Source of the DNA: a virus | Taxonomy: Duplodnaviria; Heunggongvirae; Uroviricota; Caudoviricetes | Direction: 5' to 3' (one strand) | Length of the DNA stretch: 40,605 nt | Virus record (IMG/VR): IMGVR_UViG_2734482545_000011 | Shown: positions 1 to 40,605 of the stretch, piece by piece | How positions within the stretch are numbered: the stretch's first letter is position 1 | How the letters are laid out: every line of letters starts with the position of its first letter | Position numbers and translations under genes: made by a program | The notes under the pieces: model-generated | What the model was told of the DNA's origin: nothing | Database searches by the model: none | What the model saw: only the letters and a program-made list of their open reading frames with translations

Positions 1-66
1 CTGCGTGGACTTCAGGTTGTCCTTCGCTTCGCGCGGGGTATGCCCCTTACTGCTGCCTTTACCCAT
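1..66 (-). CDS. J: tail tip/host specificity protein J, N-terminal 22 codons only (gene continues beyond window start)
   Basis: Reverse complement of 1-66 reads ATG GGT AAA GGC AGC AGT AAG GGG CAT ACC CCG CGC GAA GCG AAG GAC AAC CTG AAG TCC ACG CAG = MGKGSSKGHTPREAKDNLKSTQ, which matches the N-terminus of lambda gpJ as I recall it; lies directly downstream of I. Confidence 0.7.
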   Translation of the reverse strand, partial: MGKGSSKGHTPREAKDNLKSTQ

Positions 67-87
67 TCCTCACGCTCCATAAACGAC

Positions 88-108
88 AAAACCGCCCGCA
101 GGCGGTTT
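88..108 (-). terminator. short hairpin plus U-run between I and J (weak terminator-like or RNA structure)
   Basis: Plus strand aaACCGCCcgcaGGCGGTtt; on the minus strand a 6-bp GC stem is followed by TTTTGTCGTTT. Inside the tail operon, so at most an attenuator. Confidence 0.3.
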
Positions 109-126
109 CTCATAAAACATTTTGCA

Positions 127-747
127 TCAGCGACCAATCACCACAACCTGACCACCATCCCCTTCGTCTGCCGTGCTGATCTCCTGAGAAACCACACGTG
201 ACCCCACGCGCATTTCCCCGTACAGAACAGGCAGAACATTACCCTGGGCAACCATGTTATCCAGTGACGAGAAATACGTGTTCTGTTTGCCGTTATCTGT
301 ACTGGCTGCCGTGGGCGTCCTGGCTTTCGGTGCCAGCATCTGCGCCACACCACCCAGGATCATACTGGCCCCTGCTGCATACATACCCGATACAGCCGCG
401 GCCCCCAGCCAGCCCACAGGGTTCCACCATGCCACCGCAATCAGCGCCGCACCCAGCACCGCCTGAAACACACCGCCACTTTTGGCACCCGCCAGACGCG
501 GAACGATGTGGATCACGGCACCATTTGCCAGCGGTTCATTAAGACGGGCAGATAATTCATTTTCGCCTGCATCACGCCCGGCAATGCGCACCTGATACCA
601 GCCGTCGCTCAGTTTCTGACGAAATGCCGGGAGCTGTGTGGCCAGTGCCCGAAGGTCGATGCGGCGGCCAAATCGCTGCAAATCCCCGTAAAGGCAGATG
701 CGTGCCATGCCCGGTGACGCCAGAGGGAGTGTGTGCGTCGCTGCCAT
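127..747 (-). CDS. I: tail assembly protein I
   Basis: 206-aa ORF starting MAATHTLPLASPGMARICLYGDLQRFGRR and ending GEMRVGSRVVSQEISTADEGDGGQVVVIGR, recognised as lambda gpI-like; order M-L-K-I-J conserved. Confidence 0.85.
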   Translation of the reverse strand: MAATHTLPLASPGMARICLYGDLQRFGRRIDLRALATQLPAFRQKLSDGWYQVRIAGRDAGENELSARLNEPLANGAVIHIVPRLAGAKSGGVFQAVLGAALIAVAWWNPVGWLGAAAVSGMYAAGASMILGGVAQMLAPKARTPTAASTDNGKQNTYFSSLDNMVAQGNVLPVLYGEMRVGSRVVSQEISTADEGDGGQVVVIGR

Positions 748-1388
748 TTGTCGGTGTACCTCTCTCGTTTACTCAGTTGTTCAGGAATATGGTGCAGCAG
801 CTCGCCGTCACCACAGTAAATGGCGGCATGATTCGGCACCGATGAACCAAAACAGCACAGCAGCACATCGCCCGGCTGCGCCGTTGACAACGGCACCTGA
901 TACAGCCCTGTAGCCTCCAGATTATCCAGATAGAGATTCTGACCGTGACGCCACCAGTCATCCTCACGATGAAAATCCGGCATCTCAATCCCCGCCAGAT
1001 GGTAAGCGTCCCGGAACAGCGTGTAACAGTCCGTCACCCCGTGCTCAAAGCGCCGCCCGGTGAGATGCGGCACACAGCGGAACTTGTGAATCGCCCCGCG
1101 GCAGACCAGCCACCACGACAAATCACTCTGCACCTGCAGCCGCCGGTCGGCCTCACTCAGCCAGGGCAGACCACCGGGGTGGCTGTGGACCAGCGCCACA
1201 ATCTCACCCTGCATCTCTGCCTGCAGCCAGTCCTCCGGAGCCATCCGGAAATACTCCTCCGGCTCACCGGAAATATTCACGCAGGGAAAATATCTTTCCC
1301 CCTCCGGTGTTCTCACCACGAAGCCGCACGACTCCGCTGGCGCACATCGCCGGGCGTGCGCCAGAATCGCTGATTCTGTCTGTGTCAT
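609..1388 (-). CDS. K: tail tip assembly protein K (NlpC/P60 and MPN-like)
   Basis: 259-aa ORF MTQTESAILAHARRCAPAESCGFVV... with HSHPGG (JAB/MPN-like) and a C-terminal Cys/His region; lambda gpK-like. Its 3' end overlaps the I ORF by about 139 nt out of frame; the true stop or start of the neighbour may differ. Confidence 0.8.
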   Translation of the reverse strand: MTQTESAILAHARRCAPAESCGFVVRTPEGERYFPCVNISGEPEEYFRMAPEDWLQAEMQGEIVALVHSHPGGLPWLSEADRRLQVQSDLSWWLVCRGAIHKFRCVPHLTGRRFEHGVTDCYTLFRDAYHLAGIEMPDFHREDDWWRHGQNLYLDNLEATGLYQVPLSTAQPGDVLLCCFGSSVPNHAAIYCGDGELLHHIPEQLSKRERYTDKWQRRTHSLWRHRAWHASAFTGICSDLAAASTFGHWPHSSRHFVRN

Positions 1389-1393
1389 GGGAT

Positions 1394-2092
1394 TTACTGC
1401 GAAAGTTTGTTAATGGAAAGGAAGCCGCCAAAGTTGCCGACGTTATTGCGGAACTTACAACCGCTCAGGCATTTGCTGCATTTATCCTTCGTGATATCGG
1501 ACGTTGGCTGGTCATATTCATCCGCGACAGCCGGACCGTGATAACCGCACTCATCACCGCGATAGGTCCAGGTGCAGGTATTAGCAAGCATGATGCGCCC
1601 CGGAAAAACAGCGCCGTCCGTTTCCGTCGGCGTGGACAGTACAAAGGAGGCACTGACCGCGCTCAGTTCGCTGCACTGCTCAATACGCCAGCGGCTGATC
1701 ACCTCCTGCTCCGGATCGGCGTCACTGTTTCCGTTGACGAAGTTCACCGCATCCAGAAAACGGGCGTAAACCTTACGCCTGACCACCGTTCCGCCGACCA
1801 GACTCTGCAGGTCTTCCGCCATCCCGGTGACCATGCCGTGCAGATTAGAGACTTTCAGCGTTGGCCTTGCACTGGCACCTTTGCCGTTCATCTCAAATCC
1901 ACTCCCCTGAATGGGATAGGCCTGATACTGCCGACTCTGCCAGGTGACAGACTCTCCTTTCTCGTTCTGCTCATTGCAGAAAAAGTAGCGATCCCCGCCT
2001 ACCTCGGTCAGGTCGATTTCCCAGAGCACCACGCTGGCCGACTGCTCCGCACGAATGCATTCATTCAGCGTTTCCTGTTGTATGTCCTGCAT
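1394..2092 (-). CDS. L: minor tail protein L
   Basis: 232-aa [50 protein letters not shown]..., lambda gpL-like with C-terminal Cys cluster; position between M and K. Confidence 0.9.
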   Translation of the reverse strand: MQDIQQETLNECIRAEQSASVVLWEIDLTEVGGDRYFFCNEQNEKGESVTWQSRQYQAYPIQGSGFEMNGKGASARPTLKVSNLHGMVTGMAEDLQSLVGGTVVRRKVYARFLDAVNFVNGNSDADPEQEVISRWRIEQCSELSAVSASFVLSTPTETDGAVFPGRIMLANTCTWTYRGDECGYHGPAVADEYDQPTSDITKDKCSKCLSGCKFRNNVGNFGGFLSINKLSQ

Positions 2093-2430
2093 CAGATCAC
2101 CACTTCGTCAAACTGACACGAAAAATCGGTATAGGTGATATGTTCTGTCGCTGACCACGTTCGACACACCACTCTGATTTTTCTGTTAATACCCGGCGGG
2201 CGCCAAAAAAAAGATTTATAGCCTTCATGCCGGGCTAAAAATTTTTCAAATGAATCACGTTCATTCGCCTCAACTTTGAAATCACAGGTGAAAACGCGCA
2301 GAGAATGATTAAGTCCATTTGGACTTCGTTGCTCATAACCATCACCAAATCTTACAGTTTTTATCGATGGTTTATTTTCTGTTTTCATTCCATCCTCTGG
2401 TAACCAGTGAAATTCTTCCGTATTAGCCAC
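2092..2430 (-). CDS. M: minor tail protein M
   Basis: 112-aa [43 protein letters not shown]..., lambda gpM-like; directly downstream of the tape measure gene. Confidence 0.85.
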
Positions 2431-5400
2431 TTAACATTCCCCCATCACGTCGCATATTTAACAGATTGCCCTGCACCCGCTGATCAACCATCCCCATAAG
2501 TGCTTTTATTGCCTGAGGGCCAATCTCTCCATTCTGGCCGTCATTTTGAATAGTGATTTGGTATACAGGGGCATAGGTAATATCTCCGCCTCCATTACCA
2601 CTTTTACTATTAATAGCTCTGACACCAAGAGAACCATCGGAAGTTCGTGTTAATGGCATAATGGCTTCCGGTCCAGCCTCACCAAAAACACCAGCCCCTT
2701 TTGCAAAAGCAAAAAATTGCGGGGAATCATAAATACCGTTCGAATACGTGCTCAATGACGGAGACTCATAAACACCGCCCTTTGCATTCGGAATAAATTT
2801 ACTAATAGCACTCCCGATAGTTCCTAAAATCCCCCCAGAAGAACTGTTACTAATGCTGTCGAAAATCCCAGTAATTGAAGCCTTTAATGCTATTCGACTA
2901 AGATCCGAAATCACGGAAGTAGCGAAAGAACGAAAATTTGCCTTGCCTGTCGTGACAAAATCACCCAGCGCATCGGTCATCCCATCAAACATCTGAGTCG
3001 TGGTTGATTTTATCTGCTCACTGATATCCTTAGTGTCATCCAGCCAGTTATTGAATCCCTGGGAGGCACCACTAACCCAGTCTCCTGCCTGAATATCGAG
3101 CTGCTCGTTTTTCTGTCTGACAATTTCTTTTTCCCGTTCCAGAGCATCATTCAGAGCCTGCATTTTCTCTTGAAAAACATGATCTGACATTCCACGGGAT
3201 TTATCTGCATAGTCACGTTCAAGTTGCAGACGCTGATTGTTATATCCATGTTCAATCCGCAGTAATTCCTGCTGGCGTTGCTGATTTTTATCGCCAACCC
3301 CATAACCAGCAATCTGAATATCATACCCCTGCTGACGATTATCAATCGAAGCCTGCAATGAATCACGCCATGCTGTTATTTCGGCGGATTCCTTGATTAG
3401 CCTGTTATTTTTTTCAATCGCAACATTTTTCTCCATCAACGTGGTTATTTCTTCCCGGTGTAAGAGAAGCGATTTCTGATCCTGGGTTAATTTCGATGAT
3501 GGTCGTGACTCTAGGTCGGCAATCCGCTGACGCCACTTAACCAGTTCCTGTTCAGAGGAACTTAATTTAACGGTCAACTCAGCTTGTGAACTTAGTAACG
3601 CATTCTGTTGATTCAGATGATCAATCATTCGTTGGGCTGCATCATCAGAATAACCTTTCGCCTTTGGTTGCTTTGGATCTTTATAACGCTCATTTATTTG
3701 AGCGATAAGATTATTATATTCTTCCTTTGAATACTGATTCTTTAGCTTTTCCAGTTTTGCAAGTTCACTAGCTCTCTGCTGCTCCCGGGTCTGATATTGT
3801 TTTGAAAAGGCATCTGCTCTCTGTCTGAGTTCAATTCCTTCCTGTTGTCGCTTGTTGTAATCGTTTATTGATGAATTTAGTACGTCCTGAGCAATTTTTT
3901 CTGCTTGAAGTACGCCCAATTGCTGCTTTAATCGTGCCAGCCTTTTATTTTGAGCTCCGCCATCTCCAATGCCACCTAACCCGAAAACTCCGGGTCGGGT
4001 ATTTTTTTCTATTTCATCAATTTGACGGAGAACATCTGAGATTTTTTGATCAAGGGAGGCCTCACGGCCAATATCCAGCATGGAATCCCATGCCCATTTT
4101 GCGGAGTCTGCGACAGCTTTCCATGCAGTCTCAAGATAACCAAGATTTTCTTTAATCTGGTTGGTGCGCTGGATCATTGAGGATGAGTATTCTTCTGTCG
4201 CAATGCGGGCGGCCTCCTGCTGGTTCCCTTCATCCTGTAGCGCCTTAATCTGGTTATAAGTCGCAAGTGTCAGAAAATGGTACTGATCATTAAGTTTTGA
4301 TATGGCACTGACAGGATCCTTTGCAATTTCATTGAAGTCATTAACCAGTTGTTCGGTTGATATTCCTGTTACTTCGCTCGTTTTTACTATCGCTGTCGTC
4401 ACTTGCTCCAGCGAACTGCTCGCTACCTTTCCCGAACGCACAAGCTGATTTAATACTGCCGCCGCAGCACCAGTTGTCGAATCAGCCGCATTCCCGGCAC
4501 GTTGAGCTATATCGCCCAATTGCCCGCTGGTTGTCCCCAACTGATTTCCGGTAAGAATAAGAGATTTATTAAATTCGTCCTGCTCCTGAGAGCCTTTATA
4601 GTAAGCCAGTCCTAAGACCCCAACGGCTGCTGCGGCCAGGGTAAAAGGATTAATTAATCCCAGCACATAAGAACCTACACCTTTGATCGCCGGGCCAATC
4701 CCACCGAACATATCTTTTAGCTGGCCGCCCTGCTGCATTAACACCATAAATGGCGACTGACCAGTGGACAACCCAACAACAATATCCGTCATTTGTACAG
4801 GCAACATGCGCATAGCAAAAGCCGTTTGTTTTGCCGACATTCCGGTTTTGCTTAATTGTGATTGAGTAACCTCAAGCTCACTCCGCATAGCACGAAGTTT
4901 TCCAGAAAGCTCCTCATACATTTCAGGAGAAAGCATCCCCTTAGCTTTTGCTTCATTGAGCTGTTTCTGTTGTTCTACCAGACGATTAAAAGCAGTTCCG
5001 ACAGGATCAAGTTGAGCAATCAGACGTTGCAAAGCAACAACCTGTTCATCATGCGCTTTTGCTGCTTCTCGCTCTGCCTGAGCCTCTCCGGTAAGCTCTC
5101 GCCGTGTTTCCTGTATTTTTCGGCTATAATTCTCAAACTGAGAACCATTTATTTTCCCGGATGCAAACGCAGCATTAAGTTCATCATGCTGTTGTTCAAG
5201 ATTTCTTAGCGCCGCAGCCAGAGGGTCGATCTTGTCCAGCATTCTTTGAAAGGCCTGAGCCTGCGCTTCCTGCTGGGCGGCAGCAAGTTTTCCGGCCTTC
5301 TCGGCTTCTCTCTGCGCTTGCGCAACCCCGCTCAATTCCTCTGTGGTTTCATTAAGTTTACGGACAAGAAATTCATATTCTTCTTTATCAATAAGCCCTT

Positions 5401-5656
5401 TATCGAAAAATTTCTTTAATTCAGAATAGCGTCGACCGACAGTATCAATTGCGGCACCAACTGGATCAATAGCTGCTTTTAATTTTGCGAGCGCGTTCTT
5501 CTCATCTTCTGTTGCCTTAGTCACTTTCCCTGCGCTATTTGCAGCAGTTTCCCCAGCCTGCGTCATTTTGACTAATGAGGAGGTCAGATTGTCAGCATTA
5601 TTTTTCGCTCCAGTGCTATCAATAATTATTGCGAGACGCGAGGTTTGCTCTGCCAT
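2423..5656 (-). CDS. tail tape measure protein
   Basis: 1077-aa ORF rich in Ala/Gln/Glu/Lys coiled-coil sequence with a Gly-rich hydrophobic central segment; located between the GT chaperone and M. AGGAG Shine-Dalgarno upstream of the ATG. Confidence 0.9.
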
Positions 5657-5674
5657 TTATTAAAACTCCTGACA

Positions 5675-5700
5675 ACAAAAAACCCACCGCGAAGTGGGTT
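5675..5700 (-). terminator. hairpin plus U-run just upstream of the tape measure start (attenuator-like)
   Basis: Minus strand AACCCAC-TTCGCG-GTGGGTT followed by TTTTTGTTG; 7-bp stem. Lies between the GT stop and the tape measure RBS. Confidence 0.35.
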
Positions 5701-5821
5701 TCAGGCGACATAATAGTAGATATAGCGATTACGAGGCCACGCAATGCTTTTCTCCAGGAGCATCATCGATTTAATTAAAGACACCATCACATCTCTGTAA
5801 CAGAGTGTACGTAATTAACAA

Positions 5822-6579
5822 CTACACACACTGCTCCTGAAAATACTGGTCATCCAGTGCAAAGATCACTGCTTCAAATTCATCGCGCTCAATCAATACC
5901 GGATGAGTGGCTAAATATTCATTTATCTCTGTCAGAGATAAAGGCAAAGGCACCCCAGCCATTCCAGCATAACGTCGGGCACGGGATATTACCGAATAGG
6001 CGTACAACAACTCCTTAAGCACCGGGTCTATTTCTGGTTCCGGTATCGGTGGCAACCTGAGTTTTTCTCGCTTCCATCTTGCCTTTTCCCCCCTTTCTCC
6101 CCCGAACTCCGATAACCACCGCTGGGCAGCTATGGCTTTTTTATCGTATCCTGCTTCTGCTGCTCTTTACCCTGGGCGATGCTGGCTGCTTCTGCAAGGA
6201 TCTGCCAGTACAACTCTGGATTCTGCTTAAGCAGCGCGATCCCTCGTTCTGCCGTATATTCCAGTGCAACCTCAACACCATTAACCAGTTCACCAACCCC
6301 TTTCCAGTCTTTCAGCAGATAACGAGCGGCATTATCAATGAGTAAATCATCAACAGAATCCACCTCGGAAACCTTTGAAATATCAAACTCCTTCGTTCCG
6401 ACGTGCAAACTGGCATCCATTTTCTCAATGTGGCGACGGATTAATGCATTACGGGAGCGATACTGATCGTTATCGCTGCTTGCCACCAACAGTTTTAACC
6501 CGTCTACAGGTTTTAAGTCCTTCATTGGCGTAAACCAGCGTTCTCCACCAATGATAATTTTCTGATTAAGAATAAACAT
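5822..6579 (-). CDS. tail assembly chaperone GT (-1 programmed frameshift fusion product)
   Basis: G frame ends ...QKQDTIKKP-stop at 6130; the -1 frame stays open from the slippery heptamer through to 5822 (continuation KKAIAAQRWLSEFGGERGEKARWKREKLRLPPIPEPE...QYFQEQCV). Frame arithmetic fits a -1 shift. Confidence 0.6.
6130..6579 (-). CDS. tail assembly chaperone G
   Basis: ORF between major tail and tape measure genes; start placed at an internal Met (MFILNQKIIIGG...) preceded by GAGG; ends with the A-AAA-AAG slippery site 2 codons before its stop. Confidence 0.7.
   Translation of the reverse strand: MFILNQKIIIGGERWFTPMKDLKPVDGLKLLVASSDNDQYRSRNALIRRHIEKMDASLHVGTKEFDISKVSEVDSVDDLLIDNAARYLLKDWKGVGELVNGVEVALEYTAERGIALLKQNPELYWQILAEAASIAQGKEQQKQDTIKKP
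6136..6142 (-). promoter_or_regulatory. -1 ribosomal frameshift slippery heptamer AAAAAAG
   Basis: Plus strand CTTTTTT at 6136-6142 is AAAAAAG on the minus strand, sitting just before the G stop codon (ATA AAA AAG CCA TAG). Confidence 0.6.
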
Positions 6580-6639
6580 CCATAACCTCATTCAATGCGT
6601 CCCCCTGTAGGGCAGTACCACAGGAGGAATAACGGAAAA

Positions 6640-7602
6640 TCAACTAATCGCCTCAGCACTGGCTTTTGCGATCACGGCAGCCGGGGAATTTTTTTTTCTG
6701 GTTATCGTAGGTGCTTCATCTGCTGCGGTAATGCTCAATTGAACCTGGATAATGTCGCTATTACCCCCATCAGGCCATTCACCTGACACCTGAACCTTCG
6801 GGAAACTGAAAGTGTATGCCCCCTCTCCATTCGAAAGCGTGAAGCTGAACGGAACTGTTTCTCCAGTCAGTGTTTTACTCCAGATTTCCCACGCGGCTTT
6901 AGACCATGAAAGCGTCACCGTACCGGACGGTGTAAAAGTAGTCGGAATATTTGCTCCTGCATAAGGCGAGCCAGTCCCGATACAACGCTGTGTCTGGAGT
7001 TTGTTATCGAACTGAATATCAAAACTGTCGATACAAAAACCGTTACCTCCGGCAACACCATTCAGGCTTACTGCTGAAACCTCCTTAAACGAATAACGTA
7101 GCTTTCCTGCACTATCCACAGGTTCGCCTTTGATAAAATTCGTATCATCGGCCTTTGATTCCCAGTCCAGTCCGGCAAAGGTTACGGTCGCTGTAATATC
7201 GCCGTCGTTAGGGATCTGCATTTTCCATGAGCCAACCTGCGCTCCTCTGACGACAGAGGCAATTCCGACATCGGACGCATAGGTCGCCAGAGAAAATGTT
7301 ATTCGCTCATTCCCCATTGTCAGAGAATCGCCTGACCATTCCGCGCCGAAACAGGATGCAAGAAAATCATCATGTTGACCCCAGCGAAATTTGGTACCAA
7401 CATCACCGCCGACATCCACAGTGCCAGGCGTCGCCCCCTGAGCCATCCGGGAGCCACCAATCTCATTATTTTCGCCTTTATTCTGGGTGGGTTTTACTCC
7501 CCAGCTTGTGCGTTTTAATAAACTCCAGTCACCACTTGCTGGCGTAGTGCCTGCAACCGTCTCCCGGATAAATGCCGAGATAACCTTTGCACCTGAACTC
7601 AC
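6640..7602 (-). CDS. major tail protein
   Basis: 320-aa ORF immediately upstream of the G/GT chaperone pair, Gly/Thr/Ser-rich beta-type composition; assigned by position in a conserved siphovirus gene order. Confidence 0.75.
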   Translation of the reverse strand: MSSGAKVISAFIRETVAGTTPASGDWSLLKRTSWGVKPTQNKGENNEIGGSRMAQGATPGTVDVGGDVGTKFRWGQHDDFLASCFGAEWSGDSLTMGNERITFSLATYASDVGIASVVRGAQVGSWKMQIPNDGDITATVTFAGLDWESKADDTNFIKGEPVDSAGKLRYSFKEVSAVSLNGVAGGNGFCIDSFDIQFDNKLQTQRCIGTGSPYAGANIPTTFTPSGTVTLSWSKAAWEIWSKTLTGETVPFSFTLSNGEGAYTFSFPKVQVSGEWPDGGNSDIIQVQLSITAADEAPTITRKKNSPAAVIAKASAEAIS

Positions 7603-7628
7603 AGGAGCCTCCTATGTCATTAATTGCG

Positions 7629-8021
7629 CTAGAGCGCGCGATATGGAATTTGAAGATTAAGCTGGAACCAGCCATTCTTTTCGCCAACGGCTATTGAGGA
7701 AACAGCCTGGTAACTGAGACGATCGTCATCCTGAAACTCAAACAGTTCCCGCAATTTATCGGCTGTCTCAGTAATGAGTTTTGAACCAGAACCTGCGGGG
7801 ACAAATAACTGAATAATGATTATCCCCGTGCGATAAACAACCGGCCCCGCGCCAATTTCATTAACTCCAGCCTGCCCGGGAATATTACTTAACCGCGCCC
7901 AGATTAACTTACCGGAAGGATCGAACGTTGGCCCGTTCGGATACAATACGTCTTTTCCATCAATAATCGTCTGTGCCGTCATTCTGGAAATAACCGTATT
8001 TCTGATTTCAGTAAACTTCAT
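7629..8021 (-). CDS. tail terminator / tail completion protein (gpU-like position)
   Basis: 130-aa ORF between connector genes and the major tail gene; assignment by synteny only. Confidence 0.45.
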   Translation of the reverse strand: MKFTEIRNTVISRMTAQTIIDGKDVLYPNGPTFDPSGKLIWARLSNIPGQAGVNEIGAGPVVYRTGIIIIQLFVPAGSGSKLITETADKLRELFEFQDDDRLSYQAVSSIAVGEKNGWFQLNLQIPYRAL

Positions 8022-8398
8022 TTGTAAGCCTGTAAAACACCATGAAAAGCGTTGGCATACACGCCAGTTGGCGCTTGTTGTGAATGACCGTTTTCAAGAG
8101 CCTCTGCATAAGGAAGGTTATTCTGGATATAAATAACCCCGTAATTTGCAGCTTTCGAAATAACCCCGATCCCACGCTGAACAGCAATCGTACCGTTCGG
8201 ATCCACGTTATCAGATATACCAAAATCGGGATGCTGTAACGACACCAGGTTGTTATTTCTGAAACGTCCGGTATCAACCGGAGCAGCAATATCAATAGCA
8301 GTAAGAATCTGCATAGCGATGTAGCGAATCTTCAGCCCTACATCTTCCTCAATCATCCCGGCAAATATTGACGGTTCTATATCCCATGCCTTTGCCAT
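8018..8398 (-). CDS. neck / tail completion protein (HK97 gp10-like position)
   Basis: 126-aa ORF MAKAWDIEPSIFAGMIEEDVGLKIRYIAMQILTAIDIAAPVDTGRFRNN...; position in the connector module. Confidence 0.45.
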   Translation of the reverse strand: MAKAWDIEPSIFAGMIEEDVGLKIRYIAMQILTAIDIAAPVDTGRFRNNNLVSLQHPDFGISDNVDPNGTIAVQRGIGVISKAANYGVIYIQNNLPYAEALENGHSQQAPTGVYANAFHGVLQAYK

Positions 8399-8782
8399 TT
8401 ACGCTCTCCTTAACTGGATAGAGTAAACTGATGCGGAAGGATCTACACTTGCTGTAATTACCTCGTATCGTTGTAACTGCCTTGATACAGGATCATAAAT
8501 CTCAATAATATGGTCGACAGCTGGTTTATCCGTAACCTCGCATACCAGAGCGGTTAATTTAAGGTCACCATGCAAAATATTAATCCCATCAATTCTGCCC
8601 AGCTTATAACGTGTCAACACGCCTCGCCCGGTATAGATTGCGGTGGATTCGCCGCCAGTTTCCGTCACAGGATCCCAGTGCCGGTGCGTAACGTAAGAAC
8701 CAGAAAAATCACTCACGGCGTCCGCTAAATCCTCATCAAAAGCAGCGGCAACCTCTGACTGAATCTCTTCACGAAGCCCCAT
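8399..8782 (-). CDS. head closure / head-tail joining protein
   Basis: 127-aa ORF in the connector module; synteny only. Confidence 0.4.
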   Translation of the reverse strand: MGLREEIQSEVAAAFDEDLADAVSDFSGSYVTHRHWDPVTETGGESTAIYTGRGVLTRYKLGRIDGINILHGDLKLTALVCEVTDKPAVDHIIEIYDPVSRQLQRYEVITASVDPSASVYSIQLRRA

Positions 8783-9177
8783 TATCCCCCCCTCACAACC
8801 CTGACTTGTGAGCGACTAAGTCCGTACGGTTTCAGCAGTGCTATCGCAAGCTGTAAATCGGGTTCAAGCAATGCAGTGCTGTTTGCTGGCAACTCAGAAA
8901 ATGATTTCGATACACTGACCCCGTCAGCCGACACGGCTTTACTGATAACAACGCCAGAATCATTTTTCTGCTGAAACAACTTACCGAATGAGGCAATTCT
9001 GGCTGCATATGCTCCCGCAAGTTTTACCTCTTCCGGAATACGGGATGGGTTAATTTTCAGGTTGAAGCCATTAAGCCAGGCATTAGCCATTAAAACAGCT
9101 TTATTTTTAGCGTTCTCACTCGTCCAGGCGTTCCCAAACGCATTATCAACGTCATCACAGGTCACGTAAGTGATCAT
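8782..9177 (-). CDS. head-tail adaptor protein
   Basis: 131-aa ORF just downstream of the major capsid gene; synteny only. Confidence 0.4.
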   Translation of the reverse strand: MITYVTCDDVDNAFGNAWTSENAKNKAVLMANAWLNGFNLKINPSRIPEEVKLAGAYAARIASFGKLFQQKNDSGVVISKAVSADGVSVSKSFSELPANSTALLEPDLQLAIALLKPYGLSRSQVRVVRGG

Positions 9178-9180
9178 GTG

Positions 9181-9357
9181 TTACTCCTGAGTTTTCCAGC
9201 CCATAGCCTTCCAGTTGTCAACTTCATCAGGATGAACATTAGCGATAGTTGGTGCGCCGGGAAACATCTGATAATCGGTCACCATAACCACTAACTCAAT
9301 TTGCGTTTTTTGTGCGGCTTCACGCTGTGCTCTTTGCTCTTTAGTTAATCCGGCCAT
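9181..9357 (-). CDS. small hypothetical protein (58 aa) between capsid and adaptor genes
   Basis: ORF below the 60-aa track cutoff, read from the minus strand: MAGLTKEQRAQREAAQKTQIELVVMVTDYQMFPGAPTIANVHPDEVDNWKAMGWKTQE; fills the capsid-to-adaptor gap exactly. Confidence 0.4.
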   Translation of the reverse strand: MAGLTKEQRAQREAAQKTQIELVVMVTDYQMFPGAPTIANVHPDEVDNWKAMGWKTQE

Positions 9358-9366
9358 ATGCCCCCC

Positions 9367-9389
9367 ATTAAAAATGGGGCCGAAGCCCC
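9367..9389 (-). terminator. intrinsic terminator directly after the major capsid gene
   Basis: Minus strand GGGGC-TTCG-GCCCC followed by ATTTTTAAT, starting about 10 nt after the capsid stop codon. Confidence 0.6.
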
Positions 9390-9399
9390 GTTTGAATGT

Positions 9400-10539
9400 T
9401 TAACCAAGAATCAGACAACCATGTGCCGGCTTCACTGATGAAACACCCCATGCCAGTCCAACTTCATAGCGCACCTGGCGATACTGACGATACAGTGCAA
9501 TCTGGAACGTAATCCCTGAAATCGGGTCCGTAACATTCATTACATCATCAGCATTATCGCCACCTTCCGGCATTGCCGGAGTACGGGATGCCAGCAGAAA
9601 CGCGTTGCGATCAAACGCCATATTTGCAGTAAAGGCCCCAACAACTGTGATGGCAGTATCATCGGCCAGATCCTGACGCAGTCCGGGCGCTGCAAGAGTA
9701 ATCAGATTGCTGGTCGCTGCTGCCACAACATACTGATTCGGATCACCAGCGAACGTAACAATCTGACCTGCAGAAATACTCCCCGAACCAGTATCAATGG
9801 AAATAAGAACATCGCCTTCTTTTTTCTCTCCATTCACGAGATAACCAGTTGCAGCAACCTTTGGCGCTCGTTTCACACCTGCCGAACTGTGAATATTGAA
9901 TCCCTCCAGACGCCCCAACACGCCCTCACGCAGTAGCTGTTCAGTGCCGGATTCATTCACTTTAAACAATACAGACTGTTTTCCGCGCAAATTAGCAATG
10001 GCAGTGGAGCCAAGCACCATCTGCAGATCGGTTGTCGGTGCGCCGTTATCCTCCAGAACCTGACGAGCCAGAGCAGCATCAGAAAGATCATCTTTAACAC
10101 CAAACGGCGTTGTCCCTGCGGTTCCCACGGCGCGGGAAGCACCGAAATACAACGCACCAAGATCAGCCTCAACCTCGTTTGCAAGGGCGCGAAAAGCCTG
10201 CTTGAACTGATCAGCCAGAATGGTGTTGTAAGTCCCTGAAGGGCCAAGAGCCAGTTGTTCTTCACCATTCCATTTAACCGGTGCCATTTTGGATTTAGTA
10301 ATTTTTACATCAACAGTGCCAATATTTTGATCACCGGTATTCGGAGCTGACGGCCCCGGTACGATATCTTCGGTTTTCGCCTCAGGCGCAACTGGCGCGG
10401 TTACCGTCTGATCTTTTGCTGCGGCGTCAGCTTTTGCGTTTTTTGCTACCGCAGGGATAAAACCTACCTGCTCACGGGATACAACATCCAGGGCGGTATA
10501 AATAGTCGGGATCAACCCGGTCAGGGTATTTCCAGCCAT
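9400..10539 (-). CDS. major capsid protein
   Basis: Track ORF 9400-10632; start placed at the internal ATG (MAGNTLTGLIPTIYTALD...) preceded by AAGGAA, giving 379 aa; downstream of the scaffold gene. Confidence 0.8.
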   Translation of the reverse strand: MAGNTLTGLIPTIYTALDVVSREQVGFIPAVAKNAKADAAAKDQTVTAPVAPEAKTEDIVPGPSAPNTGDQNIGTVDVKITKSKMAPVKWNGEEQLALGPSGTYNTILADQFKQAFRALANEVEADLGALYFGASRAVGTAGTTPFGVKDDLSDAALARQVLEDNGAPTTDLQMVLGSTAIANLRGKQSVLFKVNESGTEQLLREGVLGRLEGFNIHSSAGVKRAPKVAATGYLVNGEKKEGDVLISIDTGSGSISAGQIVTFAGDPNQYVVAAATSNLITLAAPGLRQDLADDTAITVVGAFTANMAFDRNAFLLASRTPAMPEGGDNADDVMNVTDPISGITFQIALYRQYRQVRYEVGLAWGVSSVKPAHGCLILG

Positions 10540-10637
10540 AATTAAATATTCCTTAAAAATTTGCGTAATTGTGAATAGATGGAGTAATGAGCTATCCAGC
10601 CCTGACACCAGCTCCCATCCGGAAGCTGACAAATGTG

Positions 10638-11402
10638 TTAATCAACGATTGTGATACCGTCTTTCAATGCGTTTTGCTTACCTGCAACATCCAGTGCATC
10701 AAAAGCAGAGCGTTTCATCGTTTTCTGACCAATATCATGCTGTGTCGGACGGGAGCCGCCGCCATTGTTGCCACTGGCTTTCAGGATGTAGTCTTTCTGA
10801 GGGTAATTTTCGACAAGGAACTCCAGCGCCTCATCAAACTGCGCCAGTTCGCCAGGCTTCGCGCGGGAATAAATTTTGTTGCCGGAAGCGTCATAAGCAA
10901 CGATCCTCCCTTCTTCCACTTTGAATGCCTGCCCGAAGCGGGCTTGTAATAAATCTGCCGGGATCGCAATTTTATCGGCAATATATTTTGAACCCGCAAA
11001 ACTACCGCCAATCATAGAATCGTAAAGCTGCTTCTCCAGCATCTGAGAGCGTTGCTTTTCTTCATCTAATTGCTGCTGAAAATTTTTCGTAATTTCTGCC
11101 TTAACCTGGTCAACCTGTCCCGCATCGAGCAGCTTTTTCTGGTCGATTTTTGACAGCATTTCCAGTGCCTCGATCGCCTTCTTCGGGTCTTCGATAGCGG
11201 CAAACTTAGCCAGTTTTTCCTCTGCAGCTTCTTTAGCCAGGCGATGATTTTTTGCCTCGCCATTAAGCTCTGTAATTTTTTTTGTCGCCAGCGGTGCATC
11301 GAAGCCAATTTCTTTACCATCGTCGTGCACATAAACTGGCAGGCCAGCAGTATCAATTTCTGCGTATTGTTTTCCGTTAATCTCGACCGTTTTCAGTTTC
11401 AT
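10638..11402 (-). CDS. head scaffolding protein
   Basis: Track ORF 10638-11474; start placed at MKLKTVEINGKQYAEID... (AGGT 7 nt upstream). Charged, helical, Ala/Glu/Lys-rich; between head morphogenesis and capsid genes. Confidence 0.65.
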   Translation of the reverse strand: MKLKTVEINGKQYAEIDTAGLPVYVHDDGKEIGFDAPLATKKITELNGEAKNHRLAKEAAEEKLAKFAAIEDPKKAIEALEMLSKIDQKKLLDAGQVDQVKAEITKNFQQQLDEEKQRSQMLEKQLYDSMIGGSFAGSKYIADKIAIPADLLQARFGQAFKVEEGRIVAYDASGNKIYSRAKPGELAQFDEALEFLVENYPQKDYILKASGNNGGGSRPTQHDIGQKTMKRSAFDALDVAGKQNALKDGITIVD

Positions 11403-11460
11403 ATTAGTACCTGGTTTAAGTCTTCCGACAGTTACGCTGCTCACCATCCGGATCGCAGCA

Positions 11461-11486
11461 ATAAAAAAGGCCACCCGAAGGTAGCC
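11461..11486 (-). terminator. hairpin plus U-run between head morphogenesis and scaffold genes
   Basis: Minus strand GGCTACC-TTCG-GGTGGCC (one mismatch or wobble) followed by TTTTTTAT. Confidence 0.45.
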
Positions 11487-11506
11487 TGTTGTAATAAATG
11501 ATTTAT

Positions 11507-12622
11507 TTAAATCCCTGCTTTTCTGAATACCTGTGCATCACGCTCACGGAGCTGCTTCAGCGTCAGCCATTCGCCTTTATCGGTGTAAAATTCATCTGGC
11601 GACATACCACCATCCCGAATCAGCTTTGCTCGGCTTTCCCCCACAATCTGTTTTTGTCTGGTGTAAGGCTGACGCAAAAACCATTCCCTGTAGGTTGTAT
11701 CTCCGGCCACCACGCCATCCATGCTGGCCCGCTCAGCCGGGGAAATATCGCGAACATCAATACCCAGTTCCTTCGCTGATTTCAGAATGAACGTTTCCGT
11801 TGAGCGGCAGCAGAAATGAATTTTTCCCGGCCCCTGCAAATAAGGCACGCTGTGACCTACAGGTTTATTATTCAGCGTATATTTGAGGCGATCCCTGATT
11901 CGACATTGTGGCGTAGTACGATTATCAAGCGTTGATAACCATTGCTTACCCTTAATCAAATCATTATTCGCGCTGGCAAAACTCTCACGGGCAGTAGCAG
12001 CAAGATGTCCAACCGCTGTTTTTGCAATGCTGGCCGCATTAGCCCGGCTCATCTGCAATGCACCATCCTGAAATCCCTTACTGACATGTCCCCGAATTTT
12101 TCTTGCGATCTGCTCATTGGTATCCCCCAGCAAAAAACCCTGACGCACTGTATTTGTTATGCGTCTGAGCCGATCCGCCTCAAGATCTGAGGCCCACTCA
12201 CTGAGCAGTCGTCCCTGGAATGGTCGCGCCATTGCAGCGGCATAAAGTGCATCAGGAGAGATACCAACCAGAGGGTGAACATCAGCAACAAAATCAGGTA
12301 GCATAGAATCAAACAGACTTAACTGATAACCAGCCTCATAAATTGCCAGCTCGTTCAGCTCTCCGGAGAGACTGGTAAACATGCTGTTAATAGCAGTGCG
12401 GTTAACCTCTCTGACGCTCGCCAGAAGTGACTCCAGGCGCTTAACGGTAAAACTACCTGGATCGAGGCTGTCCAGTGCTATCAGCAGGCGAGCAGTAAGT
12501 TCCGCATCGCTGTCATTCAGTATTTTCACCATTCTGGCAGCCACGCCAGTGCTATAGCGGGATATCCAGACTGCATGAGCAATTGATTCATCACGCAGCC
12601 GTTCATTCACGGTTTGCATCAT
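11507..12622 (-). CDS. head morphogenesis protein (SPP1 gp7 / Mu F-like minor head protein)
   Basis: 371-aa ORF directly downstream of the portal gene; contains an NRTTPQCR segment as I recall from the F-like family. Assignment by position plus motif memory. Confidence 0.7.
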   Translation of the reverse strand: MMQTVNERLRDESIAHAVWISRYSTGVAARMVKILNDSDAELTARLLIALDSLDPGSFTVKRLESLLASVREVNRTAINSMFTSLSGELNELAIYEAGYQLSLFDSMLPDFVADVHPLVGISPDALYAAAMARPFQGRLLSEWASDLEADRLRRITNTVRQGFLLGDTNEQIARKIRGHVSKGFQDGALQMSRANAASIAKTAVGHLAATARESFASANNDLIKGKQWLSTLDNRTTPQCRIRDRLKYTLNNKPVGHSVPYLQGPGKIHFCCRSTETFILKSAKELGIDVRDISPAERASMDGVVAGDTTYREWFLRQPYTRQKQIVGESRAKLIRDGGMSPDEFYTDKGEWLTLKQLRERDAQVFRKAGI

Positions 12623-14009
12623 TGATTTCCATCAGCATTACACTCTGATTTTTTAATTCATCGATCACTTCCTCTGGACGGGAATCCTGATCGATAAATT
12701 TCAACGCCTGCAACACCCGAACCGCATCAATCTGACGTATATCACCGCCCTGACGCAATGACTGAACAGCCAGCGCGGAGGATGAGTCAAACACCTGGGC
12801 AGATACATCCAGTTCAGTGCGCACATCCACATTGCCACCGCAACTCTCTCCGATCCATTCCGCCATTATCTGGAGAATATTATCGAGGGCATCTTCGAGG
12901 GAGTTCGCCATTGTATAAAGCGGCGAGTTTTCCTGCATTCGCTCTTCATTAGTCTGATCAACAGATTTGGTGGATGTATTTTCAGCACGCAGAAGTTTAG
13001 CGCCGGCATGACGCATCTGATTTTCCAGCTTCTCAAGTGATGTTTCGCCAGATTCTATCGCTGCGCCACTATGTTCAACATATTCGAGGCCATTTTTTGT
13101 TCTGTCCTCAAAAATCGTAGCGGTGGATGCACCAACCGTCAGTTCTTCATTCCTGTCCAGCCCGTAGGCCACCAGCAATGGAACGCGGGCAACATGAAGA
13201 ATATTGTCCTGCTCGCTCTGGCTTTGCCAGTGCTTGATATTCAGCAAGCCAAGATTAAGCAATGGCGGTGTACCACGCATAAATCCTGTTTTCTTCGTGT
13301 ACAGTGTTACCAGAGGAATATCATCACGGCTGGTATTCCATGACTCATGAAGCGTCCAGACAGATTCGCCATTAGTGCCTTCGCTACGTCGATAAATTTC
13401 AACTCGACGGGGCATAATATGGCGGATCTGCTCCACCTTCTTCTGCCCGAAATCATCACCATCAATAATGATGACCTCTTTTATACGCAAATCAGTGAGA
13501 ACAACTTTCCCTTTTTCAACTTTCGATTTCCATCCAATAACCTGGCGTGGATTCAGCATCGTAACGTACGGACGACCACCGGTCGCGTTTTCATCGGCTT
13601 TTGTCCGAATCTCTTTCATATCCGTTCGTGGATAGTCCACCAGCGCATGTGCCACACCATACTGAAATGCGAGGCTGAAAAATTGCTGCGCCCACACATC
13701 CAGTCGGCTCCCCTCCATGTCGATATTTTCTGCATATTCCCTGATTTTTGCCGGCGTTTCCTCACTCAATACTGTCGGCTCTGCAAATATGCGCCCAATA
13801 TTTTGCTTGATGCTTTCTTCATACACAGGAAGTAGCGTAGCCACAGACAGGCGTTTTTTATAAGCGTCTTCATCTTCGTTAGGCCATTTTGGGAGATAAT
13901 TTTCCCCCTGCCTGCGCATTTCAAGCGTACCGCCCATCAGTGCGTCGTTAATATCCCACGCCTCCAGCATATCGTTATAGTCGAGGTTGGGTGTTGATAT
14001 ATCAGCCAT
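12603..14009 (-). CDS. portal protein
   Basis: 468-aa ORF immediately downstream of the terminase large subunit gene; size and position typical of a portal. Confidence 0.8.
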   Translation of the reverse strand: MADISTPNLDYNDMLEAWDINDALMGGTLEMRRQGENYLPKWPNEDEDAYKKRLSVATLLPVYEESIKQNIGRIFAEPTVLSEETPAKIREYAENIDMEGSRLDVWAQQFFSLAFQYGVAHALVDYPRTDMKEIRTKADENATGGRPYVTMLNPRQVIGWKSKVEKGKVVLTDLRIKEVIIIDGDDFGQKKVEQIRHIMPRRVEIYRRSEGTNGESVWTLHESWNTSRDDIPLVTLYTKKTGFMRGTPPLLNLGLLNIKHWQSQSEQDNILHVARVPLLVAYGLDRNEELTVGASTATIFEDRTKNGLEYVEHSGAAIESGETSLEKLENQMRHAGAKLLRAENTSTKSVDQTNEERMQENSPLYTMANSLEDALDNILQIMAEWIGESCGGNVDVRTELDVSAQVFDSSSALAVQSLRQGGDIRQIDAVRVLQALKFIDQDSRPEEVIDELKNQSVMLMEINDANRE

Positions 14010-14011
14010 AA

Positions 14012-15322
14012 TTAAATCCGAAGTGATGTGACTCTTCCGGTCGGTTTGACAATAGGGAATTGCTTAACGATGAAATAACCTCCGGCATCATTCGGGTGAT
14101 CATTGCCAGATTTTTTATCAGGCTCCCCCTTCTCATCCCAGACCTGTTGCTCCAGAGATTCGGCATATAACGGGCAACGCTTCACATTAACTTTATAGCG
14201 ACGCTCACCATTGGCATTGCAGAACATTGCATTCATTGAGTTAACGCGATCTTTTACTGGCGGGTTCGAGCTGTTCACCACAACGTTAAAACCAGCCTGC
14301 TTAAGCTGGGCTATATCCGTCGTACTTGCGTTACTTGATTTTCTGGAATCCCCGGAAGCATCTGGATAAATATAAATTTCCCTCACTTTCCGGTAATCAT
14401 TCCCATCATACAGCCAGAAGCGTTCTTTAATGATGCGGATCATATCCGGCGTATCGTAGGCATTGATGATTTCAGTTACCGCACATGGAAGCCCCAAACG
14501 CAGCACATGGACGATTCCCGCCATCTTTCCAACGTTAAAATCCATCCCAATATAAATCGGCTCCCCTGGCTGCTCCACTTCTTCGCAATTATTCAGTTTC
14601 CGGTCAAACTGATGGTAAACAGTACCACTTGTCAGGTTAGTAAACTGTCCTCGAAGATAGGCTTTAATCAGCTCTGGAGGGTATGATTCAAGAAGCGAAG
14701 GAATGTAATCTGCTGGCAGGTTCTTTTCATTATCGAAAGTAGATGCCTGCACCAGACCATACAGTGAGGCCAGCTCTGTTTTTTCACGCACGGCTTTAAC
14801 AAACTGCTCGTAGACAAATTTGAATCCTTCCGGCGTGGTTGTAACGTCAATACCGTTGCGAAGTCCATCAATCTTATAACGCATACGTGCAATTATCTTG
14901 CGCCACGCCGTTCTGGCTTTTTCCTTCGGCAAAATGTCCAGTTCATCCACCAACGCATTACCAATTTTGAAACCGACGATCGTTTGTGGCTTCTCCATCG
15001 ATCTGCAGATAGTGGTTCCCCGATACTGGCGTCCGTAATAAAAGTGAACCTCTTTATTTCCCTCATTAATTTTTACGTTCAATCCCCAGTCAGCAGCAAC
15101 TTCTTCCACTGTAGGGTAAAAAATATCGCGAATTTGGGGATACGTTGGCGCAAAATATCCCTGATTTATACCTGGATGCTCCCAAATCCCCTTGCATATG
15201 CCGCCACACCCAACCCATGTTTTGCCCGAGCCAAAACCAGCAATATAGGCTTTAAATTTATGGGGCATTGAAAGAAATCGCGCCTGAGGCACATTAAGCG
15301 TCGGAGAGATCATCTTCATCAC
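14012..15322 (-). CDS. terminase large subunit
   Basis: 436-aa ORF with Walker A-like AGFGSGKT near the N-terminus and an acidic C-terminal nuclease-like region; follows the TerS gene. Confidence 0.9.
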   Translation of the reverse strand: MMKMISPTLNVPQARFLSMPHKFKAYIAGFGSGKTWVGCGGICKGIWEHPGINQGYFAPTYPQIRDIFYPTVEEVAADWGLNVKINEGNKEVHFYYGRQYRGTTICRSMEKPQTIVGFKIGNALVDELDILPKEKARTAWRKIIARMRYKIDGLRNGIDVTTTPEGFKFVYEQFVKAVREKTELASLYGLVQASTFDNEKNLPADYIPSLLESYPPELIKAYLRGQFTNLTSGTVYHQFDRKLNNCEEVEQPGEPIYIGMDFNVGKMAGIVHVLRLGLPCAVTEIINAYDTPDMIRIIKERFWLYDGNDYRKVREIYIYPDASGDSRKSSNASTTDIAQLKQAGFNVVVNSSNPPVKDRVNSMNAMFCNANGERRYKVNVKRCPLYAESLEQQVWDEKGEPDKKSGNDHPNDAGGYFIVKQFPIVKPTGRVTSLRI

Positions 15323-16388
15323 TCCTTACTCTGGCATCAACCACATTAATATTGATCGCCACAGGCTGGGGATGTTCATTATCTTCCACCGTTTCGATCT
15401 CTTTGCGCAGCTTCTGGTTTTCCATTCTGCGCCGTTCAATTTCCAGTTCCCGTAGCCGCTTATCTGCACATAAAGCCCCGCCAGCAGAAAACAAACGCAA
15501 CAATTCACGCCGGGCGGCAGCCTTATCCTCCAGCAGGATCTCAACGCCGAATTTTCCGAATTTTGCCCCTGCATATAATTGCCGCGCATCCCCATCAAGC
15601 AGAGTGGTATCAGCCATATAAAGCTGTCCCGTTCCCTCACCGCAGCACTTCGGGCAGTCCGGATTGGGTATGGCGTTATCAACAAAGCCGAGGCCTCCAT
15701 ATTCCGGTTCGGGTTTGCCATCTCTGGAAGCCTGCGCCGCTGCCTTGTCGAATTCTGCTATATCGCGCCACTGGTAGAGATGATTCTCGCCCCAGCAATA
15801 ACGGCAGTTAACACGGCGAAATTGTGCAAGCTGATTGGGGTCGGCCAGGACAATAGCCATCAACTGACTCACTAGTAAATCCAGGTCTGCGGTATAGCGT
15901 TTCTGGTACTGATTGCGGAAGTAGCTGATAGCGCGAAAAACCCTGGCATTTCTAAGCATACGACTGGCGTTGCTGTTAGCTGTCGCACCTTGCCCCTCAT
16001 AACCGGCTAGTCGGTACGCCTCTGTCGGCTTTTTACCCTGAGCAACAAGCATCGCAAACTTAGCCTGCTGGTCAGAAATGCCGAATTCATCGGGACAGAA
16101 CGAAAATTCCTCCGCGTCGCCCTCATTCAGGCCCGCATCGAATACTGGCTTTTTTTCCTGAGATTTTTCGTTCCGCTTTTGTGCAGTCTGCGCAGATTTT
16201 TTCTGCGCACTTTTTTGCGCAGTTTTGCACATTTCTGTCTGCGCATTTTTCGGAGTTTTTTTGATGTAACGACGGGCTGTTGCGTAATTCAGTCCCCTTG
16301 CTTCACACCATGCCACCGGAGATATACCGGAGCGGGTGTATTCAGCAATATACTCCTGCTGCAACGCCCCCCAGTCCGGTCTGCTCAT
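15294..16388 (-). CDS. terminase small subunit (HTH N-terminus)
   Basis: 364-aa ORF immediately upstream of TerL, with an N-terminal helix-turn-helix-like segment and a Lys/Gln-rich linker. Confidence 0.65.
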   Translation of the reverse strand: MSRPDWGALQQEYIAEYTRSGISPVAWCEARGLNYATARRYIKKTPKNAQTEMCKTAQKSAQKKSAQTAQKRNEKSQEKKPVFDAGLNEGDAEEFSFCPDEFGISDQQAKFAMLVAQGKKPTEAYRLAGYEGQGATANSNASRMLRNARVFRAISYFRNQYQKRYTADLDLLVSQLMAIVLADPNQLAQFRRVNCRYCWGENHLYQWRDIAEFDKAAAQASRDGKPEPEYGGLGFVDNAIPNPDCPKCCGEGTGQLYMADTTLLDGDARQLYAGAKFGKFGVEILLEDKAAARRELLRLFSAGGALCADKRLRELEIERRRMENQKLRKEIETVEDNEHPQPVAININVVDARVRSDEDDLSDA

Positions 16389-16391
16389 CAG

Positions 16392-16643
16392 TTAGTCCTG
16401 ATTTTTATCCACCCTGAGTAGTTCGCGCAGAGCAAAGGCATCCCCTTTTCTGGCAAGCTTAAACAATGCCGCTCGTAACTCGGCTTCACCTTTCGCTCTG
16501 CCCTTACGGATGGCCGCATAAAAATCTGTCATTGCTTCCCGATTTTCTTTCAGTCGGTTCAGATCAACATCCAGAACGTCAGCGATTTGTTGTGCAGTCA
16601 TCCGGCACGCTGCCAGAGACTCGACTTTCGAATACGGAATCAT
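16392..16643 (-). CDS. small DNA-binding-like protein upstream of terminase
   Basis: 83-aa ORF; helical, basic C-terminus. The start may be the internal Met (MTAQQIADVLDV...), which would reduce the overlap with the upstream gene. Confidence 0.4.
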   Translation of the reverse strand: MIPYSKVESLAACRMTAQQIADVLDVDLNRLKENREAMTDFYAAIRKGRAKGEAELRAALFKLARKGDAFALRELLRVDKNQD

Positions 16644-17529
16644 TTGTCACCCCCATTGATATGCAGGGTGTCTTCTTCCTGTATTTTTCGTGAAGGATTT
16701 TTACTGCAGCGTTGTTCCAGGTGACCTGATGGTGAATGCGTTTATGACTGGCACCCATAAGTGAGATTTTTACGCACGACGGCGCATACATGACGGAGTA
16801 AAAACTTTTAACGTAGGTTCCGGAATCCAGATACAGCTCGGTCATTCCGCCGCTGTTTTTCTGCGTCTGTTTCTGCCCTAACTGGACAGCACCGATCGTC
16901 ATAAACAATTCACCACAGCGACCGAGATTCGTGTACGTATTCACATCCTCGTTAATGCGCCCCATGAATGAGAACGGTCGATCAACCGAACAGATAAAGC
17001 TGTTCATTGCCTTGCGTTTCACCCACGAAGCATGGCCGCCATTGTCACCAAGAAAATCCCCGCCCTGCGACATAGCGATGGAAAGAGCAGGTATTGATTC
17101 GTAGTACGCAAGCATTTCAGAAAGGATCTCATCCAGTTTCCTTATCGGGAAATAGGCCTGGTCATAGTTGCGATCCACCCGAAACTGGAACTCGTGATAA
17201 TCATCATCGAGCTGAATGAAGTATTTACACCCGACCAGTTTTGCCTGGTCGAAACAGGCATTACGGGCGTAAAAAATTGAGCGGCGGTCACTAAAATTAT
17301 CGGCTTCGTCAAAACGACTAGCAATATCGGCTTTGGAAAATACCAGCACCTGTTCACCAAATTCAGCCATGTACTGATGCCGTGTCTTATCTTCATCATC
17401 AACAACGATAAAAATTTTCCCGGTATAGCCAGCACGACGCAACGTCCGGTAAGTCAGAACTTTGTCCGGTCGCCCGTGAGTCAGAATAAAGGCGCAAAAA
17501 TCATCACGCATATTCCTCCTCCCCGCCAT
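16579..17529 (-). CDS. hypothetical protein with GT-A glycosyltransferase-like motifs
   Basis: 316-aa ORF with N-terminal FILTHGRPDKVLTYRTLRRAGYTGKIFIVVDDED and a later IQLDDDYHEF (DxD-like); motif-level resemblance only. Confidence 0.4.
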   Translation of the reverse strand: MAGRRNMRDDFCAFILTHGRPDKVLTYRTLRRAGYTGKIFIVVDDEDKTRHQYMAEFGEQVLVFSKADIASRFDEADNFSDRRSIFYARNACFDQAKLVGCKYFIQLDDDYHEFQFRVDRNYDQAYFPIRKLDEILSEMLAYYESIPALSIAMSQGGDFLGDNGGHASWVKRKAMNSFICSVDRPFSFMGRINEDVNTYTNLGRCGELFMTIGAVQLGQKQTQKNSGGMTELYLDSGTYVKSFYSVMYAPSCVKISLMGASHKRIHHQVTWNNAAVKILHEKYRKKTPCISMGVTNDSVFESRVSGSVPDDCTTNR

Positions 17530-18292
17530 GCATGATCTCCACCATGCGCTGCGTCATTCGGACAAATCCATTTTCAATAGCCTGCTGATAATCAATGATC
17601 ACCAGCGCCGACTCCTCGAAAAGGCACTGAATTTCAGCGGGGGCATGAGCGTAATAGTCCGCAATTCTGCTGAAATTAAACACCGTGTGACGTTCTGCTG
17701 CACACAGGAGGAATTTCTCAATATCAGGATCAAGGGACGCCGAACGTATCCGGCTGATCAGCTCCTGAGTTTTCGTATCGTCGTACAGTTCACTGATATC
17801 CGGTTTACCGCCTGACGGCTCATAAACAGGCGTATCAATTTTCGTCGTATACGGCTCCTCCTCATTTCCTGTACCGGGCAAAACATCCGTCAACAGTTCA
17901 TCAATTTCTGCCGGGATGAAGCCTGTCAGGGAGACATCAAAATCAGCATTGATTAGGTCCGACAGCTCCATCCGCAACAGATCTTCATCCCAGCCAGCAT
18001 TCATCGGCAGGCGATTATCTGCCAGGCGGTACGCCTTTTTCTGCTCATCCGTCAGGCCAGACAGAACAATGACCGGAACAGAATCCATTTTGAGCATTTC
18101 AGCCGCCATAACACGACCGTGACCCGCAATAATTTCGCCCTTTTCGTCAATCAGCACCGGATTAGTCCAGCCGAATTGCTTAATACTTTCTACCAGTTGT
18201 GCCACCTGCTCAGTACTGTGCGTCCTGGCGTTGTGCGCATACGGTGACAATTCTTGTAATGGGCGATAGACTATCTTTAATTTCTCGCTCAT
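17504..18292 (-). CDS. ParB-like nuclease domain protein (full-length YnaK-type)
   Basis: 262-aa ORF with an N-terminal ParB/Srx-like segment (NPVLIDEKGEIIAGHGRVMAA); sits downstream of trkG, where I recall K-12 Rac carrying the ParB-like remnant ynaK. Confidence 0.65.
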   Translation of the reverse strand: MSEKLKIVYRPLQELSPYAHNARTHSTEQVAQLVESIKQFGWTNPVLIDEKGEIIAGHGRVMAAEMLKMDSVPVIVLSGLTDEQKKAYRLADNRLPMNAGWDEDLLRMELSDLINADFDVSLTGFIPAEIDELLTDVLPGTGNEEEPYTTKIDTPVYEPSGGKPDISELYDDTKTQELISRIRSASLDPDIEKFLLCAAERHTVFNFSRIADYYAHAPAEIQCLFEESALVIIDYQQAIENGFVRMTQRMVEIMHGGEEEYA

Positions 18293-18309
18293 ACAGCCTT
18301 GCTTTATGA

Positions 18310-18345
18310 ATAAAACGCACCCCAGCAGCCAGTGCTACTGGGGGC
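18310..18345 (-). terminator. GC-rich hairpin plus U-rich tail after trkG
   Basis: Minus strand CCCCAGTAGC-ACTG-GCTGCTGGGG (about 10 bp with one G-U) followed by TGCGTTTTATT. Confidence 0.45.
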
Positions 18346-18429
18346 GGAGGTGTTGCTGGTAAAGTTAGGTATTGGATCAATGAGTGAGTCAACATAATAT
18401 TAAACTCACAATTATAAATCAGCCATATA

Positions 18430-19887
18430 TTAGGAGCGCCAAAAAAAACCTGAAAACAATATAATAACAGGATAAATTTCAAGGCGACCAAGAATCATAG
18501 CTATGCACATTAAATATTTTGCAATGTCATTAAGCACTCCGAATGACGATGCAGTAGCCCCAAAACCTAATCCCATATTATTAATACATGCAGCCACTGT
18601 TGCAAATGATGTAAGAAAATCATATCCCATACCATTTAACACCAGTATAAAAAACACCGTGAAGAGAGTATAAAGAAAAAAGAAACTCCATACAGACCTC
18701 ATTACACGATCTGTAACTATCTTCCCTCCTACATTTACACTCAACAACGCTCTGGGATGAGAAAGCTGATTTATCTCGTGTTTGCTTTGTTTGAAAAGTA
18801 TAAGAAATCGAAGTGACTTAATTCCACCACAGGTTGAACCTATACATCCCCCAAAGAAACTTGACAACAGCAAAAACACTATCGTGTGCGTGGGCCAGTT
18901 TGCATAATCCTGCGTAGCTAAACCATTATCAGTGAGCATGGAGCTGGCAAGAAAAAACGAATGAATAAAACTTCCATGCAAGTCATACATACCTATATGC
19001 CAGACCTGGAAAGAGGTAACAATGATCACCCCTAAGGCTATTAACAGAAAGAAACGAAGTTCAATATCTCTGATTAAAGGTTTTATCGTTTTTCTGCTAA
19101 TAACAATATACCAAAGAGTGAAGTTGAAAGCCGATAGCAGGGAAAAAGAACCAGCCACCAGCTCAACCAAATAGTTATTAAAATATCCGATACTCTCGCT
19201 ATGAGTTGAGAAACCACCAAGCGAAACTGTGGAAATCCCGTGACAAATAGCATCAAACAAAGGCATTCCTGCAAGTCTATAACAGACAATACAAGCAATA
19301 CCTAATAAAGAATAAGTTATCCACAGTGTCCGTGACGTATCGGCCAGGCGGGGAGTGAGTTTGTCATCCTTAAATGGCCCCGGCATTTCTGACTGATAAA
19401 GCTTTGCACCACCAATACCCAATAATGGCAATACTGCAACCGCCAGAACAATAACTCCTAAACCACCTATAAAATTTAACTGTGACCGATAGTACAAATA
19501 TGCCCGAGGTAATGAACTAACATCATCAATTACAGTTGCTCCTGTTGTTGTTATTCCAGAAACCCCTTCAAACAGAGCATCAATGAACGTTAAATTAAGT
19601 TCTGAGTCAATCCATAAAGGGAATGCACTAATAACAGAAAACAAAATCCAAAACATTACAATTATAATAAACCCATCACGGGTACGTAATTGAATGCCAG
19701 ATTTCTTAGTTGTATACCACGCTCCGCCACCAATGCAAAAAAATATAACGAAAGTTATAAAGAAAACGAACAGGCTTTTTTCTTTATAAAACAATGCTAC
19801 AACCATTGGTGGCAACATTGAAAGACTATAGAGCCAAACCAGGAACCCACACATATGAGTAACAACTCTTACATGAGATGTATTCAT
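18430..19887 (-). CDS. trkG: Trk-system potassium uptake protein TrkG
   Basis: Polytopic membrane protein MNTSHVRVVTHMCGFLVWLYSLSMLPPMVVALFYKEK...; 485 aa from the internal ATG (the track start is a TTG 6 codons upstream). Visibly AT-rich gene; trkG is a known Rac cargo gene. Confidence 0.9.
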   Translation of the reverse strand: MNTSHVRVVTHMCGFLVWLYSLSMLPPMVVALFYKEKSLFVFFITFVIFFCIGGGAWYTTKKSGIQLRTRDGFIIIVMFWILFSVISAFPLWIDSELNLTFIDALFEGVSGITTTGATVIDDVSSLPRAYLYYRSQLNFIGGLGVIVLAVAVLPLLGIGGAKLYQSEMPGPFKDDKLTPRLADTSRTLWITYSLLGIACIVCYRLAGMPLFDAICHGISTVSLGGFSTHSESIGYFNNYLVELVAGSFSLLSAFNFTLWYIVISRKTIKPLIRDIELRFFLLIALGVIIVTSFQVWHIGMYDLHGSFIHSFFLASSMLTDNGLATQDYANWPTHTIVFLLLSSFFGGCIGSTCGGIKSLRFLILFKQSKHEINQLSHPRALLSVNVGGKIVTDRVMRSVWSFFFLYTLFTVFFILVLNGMGYDFLTSFATVAACINNMGLGFGATASSFGVLNDIAKYLMCIAMILGRLEIYPVIILFSGFFWRS

Positions 19888-20024
19888 ATCTAAATATTCT
19901 TTCAATTATAACCACCTTGCTGCAATATTATGATTATACTGTATAAAATTTAACTCCTCTTAGATCTTACTTCACTGTTCCTTATGAAACAATCATCAAA
20001 ATGAATCATATTGTAGTTAAGATT

Positions 20025-20489
20025 TTACTTTAAACACTGCTCGGTTATGTATTGCTGAGCACCTTCAAGTTGGGCCTGCATCATTACCAGTCGTTCCCGG
20101 AGGGTGAAATAATCCCGTTCAGCGGTGTCTGCCAGTCGGGGGGAGGCTGCATTATCCACGCCGGAGGCGGTGGTGGCTTCACGCACTGACTGACAGACTG
20201 CTTTGATGTGCAACCGACGACGACCAGCGGCAACATCATCACGCAGAGCATCATTTTCAGCTTTCGCATCAGCTAACTCCTTCGTGTATTTTGCATCGAG
20301 CGCAGCAACATCACGCTGACGCATCTGCATGTCAGTAATTGCCGCGTTCGCCAGCTTCAGTTCTCTTGCGTTTTTGTCGCGCTGCTCTTTGTAGGTAATG
20401 GCGTTATCACGGTAATGATTAACAGCCCATGACAGGCAGACGATGATGCAGATAACCAGAGCGGAGATAATCGCGGTTACTCTGTTCAT
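20025..20489 (-). CDS. i-spanin Rz
   Basis: N-terminal TM segment ([16 protein letters not shown]) followed by a charged coiled-coil periplasmic domain; downstream of the endolysin; contains the Rz1 ORF in another frame. Confidence 0.8.
20084..20269 (-). CDS. o-spanin Rz1 (lipoprotein embedded in Rz)
   Basis: 61-aa [27 protein letters not shown]... with lipobox VVGC and a Pro-rich mature part ([15 protein letters not shown]); lies entirely inside Rz in the +1 frame. Confidence 0.8.
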
Positions 20490-20983
20490 TGCTGACCCCA
20501 CAAACAGATTTCACGCTCAATCTCACGACGAGTCATGAGACCTTTCCATTGCTTACCGCCAGCATATGTCCAGCGACGTAGCTGATCACATGCGCCTTTG
20601 ATATCGCCCTGGTTTATTTTGCGAAGAAGCGTCGATGTTCTGAAATTGCCAGCACCCACGTTGTAAACGAATGAGTAAAGAGCGCCGCGCGTTGTTTCCG
20701 GTATATCGACTTTGATGTACGGGTTAATTTGTCTGGCGACAGTGGCAAGGTCTTTATTCAAGAGTGTTTTGCATTCTGCTTTGGTATACGTTTTACCGAG
20801 CATGATGTCTTTTCCTGTATGCCCGTGACATACAGTCCATACACCAACAATATCTTTGTATGGTATGTAGCTGACACCTTCCAGACCATCGTTACCACTT
20901 GGGCCAGTGATTAACACTGATGCTATAGCAATTGCTCCGCCACCAATAGCAGCAGCAACGACTTTTCGTAATGATGGAGGCAT
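20486..20983 (-). CDS. SAR endolysin (T4-lysozyme-like muramidase)
   Basis: 165 aa; N-terminal weakly hydrophobic Gly/Ala-rich SAR segment ([20 protein letters not shown]) and catalytic E-x8-D-x5-T ([16 protein letters not shown]). Confidence 0.85.
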
Positions 20984-21198
20984 TATTCACCTCTCGCAGC
21001 CTTGCGCTTATCTTCTTTAATCTTGAAATAAAGGTTTGTCAGGTACGTCAGCAGGCCAAATACCAGACTACCCAGCACACCGATTGCAGCCCACTGTGAC
21101 GGAGTTACTCTATCGAGCAACTGTAAAAACCAGTAGCCAGCACTGCCTGCGGAGGTGCCGTAGGCAATGCCTGTTGAAATTTTGTCCATGGATTTCAT
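20983..21198 (-). CDS. pinholin (phage 21 S-type), dual-start
   Basis: [71 protein letters not shown]; two TMDs; Met1-Lys-Ser-Met4 dual-start motif; GGAGGTGAGG RBS. Closely resembles the phage 21 pinholin as I recall it. Confidence 0.85.
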
Positions 21199-21302
21199 AG
21201 CCTCACCTCCGCACGGAACGGATGGCATAGTTATTATGTGTAGGCTTTCAGACACATCAATCAGAGCCTTAATTGATATATATGCTGGAGACGATGCAAT
21301 AT

Positions 21303-21324
21303 AAAAAGCTCGCCGTAGCGAGCT
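21303..21324 (-). terminator. intrinsic terminator after the lipoprotein moron
   Basis: Minus strand AGCTCGC-TACG-GCGAGCT followed by TTTTATATTG, between lipoprotein gene 1 and the pinholin gene. Confidence 0.55.
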
Positions 21325-21449
21325 AATAAAATGTATTTCTCTGATATTATGTTTATTTGTATTAGCTCAGACTTGACATCACAGGTTTCGTATATAGAAC
21401 ATCATCAAATCTGTCAGTTTGCTATGAATGAGATATAGTAATTGAAGAG

Positions 21450-21845
21450 CTAACCTCGCATGTCAAAGCCAGATTTCTGAAAATCTCTGTAGACTTCCGG
21501 ATTGTTGAAGGCCGGAAATTTGGCTTTATGAGCTGCGGACTTTATCGCTTCGCAATAGGCTTTATCACCGTTACTGGTAGATATTTTTAACGCCGTGCCA
21601 TCCTGAGAGAATTCCATATGCAACCTGCATTTTTTCCCTTTCCAGTTATGCGGCTCATCAAGTTTGGCATTAATTGCAGCTCTGATTCCCCGCGCTTGCG
21701 CCCCCCATTCATCCTGATCATCCCAGCGTCCTGAACTGCAACTACCTGTAGCAGTAGTTTTGTGGCAATCTGAAGGGTGTAAAGGTGTGCATCCCGCAAC
21801 AAAACCGACCCAAAAAGTCAACATAACGATTTTCTTTAATCCCAC
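21450..21845 (-). CDS. outer-membrane lipoprotein with TolA domain III-like C-terminal domain (paralog 1)
   Basis: 131 aa; GTG start with GAGGAG RBS; signal peptide plus lipobox VAGC; C-terminal part (KKCRLHMEFSQDGTALKISTSNGDKAYCEAIKSAAHKAKFPAFNNPEVYRDFQKSGFD) aligns with paralog 2, including two conserved Cys. Confidence 0.55.
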   Translation of the reverse strand: MGLKKIVMLTFWVGFVAGCTPLHPSDCHKTTATGSCSSGRWDDQDEWGAQARGIRAAINAKLDEPHNWKGKKCRLHMEFSQDGTALKISTSNGDKAYCEAIKSAAHKAKFPAFNNPEVYRDFQKSGFDMRG

Positions 21846-21995
21846 TTCTTGCTCCTCAATCCATTAAAATCTCAGCAATAGTAGTTGTTACGTCCGCCAC
21901 TGGCTCAGAGCTGACTATCCGCTAAATTTAGCTCAGTGCCGTAGCTGTGTCAGAACAAACCTAAGCCGAAACCGTTTATTACAAAACAATAAATA

Positions 21996-22424
21996 TCAGG
22001 GTTTAAAATCCAGCACCCCATTTTGAAATACTTTATATACTTCCGGCGAAGGGGGGGCAGGTATATCAGCATTCTTTATCGCATTCATCGCTTCACGACA
22101 TAAATCGAGGTCTCCACTTTCTCTTTTAACCTCCAGTAGAAGGCCATTCGGGGCCATATGCATTCTCAGTGTACACTCTTTTCCTGAATACTTACTCGCA
22201 TCCCCGAACTGTTTTTCGATGGCGCTCTTGATTTGATGGGCATACAGACGGATATCCTCACTAACATCAGAAGTACGTTCAGATGAACTCACATACTGTG
22301 TCTCTATTGCTTTATCGGAGTAATATGATGTACGGTCATGATAATTTGTCGATACAGCATCAGTGCACCCGATAATAATCCCACTAATAATCAACGTAAG
22401 AATTGATGCGCTACGAAAACCCAT
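21996..22424 (-). CDS. outer-membrane lipoprotein with TolA domain III-like C-terminal domain (paralog 2)
   Basis: 142 aa; lipobox IIGC; C-terminus YAHQIKSAIEKQFGDASKYSGKECTLRMHMAPNGLLLEVKRESGDLDLCREAMNAIKNADIPAPPSPEVYKVFQNGVLDFKP closely matches my recollection of the E. coli TolA C-terminal domain (...GKTCTLRIKLAPDG...GGDPALCQAALAAAKLAKIPKPPSQAVYEVFKNAPLDFKP). Confidence 0.65.
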   Translation of the reverse strand: MGFRSASILTLIISGIIIGCTDAVSTNYHDRTSYYSDKAIETQYVSSSERTSDVSEDIRLYAHQIKSAIEKQFGDASKYSGKECTLRMHMAPNGLLLEVKRESGDLDLCREAMNAIKNADIPAPPSPEVYKVFQNGVLDFKP

Positions 22425-22453
22425 TTTTCCTCACATATGTCATATAGTAAAGG

Positions 22454-22483
22454 ATTATATATACCGTTGTTTTGGACGCTCAA
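22454..22483 (-). promoter_or_regulatory. candidate sigma70 promoter of the lipoprotein moron
   Basis: Minus strand TTGAGC - 18 bp - TATAAT, about 30 nt upstream of the paralog-2 ATG (GAGGA RBS). Confidence 0.35.
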
Positions 22484-23014
22484 ACAGCGAATCAGATCAA
22501 ATAAAACGCACATTTGTTAACATTTACACAAAGTCTGCGTGGGATATTCTGAAAGAATATCCATAATGTGGAGAGAATCTATTGAAGTGCATGGTGCCGG
22601 GTGCCTCCCGGTGAACAAAATGTTCGTGATACCTGTCGGCGACAGAAAAGGTTAATGGTATCACCCCACCGCACAGGGGGATTCACCATGCAGGAGTTTT
22701 CTTAGCAAACTCACTGCGCGCCCGGCAACTCCCAACCACATAAAATGCGGAGTTTGTGGCATTTATGCATATAACTCGCAGGAATTATCTTAAAAAACTG
22801 ATGTCGATCCGGATTAAAAAGAAGCAGGTCATCATCAGATGACTGGAAAAAAGGAAAACAAAAAATACTCATCATACAGTTTTGATTGCAGGGATGAGCC
22901 TGCTATGCACAATATGCAGAATATAAGCAAGATAAAAATATGCAGGCATATTATTTCGGATCTTGTTATTAACACAACCTTTTTAATAATCATTTGGCAT
23001 ACAATAAACCAGCC

Positions 23015-23041
23015 CAAAAAGAACCGCCTAAACAGGCGGTT
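23015..23041 (-). terminator. hairpin plus U-run in the Q-to-moron spacer (T2)
   Basis: Minus strand AACCGCC-TGTTTA-GGCGGTT followed by CTTTTTGGG. Confidence 0.45.
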
Positions 23042-23360
23042 GGTCAATACAAAGGATGCTTCGTCTTTATTATAGTAATCTGAGGCGTCGGGTGTCTTGT
23101 ATCAGACAACATATTGTCCCGCTAAACAGCGAATTACAAACCACCCTGCAATGATCTCTCATCTCATTTTATATGAGTTGACGACATCAGGATAACGCAT
23201 CATCAGCCCCTGCCAAGAAATATCAAAACTCCCGCCAGCAATGTGTTATCACAATATTGTAAAAAAAACACAGCACCGAAACTATAACTGGTCTCTGTTA
23301 TAATTTGGAGCAGAAAGACCAGTTGCCCAACTAGCAGCATTCTCCCCTGCTTTCCTGACG

Positions 23361-23389
23361 TAAAAAAACCGCATTAAGCGGTTTTTTTA
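23361..23389 (-). terminator. hairpin flanked by A- and T-runs about 80 bp after the Q-like stop (T1; tR-prime-like position)
   Basis: AAAAAAACCGC-TTAAT-GCGGTTTTTTT; reads as a terminator on either strand. Confidence 0.5.
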
Positions 23390-23468
23390 CGATGTCCATG
23401 TCTGCAATCCGCCTCGCGATACAGCTTTGCGAAGCATAGCAAAATTGAAGCAGTTTATACGTAAGAAA

Positions 23469-24011
23469 TCAAGCCATTTTCTCAGCAAATGATTCACGCA
23501 TGGGAATATATAGGGCATACTCAGCAACAGCTAACCAATTAGCAATCCGTTTTTCGCATGTGCTAAAACACCACTCTGGGTGTGCATCATTTAGCAATTC
23601 AGCCATTTTGCGCTTAGTCATCCCCCGCCCTTCATAGCGTTGCCGGAGAATGCAAATCAATCCTGGATGCTCTGCCAGCACCTCACTTATGACTCGATCA
23701 ATACATAACGCCTCTGCATCAGTACAATGCGCCAGCCAGCTCTTTTGCTTGCCGTTGATCATCTCTCGCAAAAACGCTTCCAGCTCAGCTTTCTCTATTC
23801 CCGCTTTTTTCATTCTGCGCAGGGCTTCATTAATGGCTGTTTTCGTCAGTTTTTTGGATGCCAACAACTGATTGAACATATTCCCTGACCTGCCACCGCC
23901 AATATACGACCAGCGCCCCCACATACGTAGTTTTCCCTGAATCCAGACACTTTCCAGCGTGGTGAGGCGAAGGTGTTCTCCGCTTTTTCCTGTATTCGTT
24001 GGGTAAATCAT
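23469..24011 (-). CDS. late antiterminator Q-like protein
   Basis: 180-aa ORF with several Cys/His; last gene of the nin-like block, immediately upstream of the late-region terminators and lysis genes. Assignment is mainly positional. Confidence 0.5.
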   Translation of the reverse strand: MIYPTNTGKSGEHLRLTTLESVWIQGKLRMWGRWSYIGGGRSGNMFNQLLASKKLTKTAINEALRRMKKAGIEKAELEAFLREMINGKQKSWLAHCTDAEALCIDRVISEVLAEHPGLICILRQRYEGRGMTKRKMAELLNDAHPEWCFSTCEKRIANWLAVAEYALYIPMRESFAEKMA

Positions 24012-24298
24012 AAATGACCTTTCTTTCTCCAGATTTCTTGTGTGCGAAAAACCCCTTCAGCATGCATCAGGCGCAATTCTTCTTTGGTGTAATCGCTGGT
24101 TTTTACCCGCCCGTCGATTAGATCGTGGCATGAGCTACAGGCTATCGCCGCCTGCATATCATGTGGTTTTGTCGCTGTTCCGCACGTCCCCGCCAGCCTG
24201 TAATGCGCCAGCACAGAGGTTTCGGGATTGTGATTGCAGTAGCCAGGGATTCTGATCTGGCACATCTGGCCTTTAGCCGCTTTACGTAAATTCACCAT
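24008..24298 (-). CDS. YbcO-like Cys-rich protein (DUF1364-type)
   Basis: 96-aa ORF MVNLRKAAKGQMCQIRIPGYCNHNPETSVLAHYRLAGTCGTATKPHDMQAAIACSSCHDLIDG...; size and Cys pattern match the lambdoid nin-region YbcO family as I recall it. Confidence 0.55.
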   Translation of the reverse strand: MVNLRKAAKGQMCQIRIPGYCNHNPETSVLAHYRLAGTCGTATKPHDMQAAIACSSCHDLIDGRVKTSDYTKEELRLMHAEGVFRTQEIWRKKGHL

Positions 24299-24897
24299 TA
24301 CGCAAACTCCAGTAGTTGTGCGGCCACATTTTCAACTTCCTCCTGAGAGGAGAATTTACGGAACAGAATCCAGTTCCACAGCACATTCAGTACAGATTTA
24401 TAAACCTGCTGAAACTCGACTTCGTCCATATTCGCAAAAGCGATGGATTTTGCCCGACGCCCACGGCTACCGTCCGGATAAATATGCTCGGTGTAAAATC
24501 CGGCCTGAATGGTTACCCACTCGCGGAAAGCCTCAAACGACTTTAGCAACGCCGTATCCCGGGTTCTACGAGTCGCAACGGTGTTAAGGTATTGCTCTGC
24601 GGCATCACTCAGGGCTGGCGTGTGTTCCCGACCAACTGATTCGCACAGGTAATCAACGAAACCAGACAGCAGTTCTCGTTCGCGAGGCGTGATCGCCCCA
24701 CCGACCGGAGTCCAGTAATCGAATCCCAGTTGCAGGAGTTTGAAAAAACGCTTGTGGAATGCGTAGTTACGCACACGCTTAAAGTCTGCGTGTATCCACT
24801 CACCTATTTTGATTTGATGCAGAAAATCGCAACTCTCCGGCGTCGCCGGGAGAAGTAAACCAGAAGAGGTTTGTTTGACCAGTTGTATATGCGCCAT
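24298..24897 (-). CDS. hypothetical nin-region protein
   Basis: 199-aa ORF, translationally coupled to the YbcO-like gene (start/stop overlap). Confidence 0.5.
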   Translation of the reverse strand: MAHIQLVKQTSSGLLLPATPESCDFLHQIKIGEWIHADFKRVRNYAFHKRFFKLLQLGFDYWTPVGGAITPRERELLSGFVDYLCESVGREHTPALSDAAEQYLNTVATRRTRDTALLKSFEAFREWVTIQAGFYTEHIYPDGSRGRRAKSIAFANMDEVEFQQVYKSVLNVLWNWILFRKFSSQEEVENVAAQLLEFA

Positions 24898-24955
24898 TTC
24901 TCAATCTCTCGATGGCGCAGCGCAGCAGATGCCAGTTGTTCAGGCTGACGAATAA

Positions 24956-24983
24956 AGTATAAATAAACTGGCTATGGTGTAAA
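24956..24983 (-). promoter_or_regulatory. candidate sigma70 promoter for the nin/Q block
   Basis: Minus strand TTTACA - 16 bp - TATACT, about 60 nt upstream of the 199-aa gene start, at the edge of the AT-rich island. Confidence 0.4.
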
Positions 24984-25178
24984 GCCCCACATAGCATGAA
25001 CAAACACTACATATCAAATAGCTGGTACAAGGATAGAAATACGACACTTATTATTAAAAACGATTAGATAAATTACATTTTAATGTTATGCAAAAGTTCT
25101 TTTTTATCATAACATTTCAATAAAAGCATTACAGATGCAATCATCCCGTCATCATCAATTATTTAAGGTGGTTAAACA

Positions 25179-25277
25179 TGGAAAATAACAAGTTCGCACA
25201 TCTCGCTCCTTTTTTATCCGTAATCCTTTTCGCTTGTTGTTTTATATGGGCATTATTTTTATAAAGTAGCCACATGA
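25179..25277 (+). CDS. small hydrophobic peptide ORF (32 aa)
   Basis: AAGGTGG Shine-Dalgarno 6 nt before ATG; MENNKFAHLAPFLSVILFACCFIWALFYKVAT, one predicted TM helix; in an AT-rich intergenic stretch. Below the track cutoff; coordinates approximate. Confidence 0.3.
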
Positions 25278-25672
25278 TAAGTTGCTGGAATCATATTTCC
25301 CACTCAAGTCATTAACATTTGATAAGATATATCTAAAAGGACGCCTTTACATTATTTATGCGTATATAATTTATTTATATACACAGTAAAGGTATCCTGG
25401 GAAAATATTTATCGTTAAAAAATACATCATAAATAATTAAGCTGAAATTTCAGAACACAACTAATACACACAATAAGGTTCAGTAACAGTAATCTATGTG
25501 GACTACATCGAGATTTTTTGATTAAACTTTAATAACTTATTCCTAACACACAGAATGCATAAACTAAAAGTAAAACAAATAGTTATACGAAAAACAACCA
25601 TATTTATTCTATCTTCTCCTCTAATCAACATATCAATTATGTGTTTCATAACAGCTTGACATAACCCTCCAA

Positions 25673-25695
25673 AAGATGCATTTTTAATGCATGTT
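25673..25695 (+). promoter_or_regulatory. NsrR-type 11-1-11 inverted repeat overlapping the predicted promoter of the YeaR-like gene
   Basis: AAGATGCATTT-T-TAATGCATGTT (ATGCAT ... ATGCAT), downstream of a perfect TTGACA at 25656-25661 and about 16 nt before the GGAGGAGGTGG RBS. Confidence 0.4.
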
Positions 25696-25710
25696 TTGGA
25701 GGAGGTGGTT

Positions 25711-26049
25711 ATGACACACAAGAGAATTCCTAAAGATTGGGTAATCAAACGCTCAACTCCGTTCTTCACAAAAGAGAACGTACCTTCAGCGTTATTAACA
25801 CATCATAATACAGCAGCAGGTGTTTTTGGGCAGTTGTGCGTAATGGAAGGCACTGTAACATATTATGGTTTTACTGATGAGAATGCTACTGAACCGGAGA
25901 TAAAAGTAGTCATTAATGCTGGCGCTTTTGCAACAAGCCCACCACAATACTGGCACCGTGTTGAACTAAGCGATGATGCTCAGTTTAATATTAACTTTTG
26001 GGTCGCTCCAGACTTTTCGGGCGAAAAAGTCTATAGCACCAAAAAATAG
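25711..26049 (+). CDS. YeaR-like DUF1971 protein
   Basis: 112 aa from the internal ATG with a very strong GGAGGAGGTGG RBS; pattern RSTPFF...H...GV.G.L.VMEG.V.YYGF.DE...EPE...AG.FA..PPQ.WH.VE...DA.FNI.F.VAP resembles E. coli YeaR as I recall it. Confidence 0.5.
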   Translation: MTHKRIPKDWVIKRSTPFFTKENVPSALLTHHNTAAGVFGQLCVMEGTVTYYGFTDENATEPEIKVVINAGAFATSPPQYWHRVELSDDAQFNINFWVAPDFSGEKVYSTKK

Positions 26050-26077
26050 ATGATCATATTAAAAATGCTTTAACAGT

Positions 26078-26116
26078 CAGACCCGGCAGGGCTATCCCCG
26101 ACGGGTCTCATTTTTG
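26078..26116 (+). terminator. intrinsic terminator after the YeaR-like gene
   Basis: AGACCCG-(16 nt loop)-CGGGTCT followed by CATTTTTG, about 30 nt after the stop codon. Confidence 0.5.
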
Positions 26117-26267
26117 TAAATATATTGGTTCTACATTGACAGGAGACTTCAACCATAAGAAGTAATCTGAATACTTGAGCAATAAATTTACTTAAGATTA
26201 ATGAGCGCACCTTGCCGGACAAAGATAAACCAAGGTAACACCTTTTTTCTAGCCAGTATGTAATCAA

Positions 26268-26486
26268 TCAGAAAGCCGCTCCATAAGAACAACAGCAAGA
26301 CAATAAATTGCCATTACAGCCGCAATAGCCAGCGCACATTTGAGAACCAGCACGACAACCCCCTGTATTAGACGCACACCAGTCCTGATAAATATGAGGC
26401 TGTCTCGTCAGTGATTCAATACAACTATTGGGTATAGTTTCTGTGATTTTATTCTGTAGAAATGGAACACAACAACCAGTCACCAC
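26268..26486 (-). CDS. Cys/Gly-rich small ORF (about 72 aa), uncertain
   Basis: AAGGAA then 6 nt then GTG; ...CASNTGGCRAGSQMCAGYCGCNGNLLSCCCSYGAAF; 11 Cys; no signal peptide. Could be spurious. Confidence 0.25.
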   Translation of the reverse strand: MVTGCCVPFLQNKITETIPNSCIESLTRQPHIYQDWCASNTGGCRAGSQMCAGYCGCNGNLLSCCCSYGAAF

Positions 26487-26669
26487 CAGCACTTCCTTAA
26501 ATGCTCTAAGTCAGAAACAAGCCAACATTTTAGTCCGCTTTGAGCGATCTGCAGACATTGCTAGCAGCCTTCTGTGTGAATTCTCAGGGAGCAGGTCGGC
26601 ATAGCATCACGTTGAGGCTCTTACCCTACTTGTTCACACCAACCCTAACTCCACAGACTGATTCATAAA

Positions 26670-27671
26670 TTAGTAATCTGCGTGTTTCGCACTTTTCAGA
26701 AATGCTTTCATATTTTCATTAGGTCGCTCAATTTCGAAGTTACTTCCATATAACTCTTGTAATTTTGGCCATAACTTACTTAATAACCCTCTCCTGCGAT
26801 AAAATGGATGTATCCAAACGGTAGATAGGTACGGAGAATTTGCATTTGAATTGTTTATTGTGACCAGCCCAACTAAACATTGTCGATAACCACTATTATC
26901 CATTGATTGTATTTCTTCGACGAATGGATACGCGATTACATCAGTCCAACCATGATCGGTTGTATCCCATTGCATTCCGTCATGACATTCCTTCGACTGA
27001 TAGCGGCGTAAAGCTACACACGCGAGCTTTTGCCAATCTGGAGAATTAATTGTGATCTCTTCATCGTATGACGCGCCTATTGGAGCGGGTATTGGTCTGA
27101 TTAATCCAGCATGGCATTCATCATAGAACTTCATGTTTCCCTCAGAAACGTTGTGTACGTTGGGTTGCTCCATGTGTGCGCCATTCAAAAATAGCTCTGA
27201 TAGTAGTGTATCTACACTGTAATCTTTATTGATTATTGTCGGCTTAGAGTTTTTCTTATTAAGGCCGCGAGTAACGATTTTTTGATCAATGTTAACAACA
27301 TGGAATAATCCGTCGGGGAGGCTAGCGAACCACGATGGGGCATCGGACCAGAATAGCATGCCTTTTGTACTTCTTAAGAGTTTAATTAAGTTAATACAAG
27401 CTTCTTCACTAGTCTTGCCGTTGATGCGAAGTATGTTAGGACTAAAGTAATATTCATCCATATCAGGGAATGCAGCTTCGCAAAACTCCTGTACATAATT
27501 TAGCACCTGGATTCTACAGAGATCATCATAGCTGGTAATAACTAAGGGGGTATCTTCATTACTATTATGATTATCAATAATGCAATCTATAGCGAGACTT
27601 ACTGCTTTGCGTATCACTTCAGTTGAATCTAACGACTCTAAAAATTTTGTCTTTCGTGTGCGAATATCCAT
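26670..27671 (-). CDS. hypothetical protein, gene B of the AT-rich two-gene operon
   Basis: 333-aa ORF starting 15 nt after the gene A stop (AGGT RBS); AT-rich codon usage; no family recognised by eye. C-terminal ...VWIHPFYRRRGLLSKLW... only weakly recalls a GNAT motif A. Confidence 0.7.
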   Translation of the reverse strand: MDIRTRKTKFLESLDSTEVIRKAVSLAIDCIIDNHNSNEDTPLVITSYDDLCRIQVLNYVQEFCEAAFPDMDEYYFSPNILRINGKTSEEACINLIKLLRSTKGMLFWSDAPSWFASLPDGLFHVVNIDQKIVTRGLNKKNSKPTIINKDYSVDTLLSELFLNGAHMEQPNVHNVSEGNMKFYDECHAGLIRPIPAPIGASYDEEITINSPDWQKLACVALRRYQSKECHDGMQWDTTDHGWTDVIAYPFVEEIQSMDNSGYRQCLVGLVTINNSNANSPYLSTVWIHPFYRRRGLLSKLWPKLQELYGSNFEIERPNENMKAFLKSAKHADY

Positions 27672-27686
27672 GTATGACCTGCGCTA

Positions 27687-28709
27687 TTAAAATTCATGAA
27701 TGAACGGTTTGTCATCTGGTTGCAAAATGGTGGTTTTATTCGTTGCTACATTTAAACTGTTGTAGAGCATAATTGCCAGGTTCGATGCATTTTCAATCAG
27801 CGTTTCAAGATCCTGGTCTGTAATCACTACGAGGTTCCCTTCTTTATCCTTTCCACCACGATGCACTAAGTGATTTCGATTGAGGGTTGCCAATTCAATA
27901 GCTTCTATCGGACAGTCTTTTTGTACTTTTATATCGAATGTAGCTTCATAGCGGTCGATTACCTTTTTAGTGCTATGCCAGCTTGCACTGATCAAGTGTT
28001 CCTTGATTGACCTGATTAGCTCTCCCCTAATTTTCTCGATGGGTTCACCCTTGAAAGGCAACGCAGCAATATCTTTGCTTACTTTAAATTCAGTCTTACC
28101 TTTTTCTATACAATTGGCTATGTAGACATCATCTTTCTCTATAGAATTAATGAATAGCTCAACATAAAGCGTTTCCAAAGCTGTAATAACATTCGTGTAG
28201 AGCAAACTAAGCAAGTGGTTTTTTTGCTGTTGTTCAGTTTTATCTTTTGCAAGTTTTTTTATTTTATCGATATTATCAATGAATTTTAAATACGGATTAC
28301 CGGAAGACGTTACAGCGTCGTAGATATCATCATCGTACCAATCATCTATATTATTTGAGTTTCCAGACCAGTCAAAACATTGTGTTTGTAATTCATCTAC
28401 TAATTCCTCAATATACTCAGATTTAACATATTGACCGAAGATGGATTGTAGTTCTTCGCTCGCATCATACGGCCCGCCATATATGTAAGCATAGCCACCT
28501 TCTCTACTTTCATACGGACAAGCATTTGCCGGATCTTCAAAGTTTTCAAAGAACCAGTTTTTCATTACTTCGAGTTGATCTTTTTTGCTTATGTATTTTA
28601 AAGATTTTAGTGGAACTTTCTTTCCATTAACCTCGAAAACAATTTTCACGATGTAACGCTCCCTTGTATCAATTGCGCAACTATTATACCACAGCGAAAT
28701 ACAGGGCAT
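27687..28709 (-). CDS. hypothetical protein, gene A of the AT-rich two-gene operon (C-terminal HEPN-like R-N-x-x-x-H motif)
   Basis: Track ORF 27687-28778; start placed at the ATG with a perfect TAAGGAGG 6 nt upstream (MPCISLWYNSCAIDTRERYIVKIVFEVNGKK...), 340 aa; C-terminal segment EAIELATLNRNHLVHRGG contains R-N-H-L-V-H (Rx4H). Confidence 0.7.
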   Translation of the reverse strand: MPCISLWYNSCAIDTRERYIVKIVFEVNGKKVPLKSLKYISKKDQLEVMKNWFFENFEDPANACPYESREGGYAYIYGGPYDASEELQSIFGQYVKSEYIEELVDELQTQCFDWSGNSNNIDDWYDDDIYDAVTSSGNPYLKFIDNIDKIKKLAKDKTEQQQKNHLLSLLYTNVITALETLYVELFINSIEKDDVYIANCIEKGKTEFKVSKDIAALPFKGEPIEKIRGELIRSIKEHLISASWHSTKKVIDRYEATFDIKVQKDCPIEAIELATLNRNHLVHRGGKDKEGNLVVITDQDLETLIENASNLAIMLYNSLNVATNKTTILQPDDKPFIHEF

Positions 28710-28747
28710 AACCTGCCTCCTTAAACTAACATACCATGAGCCAGCAA

Positions 28748-28773
28748 TGTCCGCTATTGGCACAAAGCGGACA
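28748..28773 (-). promoter_or_regulatory. 8-bp inverted repeat upstream of gene A (possible operator)
   Basis: TGTCCGCT - 10 bp - AGCGGACA, about 40 bp upstream of the gene A start codon; no U-run follows, so not a terminator. Confidence 0.3.
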
Positions 28774-28847
28774 ACCACGCTAGCTCTCCCCTGTGCCAGA
28801 AAAATGTCAATTTACATATGAACTAATGCTCTTTGATCTAGTAACGT

Positions 28848-29279
28848 CTATAAATACCGAAGATTTCCTTGATAAAATGCCAGTACACGTTTCATAACTT
28901 CACTCTTCCGGCACTCGCGACAGATTATGTTCTGACGCCTGTCATAGCGGCGTATTTCTCCGTCTGGTAATGACCAGATAAGGTCAGGATCAACCACAAC
29001 CGTTTTTTTCACCTTTGCCCTGGATAGTTTTTTGCGGGCGTTTTTCCAATCCTTACGAGCCTGTTCAGACGGGAATAACCCATAGCCAGAGTTGTATACA
29101 TCGCCACTGGCAACCAACTCTCTGGCAAGAATGCTCATCAGATATCTTGTCGCACCTGTCTTGGCCTCCAGTTGCCTTAACGTCTCGCGCCCACTCTGGC
29201 GTACCAACTCAACAACCTGCTCCTTAATTTTTTCACGCTCTTCCTGTGTAAAAACTTTTGCCATAAGCGCCTCCGGCAA
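28848..29279 (-). CDS. hypothetical phage protein
   Basis: 143-aa ORF (TTG start in the track; alternative internal start at MAKVFTQEER...); basic C-terminus with CRECRK; downstream of the YdaW-like gene. Confidence 0.55.
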   Translation of the reverse strand: MPEALMAKVFTQEEREKIKEQVVELVRQSGRETLRQLEAKTGATRYLMSILARELVASGDVYNSGYGLFPSEQARKDWKNARKKLSRAKVKKTVVVDPDLIWSLPDGEIRRYDRRQNIICRECRKSEVMKRVLAFYQGNLRYL

Positions 29280-30041
29280 TCACTTTTCCGACACAATACG
29301 ACTGGAGGAATCGACAATCTGTCGGACAATATCCCGGTGCTTGTTCAGCTCCCGCAGCGCGGCGCAGACTCGCTCCCACTTCTGGACATGATTTTTCGCC
29401 CGACGCAGTTCGCGGTTTGCCATATGCAGCGATGGTAAAACTAGGTCATCCGCTTGCGTTTCAGTAAACGATGGCAGCGACTGCACAATGTCCGCCACAG
29501 TTTCTGTTTTAATATCTTCCTGTGTTGCCGCTTCCTGTACTGGTAACGCAACACCGGCTGGCTGAGGAAAGGCTTTACCATCAGTTTCCGCTACCGATGC
29601 AGCTTTCGGCTCTGCTGGTAAATTATCGCCCGGCATGCAGTAACGAAATTTACTGTTCTGGTTTACGCGAATCAGGCGTCCTTTGCTGATTGCCATTGCC
29701 AGCGTTGAAGCAACTTTGCGGGATGTTGTACCGAACAGCGTAGCCAGTTCATCCGCCGTTTGTGGTCCGCGTTGTTCAATCGTCGCGGTTAAATCGCACT
29801 CTGAGATTTTCACTACAGTTGCCGTGGTGGTTTCTTCCGGCAGTTCTGCCTGCATTGGCTGTTCCTGCTGAACGTTGTTATCAGCCACACGCCAGGTGTA
29901 CGCGCTTTTATCAACGAAACCAGCTTTTTTCAGTTCCCATAGTTCGTTCAGCACTTCTTCACGACTGATATCAAGTCGCGCAGCAAGTTCTATGGATGTG
30001 GCTTTTCCCATTGCTTTCAGTGCGTCAAAAACAGTCTCCAT
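29280..30041 (-). CDS. YdaW-like protein (winged-helix N-terminus)
   Basis: Start placed at [43 protein letters not shown] with GGGAGG RBS; follows the DnaC-like gene as ydaW follows ydaV in Rac. Confidence 0.5.
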
Positions 30042-30063
30042 AAAAATTTCCTCCCGGTAAAAA

Positions 30064-30810
30064 TTACTTCTCAATTCCTGGCTGGACGACATTCGGACGC
30101 CAGCTCTCCCAGTTAAAATTCACCCATCGCCCGCCGTTCATGGTCATGCGATCCATAATCCGCTCGCCGAGCAATGTTTTCATGGCCTCATAGTTCAGGT
30201 TTGTCAGCATCCCCACGCTGCGCATCGACGCTGTCCGGCGATCAACAATCTGGTGCAGCACCACCTGCTCGTTTTTCGTCTCGCGCTGAATGCCAATTTC
30301 ATCAAGAACCAGCAGATCCACTTCGCATAGTTCCCGCAAAAATTTTTCGCCTGACTGCCCATCGTCATAGCTGGCGTGCAGGGCACTCATAACATCAGCC
30401 ACGGTAACCACAATCACTGTCTGACCGTCTTTCAGCAGGCGATTCCCGATAGCTGCCGCTAAGTGGTTCTTCCCGGTACCAGGTTTTCCGCTGAACGCAA
30501 AATTTGTACACCCGGTCATCAGTTCATCAGCGATGGATTTCGCCTGACTCAACGCGTATCGCTGCGCTTCGTTCTGCACCTGGTAATTCGAAAACGAGCA
30601 TTTGCGGTGCAATGGCTGGATGCCAGAGCGATTCAGAATTTTTTCCACCCGCAACTGACGATTCTGACGGTTGATCTCCTCACAACGTTTCTGGCCTTCG
30701 GAAAGTTGCCACTCGCGCCACTCCGCTACCGTCTTGAATGGCGCGGTTACATGTGACGGGGCCAGTCTGCGGATACGTTCAAGAACGTCGCCTGTCGCAA
30801 TATTTTTCAT
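30064..30810 (-). CDS. ydaV: DnaC-like replication protein (helicase loader) YdaV
   Basis: 248 aa; Walker [16 protein letters not shown] and Walker [10 protein letters not shown]; size matches Rac YdaV as I recall it. Confidence 0.8.
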
Positions 30811-30816
30811 GGTCAG

Positions 30817-31674
30817 TTACCCCCTGAAGCCTGGCGGGATCGCACTATCCGGTAACGAGACGGTGTTAACCTGTCGGAGTAACGTCTCAGGTCGAACACC
30901 TTTCGGCGCGAACAAGCCCTGGTATTCATTGGCGATGCTGTGTCGAATCACCTGCTCAGGTGAAAAACCCTGCTGGCGGAATTTTTCCAGCTCCCGTATC
31001 GCCCCGTTAGCGCCCTGCTCCGTTCGAATCGGTTTTCGCAATGCCTGGCGAAATTCAACCCACTCACGCCAAAGCGAGACAGAAATCCAGTTCGGCAAAG
31101 CAATATCCAGAGGGTCAAACTTTTTGACACCTCGATTCCCCCGGGGGGGATTTAGGGGGGGATCTGTTTTTAGATCTTTATCTGTATCTTTATTAGTTGC
31201 CTTTGTGTTGACATCATGTTCAAACACCACTTCAACATCTGTTTGAACACCTGTTAAATTTCTCTCTTGTTTTGTTTGAACATCTGCTTCCTTTCTGCTT
31301 CTTCTGGCCTGAACAGATGCTTTTCCTGCGGCTGATTTTTTGGTTAATTTTTCCCTGACTGATGCCAGATCTTCCTCAATCCGAAGATGCACCCATTCCT
31401 CGCCGTTATCGCAAAAAAACTCCTGCAAGGATGGTTCAACATCAGCCCATCGCTCGTTAGTCAGACGGGCAATTTTTGCCAGCCTGTTTTTAGGTATTGG
31501 CTTTCCTGTTTGCCAGTAATTGAACATCAGCAACAAATACGCACCATGCTCCTCTGCTGACAAATGCATGGTGTCAGCCAGGTAATCAGCTATGTACAGT
31601 TGCATGTATGGTAATGCGGCCATAATTGCCCCGTATGATGCTGCCCGGTGGCTTAGAATAAGCACAAACAGCAT
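30817..31674 (-). CDS. ydaU: replication initiation-like protein YdaU
   Basis: 285-aa ORF upstream of the DnaC-like gene, the position of lambda O / Rac YdaU; size matches my recollection of YdaU. Confidence 0.65.
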   Translation of the reverse strand: MLFVLILSHRAASYGAIMAALPYMQLYIADYLADTMHLSAEEHGAYLLLMFNYWQTGKPIPKNRLAKIARLTNERWADVEPSLQEFFCDNGEEWVHLRIEEDLASVREKLTKKSAAGKASVQARRSRKEADVQTKQERNLTGVQTDVEVVFEHDVNTKATNKDTDKDLKTDPPLNPPRGNRGVKKFDPLDIALPNWISVSLWREWVEFRQALRKPIRTEQGANGAIRELEKFRQQGFSPEQVIRHSIANEYQGLFAPKGVRPETLLRQVNTVSLPDSAIPPGFRG

Positions 31675-31686
31675 GGAAACTTTTGC

Positions 31687-32109
31687 TTAATGAACAATGA
31701 CAGAATCGTCGGAAGACCCGCCGCCGCTGAAATGCGCTTTCCGGTAAACGGCTTGGACTGCATCATCATGCGCATCAATTGCCGTACTTAACGCTTCCTG
31801 CGCCGCCAGTAATGCACGGCGTTCCAGGGTATCGAAGATGCAGAGTCGGTGACGCAGCTCGCGCGGAAGGATTGCCAGAATTGCTGGGATCAGCTTCTGA
31901 ATTTTTTCTCTTTGCGTTTTCGTTTCACCTTTCAACCAACGGTGATAGATATTCTGCTGATTATTCCAGTCCTTGCCTGGTACCAGGGGCAATTCGCCGC
32001 CCCCCTGGCGCAGATATTCTTCAGTAATGGCATTGGCTACCCATGCCTGCCCTTTTTCGGCTGCCAGGGCTAACAACACTGACTCGATGTGCTCATGCTT
32101 GATTTTCAT
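31687..32109 (-). CDS. ydaT: YdaT (CII-like regulator / reported toxin)
   Basis: 140-aa ORF immediately downstream of the Cro-like ydaS; size and position match Rac YdaT. Confidence 0.7.
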   Translation of the reverse strand: MKIKHEHIESVLLALAAEKGQAWVANAITEEYLRQGGGELPLVPGKDWNNQQNIYHRWLKGETKTQREKIQKLIPAILAILPRELRHRLCIFDTLERRALLAAQEALSTAIDAHDDAVQAVYRKAHFSGGGSSDDSVIVH

Positions 32110-32360
32110 GAATCAACTCCCATCAGCTTTTTCGTAGTAGTTTTATTTCTGCCAATAGTTAAAATTACATCAGCAGAAAATAATCCGTTTGATGCATGAG
32201 CGATTTTTTCAGCGTAATTTGTTTCGCCGGTATATTCTGTGCGAGGCAATTTTCCGTTATCCATCCATTTGTAGATTGCTCTTTGGCTGACACCACAAAC
32301 GTCGGCCACAACAGAAACGCGAACAGTTTTGATTACATCTTCAAGTGTTTTCTGGTTCAT
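32106..32360 (-). CDS. ydaS: Cro-like HTH regulator YdaS
   Basis: Start placed at MNQKTLEDVIKTVRVSVVADVCGVSQRAIYKWMDNG (HTH) with GAGGG RBS; divergent from racR. Confidence 0.65.
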   Translation of the reverse strand: MNQKTLEDVIKTVRVSVVADVCGVSQRAIYKWMDNGKLPRTEYTGETNYAEKIAHASNGLFSADVILTIGRNKTTTKKLMGVDS

Positions 32361-32439
32361 ATCACCCTCACAATGTGAACTTTGAGTACATGCTATAACA
32401 GAACTGACAGTACATTCAAGAGTGAATATCATTGAACTT
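32361..32439. promoter_or_regulatory. racR-ydaS divergent promoter/operator region
   Basis: 79-bp intergenic region with the near-palindrome TCACAATGTGA (32368-32378) and two direct AGTACAT repeats (32385-32391, 32409-32415). Confidence 0.45.
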
Positions 32440-32859
32440 ATGGTTCATGAAGATAAAGCGCGTAAAGAGTTCGCCAGTAGGCTTGCGCTAGCCTGTGAAA
32501 ACGCTGGTTATGAACAACATGGAAGGCAGGCAGAAATTGCCCGTCGAATGAAATTAACACCAAAAGCGGTTAGCAAATGGTTTAATGGCGAAACAATTCC
32601 TCGCCGAGAGAAATTAAGGGAATTAGCAACACTCATTGGAACAACACCAACCTATCTTTTGGGAGAGGATACAGAAGAAAGTGGACAGGTACGTTTCTAT
32701 CAGGAGTTAAATCCAAGACAAAAAATCATCATTGACCTTCTGGACGAGCTCCCTGACAGTGAGACAGATGAACTTTTAAAAACTCTTGAGGAGAAAAAAC
32801 AGAAGTACAATGCAATTTACGAAGAGCTAGCACGAAAGAAAAAACAAAAAGCCTCTTAA
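32440..32859 (+). CDS. racR: prophage repressor RacR (CI-like)
   Basis: HTH segment GRQAEIARRMKLTPKAVSKWFNGETIP; divergent from the Cro-like gene; acidic and basic C-terminal tail. Confidence 0.75.
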   Translation: MVHEDKARKEFASRLALACENAGYEQHGRQAEIARRMKLTPKAVSKWFNGETIPRREKLRELATLIGTTPTYLLGEDTEESGQVRFYQELNPRQKIIIDLLDELPDSETDELLKTLEEKKQKYNAIYEELARKKKQKAS

Positions 32860-32929
32860 ACCAGCATAAATCCGGTAGCGTCCCCCTCCGGGTTTGTGCT
32901 TCACTTTATCCCATCTCATTTTTTTACAC

Positions 32930-32982
32930 ACAAAATGTACTTATAGTACTTTACATCAATGAACACAAAGTACATTATATAC
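32930..32982 (+). promoter_or_regulatory. operator-like repeats downstream of racR (OL-like region)
   Basis: ATGTACT-TAT-AGTACT inverted repeat (32935-32950) and a further AGTACAT (32969-32975) beside TATATA; the same heptamer as in the racR-ydaS region. Confidence 0.35.
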
Positions 32983-33149
32983 CTACCAACCCACCCCGCC
33001 CCACAGAACGCAGGGCAATACTTCGAGTTACCAGGCAGTGGTCAGGGGTTAAGTAGCCAGCCCGAGGCGTATGAACATGACGGCAGGGTTCAGATTTTGC
33101 AGTGCAGCAGGTTTCAGTTCCGCCACCCGGCGTTAAGGGGAGAGATAAG

Positions 33150-33284
33150 ATGGTGCATTACGAAGTAGTTCAGTATTTGATGGATTGTTGCGGTATCACT
33201 TACAACCAGGCTGTGCAGGCTTTACGCAGCAACGACTGGGATCTCTGGCAGGCAGAAGTCGCTATACACAGCAACAAGATGTGA
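33150..33284 (+). CDS. ydaG: YdaG-like small protein
   Basis: 44 aa MVHYEVVQYLMDCCGITYNQAVQALRSNDWDLWQAEVAIHSNKM with AAGGGGAGAG RBS. Confidence 0.55.
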   Translation: MVHYEVVQYLMDCCGITYNQAVQALRSNDWDLWQAEVAIHSNKM

Positions 33285-33294
33285 GATTCGCAAA

Positions 33295-33450
33295 ATGCAA
33301 AAAATCGACCTCGGCAACAACGAATCCCTGGTGTGCGGCGTGTTCCCCAACCAGGATGGAACGTTCACTGCCATGACGTATACCAAAAGCAAAACATTTA
33401 AAACCGAAACTGGTGCGCGCCGATGGTTGGAGAAGCACACAGTAAGCTAA
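33295..33450 (+). CDS. ydaF: YdaF-like small protein
   Basis: 51 aa MQKIDLGNNESLVCGVFPNQDGTFTAMTYTKSKTFKTETGARRWLEKHTVS; stop overlaps the sieB stop on the opposite strand. Confidence 0.55.
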   Translation: MQKIDLGNNESLVCGVFPNQDGTFTAMTYTKSKTFKTETGARRWLEKHTVS

Positions 33451-33935
33451 CGATTAAAACGTCTACTCCTGCTGTTCCAGAATAACTTCATAAAATGGGA
33501 GTATTTTTCGGTGACGAGATAATAAGAACAGTTTGCGCTATCACTCTGATGTTGAATGATGCCCTTCCGTTCTAATTTTTTCATAACCGGGTTACGGCAA
33601 GGAGAAGTGATAATAAGATTTCCTGTTTTAAGGAAATCTTTAAATACAGCGATTTCTTTCTCAGATAAACGAAGCAATACTCGTTGCTCTGGTAGTAATG
33701 AATAATGCTTTTGAATATGTGCTCGCAATCTTGAGAAGGAAATGGCGACCACGAAAGAAAAGGCAAAAACGATAATCTGAAAGAGCCAAGGTATTTCAGT
33801 ATAAGCATTGAATGCGACAGTAAACTCTTTCGGTATCAGCCAGAGAGTGAGACCAAAAATGATAATCGTATACATAAGTATTTCGAGTGGCTCGTTAGCA
33901 AAAAGTTTCAACAATGGAGTAAATACATCCAACAT
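33447..33935 (-). CDS. sieB: superinfection exclusion protein SieB
   Basis: 162 aa from the internal ATG: MLDVFTPLLKLFANEPLEILMYTIIIFGLTLWLIPKEF... with two TM segments; recognised as Rac SieB. Confidence 0.85.
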   Translation of the reverse strand: MLDVFTPLLKLFANEPLEILMYTIIIFGLTLWLIPKEFTVAFNAYTEIPWLFQIIVFAFSFVVAISFSRLRAHIQKHYSLLPEQRVLLRLSEKEIAVFKDFLKTGNLIITSPCRNPVMKKLERKGIIQHQSDSANCSYYLVTEKYSHFMKLFWNSRSRRFNR

Positions 33936-34376
33936 ATCAATAACTCTCAACTGTAAGGGTATTGAAATGTTAACACAAGCTCTCGCTGTAGGGGTATAGC
34001 CGAGACCACCGAAGCCCGGAGGTGGTGAAATAAAACCGGGCACAACACGAAGGCGCATTTCCGATATCCATAAAGAGTCGGTCTTGTCTGTTAAATTTAA
34101 ATGGTGGGAGTGCGCCTCCGGTTGTAAATAACGACATTGCTGTGTGTAGTCCTGGCGGCATCAGTTTTTTTCTTGAAGTTCGGCTGATGTCCGCCCTTTT
34201 TAAAGTGAATTTTGTGATGCGGTGAATGCGGCTAAGCGCACGTGGCACAGTTAAAAGTCATGTTAGTCCTTATTGGTTTGGGTGGGAAAGCCGACTGTAA
34301 TTGTTAACTGGTTGCAGTCACCTGGAGGCACCAGGCACCGCATCAACAAAGTTCATTTGTAAAAATGGAGATAATT

Positions 34377-34598
34377 ATGATTGCACATCACTTCGGAACT
34401 GATGAAATACCACGTCAGTGTGTGACTCCTGGCGATTATGTTCTTCATGAAGGCCGGACATATATTGCCTCGGCAAACAATATTAAAAAGCGAAAACTAT
34501 ATATTCGTAACCTGACCACAAAAACATGCATTACTGACCGCATGATTAAAGTCTTCCTCGGTCGTGATGGTTTACCTGTAAAGGCGGAGTCATGGTGA
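34377..34598 (+). CDS. kilR: FtsZ-inhibiting killing protein KilR
   Basis: 73 aa [73 protein letters not shown]. Confidence 0.85.
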
Positions 34599-34768
34599 TG
34601 ACTAAGAAAATAAAATGTGCTTACCACCTTTGCAAAAAAGACGTTGAAGAAAGCAAAGCTATTGAAAGAATGCTTCACTTCATGCACGGGATTTTATCAA
34701 AAGACGAACCGAGAAAATATTGCAGTGAAGCTTGTGCCGAAAAAGACCAGATGGCACATGAACTTTAA
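34598..34768 (+). CDS. ydaE: zinc-ribbon small protein YdaE
   Basis: 56 aa [56 protein letters not shown]; start overlaps the kilR stop (TGATG). Confidence 0.7.
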   Translation: MTKKIKCAYHLCKKDVEESKAIERMLHFMHGILSKDEPRKYCSEACAEKDQMAHEL

Positions 34769-34842
34769 TTAATTGACTATTCGAAACTGAATTTATGCCA
34801 GAAATGGCAGGTATTCGCTCAACCTTAATTAAGGAGAAAAAC

Positions 34843-35118
34843 ATGATTACCAATTATGAAGCCACTGTTGTAACTACCGATGACATTGTTCACGAGGTGA
34901 ATCTGGAAGGAAAGCGCATTGGCTACGTAATTAAAACAGAAAATAAAGAAACCCCATTCACTGTGGTTGATATCGATGGTCCATCAGGCAACGTAAAAAC
35001 ACTTGATGAAGGTGTCAAAAAAATGTGCCTGGTGCATATCGGAAAGAATCTGCCCGCAGAAAAAAAAGCCGAATTTCTGGCAACTCTAATTGCAATGAAA
35101 TTAAAAGGTGAAATCTGA
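34843..35118 (+). CDS. racC: RacC
   Basis: 91 aa MITNYEATVVTTDDIVHEVNLEGKRIGYVIKTENKETPFTVVDIDGPSGN... with AAGGAG RBS. Confidence 0.8.
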   Translation: MITNYEATVVTTDDIVHEVNLEGKRIGYVIKTENKETPFTVVDIDGPSGNVKTLDEGVKKMCLVHIGKNLPAEKKAEFLATLIAMKLKGEI

Positions 35119-35219
35119 AAGAAATAGCCTGCGTATGGCGCAGGCTATGAACAGTGTGTATCCGGCAAGATCATTCACTGAACAAAACGAATTTTAATCT
35201 GAGTTGAGGTTAAAAAACA

Positions 35220-37820
35220 ATGAGCACAAAACCACTCTTCCTGTTACGGAAAGCGAAAAAATCATCCGGTGAACCTGACGTCGTCCTGTGGGCAAGCAAC
35301 GATTTTGAATCGACCTGTGCCACTCTGGACTACCTGATCGTTAAGTCAGGTAAAAAACTGAGCAGCTATTTTAAAGCTGTTGCCACGAATTTTCCTGTCG
35401 TTAATGACCTGCCCGCTGAAGGTGAGATCGATTTTACCTGGAGTGAACGCTATCAACTCAGCAAAGACTCCATGACATGGGAACTAAAACCGGGAGCAGC
35501 ACCAGACAACGCTCACTATCAAGGCAATACCAACGTCAACGGCGAAGACATGACTGAGATTGAGGAGAATATGCTACTCCCAATTTCTGGCCAGGAACTG
35601 CCCATTCGTTGGCTTGCTCAACACGGCAGCGAAAAACCGGTAACGCACGTTTCACGCGACGGACTCCAGGCATTACACATTGCTCGGGCTGAAGAACTAC
35701 CGGCTGTTACTGCCCTGGCTGTTTCCCACAAAACCAGCCTGCTCGACCCGCTGGAAATTCGCGAACTCCACAAACTGGTTCGTGACACTGACAAAGTTTT
35801 CCCTAATCCTGGTAATTCAAACCTGGGACTGATAACTGCTTTTTTCGAAGCATACCTGAACGCTGACTACACCGATCGAGGACTGCTGACAAAAGAGTGG
35901 ATGAAGGGTAATCGTGTTTCACACATCACTCGCACGGCTTCCGGTGCTAATGCTGGCGGCGGAAACCTCACCGATCGCGGCGAAGGTTTCGTACACGATC
36001 TGACGTCACTGGCGCGGGACGTAGCCACTGGCGTACTGGCCCGTTCAATGGATCTGGACATCTATAACCTTCATCCGGCACACGCTAAACGCATTGAGGA
36101 AATTATCGCTGAAAATAAACCGCCCTTTTCTGTTTTCCGCGACAAATTCATCACCATGCCTGGCGGGCTGGATTATTCCCGCGCCATCGTGGTTGCGTCC
36201 GTAAAAGAAGCACCAATTGGGATCGAGGTCATCCCCGCGCACGTCACTGAATATCTGAACAAAGTACTGACTGAAACCGATCATGCCAACCCTGATCCGG
36301 AAATCGTGGATATTGCCTGCGGTCGCTCCTCTGCCCCGATGCCGCAGCGAGTAACAGAAGAAGGAAAACAGGATGATGAAGAAAAACCGCAACCATCTGG
36401 AACAACGGCAGTTGAACAGGGAGAGGCTGAAACAATGGAACCGGACGCAACTGAACATCATCAGGACACGCAGCCGCTGGATGCTCAGTCACAGGTAAAT
36501 TCTGTTGATGCGAAATATCAGGAACTGCGGGCAGAACTCCATGAAGCCCGGAAAAACATTCCATCAAAAAATCCTGTCGATGCCGATAAATTGCTTGCTG
36601 CATCACGTGGTGAATTTGTTGACGGAATTAGCGACCCGAACGATCCGAAATGGGTAAAGGGGATCCAGACTCGCGATTGTGTGTACCAGAACCAGCCAGA
36701 AACGGAAAAAACCAGCCCGGATATGAATCAACCTGAGCCAGTAGTGCAACAGGAACCGGAAATAGCCTGCAATGCCTGCGGCCAGACTGGCGGGGATAAC
36801 TGCCCTGACTGTGGTGCGGTGATGGGCGACGCAACATACCAGGAAACATTCGATGAAGAGAGTCAGGTTGAAGCTAAGGAAAATGATCCGGAGGAAATGG
36901 AAGGCGCTGAACATCCGCACAATGAGAATGCTGGCAGCGATCCGCATCGCGATTGCAGTGATGAAACTGGCGAAGTCGCAGATCCCGTAATCGTAGAAGA
37001 CATAGAGCCAGGTATTTATTACGGAATTTCGAATGAGAATTACCACGCGGGTCCCGGTGTCAGTAAGTCTCAGCTCGATGACATTGCTGATACTCCGGCA
37101 CTGTATTTGTGGCGTAAAAATGCCCCCGTGGACACCACAAAGACAAAAACGCTCGATTTAGGAACCGCTTTCCACTGCCGGGTACTTGAGCCGGAAGAAT
37201 TCAGTAACCGCTTTATCGTAGCACCTGAATTTAACCGCCGGACAAACTCCGGAAAAGAAGAAGAGAAAGCGTTTCTGAGGGAATGCGCAAGCACAGGAAA
37301 AACGGTTATCACTGCCGAAGAAGGCCGGAAAATTGAACTCATGTATCAGAGCGTTATGGCTTTGCCGCTGGGGCAATGGCTTGTTGAAAGCGCCGGACAC
37401 GCTGAATCATCAATTTACTGGGAAGATCCTGAAACAGCAATTTTGTGTCGGTGCCGTCCGGACAAAATTATCCCTGAATTTCACTGGATCATGGACGTGA
37501 AAACTACGGCGGATATTCAACGATTCAAAACCGCTTATTACGACTACCGCTATCACGTTCAGGATGCATTCTACAGTGACGGTTATGAAGCACAGTTTGG
37601 AGTGCAGCCAACTTTCGTTTTTCTGGTTGCCAGCACAACTATTGAATGCGGACGTTATCCGGTTGAAATTTTCATGATGGGCGAAGAAGCAAAACTGGCA
37701 GGTCAGCTGGAATATCACCGCAATCTGCGAACCCTGGCTGACTGCCTCAATACCGATGAATGGCCAGCTATTAAGACGTTATCACTGCCCCGCTGGGCTA
37801 AGGAATATGCAAATGACTAA
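35220..37820 (+). CDS. recE: exodeoxyribonuclease VIII (RecE), full length
   Basis: 866-aa [54 protein letters not shown]...; same length as K-12 RecE as I recall; C-terminal nuclease domain present. Confidence 0.95.
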
Positions 37821-38622
37821 GCAACCACCAATCGCAAAAGCCGATCTGCAAAAAACTCAGGGAAACCGTGCACCAGCAGCAATTAAAAATAACGACGTGA
37901 TTAGTTTTATTAACCAGCCATCAATGAAAGAGCAACTGGCAGCAGCTCTTCCACGCCATATGACGGCTGAACGTATGATCCGTATCGCCACCACAGAAAT
38001 TCGTAAAGTTCCGGCGTTAGGAAACTGTGACACTATGAGTTTTGTCAGTGCAATCGTACAGTGTTCACAGCTCGGACTTGAGCCCGGTAGCGCCCTCGGT
38101 CATGCATATTTACTGCCTTTTGGTAATAAAAACGAAAAGAGCGGTAAAAAAAACGTTCAGCTAATCATTGGCTATCGCGGCATGATTGATCTGGCTCGCC
38201 GTTCAGGTCAAATCGCCAGCCTGTCAGCCCGTGTTGTCCGTGAAGGTGACGAGTTTAATTTCGAATTTGGCCTTGATGAAAAGTTAATACACCGCCCAGG
38301 AGAAAACGAAGATGCCCCTGTTACCCACGTCTATGCTGTCGCAAGACTGAAAGACGGAGGTACTCAGTTTGAAGTTATGACGCGCAAACAGATTGAGCTG
38401 GTGCGCAGCCAGAGTAAAGCTGGTAATAACGGGCCGTGGGTAACTCACTGGGAAGAAATGGCAAAGAAAACGGCTATTCGTCGCCTGTTCAAATATCTGC
38501 CCGTATCAATTGAGATCCAGCGTGCAGTATCAATGGATGAAAAGGAACCACTGACAATCGATCCTGCAGATTCCTCTGTATTAACCGGGGAATACAGTGT
38601 AATCGATAATTCAGAGGAATAA
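37813..38622 (+). CDS. recT: recombinase RecT (single-strand annealing protein)
   Basis: 269 aa from [57 protein letters not shown]...; start overlaps the recE stop by 8 nt. Confidence 0.95.
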
Positions 38623-38677
38623 TTCAGCCTGGCGGTGTAATGCACCGCCAACTTGAAATATTTTTATGAGAAAAATT

Positions 38678-38827
38678 ATGAGATATGACAATGTTAAACC
38701 ATGTCCATTTTGTGGTTGTCCATCAGTAACGGTGAAAGCCATTTCAGGATATTACCGAGCGAAGTGTAACGGATGCGAATCCCGAACCGGTTATGGTGGA
38801 AGTGAAAAAGAAGCACTCGAACGATGA
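38678..38827 (+). CDS. lar: restriction alleviation protein Lar/RalR (49 codons to an in-frame TGA)
   Basis: MRYDNVKPCPFCGCPSVTVKAISGYYRAKCNGCESRTGYGGSEKEALER then TGA; four-Cys zinc-ribbon pattern. The same frame continues 14 more codons (NKRTTGNNNGGVHV) to TAA at 38870-38872. Confidence 0.65.
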   Translation: MRYDNVKPCPFCGCPSVTVKAISGYYRAKCNGCESRTGYGGSEKEALER

Positions 38828-38852
38828 AATAAACGAACCACTGGAAATAATA

Positions 38853-39053
38853 ATGGAGGTGTTCATGTATAAAATTACCGCCACTATTGAAAAGGAAGGT
38901 GGCACTCCTACTAACTGGACAAGATATTCAAAATCTAAACTAACGAAATCAGAATGCGAAAAAATGCTCTCAGGTAAAAAAGAAGCAGGCGTTTCCAGAG
39001 AGCAGAAAGTAAAACTGATAAATTTTAATTGCGAGAAACTTCAGTCCTCGTGA
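38853..39053 (+). CDS. ydaC: YdaC-like protein
   Basis: MEVFMYKITATIEKEGGTPTNWTRYSKSKLTKSECEKMLSGKKEAGVSREQKVKLINFNCEKLQSS; alternative start at the second ATG (38865) after GGAGGT. Confidence 0.55.
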   Translation: MEVFMYKITATIEKEGGTPTNWTRYSKSKLTKSECEKMLSGKKEAGVSREQKVKLINFNCEKLQSS

Positions 39054-39152
39054 ATTGCATTGTATTCAAATTAAAACTTCATAGCTGATTATTAATAATC
39101 AACATCGGGCGTCAATTTAAGTCTAACATTGGCGCCTGCCAGAGGTGATGCG

Positions 39153-39368
39153 ATGGCACAAGTAATCTTTAATGAAGAGTGGATGGTTGAATACGGCCTG
39201 ATGCTTCGCACTGGTCTGGGGGCCAGACAAATTGAAGCATACCGCCAGAACTGTTGGGTGGAAGGCTTCCACTTCAAACGAGTATCTCCTTTAGGGAAGC
39301 CAGACAGTAAGCGAGGGATTATCTGGTATAACTATCCAAAGATAAATCAGTTTATCAAAGACTCATGA
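39153..39368 (+). CDS. xis: excisionase (Xis, YdaQ-like)
   Basis: 71 aa [71 protein letters not shown] with GAGGTG RBS; immediately upstream of the integrase. Confidence 0.7.
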
Positions 39369-39369
39369 T

Positions 39370-40605
39370 ATGTCTAAATTACCAACAGGTGTCGAGATTC
39401 GAGGTAAATACATTCGCATCTGGTTCATGTTTCGAGGAAAACGATGTCGGGAAACATTGAAAGGCTGGGAGGTTACTAACAGTAACATTAAAAAAGCCGG
39501 GAATTTAAGAGCGTTGATAGTTCATGAAATCAATTCCGGTGAGTTTGAGTATTTAAGACGTTTTCCCCAGTCCAGCACTGGGGCAAAAATGGTGACAACG
39601 AGGGTCATAAAAACGTTCGGGGAGCTTTGTGATATCTGGACAAAAATTAAAGAAACAGAGTTAACAACAAACACAATGAAGAAAACGAAATCACAATTAA
39701 AAACACTCAGGATAATAATTTGTGAGAGTACTCCGATATCGCATATTCGTTATAGCGATATCTTAAACTACCGGAATGAACTGCTGCATGGAGAAACGCT
39801 TTACCTGGATAATCCAAGATCCAACAAAAAAGGAAGAACCGTGCGCACAGTTGATAACTATATCGCCCTGCTCTGTTCGTTGTTACGTTTTGCGTATCAG
39901 TCGGGATTTATATCAACCAAACCATTTGAAGGAGTAAAGAAATTACAGAGAAACAGAATAAAGCCTGACCCGTTATCTAAAACAGAATTCAATGCATTAA
40001 TGGAAAGTGAAAAAGGACAGAGCCAGAACTTGTGGAAATTTGCCGTATACTCCGGGCTTCGTCACGGGGAACTGGCTGCTCTGGCGTGGGAGGATGTGGA
40101 TTTCGAGAAGGGAGTTGTGAATGTCAGAAGAAACCTGACGATACTGGATATGTTCGGTCCCCCAAAAACAAATGCGGGGATCCGGACGGTAACACTACTG
40201 CAGCCTGCTCTTGAAGCACTGAAGGAGCAATACAAACTGACCGGGCATCATCGCAAAAGCGAAATCACTTTTTATCATCGGGAGTACGGCAGAACCGAAA
40301 AGCAAAAACTGCATTTTGTTTTCATGCCCAGAGTGTGTAACGGAAAACAGAAACCTTATTACTCGGTAAGCAGTTTGGGTGCGAGATGGAATGCAGCAGT
40401 AAAACGTGCTGGTATTCGCCGCCGTAATCCGTACCATACGCGGCATACTTTTGCCTGCTGGCTGTTGACGGCAGGAGCGAACCCGGCGTTTATAGCCAGC
40501 CAGATGGGGCATGAAACTGCGCAGATGGTGTATGAAATTTACGGTATGTGGATTGATGACATGAACGACGAACAGGTAGCCATGTTGAATGCGCGGTTAT
40601 CGTAG
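39370..40605 (+). CDS. intR: tyrosine integrase IntR
   Basis: 411 aa; C-terminal catalytic region with HTRHTFACWLL (H-x-x-R) and tyrosine in QMVYEIYGMW; window ends on its TAG stop. Confidence 0.95.
   Translation: MSKLPTGVEIRGKYIRIWFMFRGKRCRETLKGWEVTNSNIKKAGNLRALIVHEINSGEFEYLRRFPQSSTGAKMVTTRVIKTFGELCDIWTKIKETELTTNTMKKTKSQLKTLRIIICESTPISHIRYSDILNYRNELLHGETLYLDNPRSNKKGRTVRTVDNYIALLCSLLRFAYQSGFISTKPFEGVKKLQRNRIKPDPLSKTEFNALMESEKGQSQNLWKFAVYSGLRHGELAALAWEDVDFEKGVVNVRRNLTILDMFGPPKTNAGIRTVTLLQPALEALKEQYKLTGHHRKSEITFYHREYGRTEKQKLHFVFMPRVCNGKQKPYYSVSSLGARWNAAVKRAGIRRRNPYHTRHTFACWLLTAGANPAFIASQMGHETAQMVYEIYGMWIDDMNDEQVAMLNARLS

Follow-up and report, generated by a model that had tools for sequence, protein, structure and literature searches.

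The window, that is, the whole 40,605-nt stretch of DNA analysed here, is occupied from end to end by a single lambdoid prophage. It aligns over its full length with the chromosome of E. coli NCTC10444 (NZ_LR134092.1, 2723177-2763809) at 99.87% identity, the differences amounting to 26 substitutions and two indels. The intR stop codon forms the end of the window; in NCTC10444, ttcA begins 50 nt further on, and the att core within ttcA starts 59 nt past the window end. At its start the window opens 66 nt into gene J, leaving the rest of J, together with lom, the tail fibre, tfa and the two att sites, beyond its limits; these are known only through the near-identical NCTC10444 copy. There, J, lom, tail fibre, tfa, the sitABCD cargo and attR reach up to 11.8 kb past the window start, and the whole element with sitABCD measures 52.5 kb. 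The att sites, which the earlier note proposed to seek beyond the window, are located by a 43-nt repeat in the NCTC10444 locus (48869-48911 of L001 and 13376-13418 of L004). The integrase end of the window carries the left arm, the immunity cassette and the early genes:

33150-40605, mixed strand: Rac left arm with ydaG, ydaF, sieB (minus strand), kilR, ydaE and racC (K-12 alignment, NCTC10444 map)
39370-40605: intR (K-12 match)
39153-39368: xisR (K-12 match)
38871-39049, minus strand: RalA sRNA (225 bits)
38865-39053: rcbA, R63 changed to a stop
38678-38827: ralR, W50 changed to a stop
37813-38622: recT (K-12 match)
35220-37820: recE (K-12 match)
32106-32983: immunity cassette, different from that of K-12
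32960-32981, 32400-32421 and 32376-32397: candidate operator-like repeats (repeat matches only)
32440-32859, plus strand: DicA-like HTH repressor, 139 aa (HTH_3)
32106-32360, minus strand: Cro-like protein, 84 aa
31687-32109, minus strand: CII-like YdaT (profile and K-12 match)
30817-31674, minus strand: YdaU (profile and K-12 match)
30064-30810, minus strand: DnaC-like YdaV (profile and K-12 match)
29280-30041, minus strand: DUF1627/YdaW, full length
28848-29264, minus strand: DUF977 protein

Membership of the Rac lineage is indicated by the IntR/XisR module and insertion at the 5' end of ttcA (the ttcA context being that of the NCTC10444 locus), by a left arm (ralR/RalA-recT-recE-racC-ydaE-kilR-sieB-ydaF-ydaG) colinear with and near-identical to that of K-12, and by ydaT-ydaU-ydaV and trkG, the latter between late-gene remnants ordered as in K-12. 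The left-arm proteins are 97.7-100% identical to their K-12 counterparts. RecE (866 aa, 99.2%) and RecT (269 aa, 98.5%) are full length, as the earlier note had stated. That note also listed kilR, sieB, racR and ydaS/T as all present, which holds for KilR (98.6%), SieB (99.4%) and YdaT (99.3%), and likewise YdaU (99.6%) and YdaV (99.2%) match K-12, but not for racR and ydaS, since the window gives no DNA or tblastn match to the K-12 segment L002 11620-12678. Where K-12 Rac has racR-ydaS, the window (32116-32983) has the unrelated DicA-like repressor and a different Cro, which share just the HTH turn with RacR and YdaS; the likeness to DicA itself scores below threshold. The window-type immunity allele occurs in 1,047 genomes and the racR-ydaS type in 1,085. 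Gene-by-gene comparison with K-12 further shows ralR and rcbA, full length there, to be cut short by nonsense codons here.

Leftward of the early genes lie late control, lysis and cargo:

27687-28649, minus strand: HEPN-domain protein, 320 aa (Rx4H motif RNHLVH)
26670-27671, minus strand: GNAT-fold protein, 333 aa, forming a cargo pair with the HEPN gene
25711-26049, plus strand: DUF1971 protein, in a 36% GC island
24298-24897, minus strand: DUF1367 protein
24008-24298, minus strand: YbcO nuclease
23469-24011, minus strand: Q-type antiterminator candidate, DUF1133 (weak Phage_antitermQ match)
23069-23098, minus strand: candidate late promoter pR' (consensus-scan match only)
23022-23041, minus strand: candidate late terminator tR' (consensus-scan match only)
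22535-22721, minus strand: STnc100 sRNA (Rfam, 86.6 bits)
21996-22424 and 21450-21845, minus strand: two predicted lipoproteins with a TolA C-terminal domain (PF06519, NCBIfam TolA C-terminus)
20983-21198, minus strand: S21-type pinholin, dual start
20486-20983, minus strand: SAR endolysin
20025-20489, minus strand: Rz
20084-20269, minus strand: embedded Rz1 lipoprotein, 100% identical to K-12 RzoR
18430-19887, minus strand: trkG potassium transporter moron (GC 0.38; 99.6% identical to K-12)

The Q candidate is followed by holin, endolysin, Rz and Rz1, the arrangement of a lambdoid late region, with families matched by profile, lysis sequences read directly, and pR' and tR' placed by consensus only. 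The TolA-like ORFs carry lipobox-like VAGC and IIGC near their N-termini, and the HEPN and GNAT genes make up a cargo cassette. Packaging, head and connector genes continue on the same strand:

17504-18292, minus strand: ParB_N-domain protein, 262 aa (ParB_N; PHROGs), overlapping the TAGT gene
16579-17511, minus strand: TAGT/GREB1-like glycosyltransferase (PF20691, E=4e-34; PHROGs)
16392-16601, minus strand: 69-aa ORF
15294-16388, minus strand: TerS (Terminase_2)
14012-15313, minus strand: TerL (T4-type Terminase_6N/6C)
12603-14009, minus strand: portal, DUF4055
11507-12619, minus strand: MuF-like minor head protein
10638-11402, minus strand: scaffold, DUF6651
9400-10539, minus strand: major capsid protein
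9181-9357, minus strand: 58-aa ORF, 62% identical to HK639 gp07
8782-9177, minus strand: Ad1 adaptor (PHROGs; weak in Pfam)
8399-8782, minus strand: Hc1 head closure (PHROGs)
8018-8398, minus strand: Neck1 (PHROGs)
7629-8021, minus strand: tail terminator (Pfam, PHROGs)
6640-7602, minus strand: tail tube (Pfam, PHROGs)

TerS, TerL, portal, scaffold and capsid are each full length and score above the curated Pfam cut-off; the matches span whole profiles apart from that of the capsid, which at best covers part of P22_CoatProtein. A terminase of the T4/Terminase_6 type is that used by headful packagers. At the head of the packaging module, the overlapping ParB_N and TAGT genes are both under purifying selection (TAGT/ParB_N dN/dS 0.12 and 0.19). 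The same overlapping pair recurs in each of four further contexts examined, in three cases directly upstream of terminases, these being of three different types, and no TET_JBP match is on record among called genes within 5 kb of such pairs. The pair might form a self-contained, packaging-linked modification system, glycosylating phage DNA or a packaging protein without a TET/JBP oxidase, with K-12 ynaK, which corresponds to the first 86 aa of the ParB_N-domain protein, as its dead stump; we offer this as speculation, and as rather improbable.

The tail genes complete the window:

5822-6525, minus strand: G and GT tail assembly chaperones (PHROG 313, Phage_TAC_18)
2423-5656, minus strand: tape measure, 1077 aa (TMP_2, TMP_4, Tape_meas_lam_C)
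2092-2430, minus strand: M (Phage_min_tail, full profile length)
1394-2092, minus strand: L (Phage_tail_L, full profile length)
609-1388, minus strand: K (JAB and NlpC/P60), 259 aa, stop codon deleted, C-terminal V replaced by GHWPHSSRHFVRN
127-747, minus strand: I, 206 aa (Pfam Lambda_tail_I), without residues 33-41 (RVKTGAEAI)
1-66, minus strand: first 22 codons of J, translation MGKGSSKGHTPREAKDNLKSTQ, mapping to the gpJ start in NCTC10444

Connectors, tail terminator, tube, G/GT and tape measure follow the head genes, and G/GT retains a programmed -1 frameshift signal, with the slippery A_AAA_AAG at 6142-6136, the G stop at 6130 and the T frame open to 5822. A mosaic joint lies near 2095, GC being 0.58 to its left and 0.47 to its right. 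The open late genes comprise the lysis set, TerS, TerL, portal, MuF, scaffold, capsid, the four connector/terminator proteins, tube, G/GT, tape measure, M and L. In Pfam they reach or exceed the curated cut-off, usually with almost the entire profile covered (partially for capsid and tail terminator), the exceptions being G, Neck1 and Hc1, which are placed by PHROGs only; Ad1, weak in Pfam, is placed likewise.

The earlier note had taken every late module to be intact. This stands for the genes of lysis, packaging, head, connectors and tail shaft, each of which has an open, full-length frame, with no frameshift or premature stop in about 25 late genes, but not for the tail tip. There, M and L are full length, J is present as 22 codons (lom, stf and tfa appear intact in NCTC10444), and 27 nt are deleted in frame at 649/650, which costs I its residues 33-41 and K its stop codon, so that K gains 12 residues. 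The deletion is private to the window: the 27 nt are present in NCTC10444 and in the isolated phage mEp460 (identity to the window proteins 98% for I, 97% for K), and a search of 5,426 complete E. coli genomes gave no match to the junction. It could be an assembly artefact. If real, it probably leaves this copy with defective or poorly infectious tails, since I, an essential tail-tip assembly protein, loses nine residues of its ubiquitin-like domain and the K C-terminus is altered.

The comparison element is the cryptic prophage Rac of E. coli K-12 MG1655 (NC_000913.3, 1411899-1434958). Wherever K-12 sequence survives, the window is colinear with it at 98.3-99.9% DNA identity, in agreement with the earlier description as a Rac-type prophage. 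The left-arm block (K-12 L002 4001-11619, window 40605-32984) is 98.7% identical, and further blocks, which together hold ydaT-U-V, trkG and the late remnants, show 98.3%, 99.3% and 99.9% identity (proteins 99.2-100%). Integrase, excisionase, ttcA site, left arm, ydaT-U-V, trkG, rzoR and the tape-measure and chaperone fragments are common to both. Relative to the window element, K-12 Rac lacks 29 kb in three deletions. The 9.1-kb deletion (window 20470-29591) takes the nin/Q/lysis region; the 11.6-kb deletion (6482-18038) takes the packaging, head and connector region from ParB to tube; and the 8.4-kb deletion (1-4721 and 3.6 kb past the window start) takes the tape-measure C-terminus to lom, a gene that in K-12 also carries an IS5 insertion. 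Each of the three junctions has a 2-nt microhomology. K-12 ydaY corresponds to the last 116 aa of G, and ynaA to the first 312 tape-measure residues (5656-4721). These alignments show K-12 Rac to be this element altered by three illegitimate deletions, by an IS5 in lom and by exchange of the immunity cassette, and K-12 ydaW, rzpR, ynaK, ydaY, ynaA and lomR to be deletion-scar fragments. The window element, proposed earlier as a reference for what K-12 has lost, pinpoints the three deletions that rendered K-12 Rac defective, the K-12 late region being reduced to stumps.

Lambdoid phages are mosaics, the immunity cassette is unlike that of K-12, and the tail tip (window 1-2095) differs in GC and matches mEp460 and lambda-like phages; the window could accordingly be an unrelated mosaic lambdoid phage sharing with Rac the ttcA integration module and recET arm, in which case its late genes would say nothing of K-12 Rac's past. 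We regard this as extremely improbable. The K-12 stumps rzpR/rzoR-trkG-ynaK, ydaY-ynaA and lomR sit in the same order, at 98-99.9% DNA identity, inside full-length genes here, and every K-12 junction is a clean 2-nt microhomology deletion; these colinear, near-identical late stumps refute an unrelated mosaic.

The element carries the Rac left arm (int-xis, ralR/RalA, recET, racC, kilR, sieB) and the replication genes ydaT, ydaU and ydaV, and its Q-type antiterminator is followed by a complete, open late set: pinholin, SAR endolysin and spanins, trkG moron, TerS/TerL, HK639-like head, connectors, tube, G/GT, tape measure and, as in lambda, a tail tip of the form M-L-K-I-(J). Excision of this copy by Int and Xis is still to be expected. 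Because the repressor is short, an HTH protein resembling DicA, induction would not run through RecA-mediated repressor self-cleavage. At 139 aa it matched no CI/LexA-type (Peptidase_S24) self-cleavage domain in Pfam, so induction by SOS or mitomycin cannot simply be assumed. The ORFs scanned gave no recognisable antirepressor.

The late genes have a dN/dS of 0.19 (23 genes against a 98.8%-identical relative), a value with little power for the head genes, which are nearly identical in the two copies compared. Of 5,426 complete E. coli genomes, 695 contain the late half of the element at no less than 80% coverage; the K-12 deletion junctions occur in no more than 348 and 335. An inducible relative is also published: KingRac, which Frazao et al. 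(2019) described from a mouse-gut E. coli, is a full-size (46,834 bp), lambdoid, Rac-like prophage at ttcA; it is weakly inducible by mitomycin C, forms tailed particles, and lysogenises K-12, replacing Rac in the mouse gut (PMC6731689). From the purifying selection and this relative we infer that the Rac lineage, taken as a whole, is live. Whether the window is itself a fully functional, inducible temperate phage, which excises, replicates, packages by headful, lyses and releases infectious particles, is a separate matter. In its favour, all late ORFs seen have full-length open frames, neither the frameshift signal nor Rz1 is damaged, the dN/dS is low, the excision-proficient K-12 proteins match IntR at 98.8% and XisR at 100% (PMC4632033), and KingRac provides a precedent. 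Against this stand the private nine-residue loss in I and the 12-residue K extension, the position of J and the fibres outside the window, the lack of an S24 domain in the repressor, the weak inducibility of KingRac itself (PMC6731689), and the 52.5 kb of the NCTC10444 element with sitABCD when weighed against capsid capacity. Full function is a possibility of some weight, yet on balance not the one we favour, and the infectivity of this copy is doubtful.

Domestication would account differently for the same genes: a non-infectious prophage kept by the host for its cargo (trkG, recET, sitABCD, defence-like genes, TolA-like lipoproteins), with late genes open because decay has not yet had time. 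The many morons and cargo genes, the nonsense codons in ralR and rcbA, the private K/I lesion and the in-place decay of the lineage in K-12 fit such an element. It is unlikely, however, in view of the fivefold synonymous excess in late genes, the retention of the 20-kb late region in those 695 genomes from varied sources, and the zero frameshifts or stops in late genes. We favour, as very probable, the reading of the window as 40.6 kb (about three quarters) of the ~52.5-kb genome of a temperate lambdoid siphovirus that belongs to the Rac lineage and sits in the 5' end of ttcA, with K-12 Rac as the same element after deletions, the lineage being live and this copy probably tail-defective.

A full-length Rac-family prophage is a common, already known and ordinary finding, because full-size Rac-like prophages at ttcA have been published (PMC5917428, PMC4632033), namely Sp10/CP-933R, the LT-II phages and KingRac, and because the late region recurs in so many genomes. 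The GenBank 'phage' records that share the late region are all in-silico prophage excerpts, so no isolated virion with the exact late module is on record. Among isolated phages, HK639 (NC_016158) resembles the window in portal, MuF, scaffold, capsid and the small ORF: its gp03, gp04, gp05 and gp06 are 69, 50, 65 and 75% identical in amino acids to the first four, with lengths within four residues and a colinear gene order. HK639 differs in its terminase, its tail-shaft genes and its put-RNA antitermination. Rac-SA53 (KU052037; an LT-II toxin carrier; Jobling, cited in PMC5917428) has the integration site and recET/int arm in common with the window, and matches 41% of its early half at 92% identity. 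Sp10/CP-933R of E. coli O157:H7 likewise shares the site and the recET/int arm (PMC4632033). The late regions and cargo of the LT-II Rac-like prophages and Sp10/CP-933R are unlike those of the window, in which LT-II or pertussis-like toxin genes are absent. KingRac, likened here by its published description rather than by sequence, is 46,834 bp in length against 52.5 kb for the NCTC10444 copy.

The window, 40,605 bp long, aligns end to end with nucleotides 2723177–2763809 of the E. coli NCTC10444 chromosome (NZ_LR134092.1) at 99.87% identity, the differences being 26 substitutions and two gaps, of 27 nt and 1 nt. The earlier note took the element for a Rac-type prophage, and this assignment is borne out by the RefSeq annotation of NCTC10444 as a lambdoid prophage and by blocks of K-12 Rac that are colinear with the window at 98.3–99.9%. 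In that annotation, the minus strand carries the tail, head, terminase, trkG, lysis, Q, nin-like and replication genes and a divergent repressor/cro pair, in that order, and the plus strand carries kilR, racC, recE, recT, ralR, xisR and intR, which include the kilR, recE and recT genes that the note had listed as present. The 1-nt indel at 25693 is not a frameshift, because it lies upstream of the annotated start codon of the DUF1971 gene. No tRNA genes were found in the window.

The window ends exactly at the stop codon of intR, 50 nt before the start of ttcA in NCTC10444, and begins 66 nt inside gene J. Beyond that point NCTC10444 has the remainder of J, then lom, a tail-fibre gene of 3.1 kb, tfa, the sitABCD operon and, adjoining uspF at 11.8 kb from the window start, attR; judged by the 43-nt att repeat, the ends of the element are about 52.5 kb apart. 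The iron/manganese transporter operon sitABCD, outside the window, thus lies inside the prophage between attR and tfa (13376–17227 of the flank, L004, and 1–440 of the locus, L001, of NCTC10444) and brings the element to that size; in K-12 Rac its place is filled by pinR-ynaE-ynaM.

BLAST of the K-12 MG1655 Rac region (L002) against the window gives four colinear blocks, and the series goes on with lomR, stfR and tfaR in NCTC10444.

Colinear blocks of K-12 Rac (L002) and the window
L002 4001–11619 = window 40605–32984, 98.7%: intR to ydaG
L002 12679–15202 = window 32115–29592, 98.3%: ydaT, ydaU, ydaV and the N-terminal 151 codons of ydaW
L002 15201–17631 = window 20469–18039, 99.3%: rzpR/rzoR, trkG, ynaK
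L002 17630–19389 = window 6481–4722, 99.9%: ydaY, ynaA

K-12 Rac therefore differs from the window by three deletions, and a 2-nt microhomology (TA, AA and CA) is found at each of the three junctions.

Segments deleted in K-12 Rac
Window 20470–29591: 9.1 kb
Window 6482–18038: 11.6 kb
Window 1–4721 and 3.6 kb beyond the window start: 8.4 kb in all

The useful product of this comparison is an exact map on which several K-12 genes are the scars of three microhomology deletions: ydaW is a fragment of a DUF1627 protein, rzpR of Rz, ydaY of a gpG-like chaperone, ynaA of the 1077-aa tape measure and lomR of lom, and ynaK is an 86-aa stump of a 262-aa ParB-like protein. Among 5,426 complete E. coli genomes, the K-12 junctions occur in at most 335–348, and the undeleted late half is present at 80% coverage or more in 695 (about 13%). 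K-12 most likely holds a deletion derivative of this temperate siphovirus lineage.

Every late ORF in the window is open. Three proteins apart, each has a Pfam match that reaches the curated cut-off, and most of these matches span almost the full profile; for the capsid and the tail terminator only part of the profile is covered. The three exceptions, G and the connectors Neck1 and Hc1, are assigned through PHROGs only, and so, for the most part, is Ad1, whose Pfam match is weak.

Late modules of the window
Packaging and head: TerS (Terminase_2), TerL (Terminase_6N/6C), portal (DUF4055), MuF, scaffold (DUF6651), capsid (P22 coat family)
Connectors and tail shaft: Ad1, Hc1, Neck1, tail terminator, tube, tape measure
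Tail tip: M, L

A_AAA_AAG, a canonical slippery heptamer, lies 6 nt ahead of the stop codon of G in the G/GT pair, and the –1 frame stays open for 105 further codons. The lysis cassette has four parts, i.e., an S21-type pinholin with a dual start, a SAR endolysin, Rz and an embedded Rz1 lipoprotein identical to K-12 RzoR. A promoter-like site, a terminator-like hairpin and the STnc100 sRNA follow one another 3' of the Q-like DUF1133 gene, the late promoter and terminator being consensus matches only. For the head, the nearest isolated phage is HK639, in which portal, MuF, scaffold, capsid and the next small ORF are colinear with the window, and whose head proteins are 50–75% identical to those of the window and within 4 residues of them in length. 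Between 23 late genes and those of a 98.8%-identical relative, 121.8 synonymous and 78.2 non-synonymous differences give a dN/dS of 0.19, to which the almost invariant head genes contribute little; the ratio points to purifying selection on the late genes. We note a mosaic joint at the L/M boundary (window 1–2095 versus 2096 onward): the J-I-K-L segment has a GC content of 0.58 and is 91–95% identical to mEp460 and other lambda-like phages, whereas the late region past 2096 has a GC content of 0.47 and HK639-like head genes.

The statement that every late module is intact holds for the open frames, but must be qualified for the tail tip, where the window starts within J and a 27-nt in-frame deletion alters I and K. 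Relative to NCTC10444, the 27 nt are missing at window 649/650; they held the K stop codon and fall inside gene I, which overlaps K. With gene I starting at the ATG at 747 (PGAP uses a shorter GTG start), protein I lacks residues 33–41 (RVKTGAEAI), within the Lambda_tail_I domain, and protein K gains a 12-residue tail. The lesion is read from an alignment with NCTC10444 and with an isolated phage, mEp460, to which the window is 98% identical in I and 97% in K; I of lambda aligns in the same way. A 44-nt probe for the deletion junction has no match in the 5,426 complete E. coli genomes, and, among the matches listed, those closest to the flanks carry the 27 nt without exception; this makes the deletion either private to the window's copy or an assembly error. 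The earlier note had looked to frameshifts or premature stops in late genes as the sign of a defective element; the K/I deletion, being in frame, is literally neither, yet it is a defect of the intended kind. The gpI protein is needed for tail assembly in lambda, and tail-tip assembly by the window's copy is doubtful.

The lineage itself is most likely a live temperate siphovirus, with a terminase of the T4/Terminase_6 (headful) type and with trkG, sitABCD and others as its morons. For the window's copy, excision (Int/Xis), replication, lysis and head assembly would be expected to work, and a yield of infectious particles is rather unlikely; for undeleted copies, such as that of NCTC10444, such a yield is fairly probable. 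No isolated phage with this late region was found in the phage collection, where the DNA matches of at least 80% coverage are only predicted prophages and a chromosomal excerpt. The vB_EcoS-xxxRn records (ON470581–ON470616) are PHASTER-predicted prophages, several of them cut at contig ends, and were rejected as evidence of viability. 'Salmonella phage SPF_0923, complete genome' (ON032529.1) contains uspF, ompN, nifJ and sitABCD, with the same host-gene flank as in NCTC10444, and is therefore an excerpt of a chromosome, not a phage genome; it was likewise rejected as such evidence. Several GenBank 'phage' records of this element should accordingly be read as chromosomal excerpts and not as isolated viruses.

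The immunity region departs from the earlier account, which had racR and ydaS/T all present. Positions 11620–12678 of the K-12 region, with racR and ydaS, have no DNA or tblastn match in the window; only ydaT is there, in the 98.3% block. Window 32116–32983 codes for a 139-aa HTH_3 repressor and an 84-aa Cro-like protein, which have only the helix-turn-helix turn in common with RacR and YdaS. The match of the repressor to the DicA subfamily falls below threshold, and a profile search gives no S24 peptidase domain in it; induction by a LexA-like cleavage route is unlikely. Operator-like repeats, TGAAC-N4-5-AGTACAT, lie on both sides of the repressor gene (repeat matches only). The window's allele is present in 1,047 genomes and racR-ydaS in 1,085. 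Prophages at the Rac site thus have at least two immunity cassettes of about equal frequency, and results on K-12 racR/ydaS are therefore not transferable to elements like that of the window.

Near the int end (38678–39053 region), W50 of K-12 ralR is replaced by a stop codon, leaving 49 aa instead of 64, and R63 of rcbA is likewise a stop codon; the RalA antitoxin sRNA is intact. The stop positions do not differ between NCTC10444 and the window, both genes (rcbA as DUF1187) are annotated at the same shortened lengths in NCTC10444, and so is ralR in vB_EcoS-666R9, which makes the shortened forms a circulating allele and not a private mutation.

Further loci carry small or accessory genes.

Accessory loci of the window
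16579–18292, minus strand: ParB_N-domain protein (262 aa) and TAGT/GREB1-like glycosyltransferase (310 aa)
21450–22424, minus strand: two small TolA-domain ORFs, predicted lipoproteins, with lipobox-like N-termini (VAGC, IIGC) and the TolA C-terminal domain (domain III)
26268–26360, minus strand: short, very hydrophobic ORF MLVLKCALAIAAVMAIYCLAVVLMERLSD

The ParB_N and TAGT genes share 8 nt and are followed directly by a 69-aa ORF and terS. The overlapping pair is found in all four other contexts, a Pantoea prophage and three other contigs, and adjoins terminases of three different types in three of the four; within 5 kb of the pair, none of the called genes has a recorded TET/JBP match. The TolA-domain ORFs lie between the late terminator/STnc100 and the holin, a slot in which lambdoid phages carry morons, and the predicted lipoproteins might be periplasmic TolA decoys against colicins or filamentous phages. 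The 'ynaK pseudogene' and 'tolA pseudogene' of the PGAP annotation of NCTC10444 are not lesions: both ORFs are complete in the window (the 262-aa ParB-like one and a predicted lipoprotein of 142 aa with a TolA domain), and they were scored wrongly against models from K-12 or the host. The hydrophobic ORF flanks the DUF1971 gene on one side, and on the other lies a stretch of about 750 bp (24950–25700) with 32% GC and no convincing ORF; the two may represent a small membrane toxin or a regulatory region, and Rfam has no match in either region. A low-GC HEPN+GNAT cargo pair sits between the replication and nin-like genes. The 333-aa GNAT-fold protein is modelled at a pLDDT of 89.8, and the predicted structure matches HAT1, MYST and GNAT. 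The pair recurs with the same 15-nt spacer beside SIR2 genes in an Aeromonas caviae mobilisable island; each gene is also found alone, which weakens the case for an obligate two-gene system. Both proteins are absent from PADLOC 2.0 and NCBIfam; PADLOC gives no match for the HEPN, GNAT-like, TAGT, TolA-like, DUF1971 and SieB proteins, and PDB sequence searches gave no match.

As a discovery the window matters little, since full-length Rac-type prophages are already known: they are common, annotated in RefSeq and published, including an inducible example. 'Full-sized Rac-like prophages' with LT-II are described by Jobling (PMC5917428), and Liu et al. place Sp10 and CP-933R at ttcA (PMC4632033). 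The 46.8-kb Rac-like prophage KingRac of Frazao et al., from mouse-gut E. coli and likewise at ttcA, shows weak induction by mitomycin; it makes tailed particles and takes the place of K-12 Rac in vivo (PMC6731689).

Follow-up and report, generated by a model that had tools for sequence, protein, structure and literature searches.

A programmed -1 ribosomal frameshift very probably operates in the gene for the tail assembly chaperone of a siphovirus prophage of the Rac type (YdaY family), as judged from the sequence of the gene and from comparison with related loci. The gene lies in a window of 40,605 nucleotides (the whole stretch of DNA that was analysed; IMG/VR record IMGVR_UViG_2734482545_000011, Caudoviricetes), within a prophage tail module that is common in E. 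coli. In the mechanism proposed here, translation by most ribosomes would end at TAG 6130 and yield the short protein G (149 aa). A smaller fraction would slip with AAA in the P site and AAG in the A site, both tRNA-Lys(UUU) molecules re-pairing one base back on the heptamer A_AAA_AAG, and the slipped ribosomes would then read GCC ATA GCT and onwards for 104 codons, generating a 252-aa fusion, GT. By analogy with lambda gpG/gpGT (PMC5009743), both proteins would cover the tape measure protein by way of their G part, the T part would recruit the tail tube protein, and both would leave before tail completion and be absent from the virion. A fixed slip frequency, again as in lambda, would set the ratio of G to GT.

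Gene order and geometry of the G/T pair

The two reading frames, G and T, sit between the gene for the tail tube protein and that for the tape measure protein, all on the minus strand (Table 1), and beyond the tape measure gene follow lambda-like tail tip genes (M, L, K, I, J), as annotated in the record of an identical phage. On the minus strand, the 3' end of G reads ...CAG GAT ACG ATA AAA AAG CCA TAG, where A_AAA_AAG is in phase with the G frame and is separated from the stop codon (6132..6130) by one sense codon. With the G of AAG (6136) as the first base of the -1 frame, translation runs through 104 sense codons (AIAAQRWLSEFGGE...DDQYFQEQCV) to a TAG at 5824..5822. This frame is open already upstream of the G stop, with an overlap of 37 nt, and T is treated here as the C-terminal part of the predicted GT only.

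The original prediction had placed a slippery heptamer near the end of G, an open -1 frame running from it to a stop at 5822, and coordinates that fit a -1 shift; all of this is borne out by translation from 6136, the 105 codons then given being the 104 sense codons plus the stop. Its coordinates for the feature as a whole are also right, and are amended here in two respects: the feature is on the minus strand, and G starts more probably at 6579 than at 6591. ATG 6579 is the most likely start codon because GAGG lies six bases upstream of it and because homologues from other genera begin at the equivalent Met (MFILNQ or MIILNP).

Table 1. Coordinates of the G/T pair and of neighbouring features in the window
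Feature	Position	Strand	Basis or remark
G, tail assembly chaperone (YdaY family), 0-frame product, 149 aa	6130..6579	-	alternative ATG 6591 upstream
Slippery heptamer A_AAA_AAG, predicted -1 shift site	6136..6142	-	sequence; X_XXY_YYZ phase with G
T extension, -1 frame, 104 codons + TAG	5822..6136	-	translation, phrog_1189, conservation
Predicted GT fusion, 252 aa	join(6579..6136, 6136..5822)	-	M1-K148, then AIAAQ...
Tail tube (major tail) protein gene, directly upstream of G	6640..7602	-	Pfam PF18906 Phage_tube_2, E = 9.4e-32
Tape measure protein gene, 1077 aa, next downstream of T	2423..5656	-	Pfam TMP_2 (PF06791), E = 3.9e-81; Tape_meas_lam_C; TMP_4
Terminator-like hairpin + T-run, between T stop and tape measure gene	5679..5702	-	consensus scan

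Identification of G as a tail assembly chaperone comes from the family of that name, phrog_313, which G matches with E = 4.9e-46, covering positions 15-149 of the 258-position profile. T weakly matches positions 173-246 of the same profile, and this match, together with the length of the profile, suggests that some members of phrog_313 are fused GT products. T also matches phrog_1189, a family of unknown function, with E = 1.4e-36, and it reaches 18 bits with Pfam family Phage_TAC_18, below the 27-bit cut-off. In a copy of Pfam that lacks PF27119, G had no match and T none above threshold; the homologues carry a precomputed PF27119 assignment. A search of NCBIfam returned no match for G or T, a sequence search of the PDB with the GT fusion returned none, and Foldseek against the PDB gave nothing significant. 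A solved example of the chaperone fold is that of HK97 (PDB 2OB9).

Both borders of the pair have features of their own. The gap between the T stop and the start of the tape measure gene is 165 nt long (5657..5821) and holds a strong hairpin that resembles a terminator (GAAACCCAC-TTCGCG-GTGGGTTTT, then a T-run), an odd element to find inside a tail operon. Close relatives keep this hairpin; in others, the space between T and the tape measure gene is occupied by different hairpins or by far longer inserts. On the upstream side, nine consecutive A's (6689..6697, minus strand; ...AGA AAA AAA AAT...) fall within the final 20 codons of the tail tube gene; polymerase slippage on them is possible in principle, with no room for an extended product before G.

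Conservation of the slip site and of the -1 frame

The comparison covered 96 related loci, drawn from both bacterial genomes and viral contigs and representing approximately 46-51 distinct DNA sequences in which G is 51-100% identical. In all loci except the viral contig L054, T is shifted by -1 with respect to G and its frame continues past the G stop, and the T frame is shortened in two others (L037 and L039); the overlap between T and G in the relatives spans 37-244 nt. The exception is due to a homopolymer indel: the linker of T contains a run of six G's (6088..6093, minus strand), and five G's in its place in L054 break the GT frame. In another viral contig, L035, an A-to-G change generates a run of seven G's and replaces one residue, Glu, by Gly. 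These two cases could be sequencing errors or real variants.

A slip site is present at the identical codon in 28 of 28 distinct contexts, as A_AAA_AAG in 25 and as G_GGA_AAG in three, the carriers of the latter being a Raoultella relative and two Pantoea relatives, all distant. The exchange of one heptamer for the other alters the encoded residue from Lys to Gly and keeps slipperiness. Past the site, the tail of the 0 frame is 1, 7, 25 or 35 codons long, depending on the lineage, and the -1 product aligns across the relatives from its residue 1 without any gap.

Substitution patterns in this region are specific to the frame. The first 28 codons past the site lie upstream of any open reading frame that a gene caller would predict, and within them the ratio of synonymous to non-synonymous changes ranges from 6/2 to 14/10 in the -1 frame, versus 1/7 to 4/18 in the 0 frame; in one example comparison, the values were 14/5 and 3/18, respectively. 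Nucleotide diversity at the first, second and third codon positions is 0.18/0.15/0.39 in the -1 frame past the site, and 0.09/0.06/0.33 in the G frame upstream of it, being highest at the third position in both. Taken on either side of the heptamer, these patterns indicate that selection switches frame exactly at that point, purifying selection acting on the -1 frame from there onwards.

The same data bear on the question of whether T could be a separate small protein, translated from a start codon of its own with no fusion being made. Gene callers do annotate such products, starting at TTG 6055 (77 aa, PGAP) or at TTG 6007 (61 aa, GenBank phage records), and an AAGGAG motif is located just upstream of TTG 6010/6007. 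In the 16 relatives examined for T start codons, however, none is conserved before T codon 59: a TTG is found at codon 28 in 5/16 and at codon 44 in 5/16, and three (L015, L016, L084) have no ATG, GTG or TTG at all in this stretch. Codons 1-58 are nevertheless conserved as protein, the ungapped alignment beginning at codon 1 and the synonymous bias covering codons 1-28, and the AAGGAG here encodes the Lys-Glu of a conserved T sequence. Independent initiation of T is consequently very unlikely, and frameshifting within G is retained as the route by which T would be reached.

Motif counts carry no weight in this case, AAAAAAG not being over-represented in the window (21 occurrences versus 14.9 ± 3.5 expected). 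Within open reading frames of 100 aa or more, 3% of codon positions are followed by a -1 frame that stays open for 104 codons or longer; this within-frame statistic (0.03) replaces the fraction obtained at random positions of the same strand for the same length (0.156), which is inflated by real genes. The case for the frameshift is built on position and on conservation across relatives, and it is the comparative evidence that is decisive for the predicted recoding. A chance overlap or a decaying remnant, in which the heptamer and the open -1 frame would have no function and G alone would be the chaperone, might be argued from the motif count and from the fact that the same region in E. coli K-12 belongs to a degraded cryptic prophage. 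Such an explanation has an almost negligible probability, in view of an arrangement that is kept across genera down to 51% identity in G, of coding selection on T, and of the intact tail module in which the pair lies, identical to that of an isolated Salmonella phage (see below).

Several other in-phase heptamers of the window open into the next gene, simply because neighbouring genes overlap. Among them, G_GGG_GGA (8785..8791, minus strand) and T_TTA_AAG (9960..9966, minus strand) occur at the ends of open reading frames and are followed by long -1 frames, which appear to be the next overlapping genes with their own ATG and not recoding sites.

The proposed frameshift signal and related systems

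A search for RNA stimulators around the heptamer gave largely negative results. The 96 nt that follow it fold no better than shuffled sequences (z = -0.08), and RNAalifold on 11 diverse relatives produced a consensus of -2.4 kcal/mol with essentially no covariation. A local 9-bp hairpin in the window begins 2 nt past the slip site and is not conserved. The sole Shine-Dalgarno-like element is an AGGA (6152..6149), 6 nt upstream of the heptamer, which is present in most relatives and changed to AAGA in L012 and L016; its presence is forced by Gln-Glu/Asp codons (CAG GAx). With no conserved stimulator found, the heptamer alone appears to be the signal, as in lambda G-T.

The gamma/tau frameshift of E. 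coli dnaX, by comparison, has two stimulators, an upstream Shine-Dalgarno sequence and a downstream stem-loop, and reaches about 50%. The dnaX-type stem-loop, 5-6 nt past the heptamer, has no counterpart in the form of a conserved downstream hairpin at the present locus, and the Shine-Dalgarno element, some 10 nt before the heptamer in dnaX, is paralleled here by the doubtful, codon-forced AGGA. What the two systems share is the identical heptamer, A_AAA_AAG, and the shift-prone chemistry of tRNA-Lys(UUU) (PMC4066793). In E. coli, A_AAA_AAG and G_GGA_AAG both rank in the top three -1 motifs for efficiency, and the best heptamers without stimulators yielded approximately 0.3% in the reporter assays of Sharma et al. 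(PMC4066793). The efficiency of the shift is probably low, since a stimulator was not found, and on the basis of the latter figure the yield of GT could be very low; in lambda, the G:GT ratio is about 30:1 (PMC5009743).

The nature of the slip site also evokes the possibility that the change of frame takes place at the RNA level, with RNA polymerase slipping on the A6 run and adding or removing an A, such that some mRNAs would encode GT in a single frame. Bacteria and phages offer known cases of transcriptional slippage on runs of A or T (PMC5009743), and the slip site does hold a run of six A's. The replacement by G_GGA_AAG in three relatives, however, leaves three A's, too short for the polymerase and fully slippery for ribosomes, and distant homologues with G_GAA_AAG or C_GCA_AAG likewise have only three or four. 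In addition, efficient slippage by E. coli RNA polymerase requires runs of about 9 or more, and A6 is shorter than this. Slippage by the polymerase is thus extremely unlikely as the source of GT, and slippage by the ribosome is the reading that is followed here.

A tblastn search of a phage collection with the fusion returned matches in two pieces and two frames in Klebsiella, Erwinia, Pseudomonas and Acinetobacter phages. Of the distant homologues just mentioned, at the position equivalent to the heptamer, Erwinia phage Gungnir39 (locus L099, 1980..1995) has C_GCA_AAG directly followed by TAA, and Pseudomonas phage Aurca01 (locus L097, about 1886..1892) has G_GAA_AAG. In both phages T is still in the -1 frame and is homologous from the junction. 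The sole part of the signal that is common to the whole chaperone family is the A-site A_AAG, and for this reason we put forward, as a possible though rather doubtful extension of the main proposal, that the family may constitute a natural series in which some phages rely on single-tRNA (tetramer) slippage, perhaps aided by an adjacent stop codon, for the production of GT.

Database proteins in which G and T occupy a single frame were also considered as natural fusions and rejected. They are four in number (P0001-P0003 and P0010) and were not used as evidence, because their frame changes come from deletions or homopolymer errors, mostly in short Logan assemblies. P0001 (E. coli NB16F79_39920, 240 aa), a single-frame G-T fusion with 12 residues missing, passes into the -1 frame (...AEAG/YDKKAIAAQ...) shortly before the heptamer is reached; this implies a 3n+1 deletion, which would yield GT only, with no G.

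A close parallel in organization is lambda. The G/GT mechanism is the subject of a review (PMC5009743), through which the original work on lambda is cited here (Levin et al. 1993; Xu et al. 2004, 2013, 2014); the -1 shift in lambda takes place on the heptamer G_GGA_AAG. As in lambda gpG/gpGT, G and T have the major tail gene on one side and the tape measure gene on the other, G is short, a -1 shift close to its 3' end is the only access to T, the heptamer is bare, with no RNA stimulator detected, and the downstream tail tip genes are of the same kind; in addition, lambda's own G_GGA_AAG is found at the same codon in three relatives of the present locus. Unlike in lambda, the heptamer of the present locus is A_AAA_AAG, the tube protein belongs to the Phage_tube_2 family and not to that of lambda gpV, and G and T have no detectable similarity to the lambda G or T Pfam families.

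A second comparison is provided by TRS1_18/TRS1_19 of Acinetobacter phage vB_AbaS_TRS1 (NC_031098), where the -1 frameshift is annotated as a joined CDS. The T proteins are homologous (38.8% identity over GT residues 170-249, E = 4e-6) and share the motif ...AY..I.R.RRY...PL.L....I..Y......ER..F....FALDD, and the gene order is the same. The slip site in TRS1 was located at a G_GGA_AAG that opens into a 110-codon -1 extension homologous to T. It differs from the present site in this heptamer and in its distance from the G stop, 26 codons, and the G part is too diverged to be aligned by tblastn. The original prediction that the locus represents the conserved G/GT arrangement upstream of the tape measure gene is supported by gene order, the in-phase heptamer, the lack of a conserved start in T, the constant codon position of the slip site in relatives, selection in the -1 frame and the PHROG match, as well as by this joined CDS.

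A third system is cluster A_AAA_AAG_25 (ECs1801, O157 Sakai prophage Sp9), a tail assembly chaperone that was considered 'safely inferred' by Sharma et al. (2014, Table S4, PMC4066793). Its points in common with the present locus are the prophage origin, the conserved A_AAA_AAG and a frameshift product, predicted in the present case, that is longer than the 0-frame one. It belongs to another tail module. The idea that the present locus is a member of that same cluster was rejected, BLASTP giving no alignment of ECs1801 to G at E <= 100.

Distribution and annotation of the YdaY family

Over 1.2 kb, Salmonella phage SPF_0923 matches the region at 100% identity, and a set of E. coli phages matches it at about 98%. 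Of 5426 complete E. coli genomes, 1075 carry the tail module, as do several deposited phages. G goes by the name ydaY, after a truncated remnant in the Rac cryptic prophage of K-12. In that prophage (E. coli K-12 MG1655; locus L101, 1493..2382, corresponding to 5600..6481 of the window; ynaK-ydaY-ynaA), the slip site and the whole T frame are 100% identical to those described here. Retention of an intact slip site and T frame in a degraded prophage makes it conceivable, with the same doubt that attaches to the tetramer series and as a separate matter, that K-12 could still make a YdaY-T frameshift product.

The GenBank and RefSeq records that were inspected contain 'YdaY' and a short hypothetical protein, the latter of 61 or 77 aa and initiated at a TTG, or leave T out; none carries a ribosomal slippage annotation. 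In the RefSeq annotation that was inspected for an intact prophage, ydaY begins at an internal TTG (window 6489) and not at the full-length start, which gives a protein of 119 aa, as in the pseudogene remnant of K-12. A literature search on a ydaY frameshift, or on a frameshift in a Rac prophage tail assembly chaperone, brought up nothing relevant. No paper or record describing the predicted frameshift in the YdaY/Rac-type family was found; the G/GT phenomenon in general already belongs to the textbooks (Levin 1993; Xu, Hendrix and Duda 2004).

The main value of the finding is in annotation. Recognition of a G/GT pair would give ydaY a function, that of a tail assembly chaperone, and would correct gene models in which mis-annotation is widespread. 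The understanding of the mechanism is unchanged, and the locus would add one more sequence family to those that employ a -1 recoding signal.

Follow-up and report, generated by a model that had tools for sequence, protein, structure and literature searches.

A conserved cassette of a ParB-domain protein and a TAGT-family glycosyltransferase in a Rac-like Escherichia coli prophage, a candidate system for DNA-directed glycosylation

The DNA analyzed here (the window; 40,605 nucleotides, IMG/VR record IMGVR_UViG_2734482545_000011, Caudoviricetes) is an intact, Rac-like prophage of Escherichia coli. Prophages of this type look inducible and reside in the best genetic model organism. Its late block contains, with the lysis and trkG genes on one side and the terminase genes on the other, two minus-strand genes encoding a ParB/Srx-family protein, YnaK, and a glycosyltransferase of the TAGT family. 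An earlier note, made from the DNA letters and their open reading frames (ORFs), had positioned the two ORFs and had placed the pair directly upstream of the terminase. Both ORFs were found at these positions (17504..18292 and 16579..17529), and domain matches identify orf83, TerS, TerL and the portal gene as the genes that follow. The features of the locus are:

12603..14009: portal gene (domain matches)
14012..15322, minus strand: gene for TerL, the large terminase subunit; downstream context (domain matches)
15294..16388, minus strand: gene for TerS, the small terminase subunit; downstream context (domain matches)
16392..16643, minus strand: orf83, an 83-aa ORF between the TAGT gene and TerS; context, packaging block (matches part of a small-terminase PHROG)
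16579..17511, minus strand: TAGT-family GT-A glycosyltransferase gene, 310 aa from Met7 (Pfam, PHROG, homologue starts)
16579..17529, minus strand: the same gene with the alternative upstream ATG at 17529, 316 aa (ORF list)
17200..17208, minus strand: DDD, the DXD metal and nucleotide-sugar motif of TAGT (invariant in homologues)
17504..17520, minus strand: translational-coupling junction (AGGAGG at 17515..17520, TAGT ATG at 17509..17511, ynaK TGA at 17504..17506)
17504..18292, minus strand: ynaK, the 262-aa ParB/Srx-family partner gene, with intact ORF (ORF list, domain matches)
17528..17800, minus strand: helical C-domain of YnaK, residues ~165-255 (invariant R-H, E, D and Y)
17816..17851, minus strand: conserved linear motif YTTKIDTPVYEP, located in the YnaK linker, which is acidic and predicted to be disordered (consensus of the family: Y[TS]xKxxxPxYEP)
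17993..18292, minus strand: N-domain of YnaK, residues 1-100, ParB/Srx (ParB-CTPase) fold with GHGR and ADN motifs (profile and fold matches)
18113..18124, minus strand: GHGR motif of the YnaK N-domain (translation)
18320..18343, minus strand: terminator-like hairpin between the trkG moron and ynaK (consensus match alone)

The hairpin suggests that trkG is a separate insert, and that the packaging block begins with ynaK and the TAGT gene. An 83-aa gene is also present at the position equivalent to orf83 in L097. A repeat scan for a parS-like cis site near the genes returned short, chance-level matches only, plus coding repeats within terS. The end of ynaK and the start of the TAGT gene overlap, as the earlier note had claimed for the pair; counted from Met7, the overlap spans 8 nt (ATGCGTGA), and equivalent junctions in relatives overlap by 4-17 nt. 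The size of 316 aa previously given for the downstream protein corresponds to an existing ORF, counted from the first ATG. However, homologues of TAGT begin at MRDDF, which is Met7 of this ORF, and the AGGAGG sequence precedes the ATG at 17511; the true start is thus most likely Met7, giving a product of 310 aa. The last ~25 residues of the enzyme are an extension of the E. coli lineage and overlap the next small ORF.

The domain matches of both proteins lie far beyond chance. TAGT matches the Pfam family PF20691, the TET-associated glycosyltransferases with GT-A fold, over profile positions 4-205 of 205 (E=4.1e-34; 118.8 bits, cut-off 27.5), and PHROG 842 with E=8e-104. The segments IFIVVDDED and IQLDDDYHEF, which had earlier been read as glycosyltransferase motifs, are both present, and Pfam, PHROG and fold matches turn this guess into a family assignment, that of a GT-A nucleotide-sugar transferase of the TAGT family. 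R14, D102-D104 and E188-D189 are invariant in an alignment of 12 homologues, so that the R...DDD...ED catalytic pattern is intact. In the AF2 model, the N-terminal ~150 residues mostly have a pLDDT >85, and the C-terminal half is of low confidence; in Foldseek searches, the model matched GT-A enzymes in the PDB as well as viral TAGT-domain proteins (E down to 7e-18, TM 0.5-0.65). Together with Pfam, these matches support for the product of the 316-aa ORF the nucleotide-sugar transferase fold that had been named beforehand as a check. The region beyond the Pfam model, residues ~229-285, was considered as a partner-specific docking extension and rejected: the partner-less enzyme of Aeromonas phage 65, only 22% identical to the prophage TAGT, carries the same GG..Y..GT..KS...P...HH pattern.

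With the T2/T6 beta-glucosyl-HMC-alpha-glucosyltransferase, the phage GT-A enzymes of C5-MT/5mYOX clusters and the kinetoplastid base-J glucosyltransferase (JGT), the prophage enzyme has PF20691, the GT-A fold and the R...DDD...ED pattern in common. The characterized PF20691 members that act on DNA include the T2/T6 enzyme (PMC13216743, PMC13390438) and the phage GT-A enzymes and JGT (bioRxiv 10.1101/2023.12.21.572611), while "solitary TAGTs" have been termed functionally undefined (PMC13216743). The characterized enzymes place sugars on 5hmC, on 5hmU or on a sugar already present on 5hmC, none of which the prophage can make; the prophage TAGT subfamily differs from them further by its obligate partner protein. 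To our knowledge, every characterized DNA-acting TAGT needs a hydroxyl acceptor, 5hmC or 5hmU, provided by a TET/JBP dioxygenase or a hydroxymethylase. According to Pfam searches with 16 ORFs, the non-structural genes of the window include no TET/JBP dioxygenase (5mYOX), C5-methylase or thymidylate-synthase-like hydroxymethylase, nor does RefSeq annotate one in the identical prophage; likewise, the window contains no dCMP hydroxymethylase and no alpha- or beta-glucosyltransferase making glucosyl-5hmC. For the Lactobacillus phages c5 and phi jlb1, whose genomes are complete, the annotation lists neither a TET/JBP dioxygenase nor a pyrimidine hydroxymethylase, and ten neighborhoods annotated with Pfam contain neither of them within 10 kb. 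The label of PHROG 842, "beta-glucosyl-HMC-alpha-glucosyltransferase", can consequently not be transferred: an hmC pathway is missing, and similarity to the T-even enzymes does not reach BLAST level, as tblastn with the TAGT protein did not find T-even phages at E<=1e-3.

Might the pair then be an inactive remnant of a dioxygenase-ParB-glycosyltransferase hypermodification cluster that has lost its dioxygenase? ParB and glycosyltransferase genes are common beside phage 5mYOX genes (PMC13229309), the window lacks a 5mYOX gene, and many E. coli copies of the pair are truncated. Nevertheless, we consider this extremely improbable, as strong purifying selection acts on both genes (dN/dS ~0.12 for ynaK and ~0.07 for the TAGT gene), the catalytic motifs are intact, and all lineages examined, complete phage genomes included, show the two genes in this arrangement without a dioxygenase. 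The truncated copies reflect the decay of whole prophages; the K-12 deletion that truncated ynaK took terminase and head genes as well. The cassette described here also shows of what the K-12 gene ynaK is a fragment.

The earlier assignment of the 262-aa protein to the ParB/Srx group is borne out by matches to ParB_N (PF02195; E=8.7e-7, 29.3 bits, cut-off 26.3) and to PHROG 620, "ParB-like partition protein" (E=1.7e-90), and by profile matches to solved Noc/ParB/Spo0J structures (E=3e-13 to 1e-6). The AF2 model of YnaK is confident only in its N-terminal half, and fold matches are informative for the N-domain only; Foldseek matched this domain to Noc, PadC, ParB and Srx, with SerK also among the fold matches. 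Nearest to it is the ParB domain that phage DNA methyltransferases carry as a fusion (PHROG 498, E=6e-51); the N-terminal region of the PADLOC MTase_II model is matched with E=1.5e-38, and this MTase-type ParB domain was the sole match in a PADLOC search for defense-system membership. The GHGR and ADN motifs align with the GERR and EN(LQR) boxes of ParB proteins and retain the last Arg and the Asn, whereas the hydrolysis Glu of the GERR box is a His in YnaK. The Arg of GxxR is absent from the partner of Nocardia phage NTR1, and the G-x-x-R motif was not found in 22 of 86 partner representatives.

According to AF2 secondary structure, pLDDT and alignments, a short helical segment follows this putative nucleotide-binding domain (NBD) and leads into a disordered linker of low pLDDT and a C-domain for which sequence searches of Pfam, NCBIfam and the PDB gave no match. 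With a pI of 4.5 and a net charge of about -24, YnaK is strongly acidic, and domain searches detected no helix-turn-helix (HTH) or other recognizable DNA-binding domain. We therefore rejected YnaK as a canonical partition ParB of the ParABS type: it has no HTH, the prophage annotation contains no ParA, and YnaK reaches 38 bits with TIGR00180, below the cut-off of 58.

The TAGT gene is directly preceded by a gene of the YnaK family in all 92 of the 92 fetched loci, down to 27-28% identity, from enterobacterial, Lactobacillus, Nocardia, Porphyromonas and haloarchaeal phages. The two genes thus form a conserved cassette. Judged from the alignments, the conserved part of the partner is not the ParB domain; it is the acidic linker motif together with the helical C-domain. 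The common core comprises an LxGF element, the acidic linker with the motif (also written YTxKIxxPxYEP) and the C-domain. Y, P, Y and E of the motif are invariant in bacterial and archaeal-virus partners (alignment A3); in the Porphyromonas partner added in alignment A4, the first Tyr, and that residue only, is lost. The core occurs as well, motif included, in ~130-aa stand-alone proteins beside TAGT in replication or DNA-methylase clusters, for instance in Vibrio phage pv27 and metagenomic phages, and the core family numbers 1423 clusters at 50% identity. The single fusion found, a chain of 534 aa, unites TAGT, ParB domain, motif and C-domain. An xxLF(G) sequence is strongly enriched at the N-terminus of stand-alone partners (86/100). 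We had considered it as a beta-clamp-binding motif that the ParB domain replaces in YnaK, and downgraded this idea to a lead, since the sequence aligns with the invariant LxGF of YnaK and is consequently part of the common core.

Neighboring genes in relatives encode DNA polymerase A, DnaB, primase, RecA, a beta-clamp-like protein and two N6/N4 DNA methylases, or three types of terminase; some stand-alone cassettes contain two TAGTs plus a CofD/NTP-transferase. The cassette precedes at least three unrelated terminase types, is found elsewhere far from terminases, and adjoins cos in phage c5. Several L. delbrueckii phages with a split or truncated cassette are viable; the cassette is therefore not essential for packaging. 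The premise of the earlier note that genes located here act on DNA while it is being packaged was an assumption and follows no rule, as the stand-alone cassettes sit in replication modules. These findings bear on the notion that two unrelated functions are merely adjacent, with YnaK as a ParB-like nuclease or partition-type terminase accessory (compare the HNH proteins of cos phages) and TAGT as a lysogenic-conversion or cell-surface enzyme. The adjoining terminase, the cos site of phage c5 and the database annotation "ParB-like nuclease" speak for it, but we regard it as very improbable in view of the strict pairing across phyla, the overlapping stop and start codons, the fusion, the cores that lack a ParB domain entirely, the diversity and dispensability of the terminase linkage just described, and the prophage annotation, in which TAGT is marked with neither a signal peptide nor a membrane feature and gtrA/gtrB-type partners were not seen.

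The best explanation, to which we assign about an even chance, is that YnaK and TAGT together form a DNA-directed glycosyltransferase of two proteins, expressed late along with the packaging genes. TAGT would be the catalytic GT-A subunit and use a nucleotide sugar as donor, and the conserved core of YnaK may bind, activate or target it. By analogy with the ParB proteins of thymine dioxygenases and with DpdB and its partner DpdA, the ParB/Srx N-domain could provide a nucleotide-gated engagement with double-stranded DNA. Translational coupling and the position in the late block lead us to propose that the pair is produced while concatemeric DNA is packaged; the decorated phage DNA would then blunt restriction or other DNA-sensing defenses in the next host. 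A DNA-modification or anti-restriction function had been suggested for the pair before. It is the best-supported reading, given the TAGT family, an N-domain of the type fused to phage DNA methyltransferases, and the replication, methylase and terminase genes with which the cassette is associated in relatives; set against it are the lack of a 5hmC/5hmU precursor pathway in the prophage and its complete small relatives, and an acidic partner devoid of a DNA-binding domain.

On this reading, the pair would be a novel version of ParB-assisted DNA-modification modules that are already known. In the 7-deazaguanine DNA-modification system DpdA/DpdB, the base-modifying enzyme requires the ParB-like NTPase DpdB on double-stranded DNA; this system, likened here by description only, differs by its transglycosylase base exchange and by its location in a bacterial defense island instead of a phage late operon. 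Closer in layout are the ParB-dependent thymine dioxygenases of phages (5mYOX with cognate ParB; O'Toole et al., PNAS 2026, PMC13229309). As described there, their ParB activators lack a DNA-binding HTH and consist of an NBD and a C-domain joined by a short helical segment and a long disordered linker, a layout also predicted for YnaK; the genes of these activators adjoin a post-replicative DNA-modifying enzyme, often near glycosyltransferases and terminases. The likeness is one of described architecture, not of C-domain sequence: the enzyme adjacent to YnaK is a glycosyltransferase, no 5mYOX or TET/JBP was found anywhere examined, and the conserved part of YnaK can exist without a ParB domain. 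The ParB-domain/DNA methyltransferase fusions of phages and prophages, which are enriched in prophages (PMC12704722), carry the N-terminal ParB domain most similar to that of YnaK; unlike in these fusions, the modifying enzyme is here a separate, translationally coupled glycosyltransferase, and YnaK has an additional, dedicated C-domain.

The missing precursor pathway, the acidic partner and the absence of a DNA-binding domain make protein glycosylation a serious rival, although we hold it to be rather unlikely. TAGT might modify YnaK itself, glycogenin-style, at the conserved Tyr/Thr of YTxKIxxPxYEP in the disordered acidic linker, or a packaging, virion or host protein presented by YnaK; the partner core is the only constant companion of this TAGT subfamily. 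The best solved-structure matches of TAGT are peptide and protein glycosyltransferases (SunS/ThuS, glycogenin and collagen GalT), but these are weak hits (TM 0.3-0.36, E ~3e-4), of a kind expected for GT-A enzymes in general. GREB1, a large animal protein that has the TAGT domain in common with the prophage enzyme, has been reported to be a protein O-GlcNAc transferase acting on estrogen receptor alpha (PMC7968844); the RefSeq name of TAGT, "GREB1-related protein", stems from this common domain only. All characterized prokaryotic and viral family members, however, act on DNA, the ParB domain is of the type fused to DNA methylases, and stand-alone cassettes lie within replisome/DNA-methylase clusters, some with two TAGTs and a CofD/NTP-transferase, as would befit a glycan built on DNA.

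A nucleotide, a signaling molecule or RNA could also be the acceptor, for example in the disarming of a host defense signal, with the ParB/Srx domain serving as an NTP-binding or kinase-like enzyme instead of a DNA clamp. Some enzymes with a ParB/Srx fold use ATP, and Srx and the serine kinase SerK are among our fold matches; ATP- and GTP-binding variants have been reported (PMC12704722), and the missing DNA-binding domain and hm-base pathway fit as well. This is nonetheless improbable, as the ParB domain is dispensable in stand-alone cores, and the neighborhoods hold no pointers to signaling or RNA while consistently presenting DNA replication, methylation and packaging genes.

If the acceptor is DNA, the YnaK core and TAGT might be self-sufficient, glycosylating DNA without a hydroxymethylpyrimidine precursor. 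The sugar would then go directly onto a canonical base or some other position common to all DNA; alternatively, the core itself might make the acceptor. We deem this version unlikely; were it true, it would represent a DNA modification of a previously undescribed kind, produced by temperate phages in about one sixth to one third of the complete E. coli genomes and by phages of Firmicutes, Actinobacteria, Bacteroidota and haloarchaea. Our literature search found no experiment on the ynaK-TAGT pair and nothing relevant on ynaK, L. delbrueckii phages or HHTV-2.

Phage DNA glycosylation is understood only where a hydroxymethylated pyrimidine comes first. The cassette defines one large, coherent class of solitary TAGTs, which always have a dedicated partner, do not depend on a dioxygenase or hydroxymethylase, and occur across bacteria and archaea. 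If its target is protein, the cassette would be a bacterial-virus counterpart to GREB1-type protein glycosylation. If its target is DNA, it would entail a new acceptor chemistry, a new layer of phage counter-defense in E. coli, and a further job for the ParB fold.

The ynaK gene and the TAGT gene that follows it are preceded in the window by the lysis genes, a moron and a terminator-like hairpin; downstream of the pair come an 83-aa ORF and the genes for both terminase subunits, small and large, and for the portal protein. The features are as follows:

18430..19905, minus strand: potassium-transporter moron trkG, after the lysis genes and ahead of ynaK
18320..18343, minus strand: terminator-like hairpin in the trkG/ynaK gap
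17504..18292, minus strand: ynaK ORF, 262 aa
17816..17851, minus strand: YnaK linker motif Y[TS]xKxxxPxYEP (alignment and translation)
17528..17800, minus strand: YnaK helical C-domain (alignment)
16579..17529, minus strand: TAGT ORF, 316 aa counted from the first ATG
17200..17208, minus strand: DDD motif of TAGT (translation)

The hairpin right before ynaK is the trkG moron's own terminator-like element. YnaK matches ParB_N (PF02195, E=8.7e-7, slightly above the curated threshold) and PHROG 620 (E=1.7e-90), and the 316-aa protein matches PF20691, 'TET-associated glycosyltransferase' (E=4.1e-34), and PHROG 842 (E=8e-104). An earlier note, made from the DNA alone, had thus correctly recognized a 262-aa ParB/Srx-like protein and, just upstream of the terminase genes, a second protein whose quoted motifs are indeed found in its ORF. 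TAGT is most likely 310 aa long, starting at 17511, and translationally coupled to ynaK, because its homologues begin with MRDDF and the ATG at this position, preceded by AGGAGG, overlaps the ynaK stop codon within ATGCGTGA, the stop/start overlap that had been noted before. The final ~25 TAGT residues, which overlap the following small ORF, are confined to the E. coli lineage. A direct-repeat cluster (16164..16263; TCTGCGCA...TTTTTT, 12-36 nt spacing) in the small-terminase gene, towards its 5' end, encodes a repeated AQK-rich stretch and is a possible marker of the pac region.

The window is a lambdoid E. coli prophage of the Rac type with recE, recT, racC, kilR, sieB and an integrase gene at 33-40 kb. 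Its 2.15-kb cassette region is matched in 1610 of 5426 complete E. coli genomes, in 867 of these over at least 80% of its length, and in 10 deposited phage records; truncated copies are frequent in E. coli. In K-12, a deletion leaves ynaK at 87 codons, fuses it to the tail-region gene ydaY and removes the glycosyltransferase, terminase and head genes; the window copy is the intact state of this region. The ynaK of strain EC2 (L001 21736..21993, corresponding to window 18035..18292) is identical and has all 262 codons; RefSeq calls it a C-terminally incomplete pseudogene, apparently modelled on the 87-aa K-12 fragment (L099 4378..4641). Elsewhere in the window, a low-GC island on the minus strand (26670..28778; 0.38-0.41 versus ~0.48) holds an ORF of 333 aa (weak GNAT match, E=9e-4) next to one of 363 aa (weak match to a HEPN/RES N-terminal domain, E=2e-4), without a PADLOC match for either; it is possibly an uncharacterised defence or toxin-antitoxin moron of the nin region. 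Upstream of the holin gene, two minus-strand ORFs (21450..21845 and 21996..22424) each carry a C-terminal domain of TolA (E=1e-14 and 2e-23) and may supply decoys for colicins or for phages that depend on Tol.

A YnaK-family gene lies immediately upstream of the TAGT homologue in all 92 fetched loci, and an overlap of 4-17 nt is retained among relatives. The cassette occurs in enterobacterial prophages, IMG/VR contigs, the Lactobacillus phages phi jlb1 and c5, the Nocardia phage NTR1, the haloarchaeal virus HHTV-2 and Porphyromonas phages, the last at 27-28% identity. Since it stands ahead of Terminase_6-type, TerL_ATPase-type and lambda GpA-type large terminases, it moves independently of the packaging machinery. 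In comparisons with unsaturated synonymous sites, dN/dS is ~0.07 for TAGT and ~0.12 for ynaK. A dead remnant fits these pairing, selection and context data poorly and is hardly credible; the same data make two unrelated functions lying side by side very improbable, and a small molecule or RNA as the target of the pair is also a poor fit, and improbable. Split or shortened copies in several L. delbrueckii phages, together with the truncated E. coli copies, mark the cassette as accessory rather than essential. TAGT is apparently split, shortened or left with just its C-terminal end in the virulent L. delbrueckii phages phiLdb (KF188410), Ld17 (KJ564037), LL-Ku (AY739900) and Ld25A (KJ564036), where in Ld25A the remnant underlies a gene annotated as ParB nuclease, and is intact in c5 and PMBT4; judging by these phages, the cassette seems dispensable in culture.

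Residues R14, D102-D104 and E188-D189 are invariant among TAGT homologues, the same R...DDD...ED pattern that has been described for phage GT-A DNA glycosyltransferases (bioRxiv 10.1101/2023.12.21.572611). The AF2 model, confident in the N-terminal Rossmann-like half only, matches BFVD entries for viral proteins with a TAGT domain (E to 7e-18) and, weakly (TM about 0.3-0.36), the GT-A enzymes SunS/ThuS, SpsA and glycogenin in the PDB. Hence, the glycosyltransferase-like character suspected for the second protein is upheld. Characterised acceptors of the family are 5hmU (base J), 5hmC and glucose on 5hmC (PMC13216743, PMC13390438, bioRxiv 10.1101/2023.12.21.572611). A TET/JBP dioxygenase, a hydroxymethylase and a C5-methylase were all sought in the window without a match, and no dioxygenase or hydroxymethylase of these kinds lies within 10 kb of the cassette in ten Pfam-annotated neighbourhoods; none is annotated in the complete c5 (31.8 kb) and phi jlb1 (38.3 kb) genomes, where no unassigned ORF is large enough for such an enzyme. 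A ThyX-like fragment and SHMT near the cassette of one large phage look like ordinary thymidylate synthesis. With no hydroxymethylpyrimidine source in the genomes and neighbourhoods examined, the cassette would have to use a universally available acceptor; that it directly glycosylates unmodified DNA is a rather doubtful version of this.

Alignments taking in bacterial partners and one archaeal-virus partner divide YnaK (pI 4.5, net charge about -24) into four parts. Residues 1-100 form the ParB/Srx N-domain, whose GHGR and ADN line up with the Noc/ParB boxes GERR and EN and which is nearest to the N-terminal ParB domain of phage DNA methyltransferases (PHROG 498, E=6e-51; PADLOC MTase_II, E=1.5e-38). 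Two helices ending in an invariant LxGF lead to an acidic, predicted disordered linker bearing the motif, whose Y, P, Y and E do not vary among the bacterial and archaeal-virus partners, and to the helical C-domain, in which R-H, E, D and Y are likewise invariant. Domain searches found no HTH in YnaK, and no sequence match of the C-domain in Pfam, NCBIfam or the PDB.

The partner core, and not the ParB domain, is the constant companion of TAGT. The gene that precedes TAGT in Vibrio phage pv27 encodes motif and C-domain only, and the core profile matches 2168 proteins (1423 clusters at 50% identity, 873 of them at E<=1e-30), many stand-alone and ~130 aa long. Among the best 150 representatives, 86 carry a YnaK-like ParB N-domain and 35 are short; the N-terminal region of the other 29 was not recognised by the narrow profile used. 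TAGT is adjacent or in the same small cluster in all eight partner-core neighbourhoods read (seven stand-alone partners and L097, an enterobacterial YnaK cut to the core):

L100: PolA-TAGT-partner-TAGT
L101, 10001..13723: partner-CofD-NTP transferase-TAGT, with a DnaB-like helicase and two N6/N4 DNA methylases as neighbours
L094, 10001..14631: beta-clamp-like-partner-CofD/HAD-NTP transferase-TAGT-TAGT-RecA (HAD match weak)
L092, L095, L096, L097, L102: plain partner-TAGT pairs

L094 and L101 represent a recurring larger variant (partner core, CofD-family transferase, MobA-like NTP transferase, one or two TAGTs), which suggests a more elaborate, possibly phospho-linked glycan. The related prophage L097 (3989..5965; 10001..11342) encodes a 159-aa core-only YnaK with TAGT and, ~4 kb upstream of the cassette, a 658-aa C5-cytosine DNA methylase with ~300 residues lacking assignment, then an HNH gene. 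An xxLF(G) N-terminus, often KQxNLFG, is present in 86 of 100 stand-alone partners (P0243-P0358); it belongs to the shared core, since its aligned counterpart in YnaK is the invariant LxGF (L122-F125, window 17918..17929), and its KQxNLFG form is a candidate beta-clamp-binding peptide by its resemblance to QxxLF. The metagenomic representative P0449 joins TAGT (5-193), a ParB/Srx-like domain, a YTxxIxxPxYEP motif and the C-domain (395-518) in one 534-aa chain, an order impossible by read-through of the usual gene order; by its domain content, P0449 unites the two cassette proteins in a natural fusion. A distant TAGT of Aeromonas phage 65 has no partner, so the partner is specific to the cassette's TAGT subfamily.

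As sole universal companion of the cassette TAGT, with conserved Tyr/Thr inside a disordered acidic segment, the partner core could itself be the acceptor. Glycogenin and similar GT-A enzymes glycosylate tyrosine. GREB1, moreover, has been reported to glycosylate a protein (PMC7968844). Glycosylation of protein instead of DNA is hence a serious rival, even if we consider it unlikely.

Both families and the family-level RefSeq names ('ynaK: ParB/Srx family N-terminal domain-containing protein' and 'GREB1-related protein') are already known, as is, in general, the link between ParB protein, glycosyltransferase and terminase. In the searchable literature, we found no description of TAGTs that form a subfamily with an obligate partner conserved in the new motif plus C-domain, of the core's optional fusion to an MTase-type ParB domain, of the cassette's independence from any hydroxymethylpyrimidine pathway, or of a range that extends from E. 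coli prophages to viruses of haloarchaea. Solitary TAGTs were explicitly left unexplained (PMC13216743).

The DNA-modification or anti-restriction function put forward in the earlier note, for which no hydroxymethylpyrimidine pathway was found, stays the best-favoured reading by family, pairing and context; we give a two-protein, DNA-directed glycosyltransferase about an even chance. Its arrangement would parallel the known one of DpdB with DpdA. YnaK shares its domain layout with ParB activators of phage thymine dioxygenases, which are required on dsDNA only (PMC13229309), and the cassette parallels ParB-methyltransferase fusions (PMC12704722). That ParB proteins steer modification enzymes to DNA during packaging is an idea of Aravind and co-workers, as cited in PMC8256090. 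The sequences show the family assignment, the motifs, the pairing, the fusion, the selection and the genomic context; beyond these, we infer a complex in which TAGT would be the catalytic subunit, the YnaK core would bind, activate or target it, and the ParB/Srx N-domain would confer nucleotide-dependent access to double-stranded DNA. The cassette would be expressed together with the packaging genes and so mark outgoing phage genomes against restriction or other DNA-sensing defences.

Follow-up and report, generated by a model that had tools for sequence, protein, structure and literature searches.

Two predicted lipoproteins with TolA domain III-like domains in the Q-to-holin cargo slot of a Rac-type Escherichia coli prophage

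Domain III of TolA is a periplasmic hub that is normally found at the tip of the inner-membrane protein TolA, and binding to TolA is required for colicin toxins and filamentous phages to enter the cell. What, then, are two genes that encode relatives of this domain doing in the late region of a prophage? We address this question for a stretch of viral DNA of 40,605 nucleotides (IMG/VR record IMGVR_UViG_2734482545_000011; its full length is referred to below as the window), in which a Rac-type E. coli prophage has two minus-strand genes, A and B, between a Q-like antiterminator gene and the gene of an S21-type holin. The region is best explained as a lysogenic-conversion cassette of two genes that occupies the cargo slot between Q and the holin in a lambdoid prophage of the Rac type. 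The features of the cassette and its flanks, from upstream to downstream, are as follows.

23469..24011, minus strand: Q-like antiterminator (DUF1133; phrog_753, E 2e-79), the upstream boundary of the cargo slot
23010..23098, minus strand: region with a candidate late promoter, AAGACA-18-TATAAT (23098..23069), then a terminator-like hairpin (23041..23022)
22535..22721, minus strand: STnc100-like structured RNA element (Rfam RF02076), just upstream of the cassette promoter candidate
22454..22483, minus strand: sigma-70-like promoter candidate, TTGAGC-18-TATAAT, 10/12 consensus matches, about 30 nt upstream of the start codon of A
21996..22424, minus strand: ORF A, 142 aa, predicted outer-membrane lipoprotein beginning MGFRSASILTLIISGIIIGC and continuing TDAV; signal peptide 1-19, lipobox IIGC, predicted lipidated Cys20, Thr at +2; tether about 21-49 (low confidence, probably disordered); TolA domain III about 50-142, with Cys84/Cys109 and beta3 LDFKP
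21846..21995, minus strand: A-B intergenic region, 150 nt, cassette-specific, with a weaker promoter-like site (21953..21925)
21450..21845, minus strand: ORF B, 131 aa, GTG start after GAGGAG, predicted outer-membrane lipoprotein beginning MGLKKIVMLTFWVGFVAGC and continuing TPLH; lipobox VAGC, Cys19, Thr at +2; conserved Cys-containing tether 20-44; diverged TolA domain III about 45-131, with Cys73/Cys98
21299..21324, minus strand: intrinsic terminator after B, AGCUCGC-UACG-GCGAGCU then UUUUUAUAUU; hairpin with U-run at 21324..21307; -13 kcal/mol, z = -3.4
20983..21198, minus strand: S21-type class II holin (essD), the downstream boundary, which travels as one unit with the cassette
20486..20983, minus strand: lysozyme RrrD, whose hydrophobic N-terminus suggests a signal-anchor-release (SAR) endolysin
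20025..20501 and 20084..20269, minus strand: Rz/Rz1 spanins, after the lysozyme

Shine-Dalgarno sequences precede both start codons (GAGGAAAAATG for A and GAGGAGCAAGAAGTG for B), and each protein opens with a positively charged n-region and a hydrophobic h-region that lead to a lipobox (MGFR...IIGC in A and MGLKK...VAGC in B). The two lipoboxes match the pattern [LVI][ASTVI][GAS]C and each is followed by Thr at position +2, just as the initial annotation of this DNA had read them. A lipobox is kept in the variants of A (TTGC, TAGC) and across the B family (VAGC, AAGC and others), and among the 150 best cluster representatives, of which 96 are short proteins, at least 61 of the short ones have it; most B homologues have Ala at +2. 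Because the +2 residue is not Asp in A or B, sorting to the outer membrane is predicted in E. coli, and both proteins are predicted to reside at the inner face of that membrane, with 20-30 residues of tether (a low-confidence prediction) between the lipid anchor and the C-terminal domain.

That domain resembles TolA domain III in both proteins. Each exceeds the gathering score of 25 bits for the Pfam TolA C-terminal family PF06519 (A, E 2.4e-23, 82.6 bits; B, E 1.3e-14, 54.6 bits), and E. coli TolA ranks first for each in a phmmer search of the PDB (E 5e-28 for A; E 5e-9 for B). Residues 55-142 of A align without a gap to TolA 334-421 and share with it both cysteines and the ...PPSPEVYKVFQNGVLDFKP terminus. 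Identity to E. coli TolA domain III is 60.5% for A (86 aligned residues) and 33.8% for B, and of 44 positions conserved among TolA orthologues A retains 34 and B 20. AlphaFold assigns a pLDDT of about 90 or above to most of both domains, and the modelled alpha/beta fold with its three-stranded sheet superposes on solved structures of TolA domain III, which are the top Foldseek matches for both (A against 2x9a_B, TM 0.96, rmsd 0.6 Å; B against 3qdp, TM 0.89, rmsd 1.1 Å). The TolA cysteines C363/C388 correspond to C84/C109 in A and C73/C98 in B, and these columns are invariant in both families. Alignment and fold comparison with the TolA C-terminal domain (residues about 325-421; PF06519; PDB 1S62, 3QDP, 1TOL, 2X9A) thus find significant similarity for A and B, which have in common with it the fold and the disulfide pair, and they bear out the earlier suggestion that both proteins are TolA domain III-like.

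Neither protein is a TolA. A and B match only positions 293-386 of the 387 in the full-length model, their N-termini are lipoprotein signals, and their PRK09510 scores are 107.8 and 53.7 bits against a cut-off of 213; for TIGR02794 (cut-off 59.45) the score of A is 75.6 bits, all of it from the C-terminal domain, and that of B is 47.2. In place of domain I, the TolQR-coupled membrane anchor of TolA, and the long helical domain II, they have a lipoprotein signal and a short tether, and they are encoded by a prophage and not by the tol-pal operon.

Nor are they copies of one another. The initial annotation had treated them as paralogues, with A a diverged copy, but A is 60% identical to TolA domain III and 31% identical to B, and the two belong to different lineages: the nearest relatives of A outside its own group are full-length TolAs, while those of B are other short lipoproteins. 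This combination of low mutual identity and different nearest relatives rules out a tandem duplication. Judged by its relatives, B is from an older, horizontally mobile enterobacterial lipoprotein family. Relatives with 88% identity occur without A on I-complex plasmids and in other genera, and B homologues lie directly after the relaxase genes nikA-nikB in IncK/B/Z/I-gamma plasmids. B-family genes are also found as single chromosomal genes amid ordinary metabolic genes in Enterobacter, a setting that a housekeeping envelope role fits as well as defence does; other homologues adjoin Gabija (GajA) and NsnA defence genes. A copy on pO157 shares 99% identity across 2.7 kb with a segment of an IncK plasmid that starts inside the relaxase gene and takes in the B gene; the copy is a remnant of recombination, and B is ruled out as an F-plasmid leading-region gene. 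Separate lineages are 46-60% identical to TolA domain III and 35-39% identical to one another, as is expected if TolA's ligands must be kept. Selection on both genes is purifying (dN/dS 0.08-0.13 for B and 0.26 for the A domain).

The scan of the genome collection used patterns specific to A and B, with tolA genes outside its retrieval. The cassette is present, at 99% identity or more, in 773 of 5,426 complete E. coli genomes, and it is 99% identical in Rac-type and Qin-type prophages that have different Q genes; in a sister prophage of the Rac type the slot is instead filled by tRNA-Thr, tRNA-Gly and a hypothetical gene. Across 80 IMG/VR contigs A-B-essD is constant and the flanks vary, with gaps only in a few contigs that lack sequence on that side. 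The STnc100-like element lies alongside A-B-essD in 73 of these contigs and accompanies the cassette in both prophage backgrounds. Presence that varies among related prophages and movement between backgrounds are the marks of a moron, and the cassette has both. A variant of A, 66% identical, lies between Q/tRNAs and nanS-p in Stx-phage-like late regions, which supports the earlier view that the slot is the one in which stx is carried; its placement between Q and a pinholin agrees with the Q-like gene upstream and the S21-type holin downstream. The morons of the lambdoid Q-S slot (stxAB, nanS-p, tRNAs) and of other sites (bor, lom) likewise are cargo of variable presence with a promoter-like site and a terminator, although the products here are envelope proteins that would be aimed at the bacterial Tol system and not host-directed toxins as in the case of stx. 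In DNA and protein searches of 50,697 sequenced phage records only mEp460_ev081 carries the genes, which suggests that they are mainly found in resident, often defective, prophages. Thus the homology and fold, the lipoprotein signals, the cargo cassette and its slot between Q and the holin all stand from the first interpretation of this locus, and the paralogous copy, with 31% identity and different lineages, does not.

How the cassette is expressed bears on what it might do. It had been credited with its own promoter and terminator: the terminator is a stable hairpin by both energy and z-score, and the promoter site is present as a consensus match only. Eleven promoter-like sites were found against 7.0 +/- 3.2 in shuffled sequences, so that the cassette promoter is not significant alone, and the upstream regions of the A variants, compared for promoter conservation, are unrelated in sequence. 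The A-B intergenic region folds no better than shuffled sequence (z -0.4). The STnc100-like element is unlikely to be a pR'-tR' leader RNA, lying about 750 nt from Q here; in the Qin-type locus it is downstream of tRNAs and another gene. The cassette promoter would probably drive A and B in the lysogen, with larger amounts being made during Q-dependent late transcription, and, if the candidate late promoter is real, Q-modified transcription from it would extend across the cassette and into the lysis genes.

What might a TolA domain III on a lipid anchor do? With domains I and II absent there should be no coupling to TolQR, and this suggests a decoy or dominant-negative protein just under the outer membrane. 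The reading that we favour, to which we give an even chance of being correct, is that A and B compete in this way for TolA ligands and confer tolerance to Tol-dependent bacteriocins and filamentous phages. The domain would hang from the outer membrane, unconnected to the TolQR motor and unable to transduce force, and it would sit where incoming ligands first appear. There it could capture the TolA-binding epitopes of group A colicins, of related bacteriocins and of the N1 domain of filamentous-phage g3p, and could also compete for the TolB N-terminus on which nuclease colicins depend, the expected outcome being bacteriocin tolerance and phage exclusion. Given that the affinity of TolA domain III is about 1 uM for parasite ligands and about 40 uM for TolB, a decoy made at moderate levels could block invaders with limited damage to Tol-Pal; a decoy that binds TolB should cost some outer-membrane stability. 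Filamentous phages need a conjugative pilus, which makes the phage-related benefit a conditional one for a prophage. Laboratory precedents are at hand. Levengood-Freyermuth and colleagues (J Bacteriol, 1993) are said to have found that E. coli becomes leaky, and also tolerant of group A colicins, when soluble TolA domain III is exported to the periplasm, and the periplasmic TonB C-terminal domain reportedly inhibits TonB-dependent uptake (Howard and colleagues, 2001). Such dominant-negative constructs resemble A and B in that a free periplasmic domain is expected to compete with the native protein; A and B differ from them in being natural and lipid-anchored; their sequences have diverged, and their genes evolve under purifying selection and are dispersed by mobile elements.

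The ligand-binding surfaces separate the two proteins. The g3p N1 domain, ColN and the TolB N-terminus bind beta3 of TolA (415-420) through strand addition that involves the backbone and depends little on side chains (PMC4339652; PMC7391070), and proline mutants of TolA beta3 have a full tol phenotype (PMC4339652). At this edge A has LDFKP, the same as E. coli TolA; B has FDMRG, which is without proline at the two hydrogen-bonding positions of beta3. The L-D-F-K/R motif is retained in most of 60 short-lipoprotein cluster representatives (39-47 of them at each of the four positions). Two of the three lysines that contact ColA (site as in PMC3365938) are kept in A, namely K379 and K396, and B is without all three and without most of the beta3 side chains. 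A would be a close mimic, having an identical beta3 edge and two of the three contact lysines; B would be an older, specialised relative whose edges have changed and whose tether has an additional conserved motif, probably suited to a narrower or different ligand.

Support for a decoy function is circumstantial and comes from bacteriocin plasmids, the relaxase operon and defence-gene neighbours. At least 237 plasmids encode a TolA domain III lipoprotein as a pair with a TonB C-terminal domain that has a signal peptide; among the matches listed these are ColE1-type Klebsiella plasmids, and the two genes are oriented divergently from a Tol-type cloacin/immunity/lysis operon. In sister plasmids the Exc2 exclusion lipoprotein takes the position of the TolA domain III lipoprotein by the cloacin operon. 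The Klebsiella lipoprotein (e.g. NZ_CP031718) shares the architecture of A and B (lipobox LTAC, short tether, TolA_C E 2e-24), although it belongs to a distant lineage (39% identity to A, 28% to B) and its partner is a TonB mimic and not a second TolA mimic. The only link between Tol and Ton mimics is import parasitism. The pili of I-complex plasmids, which carry the B relatives, are the receptors of If1-type filamentous phages. The If1 g3p structure has been solved in complex with TolA-C (2X9A). Small outer-membrane lipoproteins that block competitors are known as cargo elsewhere: Cor (phi80/N15/mEp), Llp (T5), TraT (F) and Exc2 (ColE1/CloDF13-type). Their likeness to A and B is functional and positional; homology to them was not found, only TolA and TonB-type families being matched in Pfam and NCBIfam, and the folds are unrelated as well. 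The target of Cor, Llp and TraT is a surface receptor (FhuA or OmpA), whereas A and B copy a periplasmic co-receptor, so that mimicry and not masking is proposed. No PADLOC model matches A or B, and the PHROG matched, 5772, is labelled 'unknown function'. A full-text literature search returned no studies of A/B-type proteins, the matches to Salmonella and O157 papers being irrelevant; the Klebsiella pair has a passing mention only in the literature searched (PMC10269471).

Other readings of the locus must be set against this one. RefSeq, through PGAP, calls A a pseudogene ('tolA, incomplete, missing N-terminus') and has B begin at an internal ATG. This annotation, the defective state of many host prophages and the single carrier among the sequenced phages would fit non-functional debris, with part of a truncated tolA and a hypothetical gene persisting in a prophage that is decaying. 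The 'partial tolA' label is probably explained by the TIGR02794 match to the C-terminal domain of A. Moreover, A is a complete ORF, its Shine-Dalgarno sequence, signal peptide and lipobox are kept in variants that are only 66-91% identical, selection on both genes is purifying, the cassette is nearly invariant across its 773 genomes and both folds are predicted with confidence, so debris is highly improbable. A functional alternative, which we consider unlikely, is that the TolA-III/TonB-C fold serves generally as a module for strand addition and that A and B, chiefly B, bind a different ligand in the periplasm or outer membrane, with a part in envelope physiology, conjugation or interaction with the host (compare Bor/Iss and TraT in serum resistance) and not in the mimicry of TolA. 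B lends itself to this idea by its distance from TolA domain III (34% identity, 20 of 44 conserved positions), by the strong conservation of its own Cys-containing tether motif, and by its conservation on the Enterobacter chromosome and inside the transfer region of I-complex plasmids. A closely mimics TolA, however, and most short-lipoprotein clusters retain the TolA beta3 motif; independent lineages stay closer to TolA domain III than to each other, and the genomic link with a bacteriocin operon and a TonB mimic suggests a connection to import pathways.

The position of the genes invites another explanation, to which we assign a similarly low probability: that A and B, made in bulk on induction, sabotage Tol-Pal by titrating the TolB N-terminus away from TolA, loosening the Pal-mediated link between outer membrane and wall and speeding outer-membrane rupture or vesicle release, with tolerance a by-product. 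Periplasmic TolA domain III has been used to raise vesicle production, and this counts in its favour. So do the location of the genes downstream of a Q-like gene and a candidate late promoter and directly upstream of the holin, the fact that the holin always moves with the cassette, the use by TolB of the same beta3 edge, which is unchanged in A, and the full tol phenotype of beta3 proline mutants (PMC4339652). Similar proteins are nevertheless found where no lysis occurs (the relaxase operon, small bacteriocin plasmids, chromosomal singletons), it is not obvious how a TonB C-terminal domain partner would help to weaken the outer membrane, and prophages of the same type have intact lysis genes without the cassette. 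The promoter-like site and terminator of the cassette also suggest that it is expressed separately from the late transcript.

Returning to the decoy reading, it has a wider form that we put at somewhat less than an even chance. Enterobacterial mobile elements may carry unrecognised broad-spectrum 'import-hub decoys', consisting of a lipid-anchored TolA domain III, sometimes with a periplasmic TonB C-terminal domain, that would provide immunity independent of the killing domain to bacteriocins that dock on Tol or Ton and to filamentous phages. Prophages would use them for lysogenic conversion, I-complex plasmids for protecting the host against phages of their own pilus, and bacteriocin plasmids against rivals; A would be a near-exact mimic and B a specialised one, with different ligand sets. 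The A/B-type family is widespread on prophages and plasmids, and its function appears never to have been studied in the literature.

At the least, the RefSeq pseudogene label of A and the shortened start of B need correcting. If the decoy reading is true, a form of tolerance to Tol-dependent bacteriocins and filamentous phages that has gone unrecognised, and that does not depend on the killing domain, is carried by a seventh of complete E. coli genomes (773/5,426), by about 600 Escherichia/Shigella plasmids and by several hundred Klebsiella plasmids. This would bear on colicin and klebicin therapeutics, on the use of phage display and M13 tools in natural isolates and on competition among strains in the gut. 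Natural variants of TolA domain III that separate the binding of parasites from that of TolB would in that case assist the dissection of Tol-Pal, and the cassette would represent a natural defence that works by mimicry of a periplasmic co-receptor and not by the masking of a surface receptor.

The identification of ORF A and ORF B, the two genes of the cassette, as predicted lipoproteins with a domain like TolA domain III (TolA-III) is near certain. Their positions are as follows.

21996..22424, minus strand: ORF A, 142 aa, complete open reading frame.
21450..21845, minus strand: ORF B, 131 aa, complete open reading frame with a GTG start and GAGGAG six bases 5'.

Each protein begins with a lipoprotein signal that fits the lipobox consensus (MGFR-SASILTLIISGIIIGC/TD in ORF A and MGLKK-IVMLTFWVGFVAGC/TP in ORF B), and the Thr at +2 predicts sorting to the outer membrane. 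The remainder of each matches the TolA C-terminal domain of Pfam, PF06519 (E 2.4e-23 for ORF A and 1.3e-14 for ORF B), the top match among PDB sequences is E. coli TolA (E 5e-28 and 5e-9, respectively), and ORF A residues 55-142 align without a gap to E. coli TolA 334-421. The AlphaFold models combine a low-confidence N-terminus (pLDDT <50) with a domain at a pLDDT of about 90, for which Foldseek returns TolA-III structures first: 2x9a_B for ORF A (TM 0.96, rmsd 0.6 A) and 3qdp for ORF B (TM 0.89, rmsd 1.1 A). The TolA-III disulfide cysteines are present in both proteins. The initial annotation, which had described lipobox signals with Thr at +2 and a likeness to TolA-III, is borne out on both points. 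At the RefSeq loci corresponding to window 21450-22256 (20201-21007 in the Rac-type and 5469-6275 in the Qin-type prophage), RefSeq/PGAP labels ORF A a pseudogene ('tolA, incomplete, missing N-terminus'), probably because its C-terminal domain is by itself enough to clear the TIGR02794 cut-off, and places the ORF B start at an internal ATG, with loss of the charged n-region of the signal peptide. Neither call seems right for what look like intact lipoprotein genes.

The prophage that makes up the window is of the Rac type. In a RefSeq genome, an identical stretch leads through intR, xisR, recET, kilR, sieB, replication genes, hokD, DUF1367, DUF1364 and DUF1133 to ORF A and ORF B, and then to essD, rrrD, Rz, trkG and the head and tail genes. 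With DUF1133 encoding a Q-like antiterminator (phrog_753, E 2e-79) and an S21-type holin gene lying 3' of the cassette, the location first proposed, between Q and the pinholin, is confirmed. In a sister Rac-type prophage this slot is filled by tRNA-Thr, tRNA-Gly and a hypothetical gene. A Qin-type prophage with a different Q (PF03589) shares, at 99% identity, the unit that spans the holin and extends to about 190 nt 5' of ORF A (window ~20982-22615); there it lies behind tRNA-Ile and tRNA-Arg. Across 80 IMG/VR contigs, ORF A, the intergenic region, ORF B, the terminator and essD stay together while the Q and endolysin flanks vary; the few contigs missing part of the unit contain nothing at all from that side, and these we take to be contig ends. 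The 1,351-bp pair occurs in 773 of 5,426 complete E. coli genomes (at least 80% of its length present, nearly always at 99% identity or more), and its GC content is slightly below that of its flanks. The cassette is cargo. Among 50,697 sequenced phages its genes were found in mEp460_ev081 alone (LR597641, 4359-5333), and the Qin-like character of the matching late region (cspG, gnsB and ydfR-type genes) suggests that this phage picked up the cassette from a resident prophage. A 66%-identical variant of ORF A is found alone between Q, tRNAs and an AraC-type gene on one side and nanS-p on the other, the position in which Stx phages carry stx, as had been noted for the cassette itself.

Several candidate signals and RNA elements surround the genes.

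22483..22454, minus strand: promoter-like TTGAGC-18-TATAAT, motif scan, good consensus match.
21324..21307, minus strand: terminator hairpin with U-run, motif scan, -13 kcal/mol.
23098..23010, minus strand: candidate late promoter with a short terminator, motif scan.
22535-22721, minus strand: STnc100-like structured RNA (Rfam), 86.6 bits, just 5' of the putative ORF A promoter.

Of the promoter and terminator originally assigned to the pair, the terminator folds clearly better than its shuffles (z -3.4), and the promoter stands as a consensus match in a region where such sites are not enriched (11 found against 7.0 +/- 3.2 in shuffled sequence). Q-modified polymerase starting at 23098..23010, if that promoter is real, would transcribe the cassette and continue into the lysis genes. 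The STnc100-like RNA accompanies the cassette in Rac-type and Qin-type backgrounds, including 73 of the 80 IMG/VR contigs, and was not found in the cassette-less sister prophage or in the loci of the ORF A variant. It scores 114 bits in the Qin-type loci (6554-6744 in the Qin-type prophage, 5444-5634 in mEp460_ev081), and in the window its last hairpin is without the U-run of the family consensus. At 23307-23435, directly 3' of the Q-like gene's stop codon, an A7-CCGC-TTAAT-GCGG-T7 hairpin has the look of a two-way terminator, and weak, sub-threshold isrK-like Rfam matches fall there on both strands; in Salmonella, IsrK RNA is linked to a prophage antiterminator. The RalA antitoxin RNA (RF02694, 225 bits; 38871-39049, minus strand), part of the RalR/RalA type I toxin-antitoxin pair, is expected in a Rac-type prophage.

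A duplication does not account for the two genes, and the view of ORF A as a diverged copy of a paralogue has to be given up: ORF A is 60.5% identical to E. coli TolA-III and 31% to ORF B, ORF B is 33.8% identical to TolA-III, and among cluster representatives the nearest relatives outside the A type are full-length TolA proteins for ORF A and other short lipoproteins for ORF B. A-type proteins were retrieved from Escherichia/Shigella sources only, from lambdoid late regions at the loci inspected. The B type has a wide distribution (Citrobacter, Enterobacter, Klebsiella, Raoultella, Serratia, Leclercia, Kluyvera and Pantoea) and occurs as single chromosomal genes, adjoining gpx and ridA in Enterobacter and, in Serratia, lying between nrdDG and a defence gene of the NsnA type that has a HEPN partner (6957-8736). 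The Serratia and Enterobacter copies differ by a dS of only about 0.6, so B moves horizontally. About 600 Escherichia/Shigella plasmids have a B homologue (88% amino-acid identity), which in IncK/Z and I-gamma/K1 plasmids directly follows the nikA-nikB relaxase genes on the same strand (3965-4396); the I-complex also includes IncB. The pO157-type copy is a remnant of this I-complex arrangement: a 2.7-kb stretch that starts inside the relaxase gene and takes in B matches an IncK plasmid at 99% identity.

Searched with a profile, 1.84 billion cluster representatives yielded 615 clusters at E <1e-3 and 240 at <1e-10; among the best 150, 96 are of 170 aa or less, at least 61 of them with a lipobox. 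Two further kinds of TolA-III lipoprotein occur on several hundred Klebsiella plasmids. On an IncFII plasmid (1-2394) the gene lies 3.4 kb from Gabija gajA, itself adjacent to a UvrD-family helicase gene that is probably gajB. On 10,060-bp ColE1-type plasmids (NZ_CP031718, 1512-2245) a TolA-III lipoprotein (LTAC/K) overlaps a signal-peptide-bearing TonB_C protein, and the pair is divergent from the bacteriocin, immunity and lysis genes of a cloacin-type rRNase (3091-5277; Cloacin T-domain, E2-type R-domain). At least 237 plasmids have this whole arrangement, and sister CloDF13-like plasmids have the Exc2 exclusion lipoprotein at the position of the TolA-III/TonB_C pair. The mobile lineages are 46-60% identical to E. 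coli TolA-III as against 35-39% to one another.

The g3p-N1 domain, ColN and the TolB N-terminus each add a strand to TolA-III at its edge strand beta3 (A415-K420), where the backbone of D418 and K420 makes the hydrogen bonds and side chains play a minor part; affinities are about 1 uM for ColN and about 40 uM for TolB, and when proline is substituted in beta3 all three interactions are lost and a tol phenotype results (PMC4339652; PMC7391070; PMC7066135). ColA uses the opposite edge, beta2 (L375-P380), with K368, K379 and K396 (PMC3365938). ORF A has beta3 unchanged (LDFKP), LLEVKR at beta2, and retains K379 and K396 with His for K368; ORF B has a proline-free FDMRG at beta3 and has lost the equivalents of all three lysines. 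At 44 positions conserved among TolA orthologues, ORF A keeps 34 and ORF B 20, and most of 60 short-lipoprotein representatives keep L-D-F-K/R (39-47 at each position). A TolA-III without domains I and II, flexibly tethered to the outer membrane, would be incapable of transmitting force and could still bind TolA ligands at their periplasmic point of entry. The combination suggests that it would decoy g3p and the bacteriocins that bind TolA, and would compete for the N-terminus of TolB, on which nuclease colicins depend; we put the chances of such a function for ORF A and ORF B at about even.

The two genes might instead be debris, and this is excluded by purifying selection on both (strong in ORF B, dN/dS 0.08-0.13; moderate in ORF A, 0.26 in the domain), by their intact signals and by conservation across variants. 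They could disable Tol-Pal as an aid to phage lysis, which would fit the late-operon position but neither the plasmid and chromosomal homologues nor the TonB partner. A different ligand could also be involved, for ORF B in particular, given its diverged edge strands and conserved Cys-containing tether. In the B family this tether is nearly invariant (C-[AT]PLHPSxCHKTTATGSCSSGRWDDQDEW, with two extra cysteines; ORF B residues 20-40, window 21728-21788) and is under purifying selection despite its low-confidence structure prediction, a sign that it may form a further binding site or a loop locked by a disulfide.

Automated annotation had already picked up the TolA homology ('TolA C-terminal domain-containing protein'), the PHROG of these proteins (5772) is of 'unknown function', PADLOC has no model matching ORF A or ORF B, and our literature search found no experimental or comparative study of them; the Klebsiella plasmid protein has one passing mention (PMC10269471). 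The nearest parallels are dominant-negative TolA-III constructs made in the laboratory and a set of exclusion lipoproteins (Cor, Llp, TraT and Exc2) with no sequence relationship to ORF A or ORF B; Cor, Llp and TraT target surface receptors. A laboratory-made periplasmic TolA-III reportedly had the effect expected of such a decoy, tolerance to group A colicins, together with leakiness (Levengood-Freyermuth 1993), and a periplasmic TonB C-terminal domain is said to have blocked TonB-dependent uptake (Howard 2001). Genomic context favours import parasitism as the source of selection, without proving it: mimics of Tol and Ton occur as a pair beside a Tol-dependent bacteriocin operon, some copies have defence-gene neighbours, and ORF B homologues lie in the relaxase operon of I-complex plasmids, whose pili are the receptors of If1-type filamentous phages. 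The If1 g3p has been solved in complex with TolA-C (2X9A). The proposal that ORF A and ORF B act as decoys is easy to test.

Follow-up and report, generated by a model that had tools for sequence, protein, structure and literature searches.

What occupies the kilobase that lies between the Q gene and the moron of this lambdoid prophage? The window, by which we mean the whole stretch of 40,605 nucleotides analysed (IMG/VR record IMGVR_UViG_2734482545_000011), is a Rac-like lambdoid prophage of E. coli with its late genes on the minus strand; a RalA antitoxin RNA at 38871-39049 (-) (Rfam RF02694, 225 bits) marks the element as a Rac-type prophage. Reading down the minus strand, a Q gene (180 aa) is followed by a gap of 1044 bases (22425-23468), by two tolA-like genes, and by the genes for holin, lysozyme and Rz. 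Most of the gap is present in 446 E. coli genomes, with an identity of 99.4-99.9% among the matches listed. The reading that we propose, and to which we give a probability of about 75%, is that the gap represents the untranslated late-operon leader of the prophage, transcribed from the minus strand and carrying a phage-21-type Q cassette in its first ~110 nt; the remaining ~900 nt would be a mosaic of late-leader segments, different pieces of which recur in other lambdoid prophages. The features of the locus are collected in Table 1.

Table 1. Features assigned to the leader region and its flanks, listed in the direction of late transcription (window coordinates).
Feature	Position	Strand	Basis or remark
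Q-type antiterminator gene, 180 aa, DUF1133	23469..24011	-	Pfam, hhalign to Q21
Candidate late promoter and Q-loading region	23433..23472	-	conserved geometry, link to DUF1133 genes
Candidate -35 TTGATT	23472-23467	-	overlaps Q stop codon (23469-23471)
Candidate -10 TTCAAT	23449-23444	-	17-nt spacer from -35
-10-like TATGCT, candidate sigma-dependent pause element	23438-23433	-	5 nt after TTCAAT
Predicted pR'-tR' leader RNA, about 75 nt	23363..23437	-	5' end inferred, +/- 10 nt
Hairpin 1, symmetric two-way intrinsic terminator, putative tR' equivalent	23359..23391	.	fold energy, position in relatives
Mosaic non-coding spacer	23100..23358	-	79% identity to L032
Promoter-like site AAGACA-18-TATAAT, doubtful, just upstream of hairpin 2	23069..23098	-	10/12 matches
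Hairpin 2, second intrinsic terminator of the leader	23016..23041	-	terminator scan; stem kept in relatives
Conserved non-coding block with weak third hairpin at 22828-22843	22816..22969	-	76-83% identical in L031, L033
Conserved 5' flank of the STnc100 element	22722..22797	-	90-95% identical in L031, L033
STnc100 member (RF02076; PasD/EcOnc27 kind), sense to late transcription	22535..22721	-	Rfam full-model match
Moron promoter-like site TTGAGC-18-TATAAT	22454..22483	-	30 nt before ATG at 22424
Moron: two TolA-C-terminal-domain lipoprotein genes and terminator, upstream of phage-21-type holin gene	21307..22424	-	Pfam
TolA-C-terminal-domain lipoprotein gene	21996-22424	-	Pfam TolA
TolA-C-terminal-domain lipoprotein gene	21450-21845	-	Pfam TolA
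Moron terminator, before holin gene	21307-21324	-	terminator scan

The gap had at the outset been judged to hold no convincing open reading frame, and this is borne out by comparison: in the homologous stretches of three other loci (L031, L032 and L033) no ORF of the gap is conserved, its small ORFs being broken there by 1-nt indels, and RefSeq has a feature under the 1044 bases in no row among the matches listed. ORFs of 45, 54, 70 and 78 residues were considered as coding and rejected on account of such non-triplet indels in the homologs. The gap had also been described as AT-rich, which holds only in moderation: its GC content is 38-42% and thus lies below the 46-50% of the flanking genes. 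tRNA genes were sought in the window with ARAGORN, and tRNA remnants in the leader with ARAGORN and Rfam searches; none were found.

The gene immediately upstream, which the original prediction had named Q, earns that name on several grounds. Its product matches Pfam DUF1133 at 2.5e-107 and, at threshold level, PF06530 (26.1 bits, cut-off 26), which is the Q21/Q933W family (bioRxiv 10.1101/651190). An hhalign comparison between a profile of 17 homologs and the Q protein of phage 21 gives a probability of 93.9% (E 1.6e-7, 132 columns), aligning the DUF1133 profile to residues 7-151 of Q21 with an insertion of ~30 residues in the DUF1133 protein, and homologs of the protein are named antitermination protein Q in phage records. 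The best PDB sequence match of the product (phmmer) is again Q21, but with an E of only 0.27. Together these comparisons point to a Q-type antiterminator that is a remote homolog of phage 21 Q; the remoteness of the sequence similarity, with the Pfam match at threshold and the PDB match where it is, counts against a phage-21-type reading of the locus. A second Q-family gene did not turn up when the six largest ORFs between 25.7 and 30.8 kb were inspected. No paper in the literature collection searched contains the term DUF1133.

Directly after the Q stop codon, the minus strand carries the hexamers TTGATT, TTCAAT and TATGCT, separated by 17 and 5 nt. This cassette is unique in the window, where 0.01 occurrences are expected by chance, and it follows the DUF1133 genes: among 27 loci with DUF1133 homologs, from several genera, it is found in every locus with an intact gene. 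The general form, TTGnnn-17-TT[CGA]AAT-5-TAnGCT, recurs in 25/25 related loci, whose Q proteins are 51-99% identical (one of them has a spacer of 18 nt), and in the DUF1133 loci a terminator follows the cassette within at most about 130 nt. The version in the LT-II prophage Rac-SA53 reads TTGATT-17-TATCTT-5-TAAGAT. A scan of IMG/VR with the cassette pattern provides an independent set of 80 usable contigs; a DUF1133 gene precedes the cassette in the same orientation in 75 of the 77 that include enough upstream DNA, and in the other two the antirepressor gene of an inserted module stands immediately before it. In about 10 of the 75, the DUF1133 Q gene and the cassette are parted by a gap of 0.9-1.9 kb. 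The cassette keeps its identity when it is displaced from Q, as in a Salmonella locus (L009), where it comes after an inserted isrK/C4/antirepressor module of ~0.85 kb, and in a Pantoea locus (L013), where it comes after a hok-like insertion and directly before the holin and endolysin genes.

The late promoter, which had been expected in the gap and left unplaced, is thus most likely TTGATT-17-TTCAAT. That pR', the qut site and a short late leader should lie in this kilobase can, on sequence grounds, be narrowed to its first 110 nt (23472-23363), within which all three would fall. The geometry TTGnnn-17-TT[CGA]AAT is conserved in 25/25 loci, but the -10 of the window, TTCAAT, is weak. In cassettes of types B and C, the -35 and the spacer lie inside the Q coding sequence, so that their conservation may partly reflect the protein.

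Downstream of the cassette, 77 nt after the Q stop codon, begins hairpin 1, with perfect 14-nt arms (23359-23372 and 23378-23391) enclosing a 5-nt loop. It had been drawn at 23361-23389, with flanking A and T runs and ~80 bp after the stop codon, and needs only this small extension. Its folding energy is -19.7 kcal/mol (z -8.2), which is reached by 0/200 shuffles. With its T-run base-paired to its A-run, it escaped a simple scan for terminators. All related loci that have the cassette also have a terminator at this position, built on differing stems, and in 76/78 IMG/VR contigs a terminator ends 72-82 nt after TAnGCT (measured to the end of the T-run), again with several different stems. This conserved spacing argues that the intrinsic terminator formed by hairpin 1 is the equivalent of tR', and predicts a leader RNA of about 75 nt from pR' to tR'.

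Two further ways of reading the leader were tried and set aside. The stretch 23362-23435 aligns over its full length with the isrK model (RF01394), at 21.6 bits against a gathering threshold of 50, while true isrK copies in L005 and L009 reach 67-81 bits; membership is rejected, since the score is below threshold and the isrK of relatives sits in the inserted C4/antirepressor module, after which the cassette reappears. A conserved 5' hairpin starting from the GCU of TAnGCT was considered as part of the signal; by shuffle tests it is not a general feature, with z-scores of -4 to -6.6 in type B only, -2.9 in Rac-SA53, -1.6 in the window, and about 0 in L013, L015, L009 and type C, and the cassette subtypes could not be aligned in one register for the counting of pairs.

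The phage 21 locus is annotated in the order Q stop codon, 7 nt, -35 (TTGACA), QBE (ATTGAGCA, AATGAGCA), -10 (AACACT), start, pause element (TAAGCTG), which in the notation used here is TTGACA-17-AACACT-7-TAAGCTG; its terminator, which sets the leader at ~50 nt, has tRNA genes and then the holin gene behind it. The window resembles it in having a Q of the same superfamily, a candidate promoter whose first bases lie at or next to the Q stop codon, with a 17-nt spacer and a weak -10, then TAnGCT as a strong -10-like hexamer where the transcript would begin, a terminator with a short leader, and a downstream holin of the phage 21 type. At the sequence level, TATGCT would provide the -10-like pause element in the initial transcribed region; TAnGCT is of one invariant type in the relatives and falls into the same class as TAAGCTG of phage 21. 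The window differs in that its Q, with the ~30-residue insertion, is only remotely similar; in that the gap from -10 to TAnGCT is 5 nt rather than 7; in that its leader would be about 75 nt instead of about 50; and in that about 940 nt and the moron lie between tR' and the lysis genes, with no tRNA genes. Loci L004, L007, L011 and L030-L033 do carry tRNA genes there, in the manner of phage 21 and the Stx phages, where a tRNA gene cluster follows tR'. It differs, too, in the QBE: two direct 8-bp repeats between -35 and -10, like those of phage 21, are not recognised in the 17-nt spacer of the window (TCTTACGTATAAACTGC). Relatives of type B contain AGTGAGCC-like words that resemble ATTGAGCA of the phage 21 QBE.

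The position of the transcription start depends on how TATGCT is read. It is a better -10 match than TTCAAT, which is without the usual A at the second position, so that the start could sit about 11 nt further downstream; with TATGCT as an extended -10, transcription would start near 23426 and give a leader of about 64 nt, and the pause element would be the downstream TGTATCGC. TAnGCT is in fact the best-conserved hexamer, with the key A and T positions, and is preceded by TGn in the window (TG one base upstream) and in most type B loci. However, no locus has a -35-like hexamer 16-18 nt upstream of TAnGCT; TTGnnn stands exactly 17 nt before TT[CGA]AAT whichever of four unrelated sequences lies upstream; Rac-SA53 has a good -10, TATCTT, at the -10 position; the TG before TAnGCT is absent in L011 and L015; and the pause element of phage 21, as annotated from published work, is TAAGCT(G). 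We consider the downstream start unlikely, while granting it some weight, and favour TAnGCT as a pause element, as in phage 21, rather than as a -10, because of the first three of these points.

With TATGCT as the pause element, RNA polymerase would start at the TTGATT-17-TTCAAT promoter, which overlaps the Q stop codon, and sigma-70 would hold it in a promoter-proximal pause at TATGCT, at the very start of the transcript. Without Q, the polymerase would stop at hairpin 1 and free the leader RNA of about 75 nt. The DUF1133 Q protein, when present, would join the polymerase at the pause and render it resistant to terminators; neither hairpins 1 and 2 nor the weak third hairpin nor the moron terminator would then keep it from reaching the genes for holin, lysozyme and Rz. 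We infer these steps (start, pause, Q loading and read-through), as well as any activity of the RNAs, from sequence and homology. Short RNAs that start at pR' and end at tR' without Q are known in lambda (6S RNA) and in Stx phages (the StxS leader RNA); unlike in those systems, the Q of the window is of a different family, and the leaders have no sequence relation. The leader of ~75 nt from the DUF1133-Q cassette might likewise be stable and act in trans, as has been described for IsrK and StxS, a proposal that we regard as doubtful, as we do the separate one, taken up below, that STnc100 elements act in cis within late leaders.

A link to Gifsy-1 is provided by L009, whose Q is 83-84% identical to that of the window and whose genes have the same order, followed by isrK: DUF1367, YbcO, DUF1133, isrK, a small ORF and an antirepressor gene. 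This matches the order antQ-isrK-orf45-anrP of Gifsy-1, in which AntQ antiterminates in vivo (PMC4825925), so that AntQ most likely belongs to the DUF1133 family, as judged by synteny. Unlike Gifsy-1, the window has no isrK, and the isrK/C4/antirepressor unit of L009 has been inserted so as to part Q from a cassette that resembles the one in the window. The inserted module (isrK, c4-a1b1, C4 antisense RNA, a small ORF and the antirepressor gene) resembles the immI region of P1; it occurs in two copies in L009 (1290-2090 and 4575-5378), in L005 (4575-4776) and in IMG/VR loci such as L058, L064 and L066, and some relatives have it as an insertion that separates the DUF1133 Q gene from the promoter/terminator cassette. 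In L013 (4692-4997) the ORF between the DUF1133 Q gene and the cassette is Hok/Gef-like. Rac-SA53 (L034, 4037-5723) has pertussis-like toxin genes, eplBA, at the position of the tolA moron, with a Q of the same family before them.

Beyond hairpin 1, the spacer that leads to hairpin 2 (23100-23358) is 79% identical to positions 3001-3169 of L032, where it lies downstream of four tRNA genes and behind a different Q. Hairpin 2 itself has an 8-bp stem (23022-23029 and 23034-23041), followed on the minus strand by C and T5. Taken alone it is weak (-11.6 to -13 kcal/mol, z -1.7) and no more stable than its shuffles; L031 and L004 preserve both stem and T-run around a different loop, so that the hairpin with a U-run originally proposed at 23015-23041 can be retained as a weaker terminator. 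A comparison made with the hairpin-2 block finds it in E. coli SE11 (NC_011415) as well. Both hairpins do share the AACCGC/GCGGTT stem that had been pointed out, but nothing of significance follows from it: AACCGC...GCGGTT has three matches in the window (0.01 expected), the third forming a hairpin at an unrelated site, 90-107 (AACCGCCCGCAGGCGGTT), and the stem is also found at unrelated places in other loci. The notion that hairpins 1 and 2 are related copies, arisen by duplication, is rejected on these grounds; the stem is of a common, generic terminator type and gives no evidence of kinship between hairpins 1 and 2.

Just upstream of hairpin 2, the sequence AAGACA-18-TATAAT is the best sigma-70 match in the region, with 10/12 matching positions; it is kept in L031, and its -10 reads TAACAA in L004. 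With hairpin 2 it could form a gene of its own, from which the lysogen would make a small RNA of about 50 nt: an orphan promoter is here paired with a terminator, and the body of the RNA (CATCCTTTGTATTGACCAACCGCC) is conserved in L031 and L004. Since the -10 is lost in L004, Rfam gives no match above noise, and the fold has a z of only -1.8, we hold such a gene to be improbable. The same pair could also be the late promoter and tR', with the terminator about 50 nt downstream, hairpin 1 then serving only to end the early (Q) operon. The loss of the -10 in L004 tells against this assignment as well; moreover, the unit of promoter and hairpin 2 is limited to the Rac-like context and a few relatives, while the cassette next to Q accompanies this Q family in several genera and in L013 stands directly before the lysis genes, all of which makes it very improbable. 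That the ~320 nt between the hairpins might encode a small RNA, as once suggested, or else a small hydrophobic protein (the ORF of 45 aa at 23203-23340 is an example), is highly improbable: the segment does contain ORFs of 45-70 aa and has 79% conservation in L032, but L032 shows a 1-nt indel and has lost the start region, the long hairpin at 23285-23321 is not conserved, Rfam has no match in the segment, and its fold (z -1.8) is no better than that of shuffles.

The lower leader continues with the conserved non-coding block, which differs from L031 and L033 by non-triplet indels and contains the weak third hairpin (-7.8 kcal/mol, z -3.25); L033 has the same stem there, closed by a different loop. 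A 60-nt segment (CGGGGATATCACGTCAGGGGATGAAGG...) of the L031 and L033 leaders is absent from the window at 22798/22799. Downstream of hairpin 2, and missed by the original prediction, lies a member of the STnc100 family, with 86.6 bits against a gathering threshold of 47 over model positions 1-206. It has the invariant GGUGAAUCCCCC...GGGG and CACCGGGAGGCACCCGG blocks, and its centroid fold (z -3.05) reproduces the family structure, including the closing helix that encloses the conserved hairpins. Among 10 copies, this closing helix and one neighbouring inner helix covary through compensatory changes, and two hairpins of the element are invariant. Like PasD, to which the family is related (bioRxiv 10.64898/2026.05.13.724894), and like EcOnc27, downstream of stx2B, with which it overlaps (PMC12711010), the copy lies in sense orientation between Q and the lysis genes. 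Unlike the family consensus, its 3' hairpin (GGAUAUUCU/AGAAUAUCC) is followed by CACGCAG and not by a U-run; and the 5' flank of the element (22722-22797) contains no recognisable sigma-70 promoter. Members of the family are transcribed in EHEC lysogens: all 11 copies of STnc100 in EDL933 are, one of them as confirmed by Northern blot (PMC5331693), and a discrete, Hfq-associated transcript has been demonstrated for other copies of the family (PMC5331693, PMC12711010). The window has a single copy, whereas L033 (3310-4425) and L031 (3436-3609 and 4331-4793) have tandem arrays of 4-5, all in sense orientation within the late leader; some of these tandem copies have canonical terminators and others do not.

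The 3' part of the gap, from within this element to the moron (22425-22615), is 100% identical in prophages with an unrelated, lambda-type Q. The junction at 22615 (-) is the exact 5' edge of the invariant STnc100 block TTCACCGGGAGGCACCCGG, so that the conserved core of the element marks a recombination junction; from there on, moron included, the window matches at 100% identity prophages that have tRNA genes and a Q of unrelated origin (L002). The sense orientation, the occurrence in 1-5 tandem copies, the invariant junction sequences and the window copy without promoter or U-run could together suggest that STnc100 elements are cis-acting structured modules of the Q-dependent late leader and not primarily free base-pairing small RNAs, which we think rather unlikely. 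Were it true, the STnc100 core would be a crossover point for the exchange of morons between prophages with unrelated Q, and possibly a site of RNA processing or stability that parts the moron from the leader.

The two genes of the moron at the end of the leader match Pfam TolA at 2.4e-23 and 1.3e-14, and the following holin gene has a Pfam match at 4.5e-35. The moron has a promoter-like site of its own, TTGAGC-18-TATAAT, which had been overlooked and which would let the tolA-like genes be expressed in the lysogen.

On the other side of Q, the window is very AT-rich at 24900-25700 (28-31% GC), upstream of the DUF1367 gene. Near this stretch are a DUF1971 ORF at 25687-26049 (+), on the opposite strand, and a 363-aa ORF at 27687-28778 (-) with a weak match to the HEPN/RES N-terminal domain. 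L001, otherwise near-identical to the window, has a different insert here, so that this part may be variable cargo or a defence island.

These considerations suggest that the gap is an ordinary lambdoid late leader, formerly blank and now annotated; its features belong to known kinds and reveal no new kind of system. The new content is modest, comprising a probable Q-utilisation cassette for an uncharacterised DUF1133 branch of the Q21 superfamily and one atypical copy of STnc100. Most of the stretch is present in 446 E. coli genomes, and those inspected carry no annotation there, which the analysis now supplies; it also offers a concrete candidate Q-utilisation site for the DUF1133 antiterminators, which Pfam and RefSeq file under "unknown function" and which probably include the toxic AntQ of Gifsy-1. 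Behind this switch would stand toxin and envelope morons (tolA-like here, pertussis-like in Rac-SA53), as stx stands behind Q933W.

Follow-up and report, generated by a model that had tools for sequence, protein, structure and literature searches.

A 28-codon open reading frame (ORF) on the plus strand at 25178-25264, TAA stop included, is very probably a genuine protein-coding gene that annotation has overlooked. The frame (MENNKFAHLAPFLSVILFACCFIWALFL) lies in a 40,605-nt stretch of Caudoviricetes DNA, referred to here as the window, which is a Rac-type lambdoid prophage of Escherichia coli. Comparison of its relatives shows that purifying selection acts on the encoded protein and that the ends of the ORF coincide with the ends of homology. 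About 22% of complete E. coli genomes, including that of the uropathogen model CFT073, match this gene, which is missed in every record examined; annotation routinely passes over membrane proteins this small. The family is a new small-protein family of a familiar kind and brings with it no new principle. Its member in the window is a candidate for a factor made in lysogens, with relevance to membrane physiology, superinfection exclusion or toxin biology.

Sequence and translation signals of the small ORF

The ORF opens with an ATG at 25178-25180 and closes with a TAA at 25262-25264. Six nucleotides (TTAAAC) separate the ATG from a Shine-Dalgarno sequence (SD), AAGGTGG, at 25165-25171 on the plus strand, a functional spacing that is exactly as the original prediction described it. 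The same prediction gave a frame of 32 codons at 25179-25277. Its start is one base off, and the frame read from that base contains stops. The first 27 residues that it listed are correct, but its tail, YKVAT, is not: one T had been dropped from the run in GCATTATTTTTATAA near the end of the ORF, which made the reading too long. The true 3' end reads GCA TTA TTT TTA TAA, so that the peptide finishes ...WALFL after 28 codons.

The predicted peptide has a polar N-terminus, MENNKFAH, followed by about 20 hydrophobic residues that reach the C-terminus, with a tryptophan near the end. One transmembrane helix is predicted, and the mean Kyte-Doolittle hydropathy of residues 9-28 is 2.3-2.5 across variants. 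Taken by itself, the combination of SD, ATG and 28-codon ORF is not beyond chance. The pattern AAGGTG-N5-9-ATG occurs four times in the window, against 2.2 expected, and several other ORFs of 30-40 codons are found in the same AT-rich stretch. It is conservation that raises this ORF above chance, and conservation across relatives also supports the wider claim made at the outset, of an unannotated gene for a small single-transmembrane peptide with a good SD.

Genomic setting

The ORF occupies an 813-bp gap (24898-25710; 26-37% G+C) flanked by a DUF1367 gene (24298-24897, minus strand) and a DUF1971/YeaR-like gene (25711-26049, plus strand), and the AT-rich setting between the nin block and the YeaR-like gene was thus correctly described. 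Around the ORF the G+C content is 26-32%, compared with 47-57% in the nin genes. Identical DNA is found in LD39-1 between recE/racC/kilR/sieB and trkG. On the minus strand, the gene order is a YdaS/YdaT-like pair, DUF1376, a DnaC/IstB-like gene, DUF1627, DUF977, variable cargo, the intergenic region with the ORF, DUF1367, YbcO and a Q-like antiterminator (DUF1133). The ORF runs against early-rightward phage transcription and is divergent from DUF1367.

This places the ORF where the conserved nin/Q backbone gives way to a variable cargo slot, which holds hok/sok, IteAS or, in the window, DUF1971. Unlike the adjacent cargo, the ORF is conserved along with the backbone. It marks the fixed edge of a slot in which toxin-antitoxin and anti-phage cargo is swapped, and is therefore a useful landmark for new cargo. 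Several of its features are moron-like, namely the AT-rich setting, the opposite strand and the flanking terminator-like hairpins; the promoter candidate is weak.

Distribution among E. coli, viral contigs and metagenomes

Megablast searches with the intergenic region as query matched 850 of 5426 complete E. coli genomes, 463 of them over at least 80% of the query. In approximately 366 genomes the match covers query positions 1-366 only (window 24900-25265) at 76-78% identity, and here homology ends at the stop codon of the ORF. A more sensitive search with the SD and ORF as query found 1175 of the 5426 genomes (22%) at 1240 places, 1172 of which span at least 80% of the query. The median is one copy per genome and the highest number is two. 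CFT073 has a match, with the ORF inside 1346807-1346909 of NZ_CP051263.1, and K-12 has none, and no annotation lies over the ORF in any E. coli row listed. Shigella and E. ruysiae are carriers beyond E. coli.

At least 120 stretches in viral contigs were collected by a pattern scan and 76 metagenome loci by a peptide-pattern scan. All 28 codons are kept in 127/127 complete viral-contig copies (among the matches listed) and in 75/75 metagenome copies, figures that are partly conditioned on the search, as these copies were sought with ORF-derived patterns; the flank-based E. coli searches are free of this conditioning. The diversity amounts to 24 ORF DNA haplotypes and about 20 peptide variants, with M1, N3, N4, H8, P11, L13, S14, I16, F18, C21, W24, F27 and L28 invariant.

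The original prediction had named absence of the ORF from otherwise identical islands as an observation that would count against it. This objection largely fails, since almost every E. coli genome with this version of the intergenic region has the ORF, the exception being one copy with an internal deletion in E. coli ZH177. This is the sole decayed copy seen (L218 1490-1960); a deletion of approximately 66 nt has removed the ATG through codon 21 and fused the SD straight to codon 22, and the adjoining hok is also truncated. In Salmonella, Citrobacter, Pantoea, Erwinia and Serratia, as in one E. coli/Shigella variant, the DNA upstream of the DUF1367 homologue is unrelated and lacks the ORF, which indicates that the cassette is not a universal companion of DUF1367.

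A conserved cassette in four lineages

The conserved unit measures approximately 220 bp (25047-25265). It begins with an invariant block (about 47 nt), continues with a leader that varies and contains indels, and closes with the SD and ORF. Four lineages have this unit, with different DNA 3' of the stop codon. In lineage A, represented by the window, AT-rich DNA and DUF1971 follow. Lineage B (L002, L003 and CFT073) has the hok terminator hairpin and then hok/sok on the other strand, and lineage C (L004 and L219) has a bidirectional terminator, AAACCCGCTACAGCGGGTTT, and then the anti-phage pair named IteS/IteA in RefSeq. Lineage D (L161-L163) lies in the chromosome of an enterobacterium other than E. 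coli, with SraC/RyeA-SdsR about 550 nt away and yebY-copD alongside. There, yebY-copD is 87% identical to E. coli, and both flanks are unrelated to the prophage. Example coordinates for lineage D are L162 1361-1590 and 2133-2277, with a surrounding segment of roughly 1.4 kb.

The cassette therefore has at least three kinds of left neighbour: a DUF1367-type nin region (DUF1367/YbcO/Q, in the window), a Rem/DUF968/RusA-type nin region (Rem-like/DUF968/RusA/Q, in L027, L165 and CFT073) and unrelated chromosomal DNA. Its right neighbours are of at least four kinds: the DUF1971 island, hok/sok, IteS/IteA and the RyeA/SdsR side. Homology between lineages ends 1-4 nt past the stop codon, and that of lineage D begins exactly at the invariant block (25047). 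Lineages A and B share 79% identity over the ORF, without gaps, and about 64% over the leader, with gaps; their downstream DNA is unrelated. The SD is retained or slightly weakened in all lineages, as AAGGTGA in B and C, AAGGTAG in D and a weakened AAAGTGA in sub-lineage B2, which includes CFT073. In the chromosomal context of lineage D, where the nin/Q operon is absent, SD, start and stop are all kept.

We also considered the ORF as a part of hok/sok and rejected this, as K-12 Qin has hokD without the ORF and the window has the ORF without hok. In K-12 Qin the left side is different, and homology to CFT073 starts only at the hok terminator. Where hok is present its terminator separates it from the ORF, and where it is absent, as in the window, the ORF stays with the nin-side backbone.

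Upstream block, leader and RNA signals

At the left edge of the cassette, the nearly invariant block CTTATTATTAAAAnnGnTTAnAnAAATTnnATTTTAATGTTATGnAA (25047-25093, plus strand) contains a promoter candidate in which TTATTA (25051-25056) and TACATT (25074-25079) are spaced by 17 nt, in the same columns in 13/13 representatives. The -10 element is TAAATT in other lineages, with T-12, A-11 and T-7 kept, and the -35 element lies at the left edge of homology. From this candidate, a plus-strand transcript would be predicted to start near 25085-25087. In a position-weight scan of the 13 aligned representatives the candidate scored weakly, near background, and weak candidates were present on both strands. 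A consensus promoter and terminator scan found no plus-strand promoter, and its matches were no more numerous than in shuffles. The block may nevertheless function as a promoter, and is treated here as a candidate. A search of the window for a repeated operator resembling the block returned nothing beyond the arm of its own hairpin.

That hairpin, ATGTTATG (25083-25090) with CATAACAT (25108-25115) on the plus strand, stands at the start of the putative leader. All eight pairs are kept in 13/13 representatives, and the three changes, all one-sided, leave G-U wobbles that exist only on the plus strand. This would make the plus strand the RNA strand, on weak evidence, as there is no double compensatory change. 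A separate 5-bp hairpin, C[G/A]CTT-ATTATTA-AAG[C/T]G, is found at 25045-25062, at the left edge of the invariant block. Lineages B/C and D differ in it by a compensatory change from G-C to A-U, and in lineage A it is disrupted.

The variable leader (25094-25164, plus strand) lies between the invariant block and the SD and contains indels. Folding of the leader and start against shuffles gave z scores of -1.16 (window), 0.06 (L002) and -0.28 (L162), although the true transcript ends may differ. The consensus structure reaches only -10.5 kcal/mol. With a stability no better than that of shuffles, the leader does not show a fold of the kind that occludes the ribosome-binding site of toxin mRNAs.

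Downstream of the ORF, a strong hairpin followed by UUUU lies on the minus strand at 25334-25398 (-25.7 kcal/mol, z -5.6, 0/200 shuffles as stable). It looks like a terminator that would halt cargo-side minus-strand transcription before the ORF. Hairpins at the equivalent position are present in lineage B (the hok mRNA terminator), lineage C (the bidirectional AAACCCGCTACAGCGGGTTT) and lineage D.

It had been suggested that the region could also encode an antisense sRNA, and our results give this no support. We found no minus-strand promoter and terminator conserved in position across the four lineages, and Rfam, at gathering as well as permissive thresholds, gave no match to the ORF or its surroundings. 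A 38-codon antisense ORF (25159-25275, minus strand) was likewise tried and rejected, as it has stops in lineages B and C.

Evidence for coding and non-coding alternatives

Pairwise Nei-Gojobori dN/dS values are 0.25 (A-B), 0.22 (A-C), 0.05 (A-D), 0.11 (B-D) and 0.08 (C-D). Lineages A and D differ at 11 synonymous and 5 non-synonymous positions, and synonymous sites approach saturation between them. On a minimum-spanning tree of the 24 haplotypes, the 57 changes are distributed 9/19/29 by codon position. Counted as codon changes, 24 of 54 are synonymous and 30 are not, while the neutral expectation is 29% synonymous. No stop has been gained or lost (P = 0.028 for 57 random changes), and indels are absent from the ORF, with several in the leader. 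Across the 64 distinct segments, the sense frame alone among the six is never interrupted; the antisense frame with the same wobble positions is broken by stops in lineages B and C. Replacements in the hydrophobic stretch are almost all conservative (A/V, V/I, L/F, C/F, I/V/A). A test for conservation of one helical face gave no significant result (p = 0.25), and we have dropped the argument for a specific partner-binding surface.

These data bear directly on the proposal that there is no gene here, but a chance frame in conserved regulatory DNA or RNA, such as a promoter, operator or terminator for the nin/Q operon or the cargo slot. The pattern of change is hard to fit to this proposal: dN/dS stays at 0.05-0.25 with A-D synonymous sites near saturation, changes pile up at third positions while the only other frame sharing those positions is broken elsewhere, and neither stop changes nor indels have entered an ORF whose leader has indels. 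A regulatory element of the nin/Q operon would also not be expected to keep start, SD and stop at a chromosomal site without that operon. What the proposal does accommodate is the invariance, even at synonymous sites, of the last 17 nt of the ORF and of the CCTTTTTTATC segment, together with an ORF nucleotide identity only modestly above that of the whole intergenic region, translation signals within chance for AT-rich DNA, and the lack of annotation in any record listed. On balance we consider it improbable. Less probable still, to the point of being remote, is a regulatory role as a leader peptide or upstream ORF, with translation governing transcription or termination into the cargo and the peptide itself without function. 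The hairpin 20-25 nt past the stop in lineages B and C would suit such an arrangement, as would the presence of DUF1971 as the next same-strand gene in the window, but the cargo genes beside the ORF in B and C are on the opposite strand, and DUF1971 comes with a TTGACA and an operator-like palindrome of its own, 450 nt downstream. Purifying selection on amino acids over the whole length is also unexpected if the ORF is read only for ribosome occupancy.

Family and literature searches

Searches of Pfam, NCBIfam, PHROGs, PADLOC and PDB sequences with the peptide gave no useful match and no toxin family. A collection of 15 billion proteins contains none of the 10 peptide variants that were looked up as exact strings, probably because the ORF is below gene-calling length limits. 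The peptide string was not found in the searchable literature or in the supplements of the O157 Sakai small-gene study, and literature on DUF1367 prophages and IteAS yielded nothing relevant.

Possible function of the peptide

If the gene is accepted, the reading we favour, tentatively and at a little under an even chance, is that the peptide is a non-toxic modulator or an exclusion-type protein. The combined statement, that the ORF is a gene for a single-pass membrane peptide and that this peptide has such a role, we regard as evenly balanced. The cassette is self-contained in appearance, with a weak promoter candidate, leader, SD and ORF (about 130 nt upstream plus the ORF). The ORF would be transcribed from its own promoter in the lysogen, with the terminator shielding it from cargo-side antisense transcription. 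The peptide would insert in the inner membrane N-in/C-out and act within the membrane through specific helix contacts, in which the invariant H8, P11, S14, C21 and W24 may take part. As a small modulator it could thereby act on a membrane protein of the host or the phage, comparable to MgtR, PmrR or KdpF, or it could serve as a small exclusion-type moron protein.

Rather unlikely, though a serious competitor, is a new type I toxin that would damage the inner membrane and whose mRNA would be held in check by an sRNA from the invariant block, by one from the strand opposite the ORF, or by the read-through early phage transcript. The short polar head followed by hydrophobic residues to the C-terminus resembles ShoB, the compact cassette seems to move between contexts, and in two lineages it adjoins a toxin locus that works through RNA (hok/sok in B, RyeA/SdsR in D). 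Moreover, the most conserved part of the cassette is not the ORF but the block of about 47 nt, which precedes the ATG by 85-130 nt. The antitoxin RNAs of tisB/istR, shoB/ohsC and zor/orz pair with the leader in such a far-upstream position, and it is because invariant blocks are the antitoxin pairing sites in the tisB, shoB and zor loci that the type I reading stays alive. Against it, no minus-strand promoter and terminator are conserved in position across the four lineages, the covarying hairpin at the left edge (G-C to A-U, B versus D) is broken in lineage A, and the leader folds no better than shuffled sequence, unlike typical translation-blocking toxin mRNAs. There is also no match to any toxin family or Rfam antitoxin, and most genomes have a single copy (median 1, highest 2). 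With neither an antisense sRNA nor a locked mRNA fold found, membership of the type I toxins is unsupported. An improbable further reading is a new kind of lysogeny-specific membrane switch, in which the peptide would be made in quiescence and shut off on induction by antisense read-through of the anti-terminated early transcript; the peptide would then be either a type I-like toxin with a phage transcript as its 'antitoxin' or a membrane component working with the adjacent defence cargo.

Comparison with known systems

Comparison with known small membrane proteins shows likenesses on both sides of this question. ShoB/OhsC, TisB/IstR-1, ZorO/OrzO and DinQ/AgrB are also free-standing intergenic cassettes of a few hundred bp, each with a 26-29-residue peptide that is nearly all one helix, a leader of about 90 nt or more and a conserved segment far 5' of the SD. 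ShoB even ends in a hydrophobic ...LLFL tail, where the present peptide has ...WALFL. The ORF differs from the ShoB, TisB, ZorO and DinQ loci in having no detectable homology, no conserved signals for a divergent or overlapping sRNA, no stable inhibitory fold, and no LexA-type or other recognisable stress operator. Hok/Sok shares with it the small membrane peptide, the prophage slot and the short terminator-flanked cassette; Hok, however, is about 50 residues long and comes with a mok leader ORF and Sok antisense RNA (RF01794 match in L002), on the opposite strand.

The modulator or exclusion reading draws on two other groups. MgtR (30 aa), PmrR (29 aa), KdpF (29 aa) and MgtS (31 aa) resemble the peptide in size, a few polar residues, single helix and a tryptophan near the periplasmic end. 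They also share conserved polar or special residues inside the helix, which suggests helix-helix recognition. The genes for all four lie in or beside the operon of the partner, under two-component control, whereas the ORF travels as its own cassette with changing neighbours and has no sequence similarity to them. The superinfection blockers HK97 gp15 and the SieB family are likewise borne by temperate phages, isolated between backbone modules in AT-rich DNA, with flanking terminators and an orientation that permits lysogen expression. A sieB gene is present in the same type of prophage (LD39-1). These proteins are larger than the peptide and show no homology to it, PHROGs being without a match.

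Other features of the window

The cargo hotspot separates DUF977 from the small ORF (window 26670-28778, minus strand), and its counterpart is seen in L002, L004, L218 and L219. Across prophages the hotspot holds hok/sok with an AAA ATPase and DUF262, a Sll1717-type P-loop ATPase, or IteA/IteS. Its contents in the window are a GNAT-like protein of 333 aa and a protein of 363 aa that weakly matches a HEPN/RES N-terminal domain; the two could be an uncharacterised defence pair.

Within the gap, a perfect TTGACA (25656-25661) lies directly 5' of the DUF1971 start at 25711. The same region (within 25656-25702) contains a palindrome with 17-nt arms, CCTCCAAAAGATGCATT/AATGCATGTTTTGGAGG, that overlaps the DUF1971 SD. 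Its core, AAGATGCATTT-T-TAATGCATGTT (25673-25695), resembles the NsrR operator of the K-12 yeaR-yoaG promoter, and the prophage copy of DUF1971 may therefore respond to nitric oxide. Upstream of DUF1367, a promoter-like TTTACA-16-TATACT (10/12 matches) is found at 24956-24983 on the minus strand. This stretch is 91-94% conserved between lineages and also occurs in prophages with a different nin gene set; the site could serve the nin/Q operon as an internal promoter.

Two Rfam matches were found elsewhere in the window. STnc100 (86.6 bits, 22535-22721, minus strand) lies downstream of the Q-like antiterminator gene and is probably the late-promoter leader RNA region of the prophage. The antitoxin RNA RalA is matched over its full length with 225 bits at 38871-39049 on the minus strand, which indicates that the ralR/RalA type I system of Rac is present in the window.

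Follow-up and report, generated by a model that had tools for sequence, protein, structure and literature searches.

A predicted NsrR-controlled DUF1971 gene carried as cargo by a Rac-type lambdoid prophage of Escherichia coli

Located within a 40,605-nt stretch of viral DNA (the window; IMG/VR record IMGVR_UViG_2734482545_000011) is a short cassette in which a single plus-strand gene is preceded by an NsrR-type operator. On the basis of its sequence, the cassette is probably a phage moron (we place the probability at roughly 0.7), namely a self-contained unit of nitrosative stress cargo that would be regulated by the host through NsrR and would bring about lysogenic conversion. An earlier note on this DNA had read the region as a gene lying behind an NsrR-type operator within a prophage, and that reading is supported by the sequence comparisons presented here. 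Indeed, the perfect TTGACA, the 112-residue plus-strand gene, and the ribosome-binding site all lie where the note had placed them, and the surroundings are those of a Rac-type lambdoid prophage of E. coli. The positions of the relevant features are provided in Table 1.

Table 1. Features of the cassette and its leader, numbered from the first nucleotide of the window.
Feature	Position	Strand	Basis
AT-rich non-coding leader, 26-31% GC, about 700 bp	25000..25655	unstranded	Composition profile
-35 hexamer TTGACA (6/6)	25656..25661	+	Direct reading
Extended inverted repeat, arms 16/18 matching	25666..25702	unstranded	Direct reading
NsrR-type 11-1-11 operator, AAGATGCATTT-T-TAATGCATGTT (whole site AAGATGCATTTTTAATGCATGTT)	25673..25695	not assigned	Matrix score and orthologous conservation
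Putative -10 hexamer CATTTT (3/6; A2 and T6 kept)	25679..25684	+	17-nt spacing from TTGACA; within the left operator half
Shine-Dalgarno sequence GGAGGAGG	25698..25705	+	Direct reading; 5 nt ahead of the ATG at 25711
CDS, 112 aa, STM1808-type DUF1971 protein	25711..26049 (stop codon included)	+	Pfam and orthologue identity
Intrinsic-terminator-like hairpin (AGACCCG...CGGGTCT), then CA-TTTTT	26079..26115	+	RNA fold

The cargo protein

The cargo gene is an STM1808-type, and unambiguous, member of the DUF1971 family. The match of its product to the Pfam profile PF09313 scores 92 bits (E-value of 2.3e-26; cut-off, 23.1 bits), with residues 14 to 94 of the protein aligned to positions 1 to 80 of the 80-position profile. 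The protein had originally been likened to YeaR. Whereas the assignment to DUF1971 holds, the protein is far closer to the STM1808 branch of the family. The Salmonella protein encoded directly after dsbB (P0014; genomic context fadR-nhaB-dsbB-X, with dsbB being STM1807) is 79% identical to it over 112/112 residues without a gap, and the Vibrio protein of PDB entry 3dl3 matches with an E-value of 3.5e-59 and an identity of ~80%. The corresponding values for YeaR (PDB entry 3bb6) are 1.6e-24 and only 43%. An orthologue of YeaR was rejected on the basis of that identity and of the absence of any plus-strand open reading frame, and hence of a yoaG partner, between the gene and the terminator.

Across 13 genera, the STM1808 subfamily displays a mean column identity of 82%. 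In an alignment of 13 species, the M-[TS]-H N-terminus, His 31, His 32, Cys 43, and His 82 are invariant, and gaps are absent before column 100. Karlinsey reportedly found in 2012 that zinc binding and NO resistance depend on both His 32 and His 82. The invariant N-terminus favors a start at 25711 over the in-frame ATG at 25687. The latter, which corresponds to a 120-residue open reading frame and to database entries P0001 and P0002, was rejected: it is positioned inside the operator, it has no ribosome-binding site, and the orthologues begin at the M-[ST]-H that aligns with 25711.

Some RefSeq copies of the protein are named "TehB family protein". An identity as a TehB SAM-dependent methyltransferase was rejected, however, given that the protein reaches 49 bits on model NF008992, the cut-off of which is 303, with a match spanning only profile positions 11 to 106 of 289. 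This match is confined to the N-terminal, non-catalytic domain of the model, and the methyltransferase domain is absent from the cargo protein. The RefSeq name is thus misleading. The Haemophilus-type TehB (PDB entry 3m70), which consists of a DUF1971 N-terminal domain and a SAM methyltransferase, shares the former with the cargo protein (E-value of 5e-11) and differs from it by the latter.

It is very unlikely that the role of the protein is unrelated to NO, for example in tolerance of tellurite or of another metal or oxyanion, with NsrR control being incidental. The RefSeq label leans that way, as do the names of the fold relatives 3dl3 and 3m70, both of which are called tellurite resistance proteins, and the Fur-box-like element found in Kluyvera-type orthologues hints at a metal link. 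These hints are offset by the TehB model score and the missing methyltransferase domain, by an NsrR site that is conserved across the Enterobacteriaceae, and by the position of the Aliivibrio fischeri orthologue, which adjoins norR-norVW. Furthermore, PMC7527575 cites a reported NO-stress and virulence phenotype for STM1808.

Predicted operator, promoter, and terminator

The inverted repeat upstream of the gene is a very strong predicted NsrR binding site. For its evaluation, a symmetrised matrix was employed that was derived from 26 distinct 11-1-11 sites of CFT073/E. coli given in Table 4 of Mehta et al. 2015 (PMC5320621). On this matrix the operator scores 26.7 bits with the window background and 27.8 bits with a uniform background. 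The near-perfect 11-1-11 repeat of NsrR type that had been recognized by eye is present, and formal scoring places it second only to the ytfE site (30.1 bits, or 29.4 bits leave-one-out) among the 26-27 published sites, which range from 11 to 30 bits and include those of hmp at 19.4 and yeaR at 22.2 bits. The exact p value per position lies between 4e-11 (uniform background) and 1.3e-9 (30% GC background), and 1e-6 to 5e-5 chance sites of this score are expected in the 40.6-kb window. The second-best site in the window reaches 12.2 bits, leaving the operator as the single such site.

The operator and the E. coli ytfE site, AAGATGCATTTAAAATGCATCTT, which are the two top scorers on the matrix, are identical at 20/23 positions. 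The left half-site, AAGATGCATTT, is the same in both. They differ at the spacer and by T for A at position 13 and G for C at position 21. What lies downstream of the ytfE operator is a gene for an iron-sulfur repair protein, in contrast to the DUF1971 gene here.

Other assignments of the site were considered and rejected. The only local minus-strand open reading frame that might serve as a divergent target (25503-25769, 88 residues) is unsupported, and the nearest real minus-strand gene starts 780 bp away. By eye only, the site is unlike IscR motifs, and it is single-copy, which led to the rejection of IscR and of phage CI-type binders.

As had been suggested, the operator follows the TTGACA, from which it is separated by 11 nt, and it ends 15 nt ahead of the ATG; any promoter using that -35 hexamer would thus be covered. 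It had further been suggested to overlap the likely -10 hexamer and transcription start, neither of which stands out in the sequence. There is no canonical -10 hexamer, and a scan of the plus strand for consensus sigma-70 promoters called none at the cassette, as the CATTTT sequence listed in Table 1 matches the consensus at just three of six positions. The TTGACA is invariant among 36/36 prophage copies, and the homologue of CATTTT at the equivalent operator positions of orthologues is TATTTT or TATATT. In the chromosomal orthologues, a -35-like hexamer (TTTACA, TTGCCT, or TTGACG) is positioned 17-18 nt upstream of an operator-internal, -10-like xATxTT hexamer. We infer the -10 hexamer and the transcription start from this cross-species geometry, on the strength of which the promoter is retained as a putative feature.

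The inverted repeat extends beyond the 11-1-11 operator to which the original description had limited it. The longer palindrome includes the Shine-Dalgarno sequence, with a CCTCC in the left arm complementary to the GGAGG in the right arm. When treated as RNA, it folds with a predicted energy of -26.8 kcal/mol (z = -5.8), and the GGAGG is paired.

A clean terminator had also been proposed to follow the gene. A hairpin succeeded by TTTTT is indeed present, with a stem formed by 26079-26085 and 26102-26108 and a T-run at 26111-26115 (fold of -19.4 kcal/mol, z = -2.5), but the stem is imperfect and contains an internal bulged stem. A simple terminator scan of the plus strand did not call the hairpin, the loop of which exceeds 8 nt. 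The hairpin and T-run are retained through compensatory changes in alleles with differing downstream DNA, and on the basis of the fold and these changes the terminator is kept as a putative feature.

The leader accompanies the gene in all of the prophage alleles, being co-linear and 92-100% identical in 36 loci from IMG/VR and Shigella. When the entire window was scanned against Rfam, RalA and STnc100 alone were returned, neither of which falls within the 800-bp leader. On neither strand of 25301-25720 is there a NarL/NarP heptamer (TACYYMT), and a search of the same interval with the FNR consensus (TTGAT-N4-ATCAA) gave nothing useful. The best match to the 19-mer Fur consensus in 25401-25720 has 6-8 mismatches and is misplaced. 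On this basis, the window copy is taken to have neither the NarL/FNR arrangement of yeaR nor the Fur arrangement seen in Kluyvera.

The E. coli yeaR-yoaG operon, which encodes a DUF1971 and a DUF1869 protein, is repressed by NsrR and activated by NarL. It resembles the cassette in the DUF1971 fold of its first product and in the 11-1-11 NsrR site of its promoter. The two differ in that the cassette protein is distant from YeaR, the terminator directly follows the gene with no yoaG-like partner, NarL heptamers and an FNR site are lacking, and the operator is much nearer to consensus. Regulation of yeaR by NsrR is described in PMC5320621.

A second system for comparison is STM1808, which Karlinsey et al. 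(2012, in Mol Microbiol) are said to have characterized as an NsrR-regulated DUF1971 protein that aids growth both during nitrosative stress and in mice. PMC7527575 lists it as a gene of the NsrR regulon with a role in virulence. In addition to the full-length identity and the shared His 31, His 32, Cys 43, and His 82, the two genes are alike in being monocistronic, and STM1808 has an 11-1-11 NsrR site of its own, AAGGTGTATATTAAATACACCTT, that scores 25.6 bits and lies 39 nt before the ATG. Whereas STM1808 is a fixed chromosomal gene found right after the dsbB terminator, the gene described here is mobile cargo, carried by a lambdoid prophage, and its cassette has an unrelated AT-rich leader, a perfect TTGACA, and a shorter operator-to-ATG distance (27 nt). 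A further difference is that the sites in Salmonella and Citrobacter lie within a longer palindrome of other sequence.

Operator alleles and orthologous sites

Independent support for the NsrR-operator reading is provided by the conservation of the orthologous site across the Enterobacteriaceae. The comparison covered chromosomal loci of Kluyvera, Leclercia, Enterobacter, Citrobacter, Klebsiella, Raoultella, Salmonella, and others, amounting to about 50 enterobacterial species. Fifty-two distinct sites scoring above 17 bits were found upstream of orthologues, 27-39 nt before the ATG, with a range of 18-30 bits overall and 20-30 bits in the enterobacterial ones. A single enterobacterial orthologue (L012) falls outside this rule, with an apparent 1-nt register shift of the best-scoring window. 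Most orthologues from Vibrio, Aliivibrio, and Shewanella are without such a site.

Among the prophage copies, the operator allele of the window is the strongest yet rare, with an exact match in 5/458 carrier genomes. In the most frequent allele, AACACGCATTTATAATGCATGTT, a conserved left half-site position has changed from T to C, and the score of 20.7 bits is no better than that of random variants with an equal number of changes. Variation within the cassette peaks in the 50 nt of the operator and 5'UTR, with 17 variable sites, and this could mean that the constraint is relaxed rather than tuned.

These observations would fit an operator that came along with the gene as a relic, in which case the cassette would be constitutive or silenced by H-NS and the NsrR match would have little physiological meaning in E. 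coli. The lack of a canonical -10 hexamer is in keeping with this explanation, and the very AT-rich upstream 700 bp (26-31% GC) suggests that H-NS silencing could dominate expression of the cassette. A relic is nonetheless unlikely in light of the remaining data. All alleles seen score between 17.7 and 28.6 bits, and none falls below the published range. In alleles C, D, F, and H, the variation is restricted to degenerate positions of the motif (p values of 0.01-0.04 each, from tests that are not independent). The AATGCAT core of the right half-site is intact in most alleles, with AATACAT, a permitted NsrR variant, occurring in D and G. Finally, a site at the same position has been kept in the enterobacterial species compared above.

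The palindrome might alternatively function mainly as a nucleic acid structure. According to this explanation, CCTCC would pair with the Shine-Dalgarno sequence in read-through transcripts, such that only transcripts from the cassette's own promoter would be translated, and the palindrome would resemble an NsrR site only secondarily. The stability of the RNA fold with its paired GGAGG is consistent with such a role. So is a paired change between allele A and the majority allele B that preserves the complementarity of the arms (CCTCCAAAA/TTTTGGAGG versus CCTCAAAAA/TTTTTGAGG), as are the 39-45 bp palindromes with compensatory changes in Citrobacter- and Salmonella-clade orthologues. Quasi-palindromes, however, are hot spots for template-switch mutations, which can mimic compensatory change. 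Moreover, a p value of about 1e-10 on the NsrR matrix for the central 23 bp is unlike that of a generic hairpin, the extension in Salmonella stops short of the Shine-Dalgarno sequence, and in Kluyvera-type orthologues the NsrR core is not extended at all, with a complementarity of the 12-nt flanks averaging 5.0/12 versus 4.0 in controls. A structural role may also exist alongside NsrR control without displacing it, and as the principal function of the palindrome we regard it as highly improbable.

Prophage setting and proposed regulation

The cassette occupies a slot between a variable two-gene cargo module, which adjoins the replication genes (DUF977, DnaC-like), and the nin/Q genes (DUF1367, YbcO, DUF1133/Q). 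The cargo gene is the lone plus-strand gene amid minus-strand phage genes, to which it is antisense. Right-hand junctions are located at 26046, about 26423, and 26547. In the Rac-like prophage of APEC E14033, the same slot is taken by an IteAS defence system. Neither the DUF1971 protein nor either of the two cargo proteins downstream was matched in a PADLOC scan.

The cassette is optional cargo, present or absent among otherwise related phages. It was found in 453-466 of 5426 complete E. coli genomes (~8%), and 453 of the 1332 genomes with the adjacent DUF1367 (nin) module also have it. Carriers include poultry, livestock, and human isolates, and both E. coli and Shigella are represented; ATCC 43896, NCTC9066, and LD39-1 are among the carrier strains. 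The isolated phages vB_EcoS-666R9, vB_EcoS-673R7, and vB_EcoS-613R10 contain it as well.

Phage morons wired to host regulators include bor and lom of lambda, sodCI of Gifsy-2 under PhoPQ, and stx1 under Fur. The cassette resembles them in its autonomous, here predicted, promoter and terminator, in its expected expression from a repressed prophage, in its location at a module junction, and in its patchy distribution among related phages. It differs in that the regulator is predicted to be the NO sensor NsrR. No paper describing a phage-borne gene under NsrR control was found in the limited literature searched.

The regulation that we envisage for this moron is as follows. In a lysogen, the host iron-sulfur repressor NsrR would occupy the 23-bp operator, which is situated between the TTGACA and the beginning of the short 5'UTR. 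Given this placement, and with the sole plausible -10 hexamer inside the operator, bound NsrR would occlude RNA polymerase. Nitrosylation of the NsrR cluster by NO would lead to departure of the repressor and firing of the promoter, and the strong ribosome-binding site would then allow synthesis of the cupin-like DUF1971 protein of the STM1808 subfamily. The hairpin would terminate the transcript before it could enter the neighboring cargo in the antisense direction. The net outcome would be lysogenic conversion, whereby ~8% of E. coli strains acquire an STM1808-type gene wired into the host NO regulon; the K-12 core genome is not known to contain one. Binding of NsrR in vivo, induction by NO, and protection in E. 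coli are likewise what we infer from the comparisons described above.

A different consequence of the operator might be felt during lytic growth. Prophage induction and DNA amplification would generate many operator copies of ytfE grade, and these might titrate the scarce NsrR and thereby de-repress hmp, ytfE, and hcp. Conversely, variation in the operator and 5'UTR might reflect selection that tunes NsrR affinity across hosts. We know of no phage for which titration by NsrR sites has been demonstrated, and the chance that either proposal is correct appears slight. In laboratory work, multicopy NsrR sites are well established to titrate the repressor, as cited in PMC5320621.

The link between NsrR and DUF1971 and the moron concept are both already established, and the cassette thus represents a new example rather than a new mechanism. 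If the preferred reading, that of an NsrR-controlled moron, is correct, Rac-like temperate phages spread a gene for NO stress among E. coli and Shigella, and this gene would be expressed from a silent prophage only when the host experiences nitrosative stress, which it may meet in macrophages and the inflamed gut or while respiring nitrate or nitrite. The natural operator alleles, with their span of 17.7-28.6 bits, provide material for studying NsrR affinity in relation to induction thresholds. The cassette would then offer a clean case, amenable to testing, of lysogenic conversion by way of a host stress regulon.

Prophage setting and layout of the cassette

The window is a Rac-type lambdoid E. 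coli prophage. It matches E. coli LD39-1 at 100% identity over the 901 bp surrounding the cassette, and in that strain the counterpart region lies inside a prophage integrated beside ttcA and accompanied by intR, xisR, recET, kilR, and sieB. The cassette elements are on the plus strand, opposite to the minus-strand phage genes that flank them, namely a Q-like antiterminator (DUF1133), YbcO, and DUF1367 on one side and a two-gene cargo module, DUF977, and DnaC-like replication genes on the other. The ∼700 bp preceding the cassette are non-coding, with a GC content of 26-31%. When the elements were re-read in the sequence, the earlier note's description of the cassette proved accurate, coordinates included.

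Features of the cassette and of neighboring regions (window positions)
Feature	Position	Strand
TolA C-terminal-domain gene	21996-22424	-
STnc100 sRNA	22535-22721	-
-35 hexamer TTGACA	25656-25661	+
Extended palindrome	25666-25702	
Inverted repeat AAGATGCATTT-T-TAATGCATGTT	25673-25695	
Putative -10 CATTTT	25679-25684	
Shine-Dalgarno/ribosome-binding sequence GGAGGAGG	25698-25705	+
112-codon ORF (ATG at 25711)	25711-26049	+
Hairpin and T-run	26079-26115	+
Two-gene variable cargo module	26670-28778	-
RalA antitoxin sRNA	38871-39049	-

Two small RNAs score above the Rfam gathering threshold: STnc100, which lies between the lysis region and the Q region and scores 86.6 bits, and RalA, which lies near ralR and the integrase and scores 225 bits. 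The TolA C-terminal-domain gene, which has the Q gene on one side and the lysis genes on the other and homologous genes in locus L001 (Pfam TolA, E = 2e-23), is likely another cargo gene.

The encoded DUF1971 protein

The 112-aa protein matches Pfam DUF1971 at 92 bits (cut-off 23.1). Its match to the NCBIfam TehB equivalog, at 49 bits, falls far under the threshold of 303 and covers the N-terminal domain only, and thus the RefSeq label "TehB family protein" on some copies is misleading. The best match among solved structures is 3dl3 (119 aa; E = 3.5e-59, ∼80% identity), deposited as tellurite resistance protein B, whereas E. coli YeaR (3bb6; E = 1.6e-24) is much more distant. A database search revealed a very tight subfamily (73-82% identity) with members in Salmonella, Klebsiella, Raoultella, Kluyvera, Citrobacter, Vibrio, Aliivibrio, and Shewanella, among others. 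The gene for the Salmonella member, which aligns with the window protein without gaps, directly follows dsbB in a fadR-nhaB-dsbB context. Given that dsbB is STM1807 (PMC4143323), this gene is therefore STM1808. A passage in PMC7527575, which cites Karlinsey et al. 2012, describes STM1808 as an NsrR-regulon gene with a virulence role.

The Aliivibrio fischeri orthologue adjoins norR-norVW, an NO-reductase locus. Karlinsey and coworkers reportedly found STM1808 to be a zinc protein in which His 32 and His 82 are required for NO resistance. Across a 13-genus alignment of the subfamily, neither residue varies. Of the designation "YeaR-like", membership in DUF1971 holds but the YeaR type does not: judged from sequence identity (43% to YeaR versus 79% to Salmonella STM1808), the window gene is of the STM1808 type.

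The predicted NsrR operator and promoter

Candidate sites for NsrR, the host nitric oxide-sensing repressor, were scored with a symmetrised log-odds matrix built from the 27 NsrR 11-1-11 sites (two 11-nt half-sites around a 1-nt spacer) of E. coli CFT073 in Table 4 of Mehta et al. 2015 (PMC5320621), with one duplicate dropped. The window operator scores 26.7 bits against the window background and 27.8 bits against a uniform one. The sole published site above it is that of ytfE (30.1 bits; 29.4 leave-one-out), with which it is identical at 20 of 23 positions; hmp and yeaR reach 19.4 and 22.2 bits, respectively. The exact tail probability per position is 4e-11 (uniform) or 1.3e-9 (30% GC background), and no other position in the 40.6-kb window exceeds 12.2 bits. 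Formal scoring thus bears out the NsrR-type operator proposed in the earlier note.

A scan of one genome per species provided 80 loci encoding close relatives. Every enterobacterial orthologue but one displays a predicted NsrR site of 20-30 bits centred 27-39 nt upstream of the start codon, the genera including Kluyvera, Leclercia, Enterobacter, Pantoea, Buttiauxella, Silvania, and Pseudescherichia (represented by loci L006-L027), together with Citrobacter, Klebsiella, Raoultella, Yokenella, Phytobacter, and Salmonella. The exception, L012, scores 12.2 bits with an apparent 1-nt register shift. The 52 distinct sites above 17 bits comprise 50 enterobacterial and 2 Photobacterium sites; most Vibrio, Aliivibrio, and Shewanella orthologues showed no E. 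coli-type NsrR site in the matrix scan of their upstream regions. The Kluyvera copy is chromosomal, with a molybdopterin oxidoreductase, a deoxynucleoside kinase, and a fimbrial gene as neighbors, and in the Salmonella, Citrobacter, and Klebsiella groups the orthologue comes after the dsbB terminator. In A. fischeri (L003, 1-4336), the STM1808-type gene lies immediately 3' of norR-norV-norW (gap ∼830 bp) and is without an E. coli-type NsrR site, and thus the Vibrionaceae may be linked to NO through a different regulator.

A Fur-box-like sequence (e.g., GATAATGAGATTCATTATC), with 2-6 mismatches to the 19-bp consensus, precedes the DUF1971 start codon by ∼76 nt, on the immediate 5' side of the -35 hexamer, in L006-L027 and also in Photobacterium (L058, L078). 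From its sequence, it suggests dual Fur and NsrR control of STM1808-type genes in the genera bearing it. The element is absent from the Salmonella, Citrobacter, and Klebsiella loci and from the prophage copy. In contrast to the E. coli yeaR promoter and the Kluyvera-type ancestor, the upstream region in the window lacks NarL heptamers, FNR sites, and Fur boxes.

In the upstream alignments, a -35-like hexamer (TTGACA in the window, TTTACA in Kluyvera, TTGCCT in Citrobacter, and TTGACG in Klebsiella) precedes by 17-18 nt the motif [C/T]AT[T/A]TT at operator positions 7-12, a geometry common to all, on the basis of which CATTTT would be the -10 element. A consensus scan with a minimum of 4 of 6 matches per hexamer called no promoter at the cassette. 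Of the earlier proposal that the operator overlaps the likely -10 and transcription start, the perfect TTGACA stands, and the -10 and start are inferred. Wherever the exact -10, the predicted operator fills the interval between the -35 hexamer and the ribosome-binding site, so that NsrR bound there would keep RNA polymerase off the promoter, the mode of action understood for it at hmp and ytfE.

The repeat reaches 7 bp past the operator on either side, thereby placing CCTCC opposite the Shine-Dalgarno GGAGG. As RNA, the extended palindrome has a predicted fold of -26.8 kcal/mol (z = -5.8), and its action as a nucleic-acid structure is a minor rival, or addition, to NsrR binding. A transcript from the cassette's own promoter would be without the left arm; only in transcripts reading through from elsewhere, or as DNA, could the structure play a part.

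In Salmonella, Citrobacter, and Yokenella, the 23-bp NsrR core sits within a 39-45 bp near-perfect palindrome (L002, L028, L029, L031, L034, L045, L049, L051, L053, and L062). Its outer arms vary between species by compensatory pairs (GGCATTTAT/ATAAATGCC, GGCATCTAT/ATAGATGCC, GGCACCTAT/ATAGGTGCC, and GTGATTAA/TTAATCAC), and possible explanations are a protein contact that extends past the core, structure formed by the DNA or RNA, and template-switch mutagenesis. Among the prophage operator variants (alleles A-H, A being the window's own), a paired change between A and B leaves the outer arms complementary.

Variation within the cassette peaks in the operator and 5'UTR, a local hot spot with 17 variable sites in 25661-25710 among 28 prophage haplotypes. 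Elsewhere within 24986-26035 there are 0-6 variable sites per 25 nt, and the coding region and AT-rich leader are nearly invariant.

Operator alleles and their NsrR matrix scores
Allele	Sequence	Score (bits)
A (window)	AAGATGCATTTTTAATGCATGTT	27.8
B	AACACGCATTTATAATGCATGTT	20.7
C	AAGGTGCATTTATAATGCATGTT	26.6
D	AAGGTGCATTTATAATACATGTT	25.7
E	AAGGAGCATTCATAATGCATGTT	17.7
F	AAGATGCATTTTTAATGCATCTT	28.6

The window allele is rare, its 68-bp promoter region being exact in just 5 of 458 carrier genomes; 358 fall in a 90-95% identity band probably filled by allele B, which is the most frequent one in the IMG/VR sample. The differences of alleles C, D, F, and H from A are confined to degenerate motif positions, and a fraction of 0.01-0.04 of random variants with equal numbers of changes do equally well on the matrix (in tests that are not independent of one another), whereas B, E, and G are indistinguishable from random variants in score. 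Every allele scores inside the range of published NsrR sites. The allele sequences fit, short of proof, retained NsrR control of variable strength.

The cassette as mobile cargo

The cassette is carried by ∼460 of 5426 complete E. coli genomes (466, 458, and 453 with three queries), as compared with 1332 for the adjacent DUF1367 module. In APEC E14033, its slot is occupied by the IteAS anti-phage system. The left flank (nin region) is co-linear in 36 of 36 IMG/VR and Shigella copies, whereas the right junction varies (26046, ∼26423, or 26547). A terminator-like hairpin and T-run follow the gene, at the place of the terminator noted earlier, and are retained in copies with other downstream DNA, changes in the stem being compensatory. 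The cassette thus has the anatomy of a moron that occupies a variable cargo slot. Among isolated E. coli phages, three, vB_EcoS-666R9, vB_EcoS-673R7, and vB_EcoS-613R10, contain the gene, annotated just as "cytoplasmic protein".

The adjoining cargo module encodes a 333-aa protein with a weak C-terminal GNAT match (E = 9e-4) and a 363-aa protein with a weak match to a HEPN/RES N-terminal domain (E = 2e-4), both below the cut-off; PADLOC gave no hit on the module. In another Rac-like prophage its slot houses the IteAS system, and the module may therefore serve, in a way yet to be characterised, in defence or as a toxin.

In the literature searched, the coverage of which was incomplete, nothing treated DUF1971 and NsrR together, mentions of DUF1971 were confined to two papers and incidental in both, papers on NsrR and prophages concerned Stx phages or other matters, and no description of a phage-borne NsrR-controlled gene was found. 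DUF1971 genes repressed by NsrR, like morons under the control of host regulators, are known kinds; new is the phage-borne member, in E. coli and Shigella. The earlier observation is confirmed, and its interpretation as a host-regulated nitrosative-stress unit is supported, with refinements, at the level of sequence. Without involving a new mechanism, the cassette would offer a compact example, open to direct testing, of lysogenic conversion for nitrosative stress.
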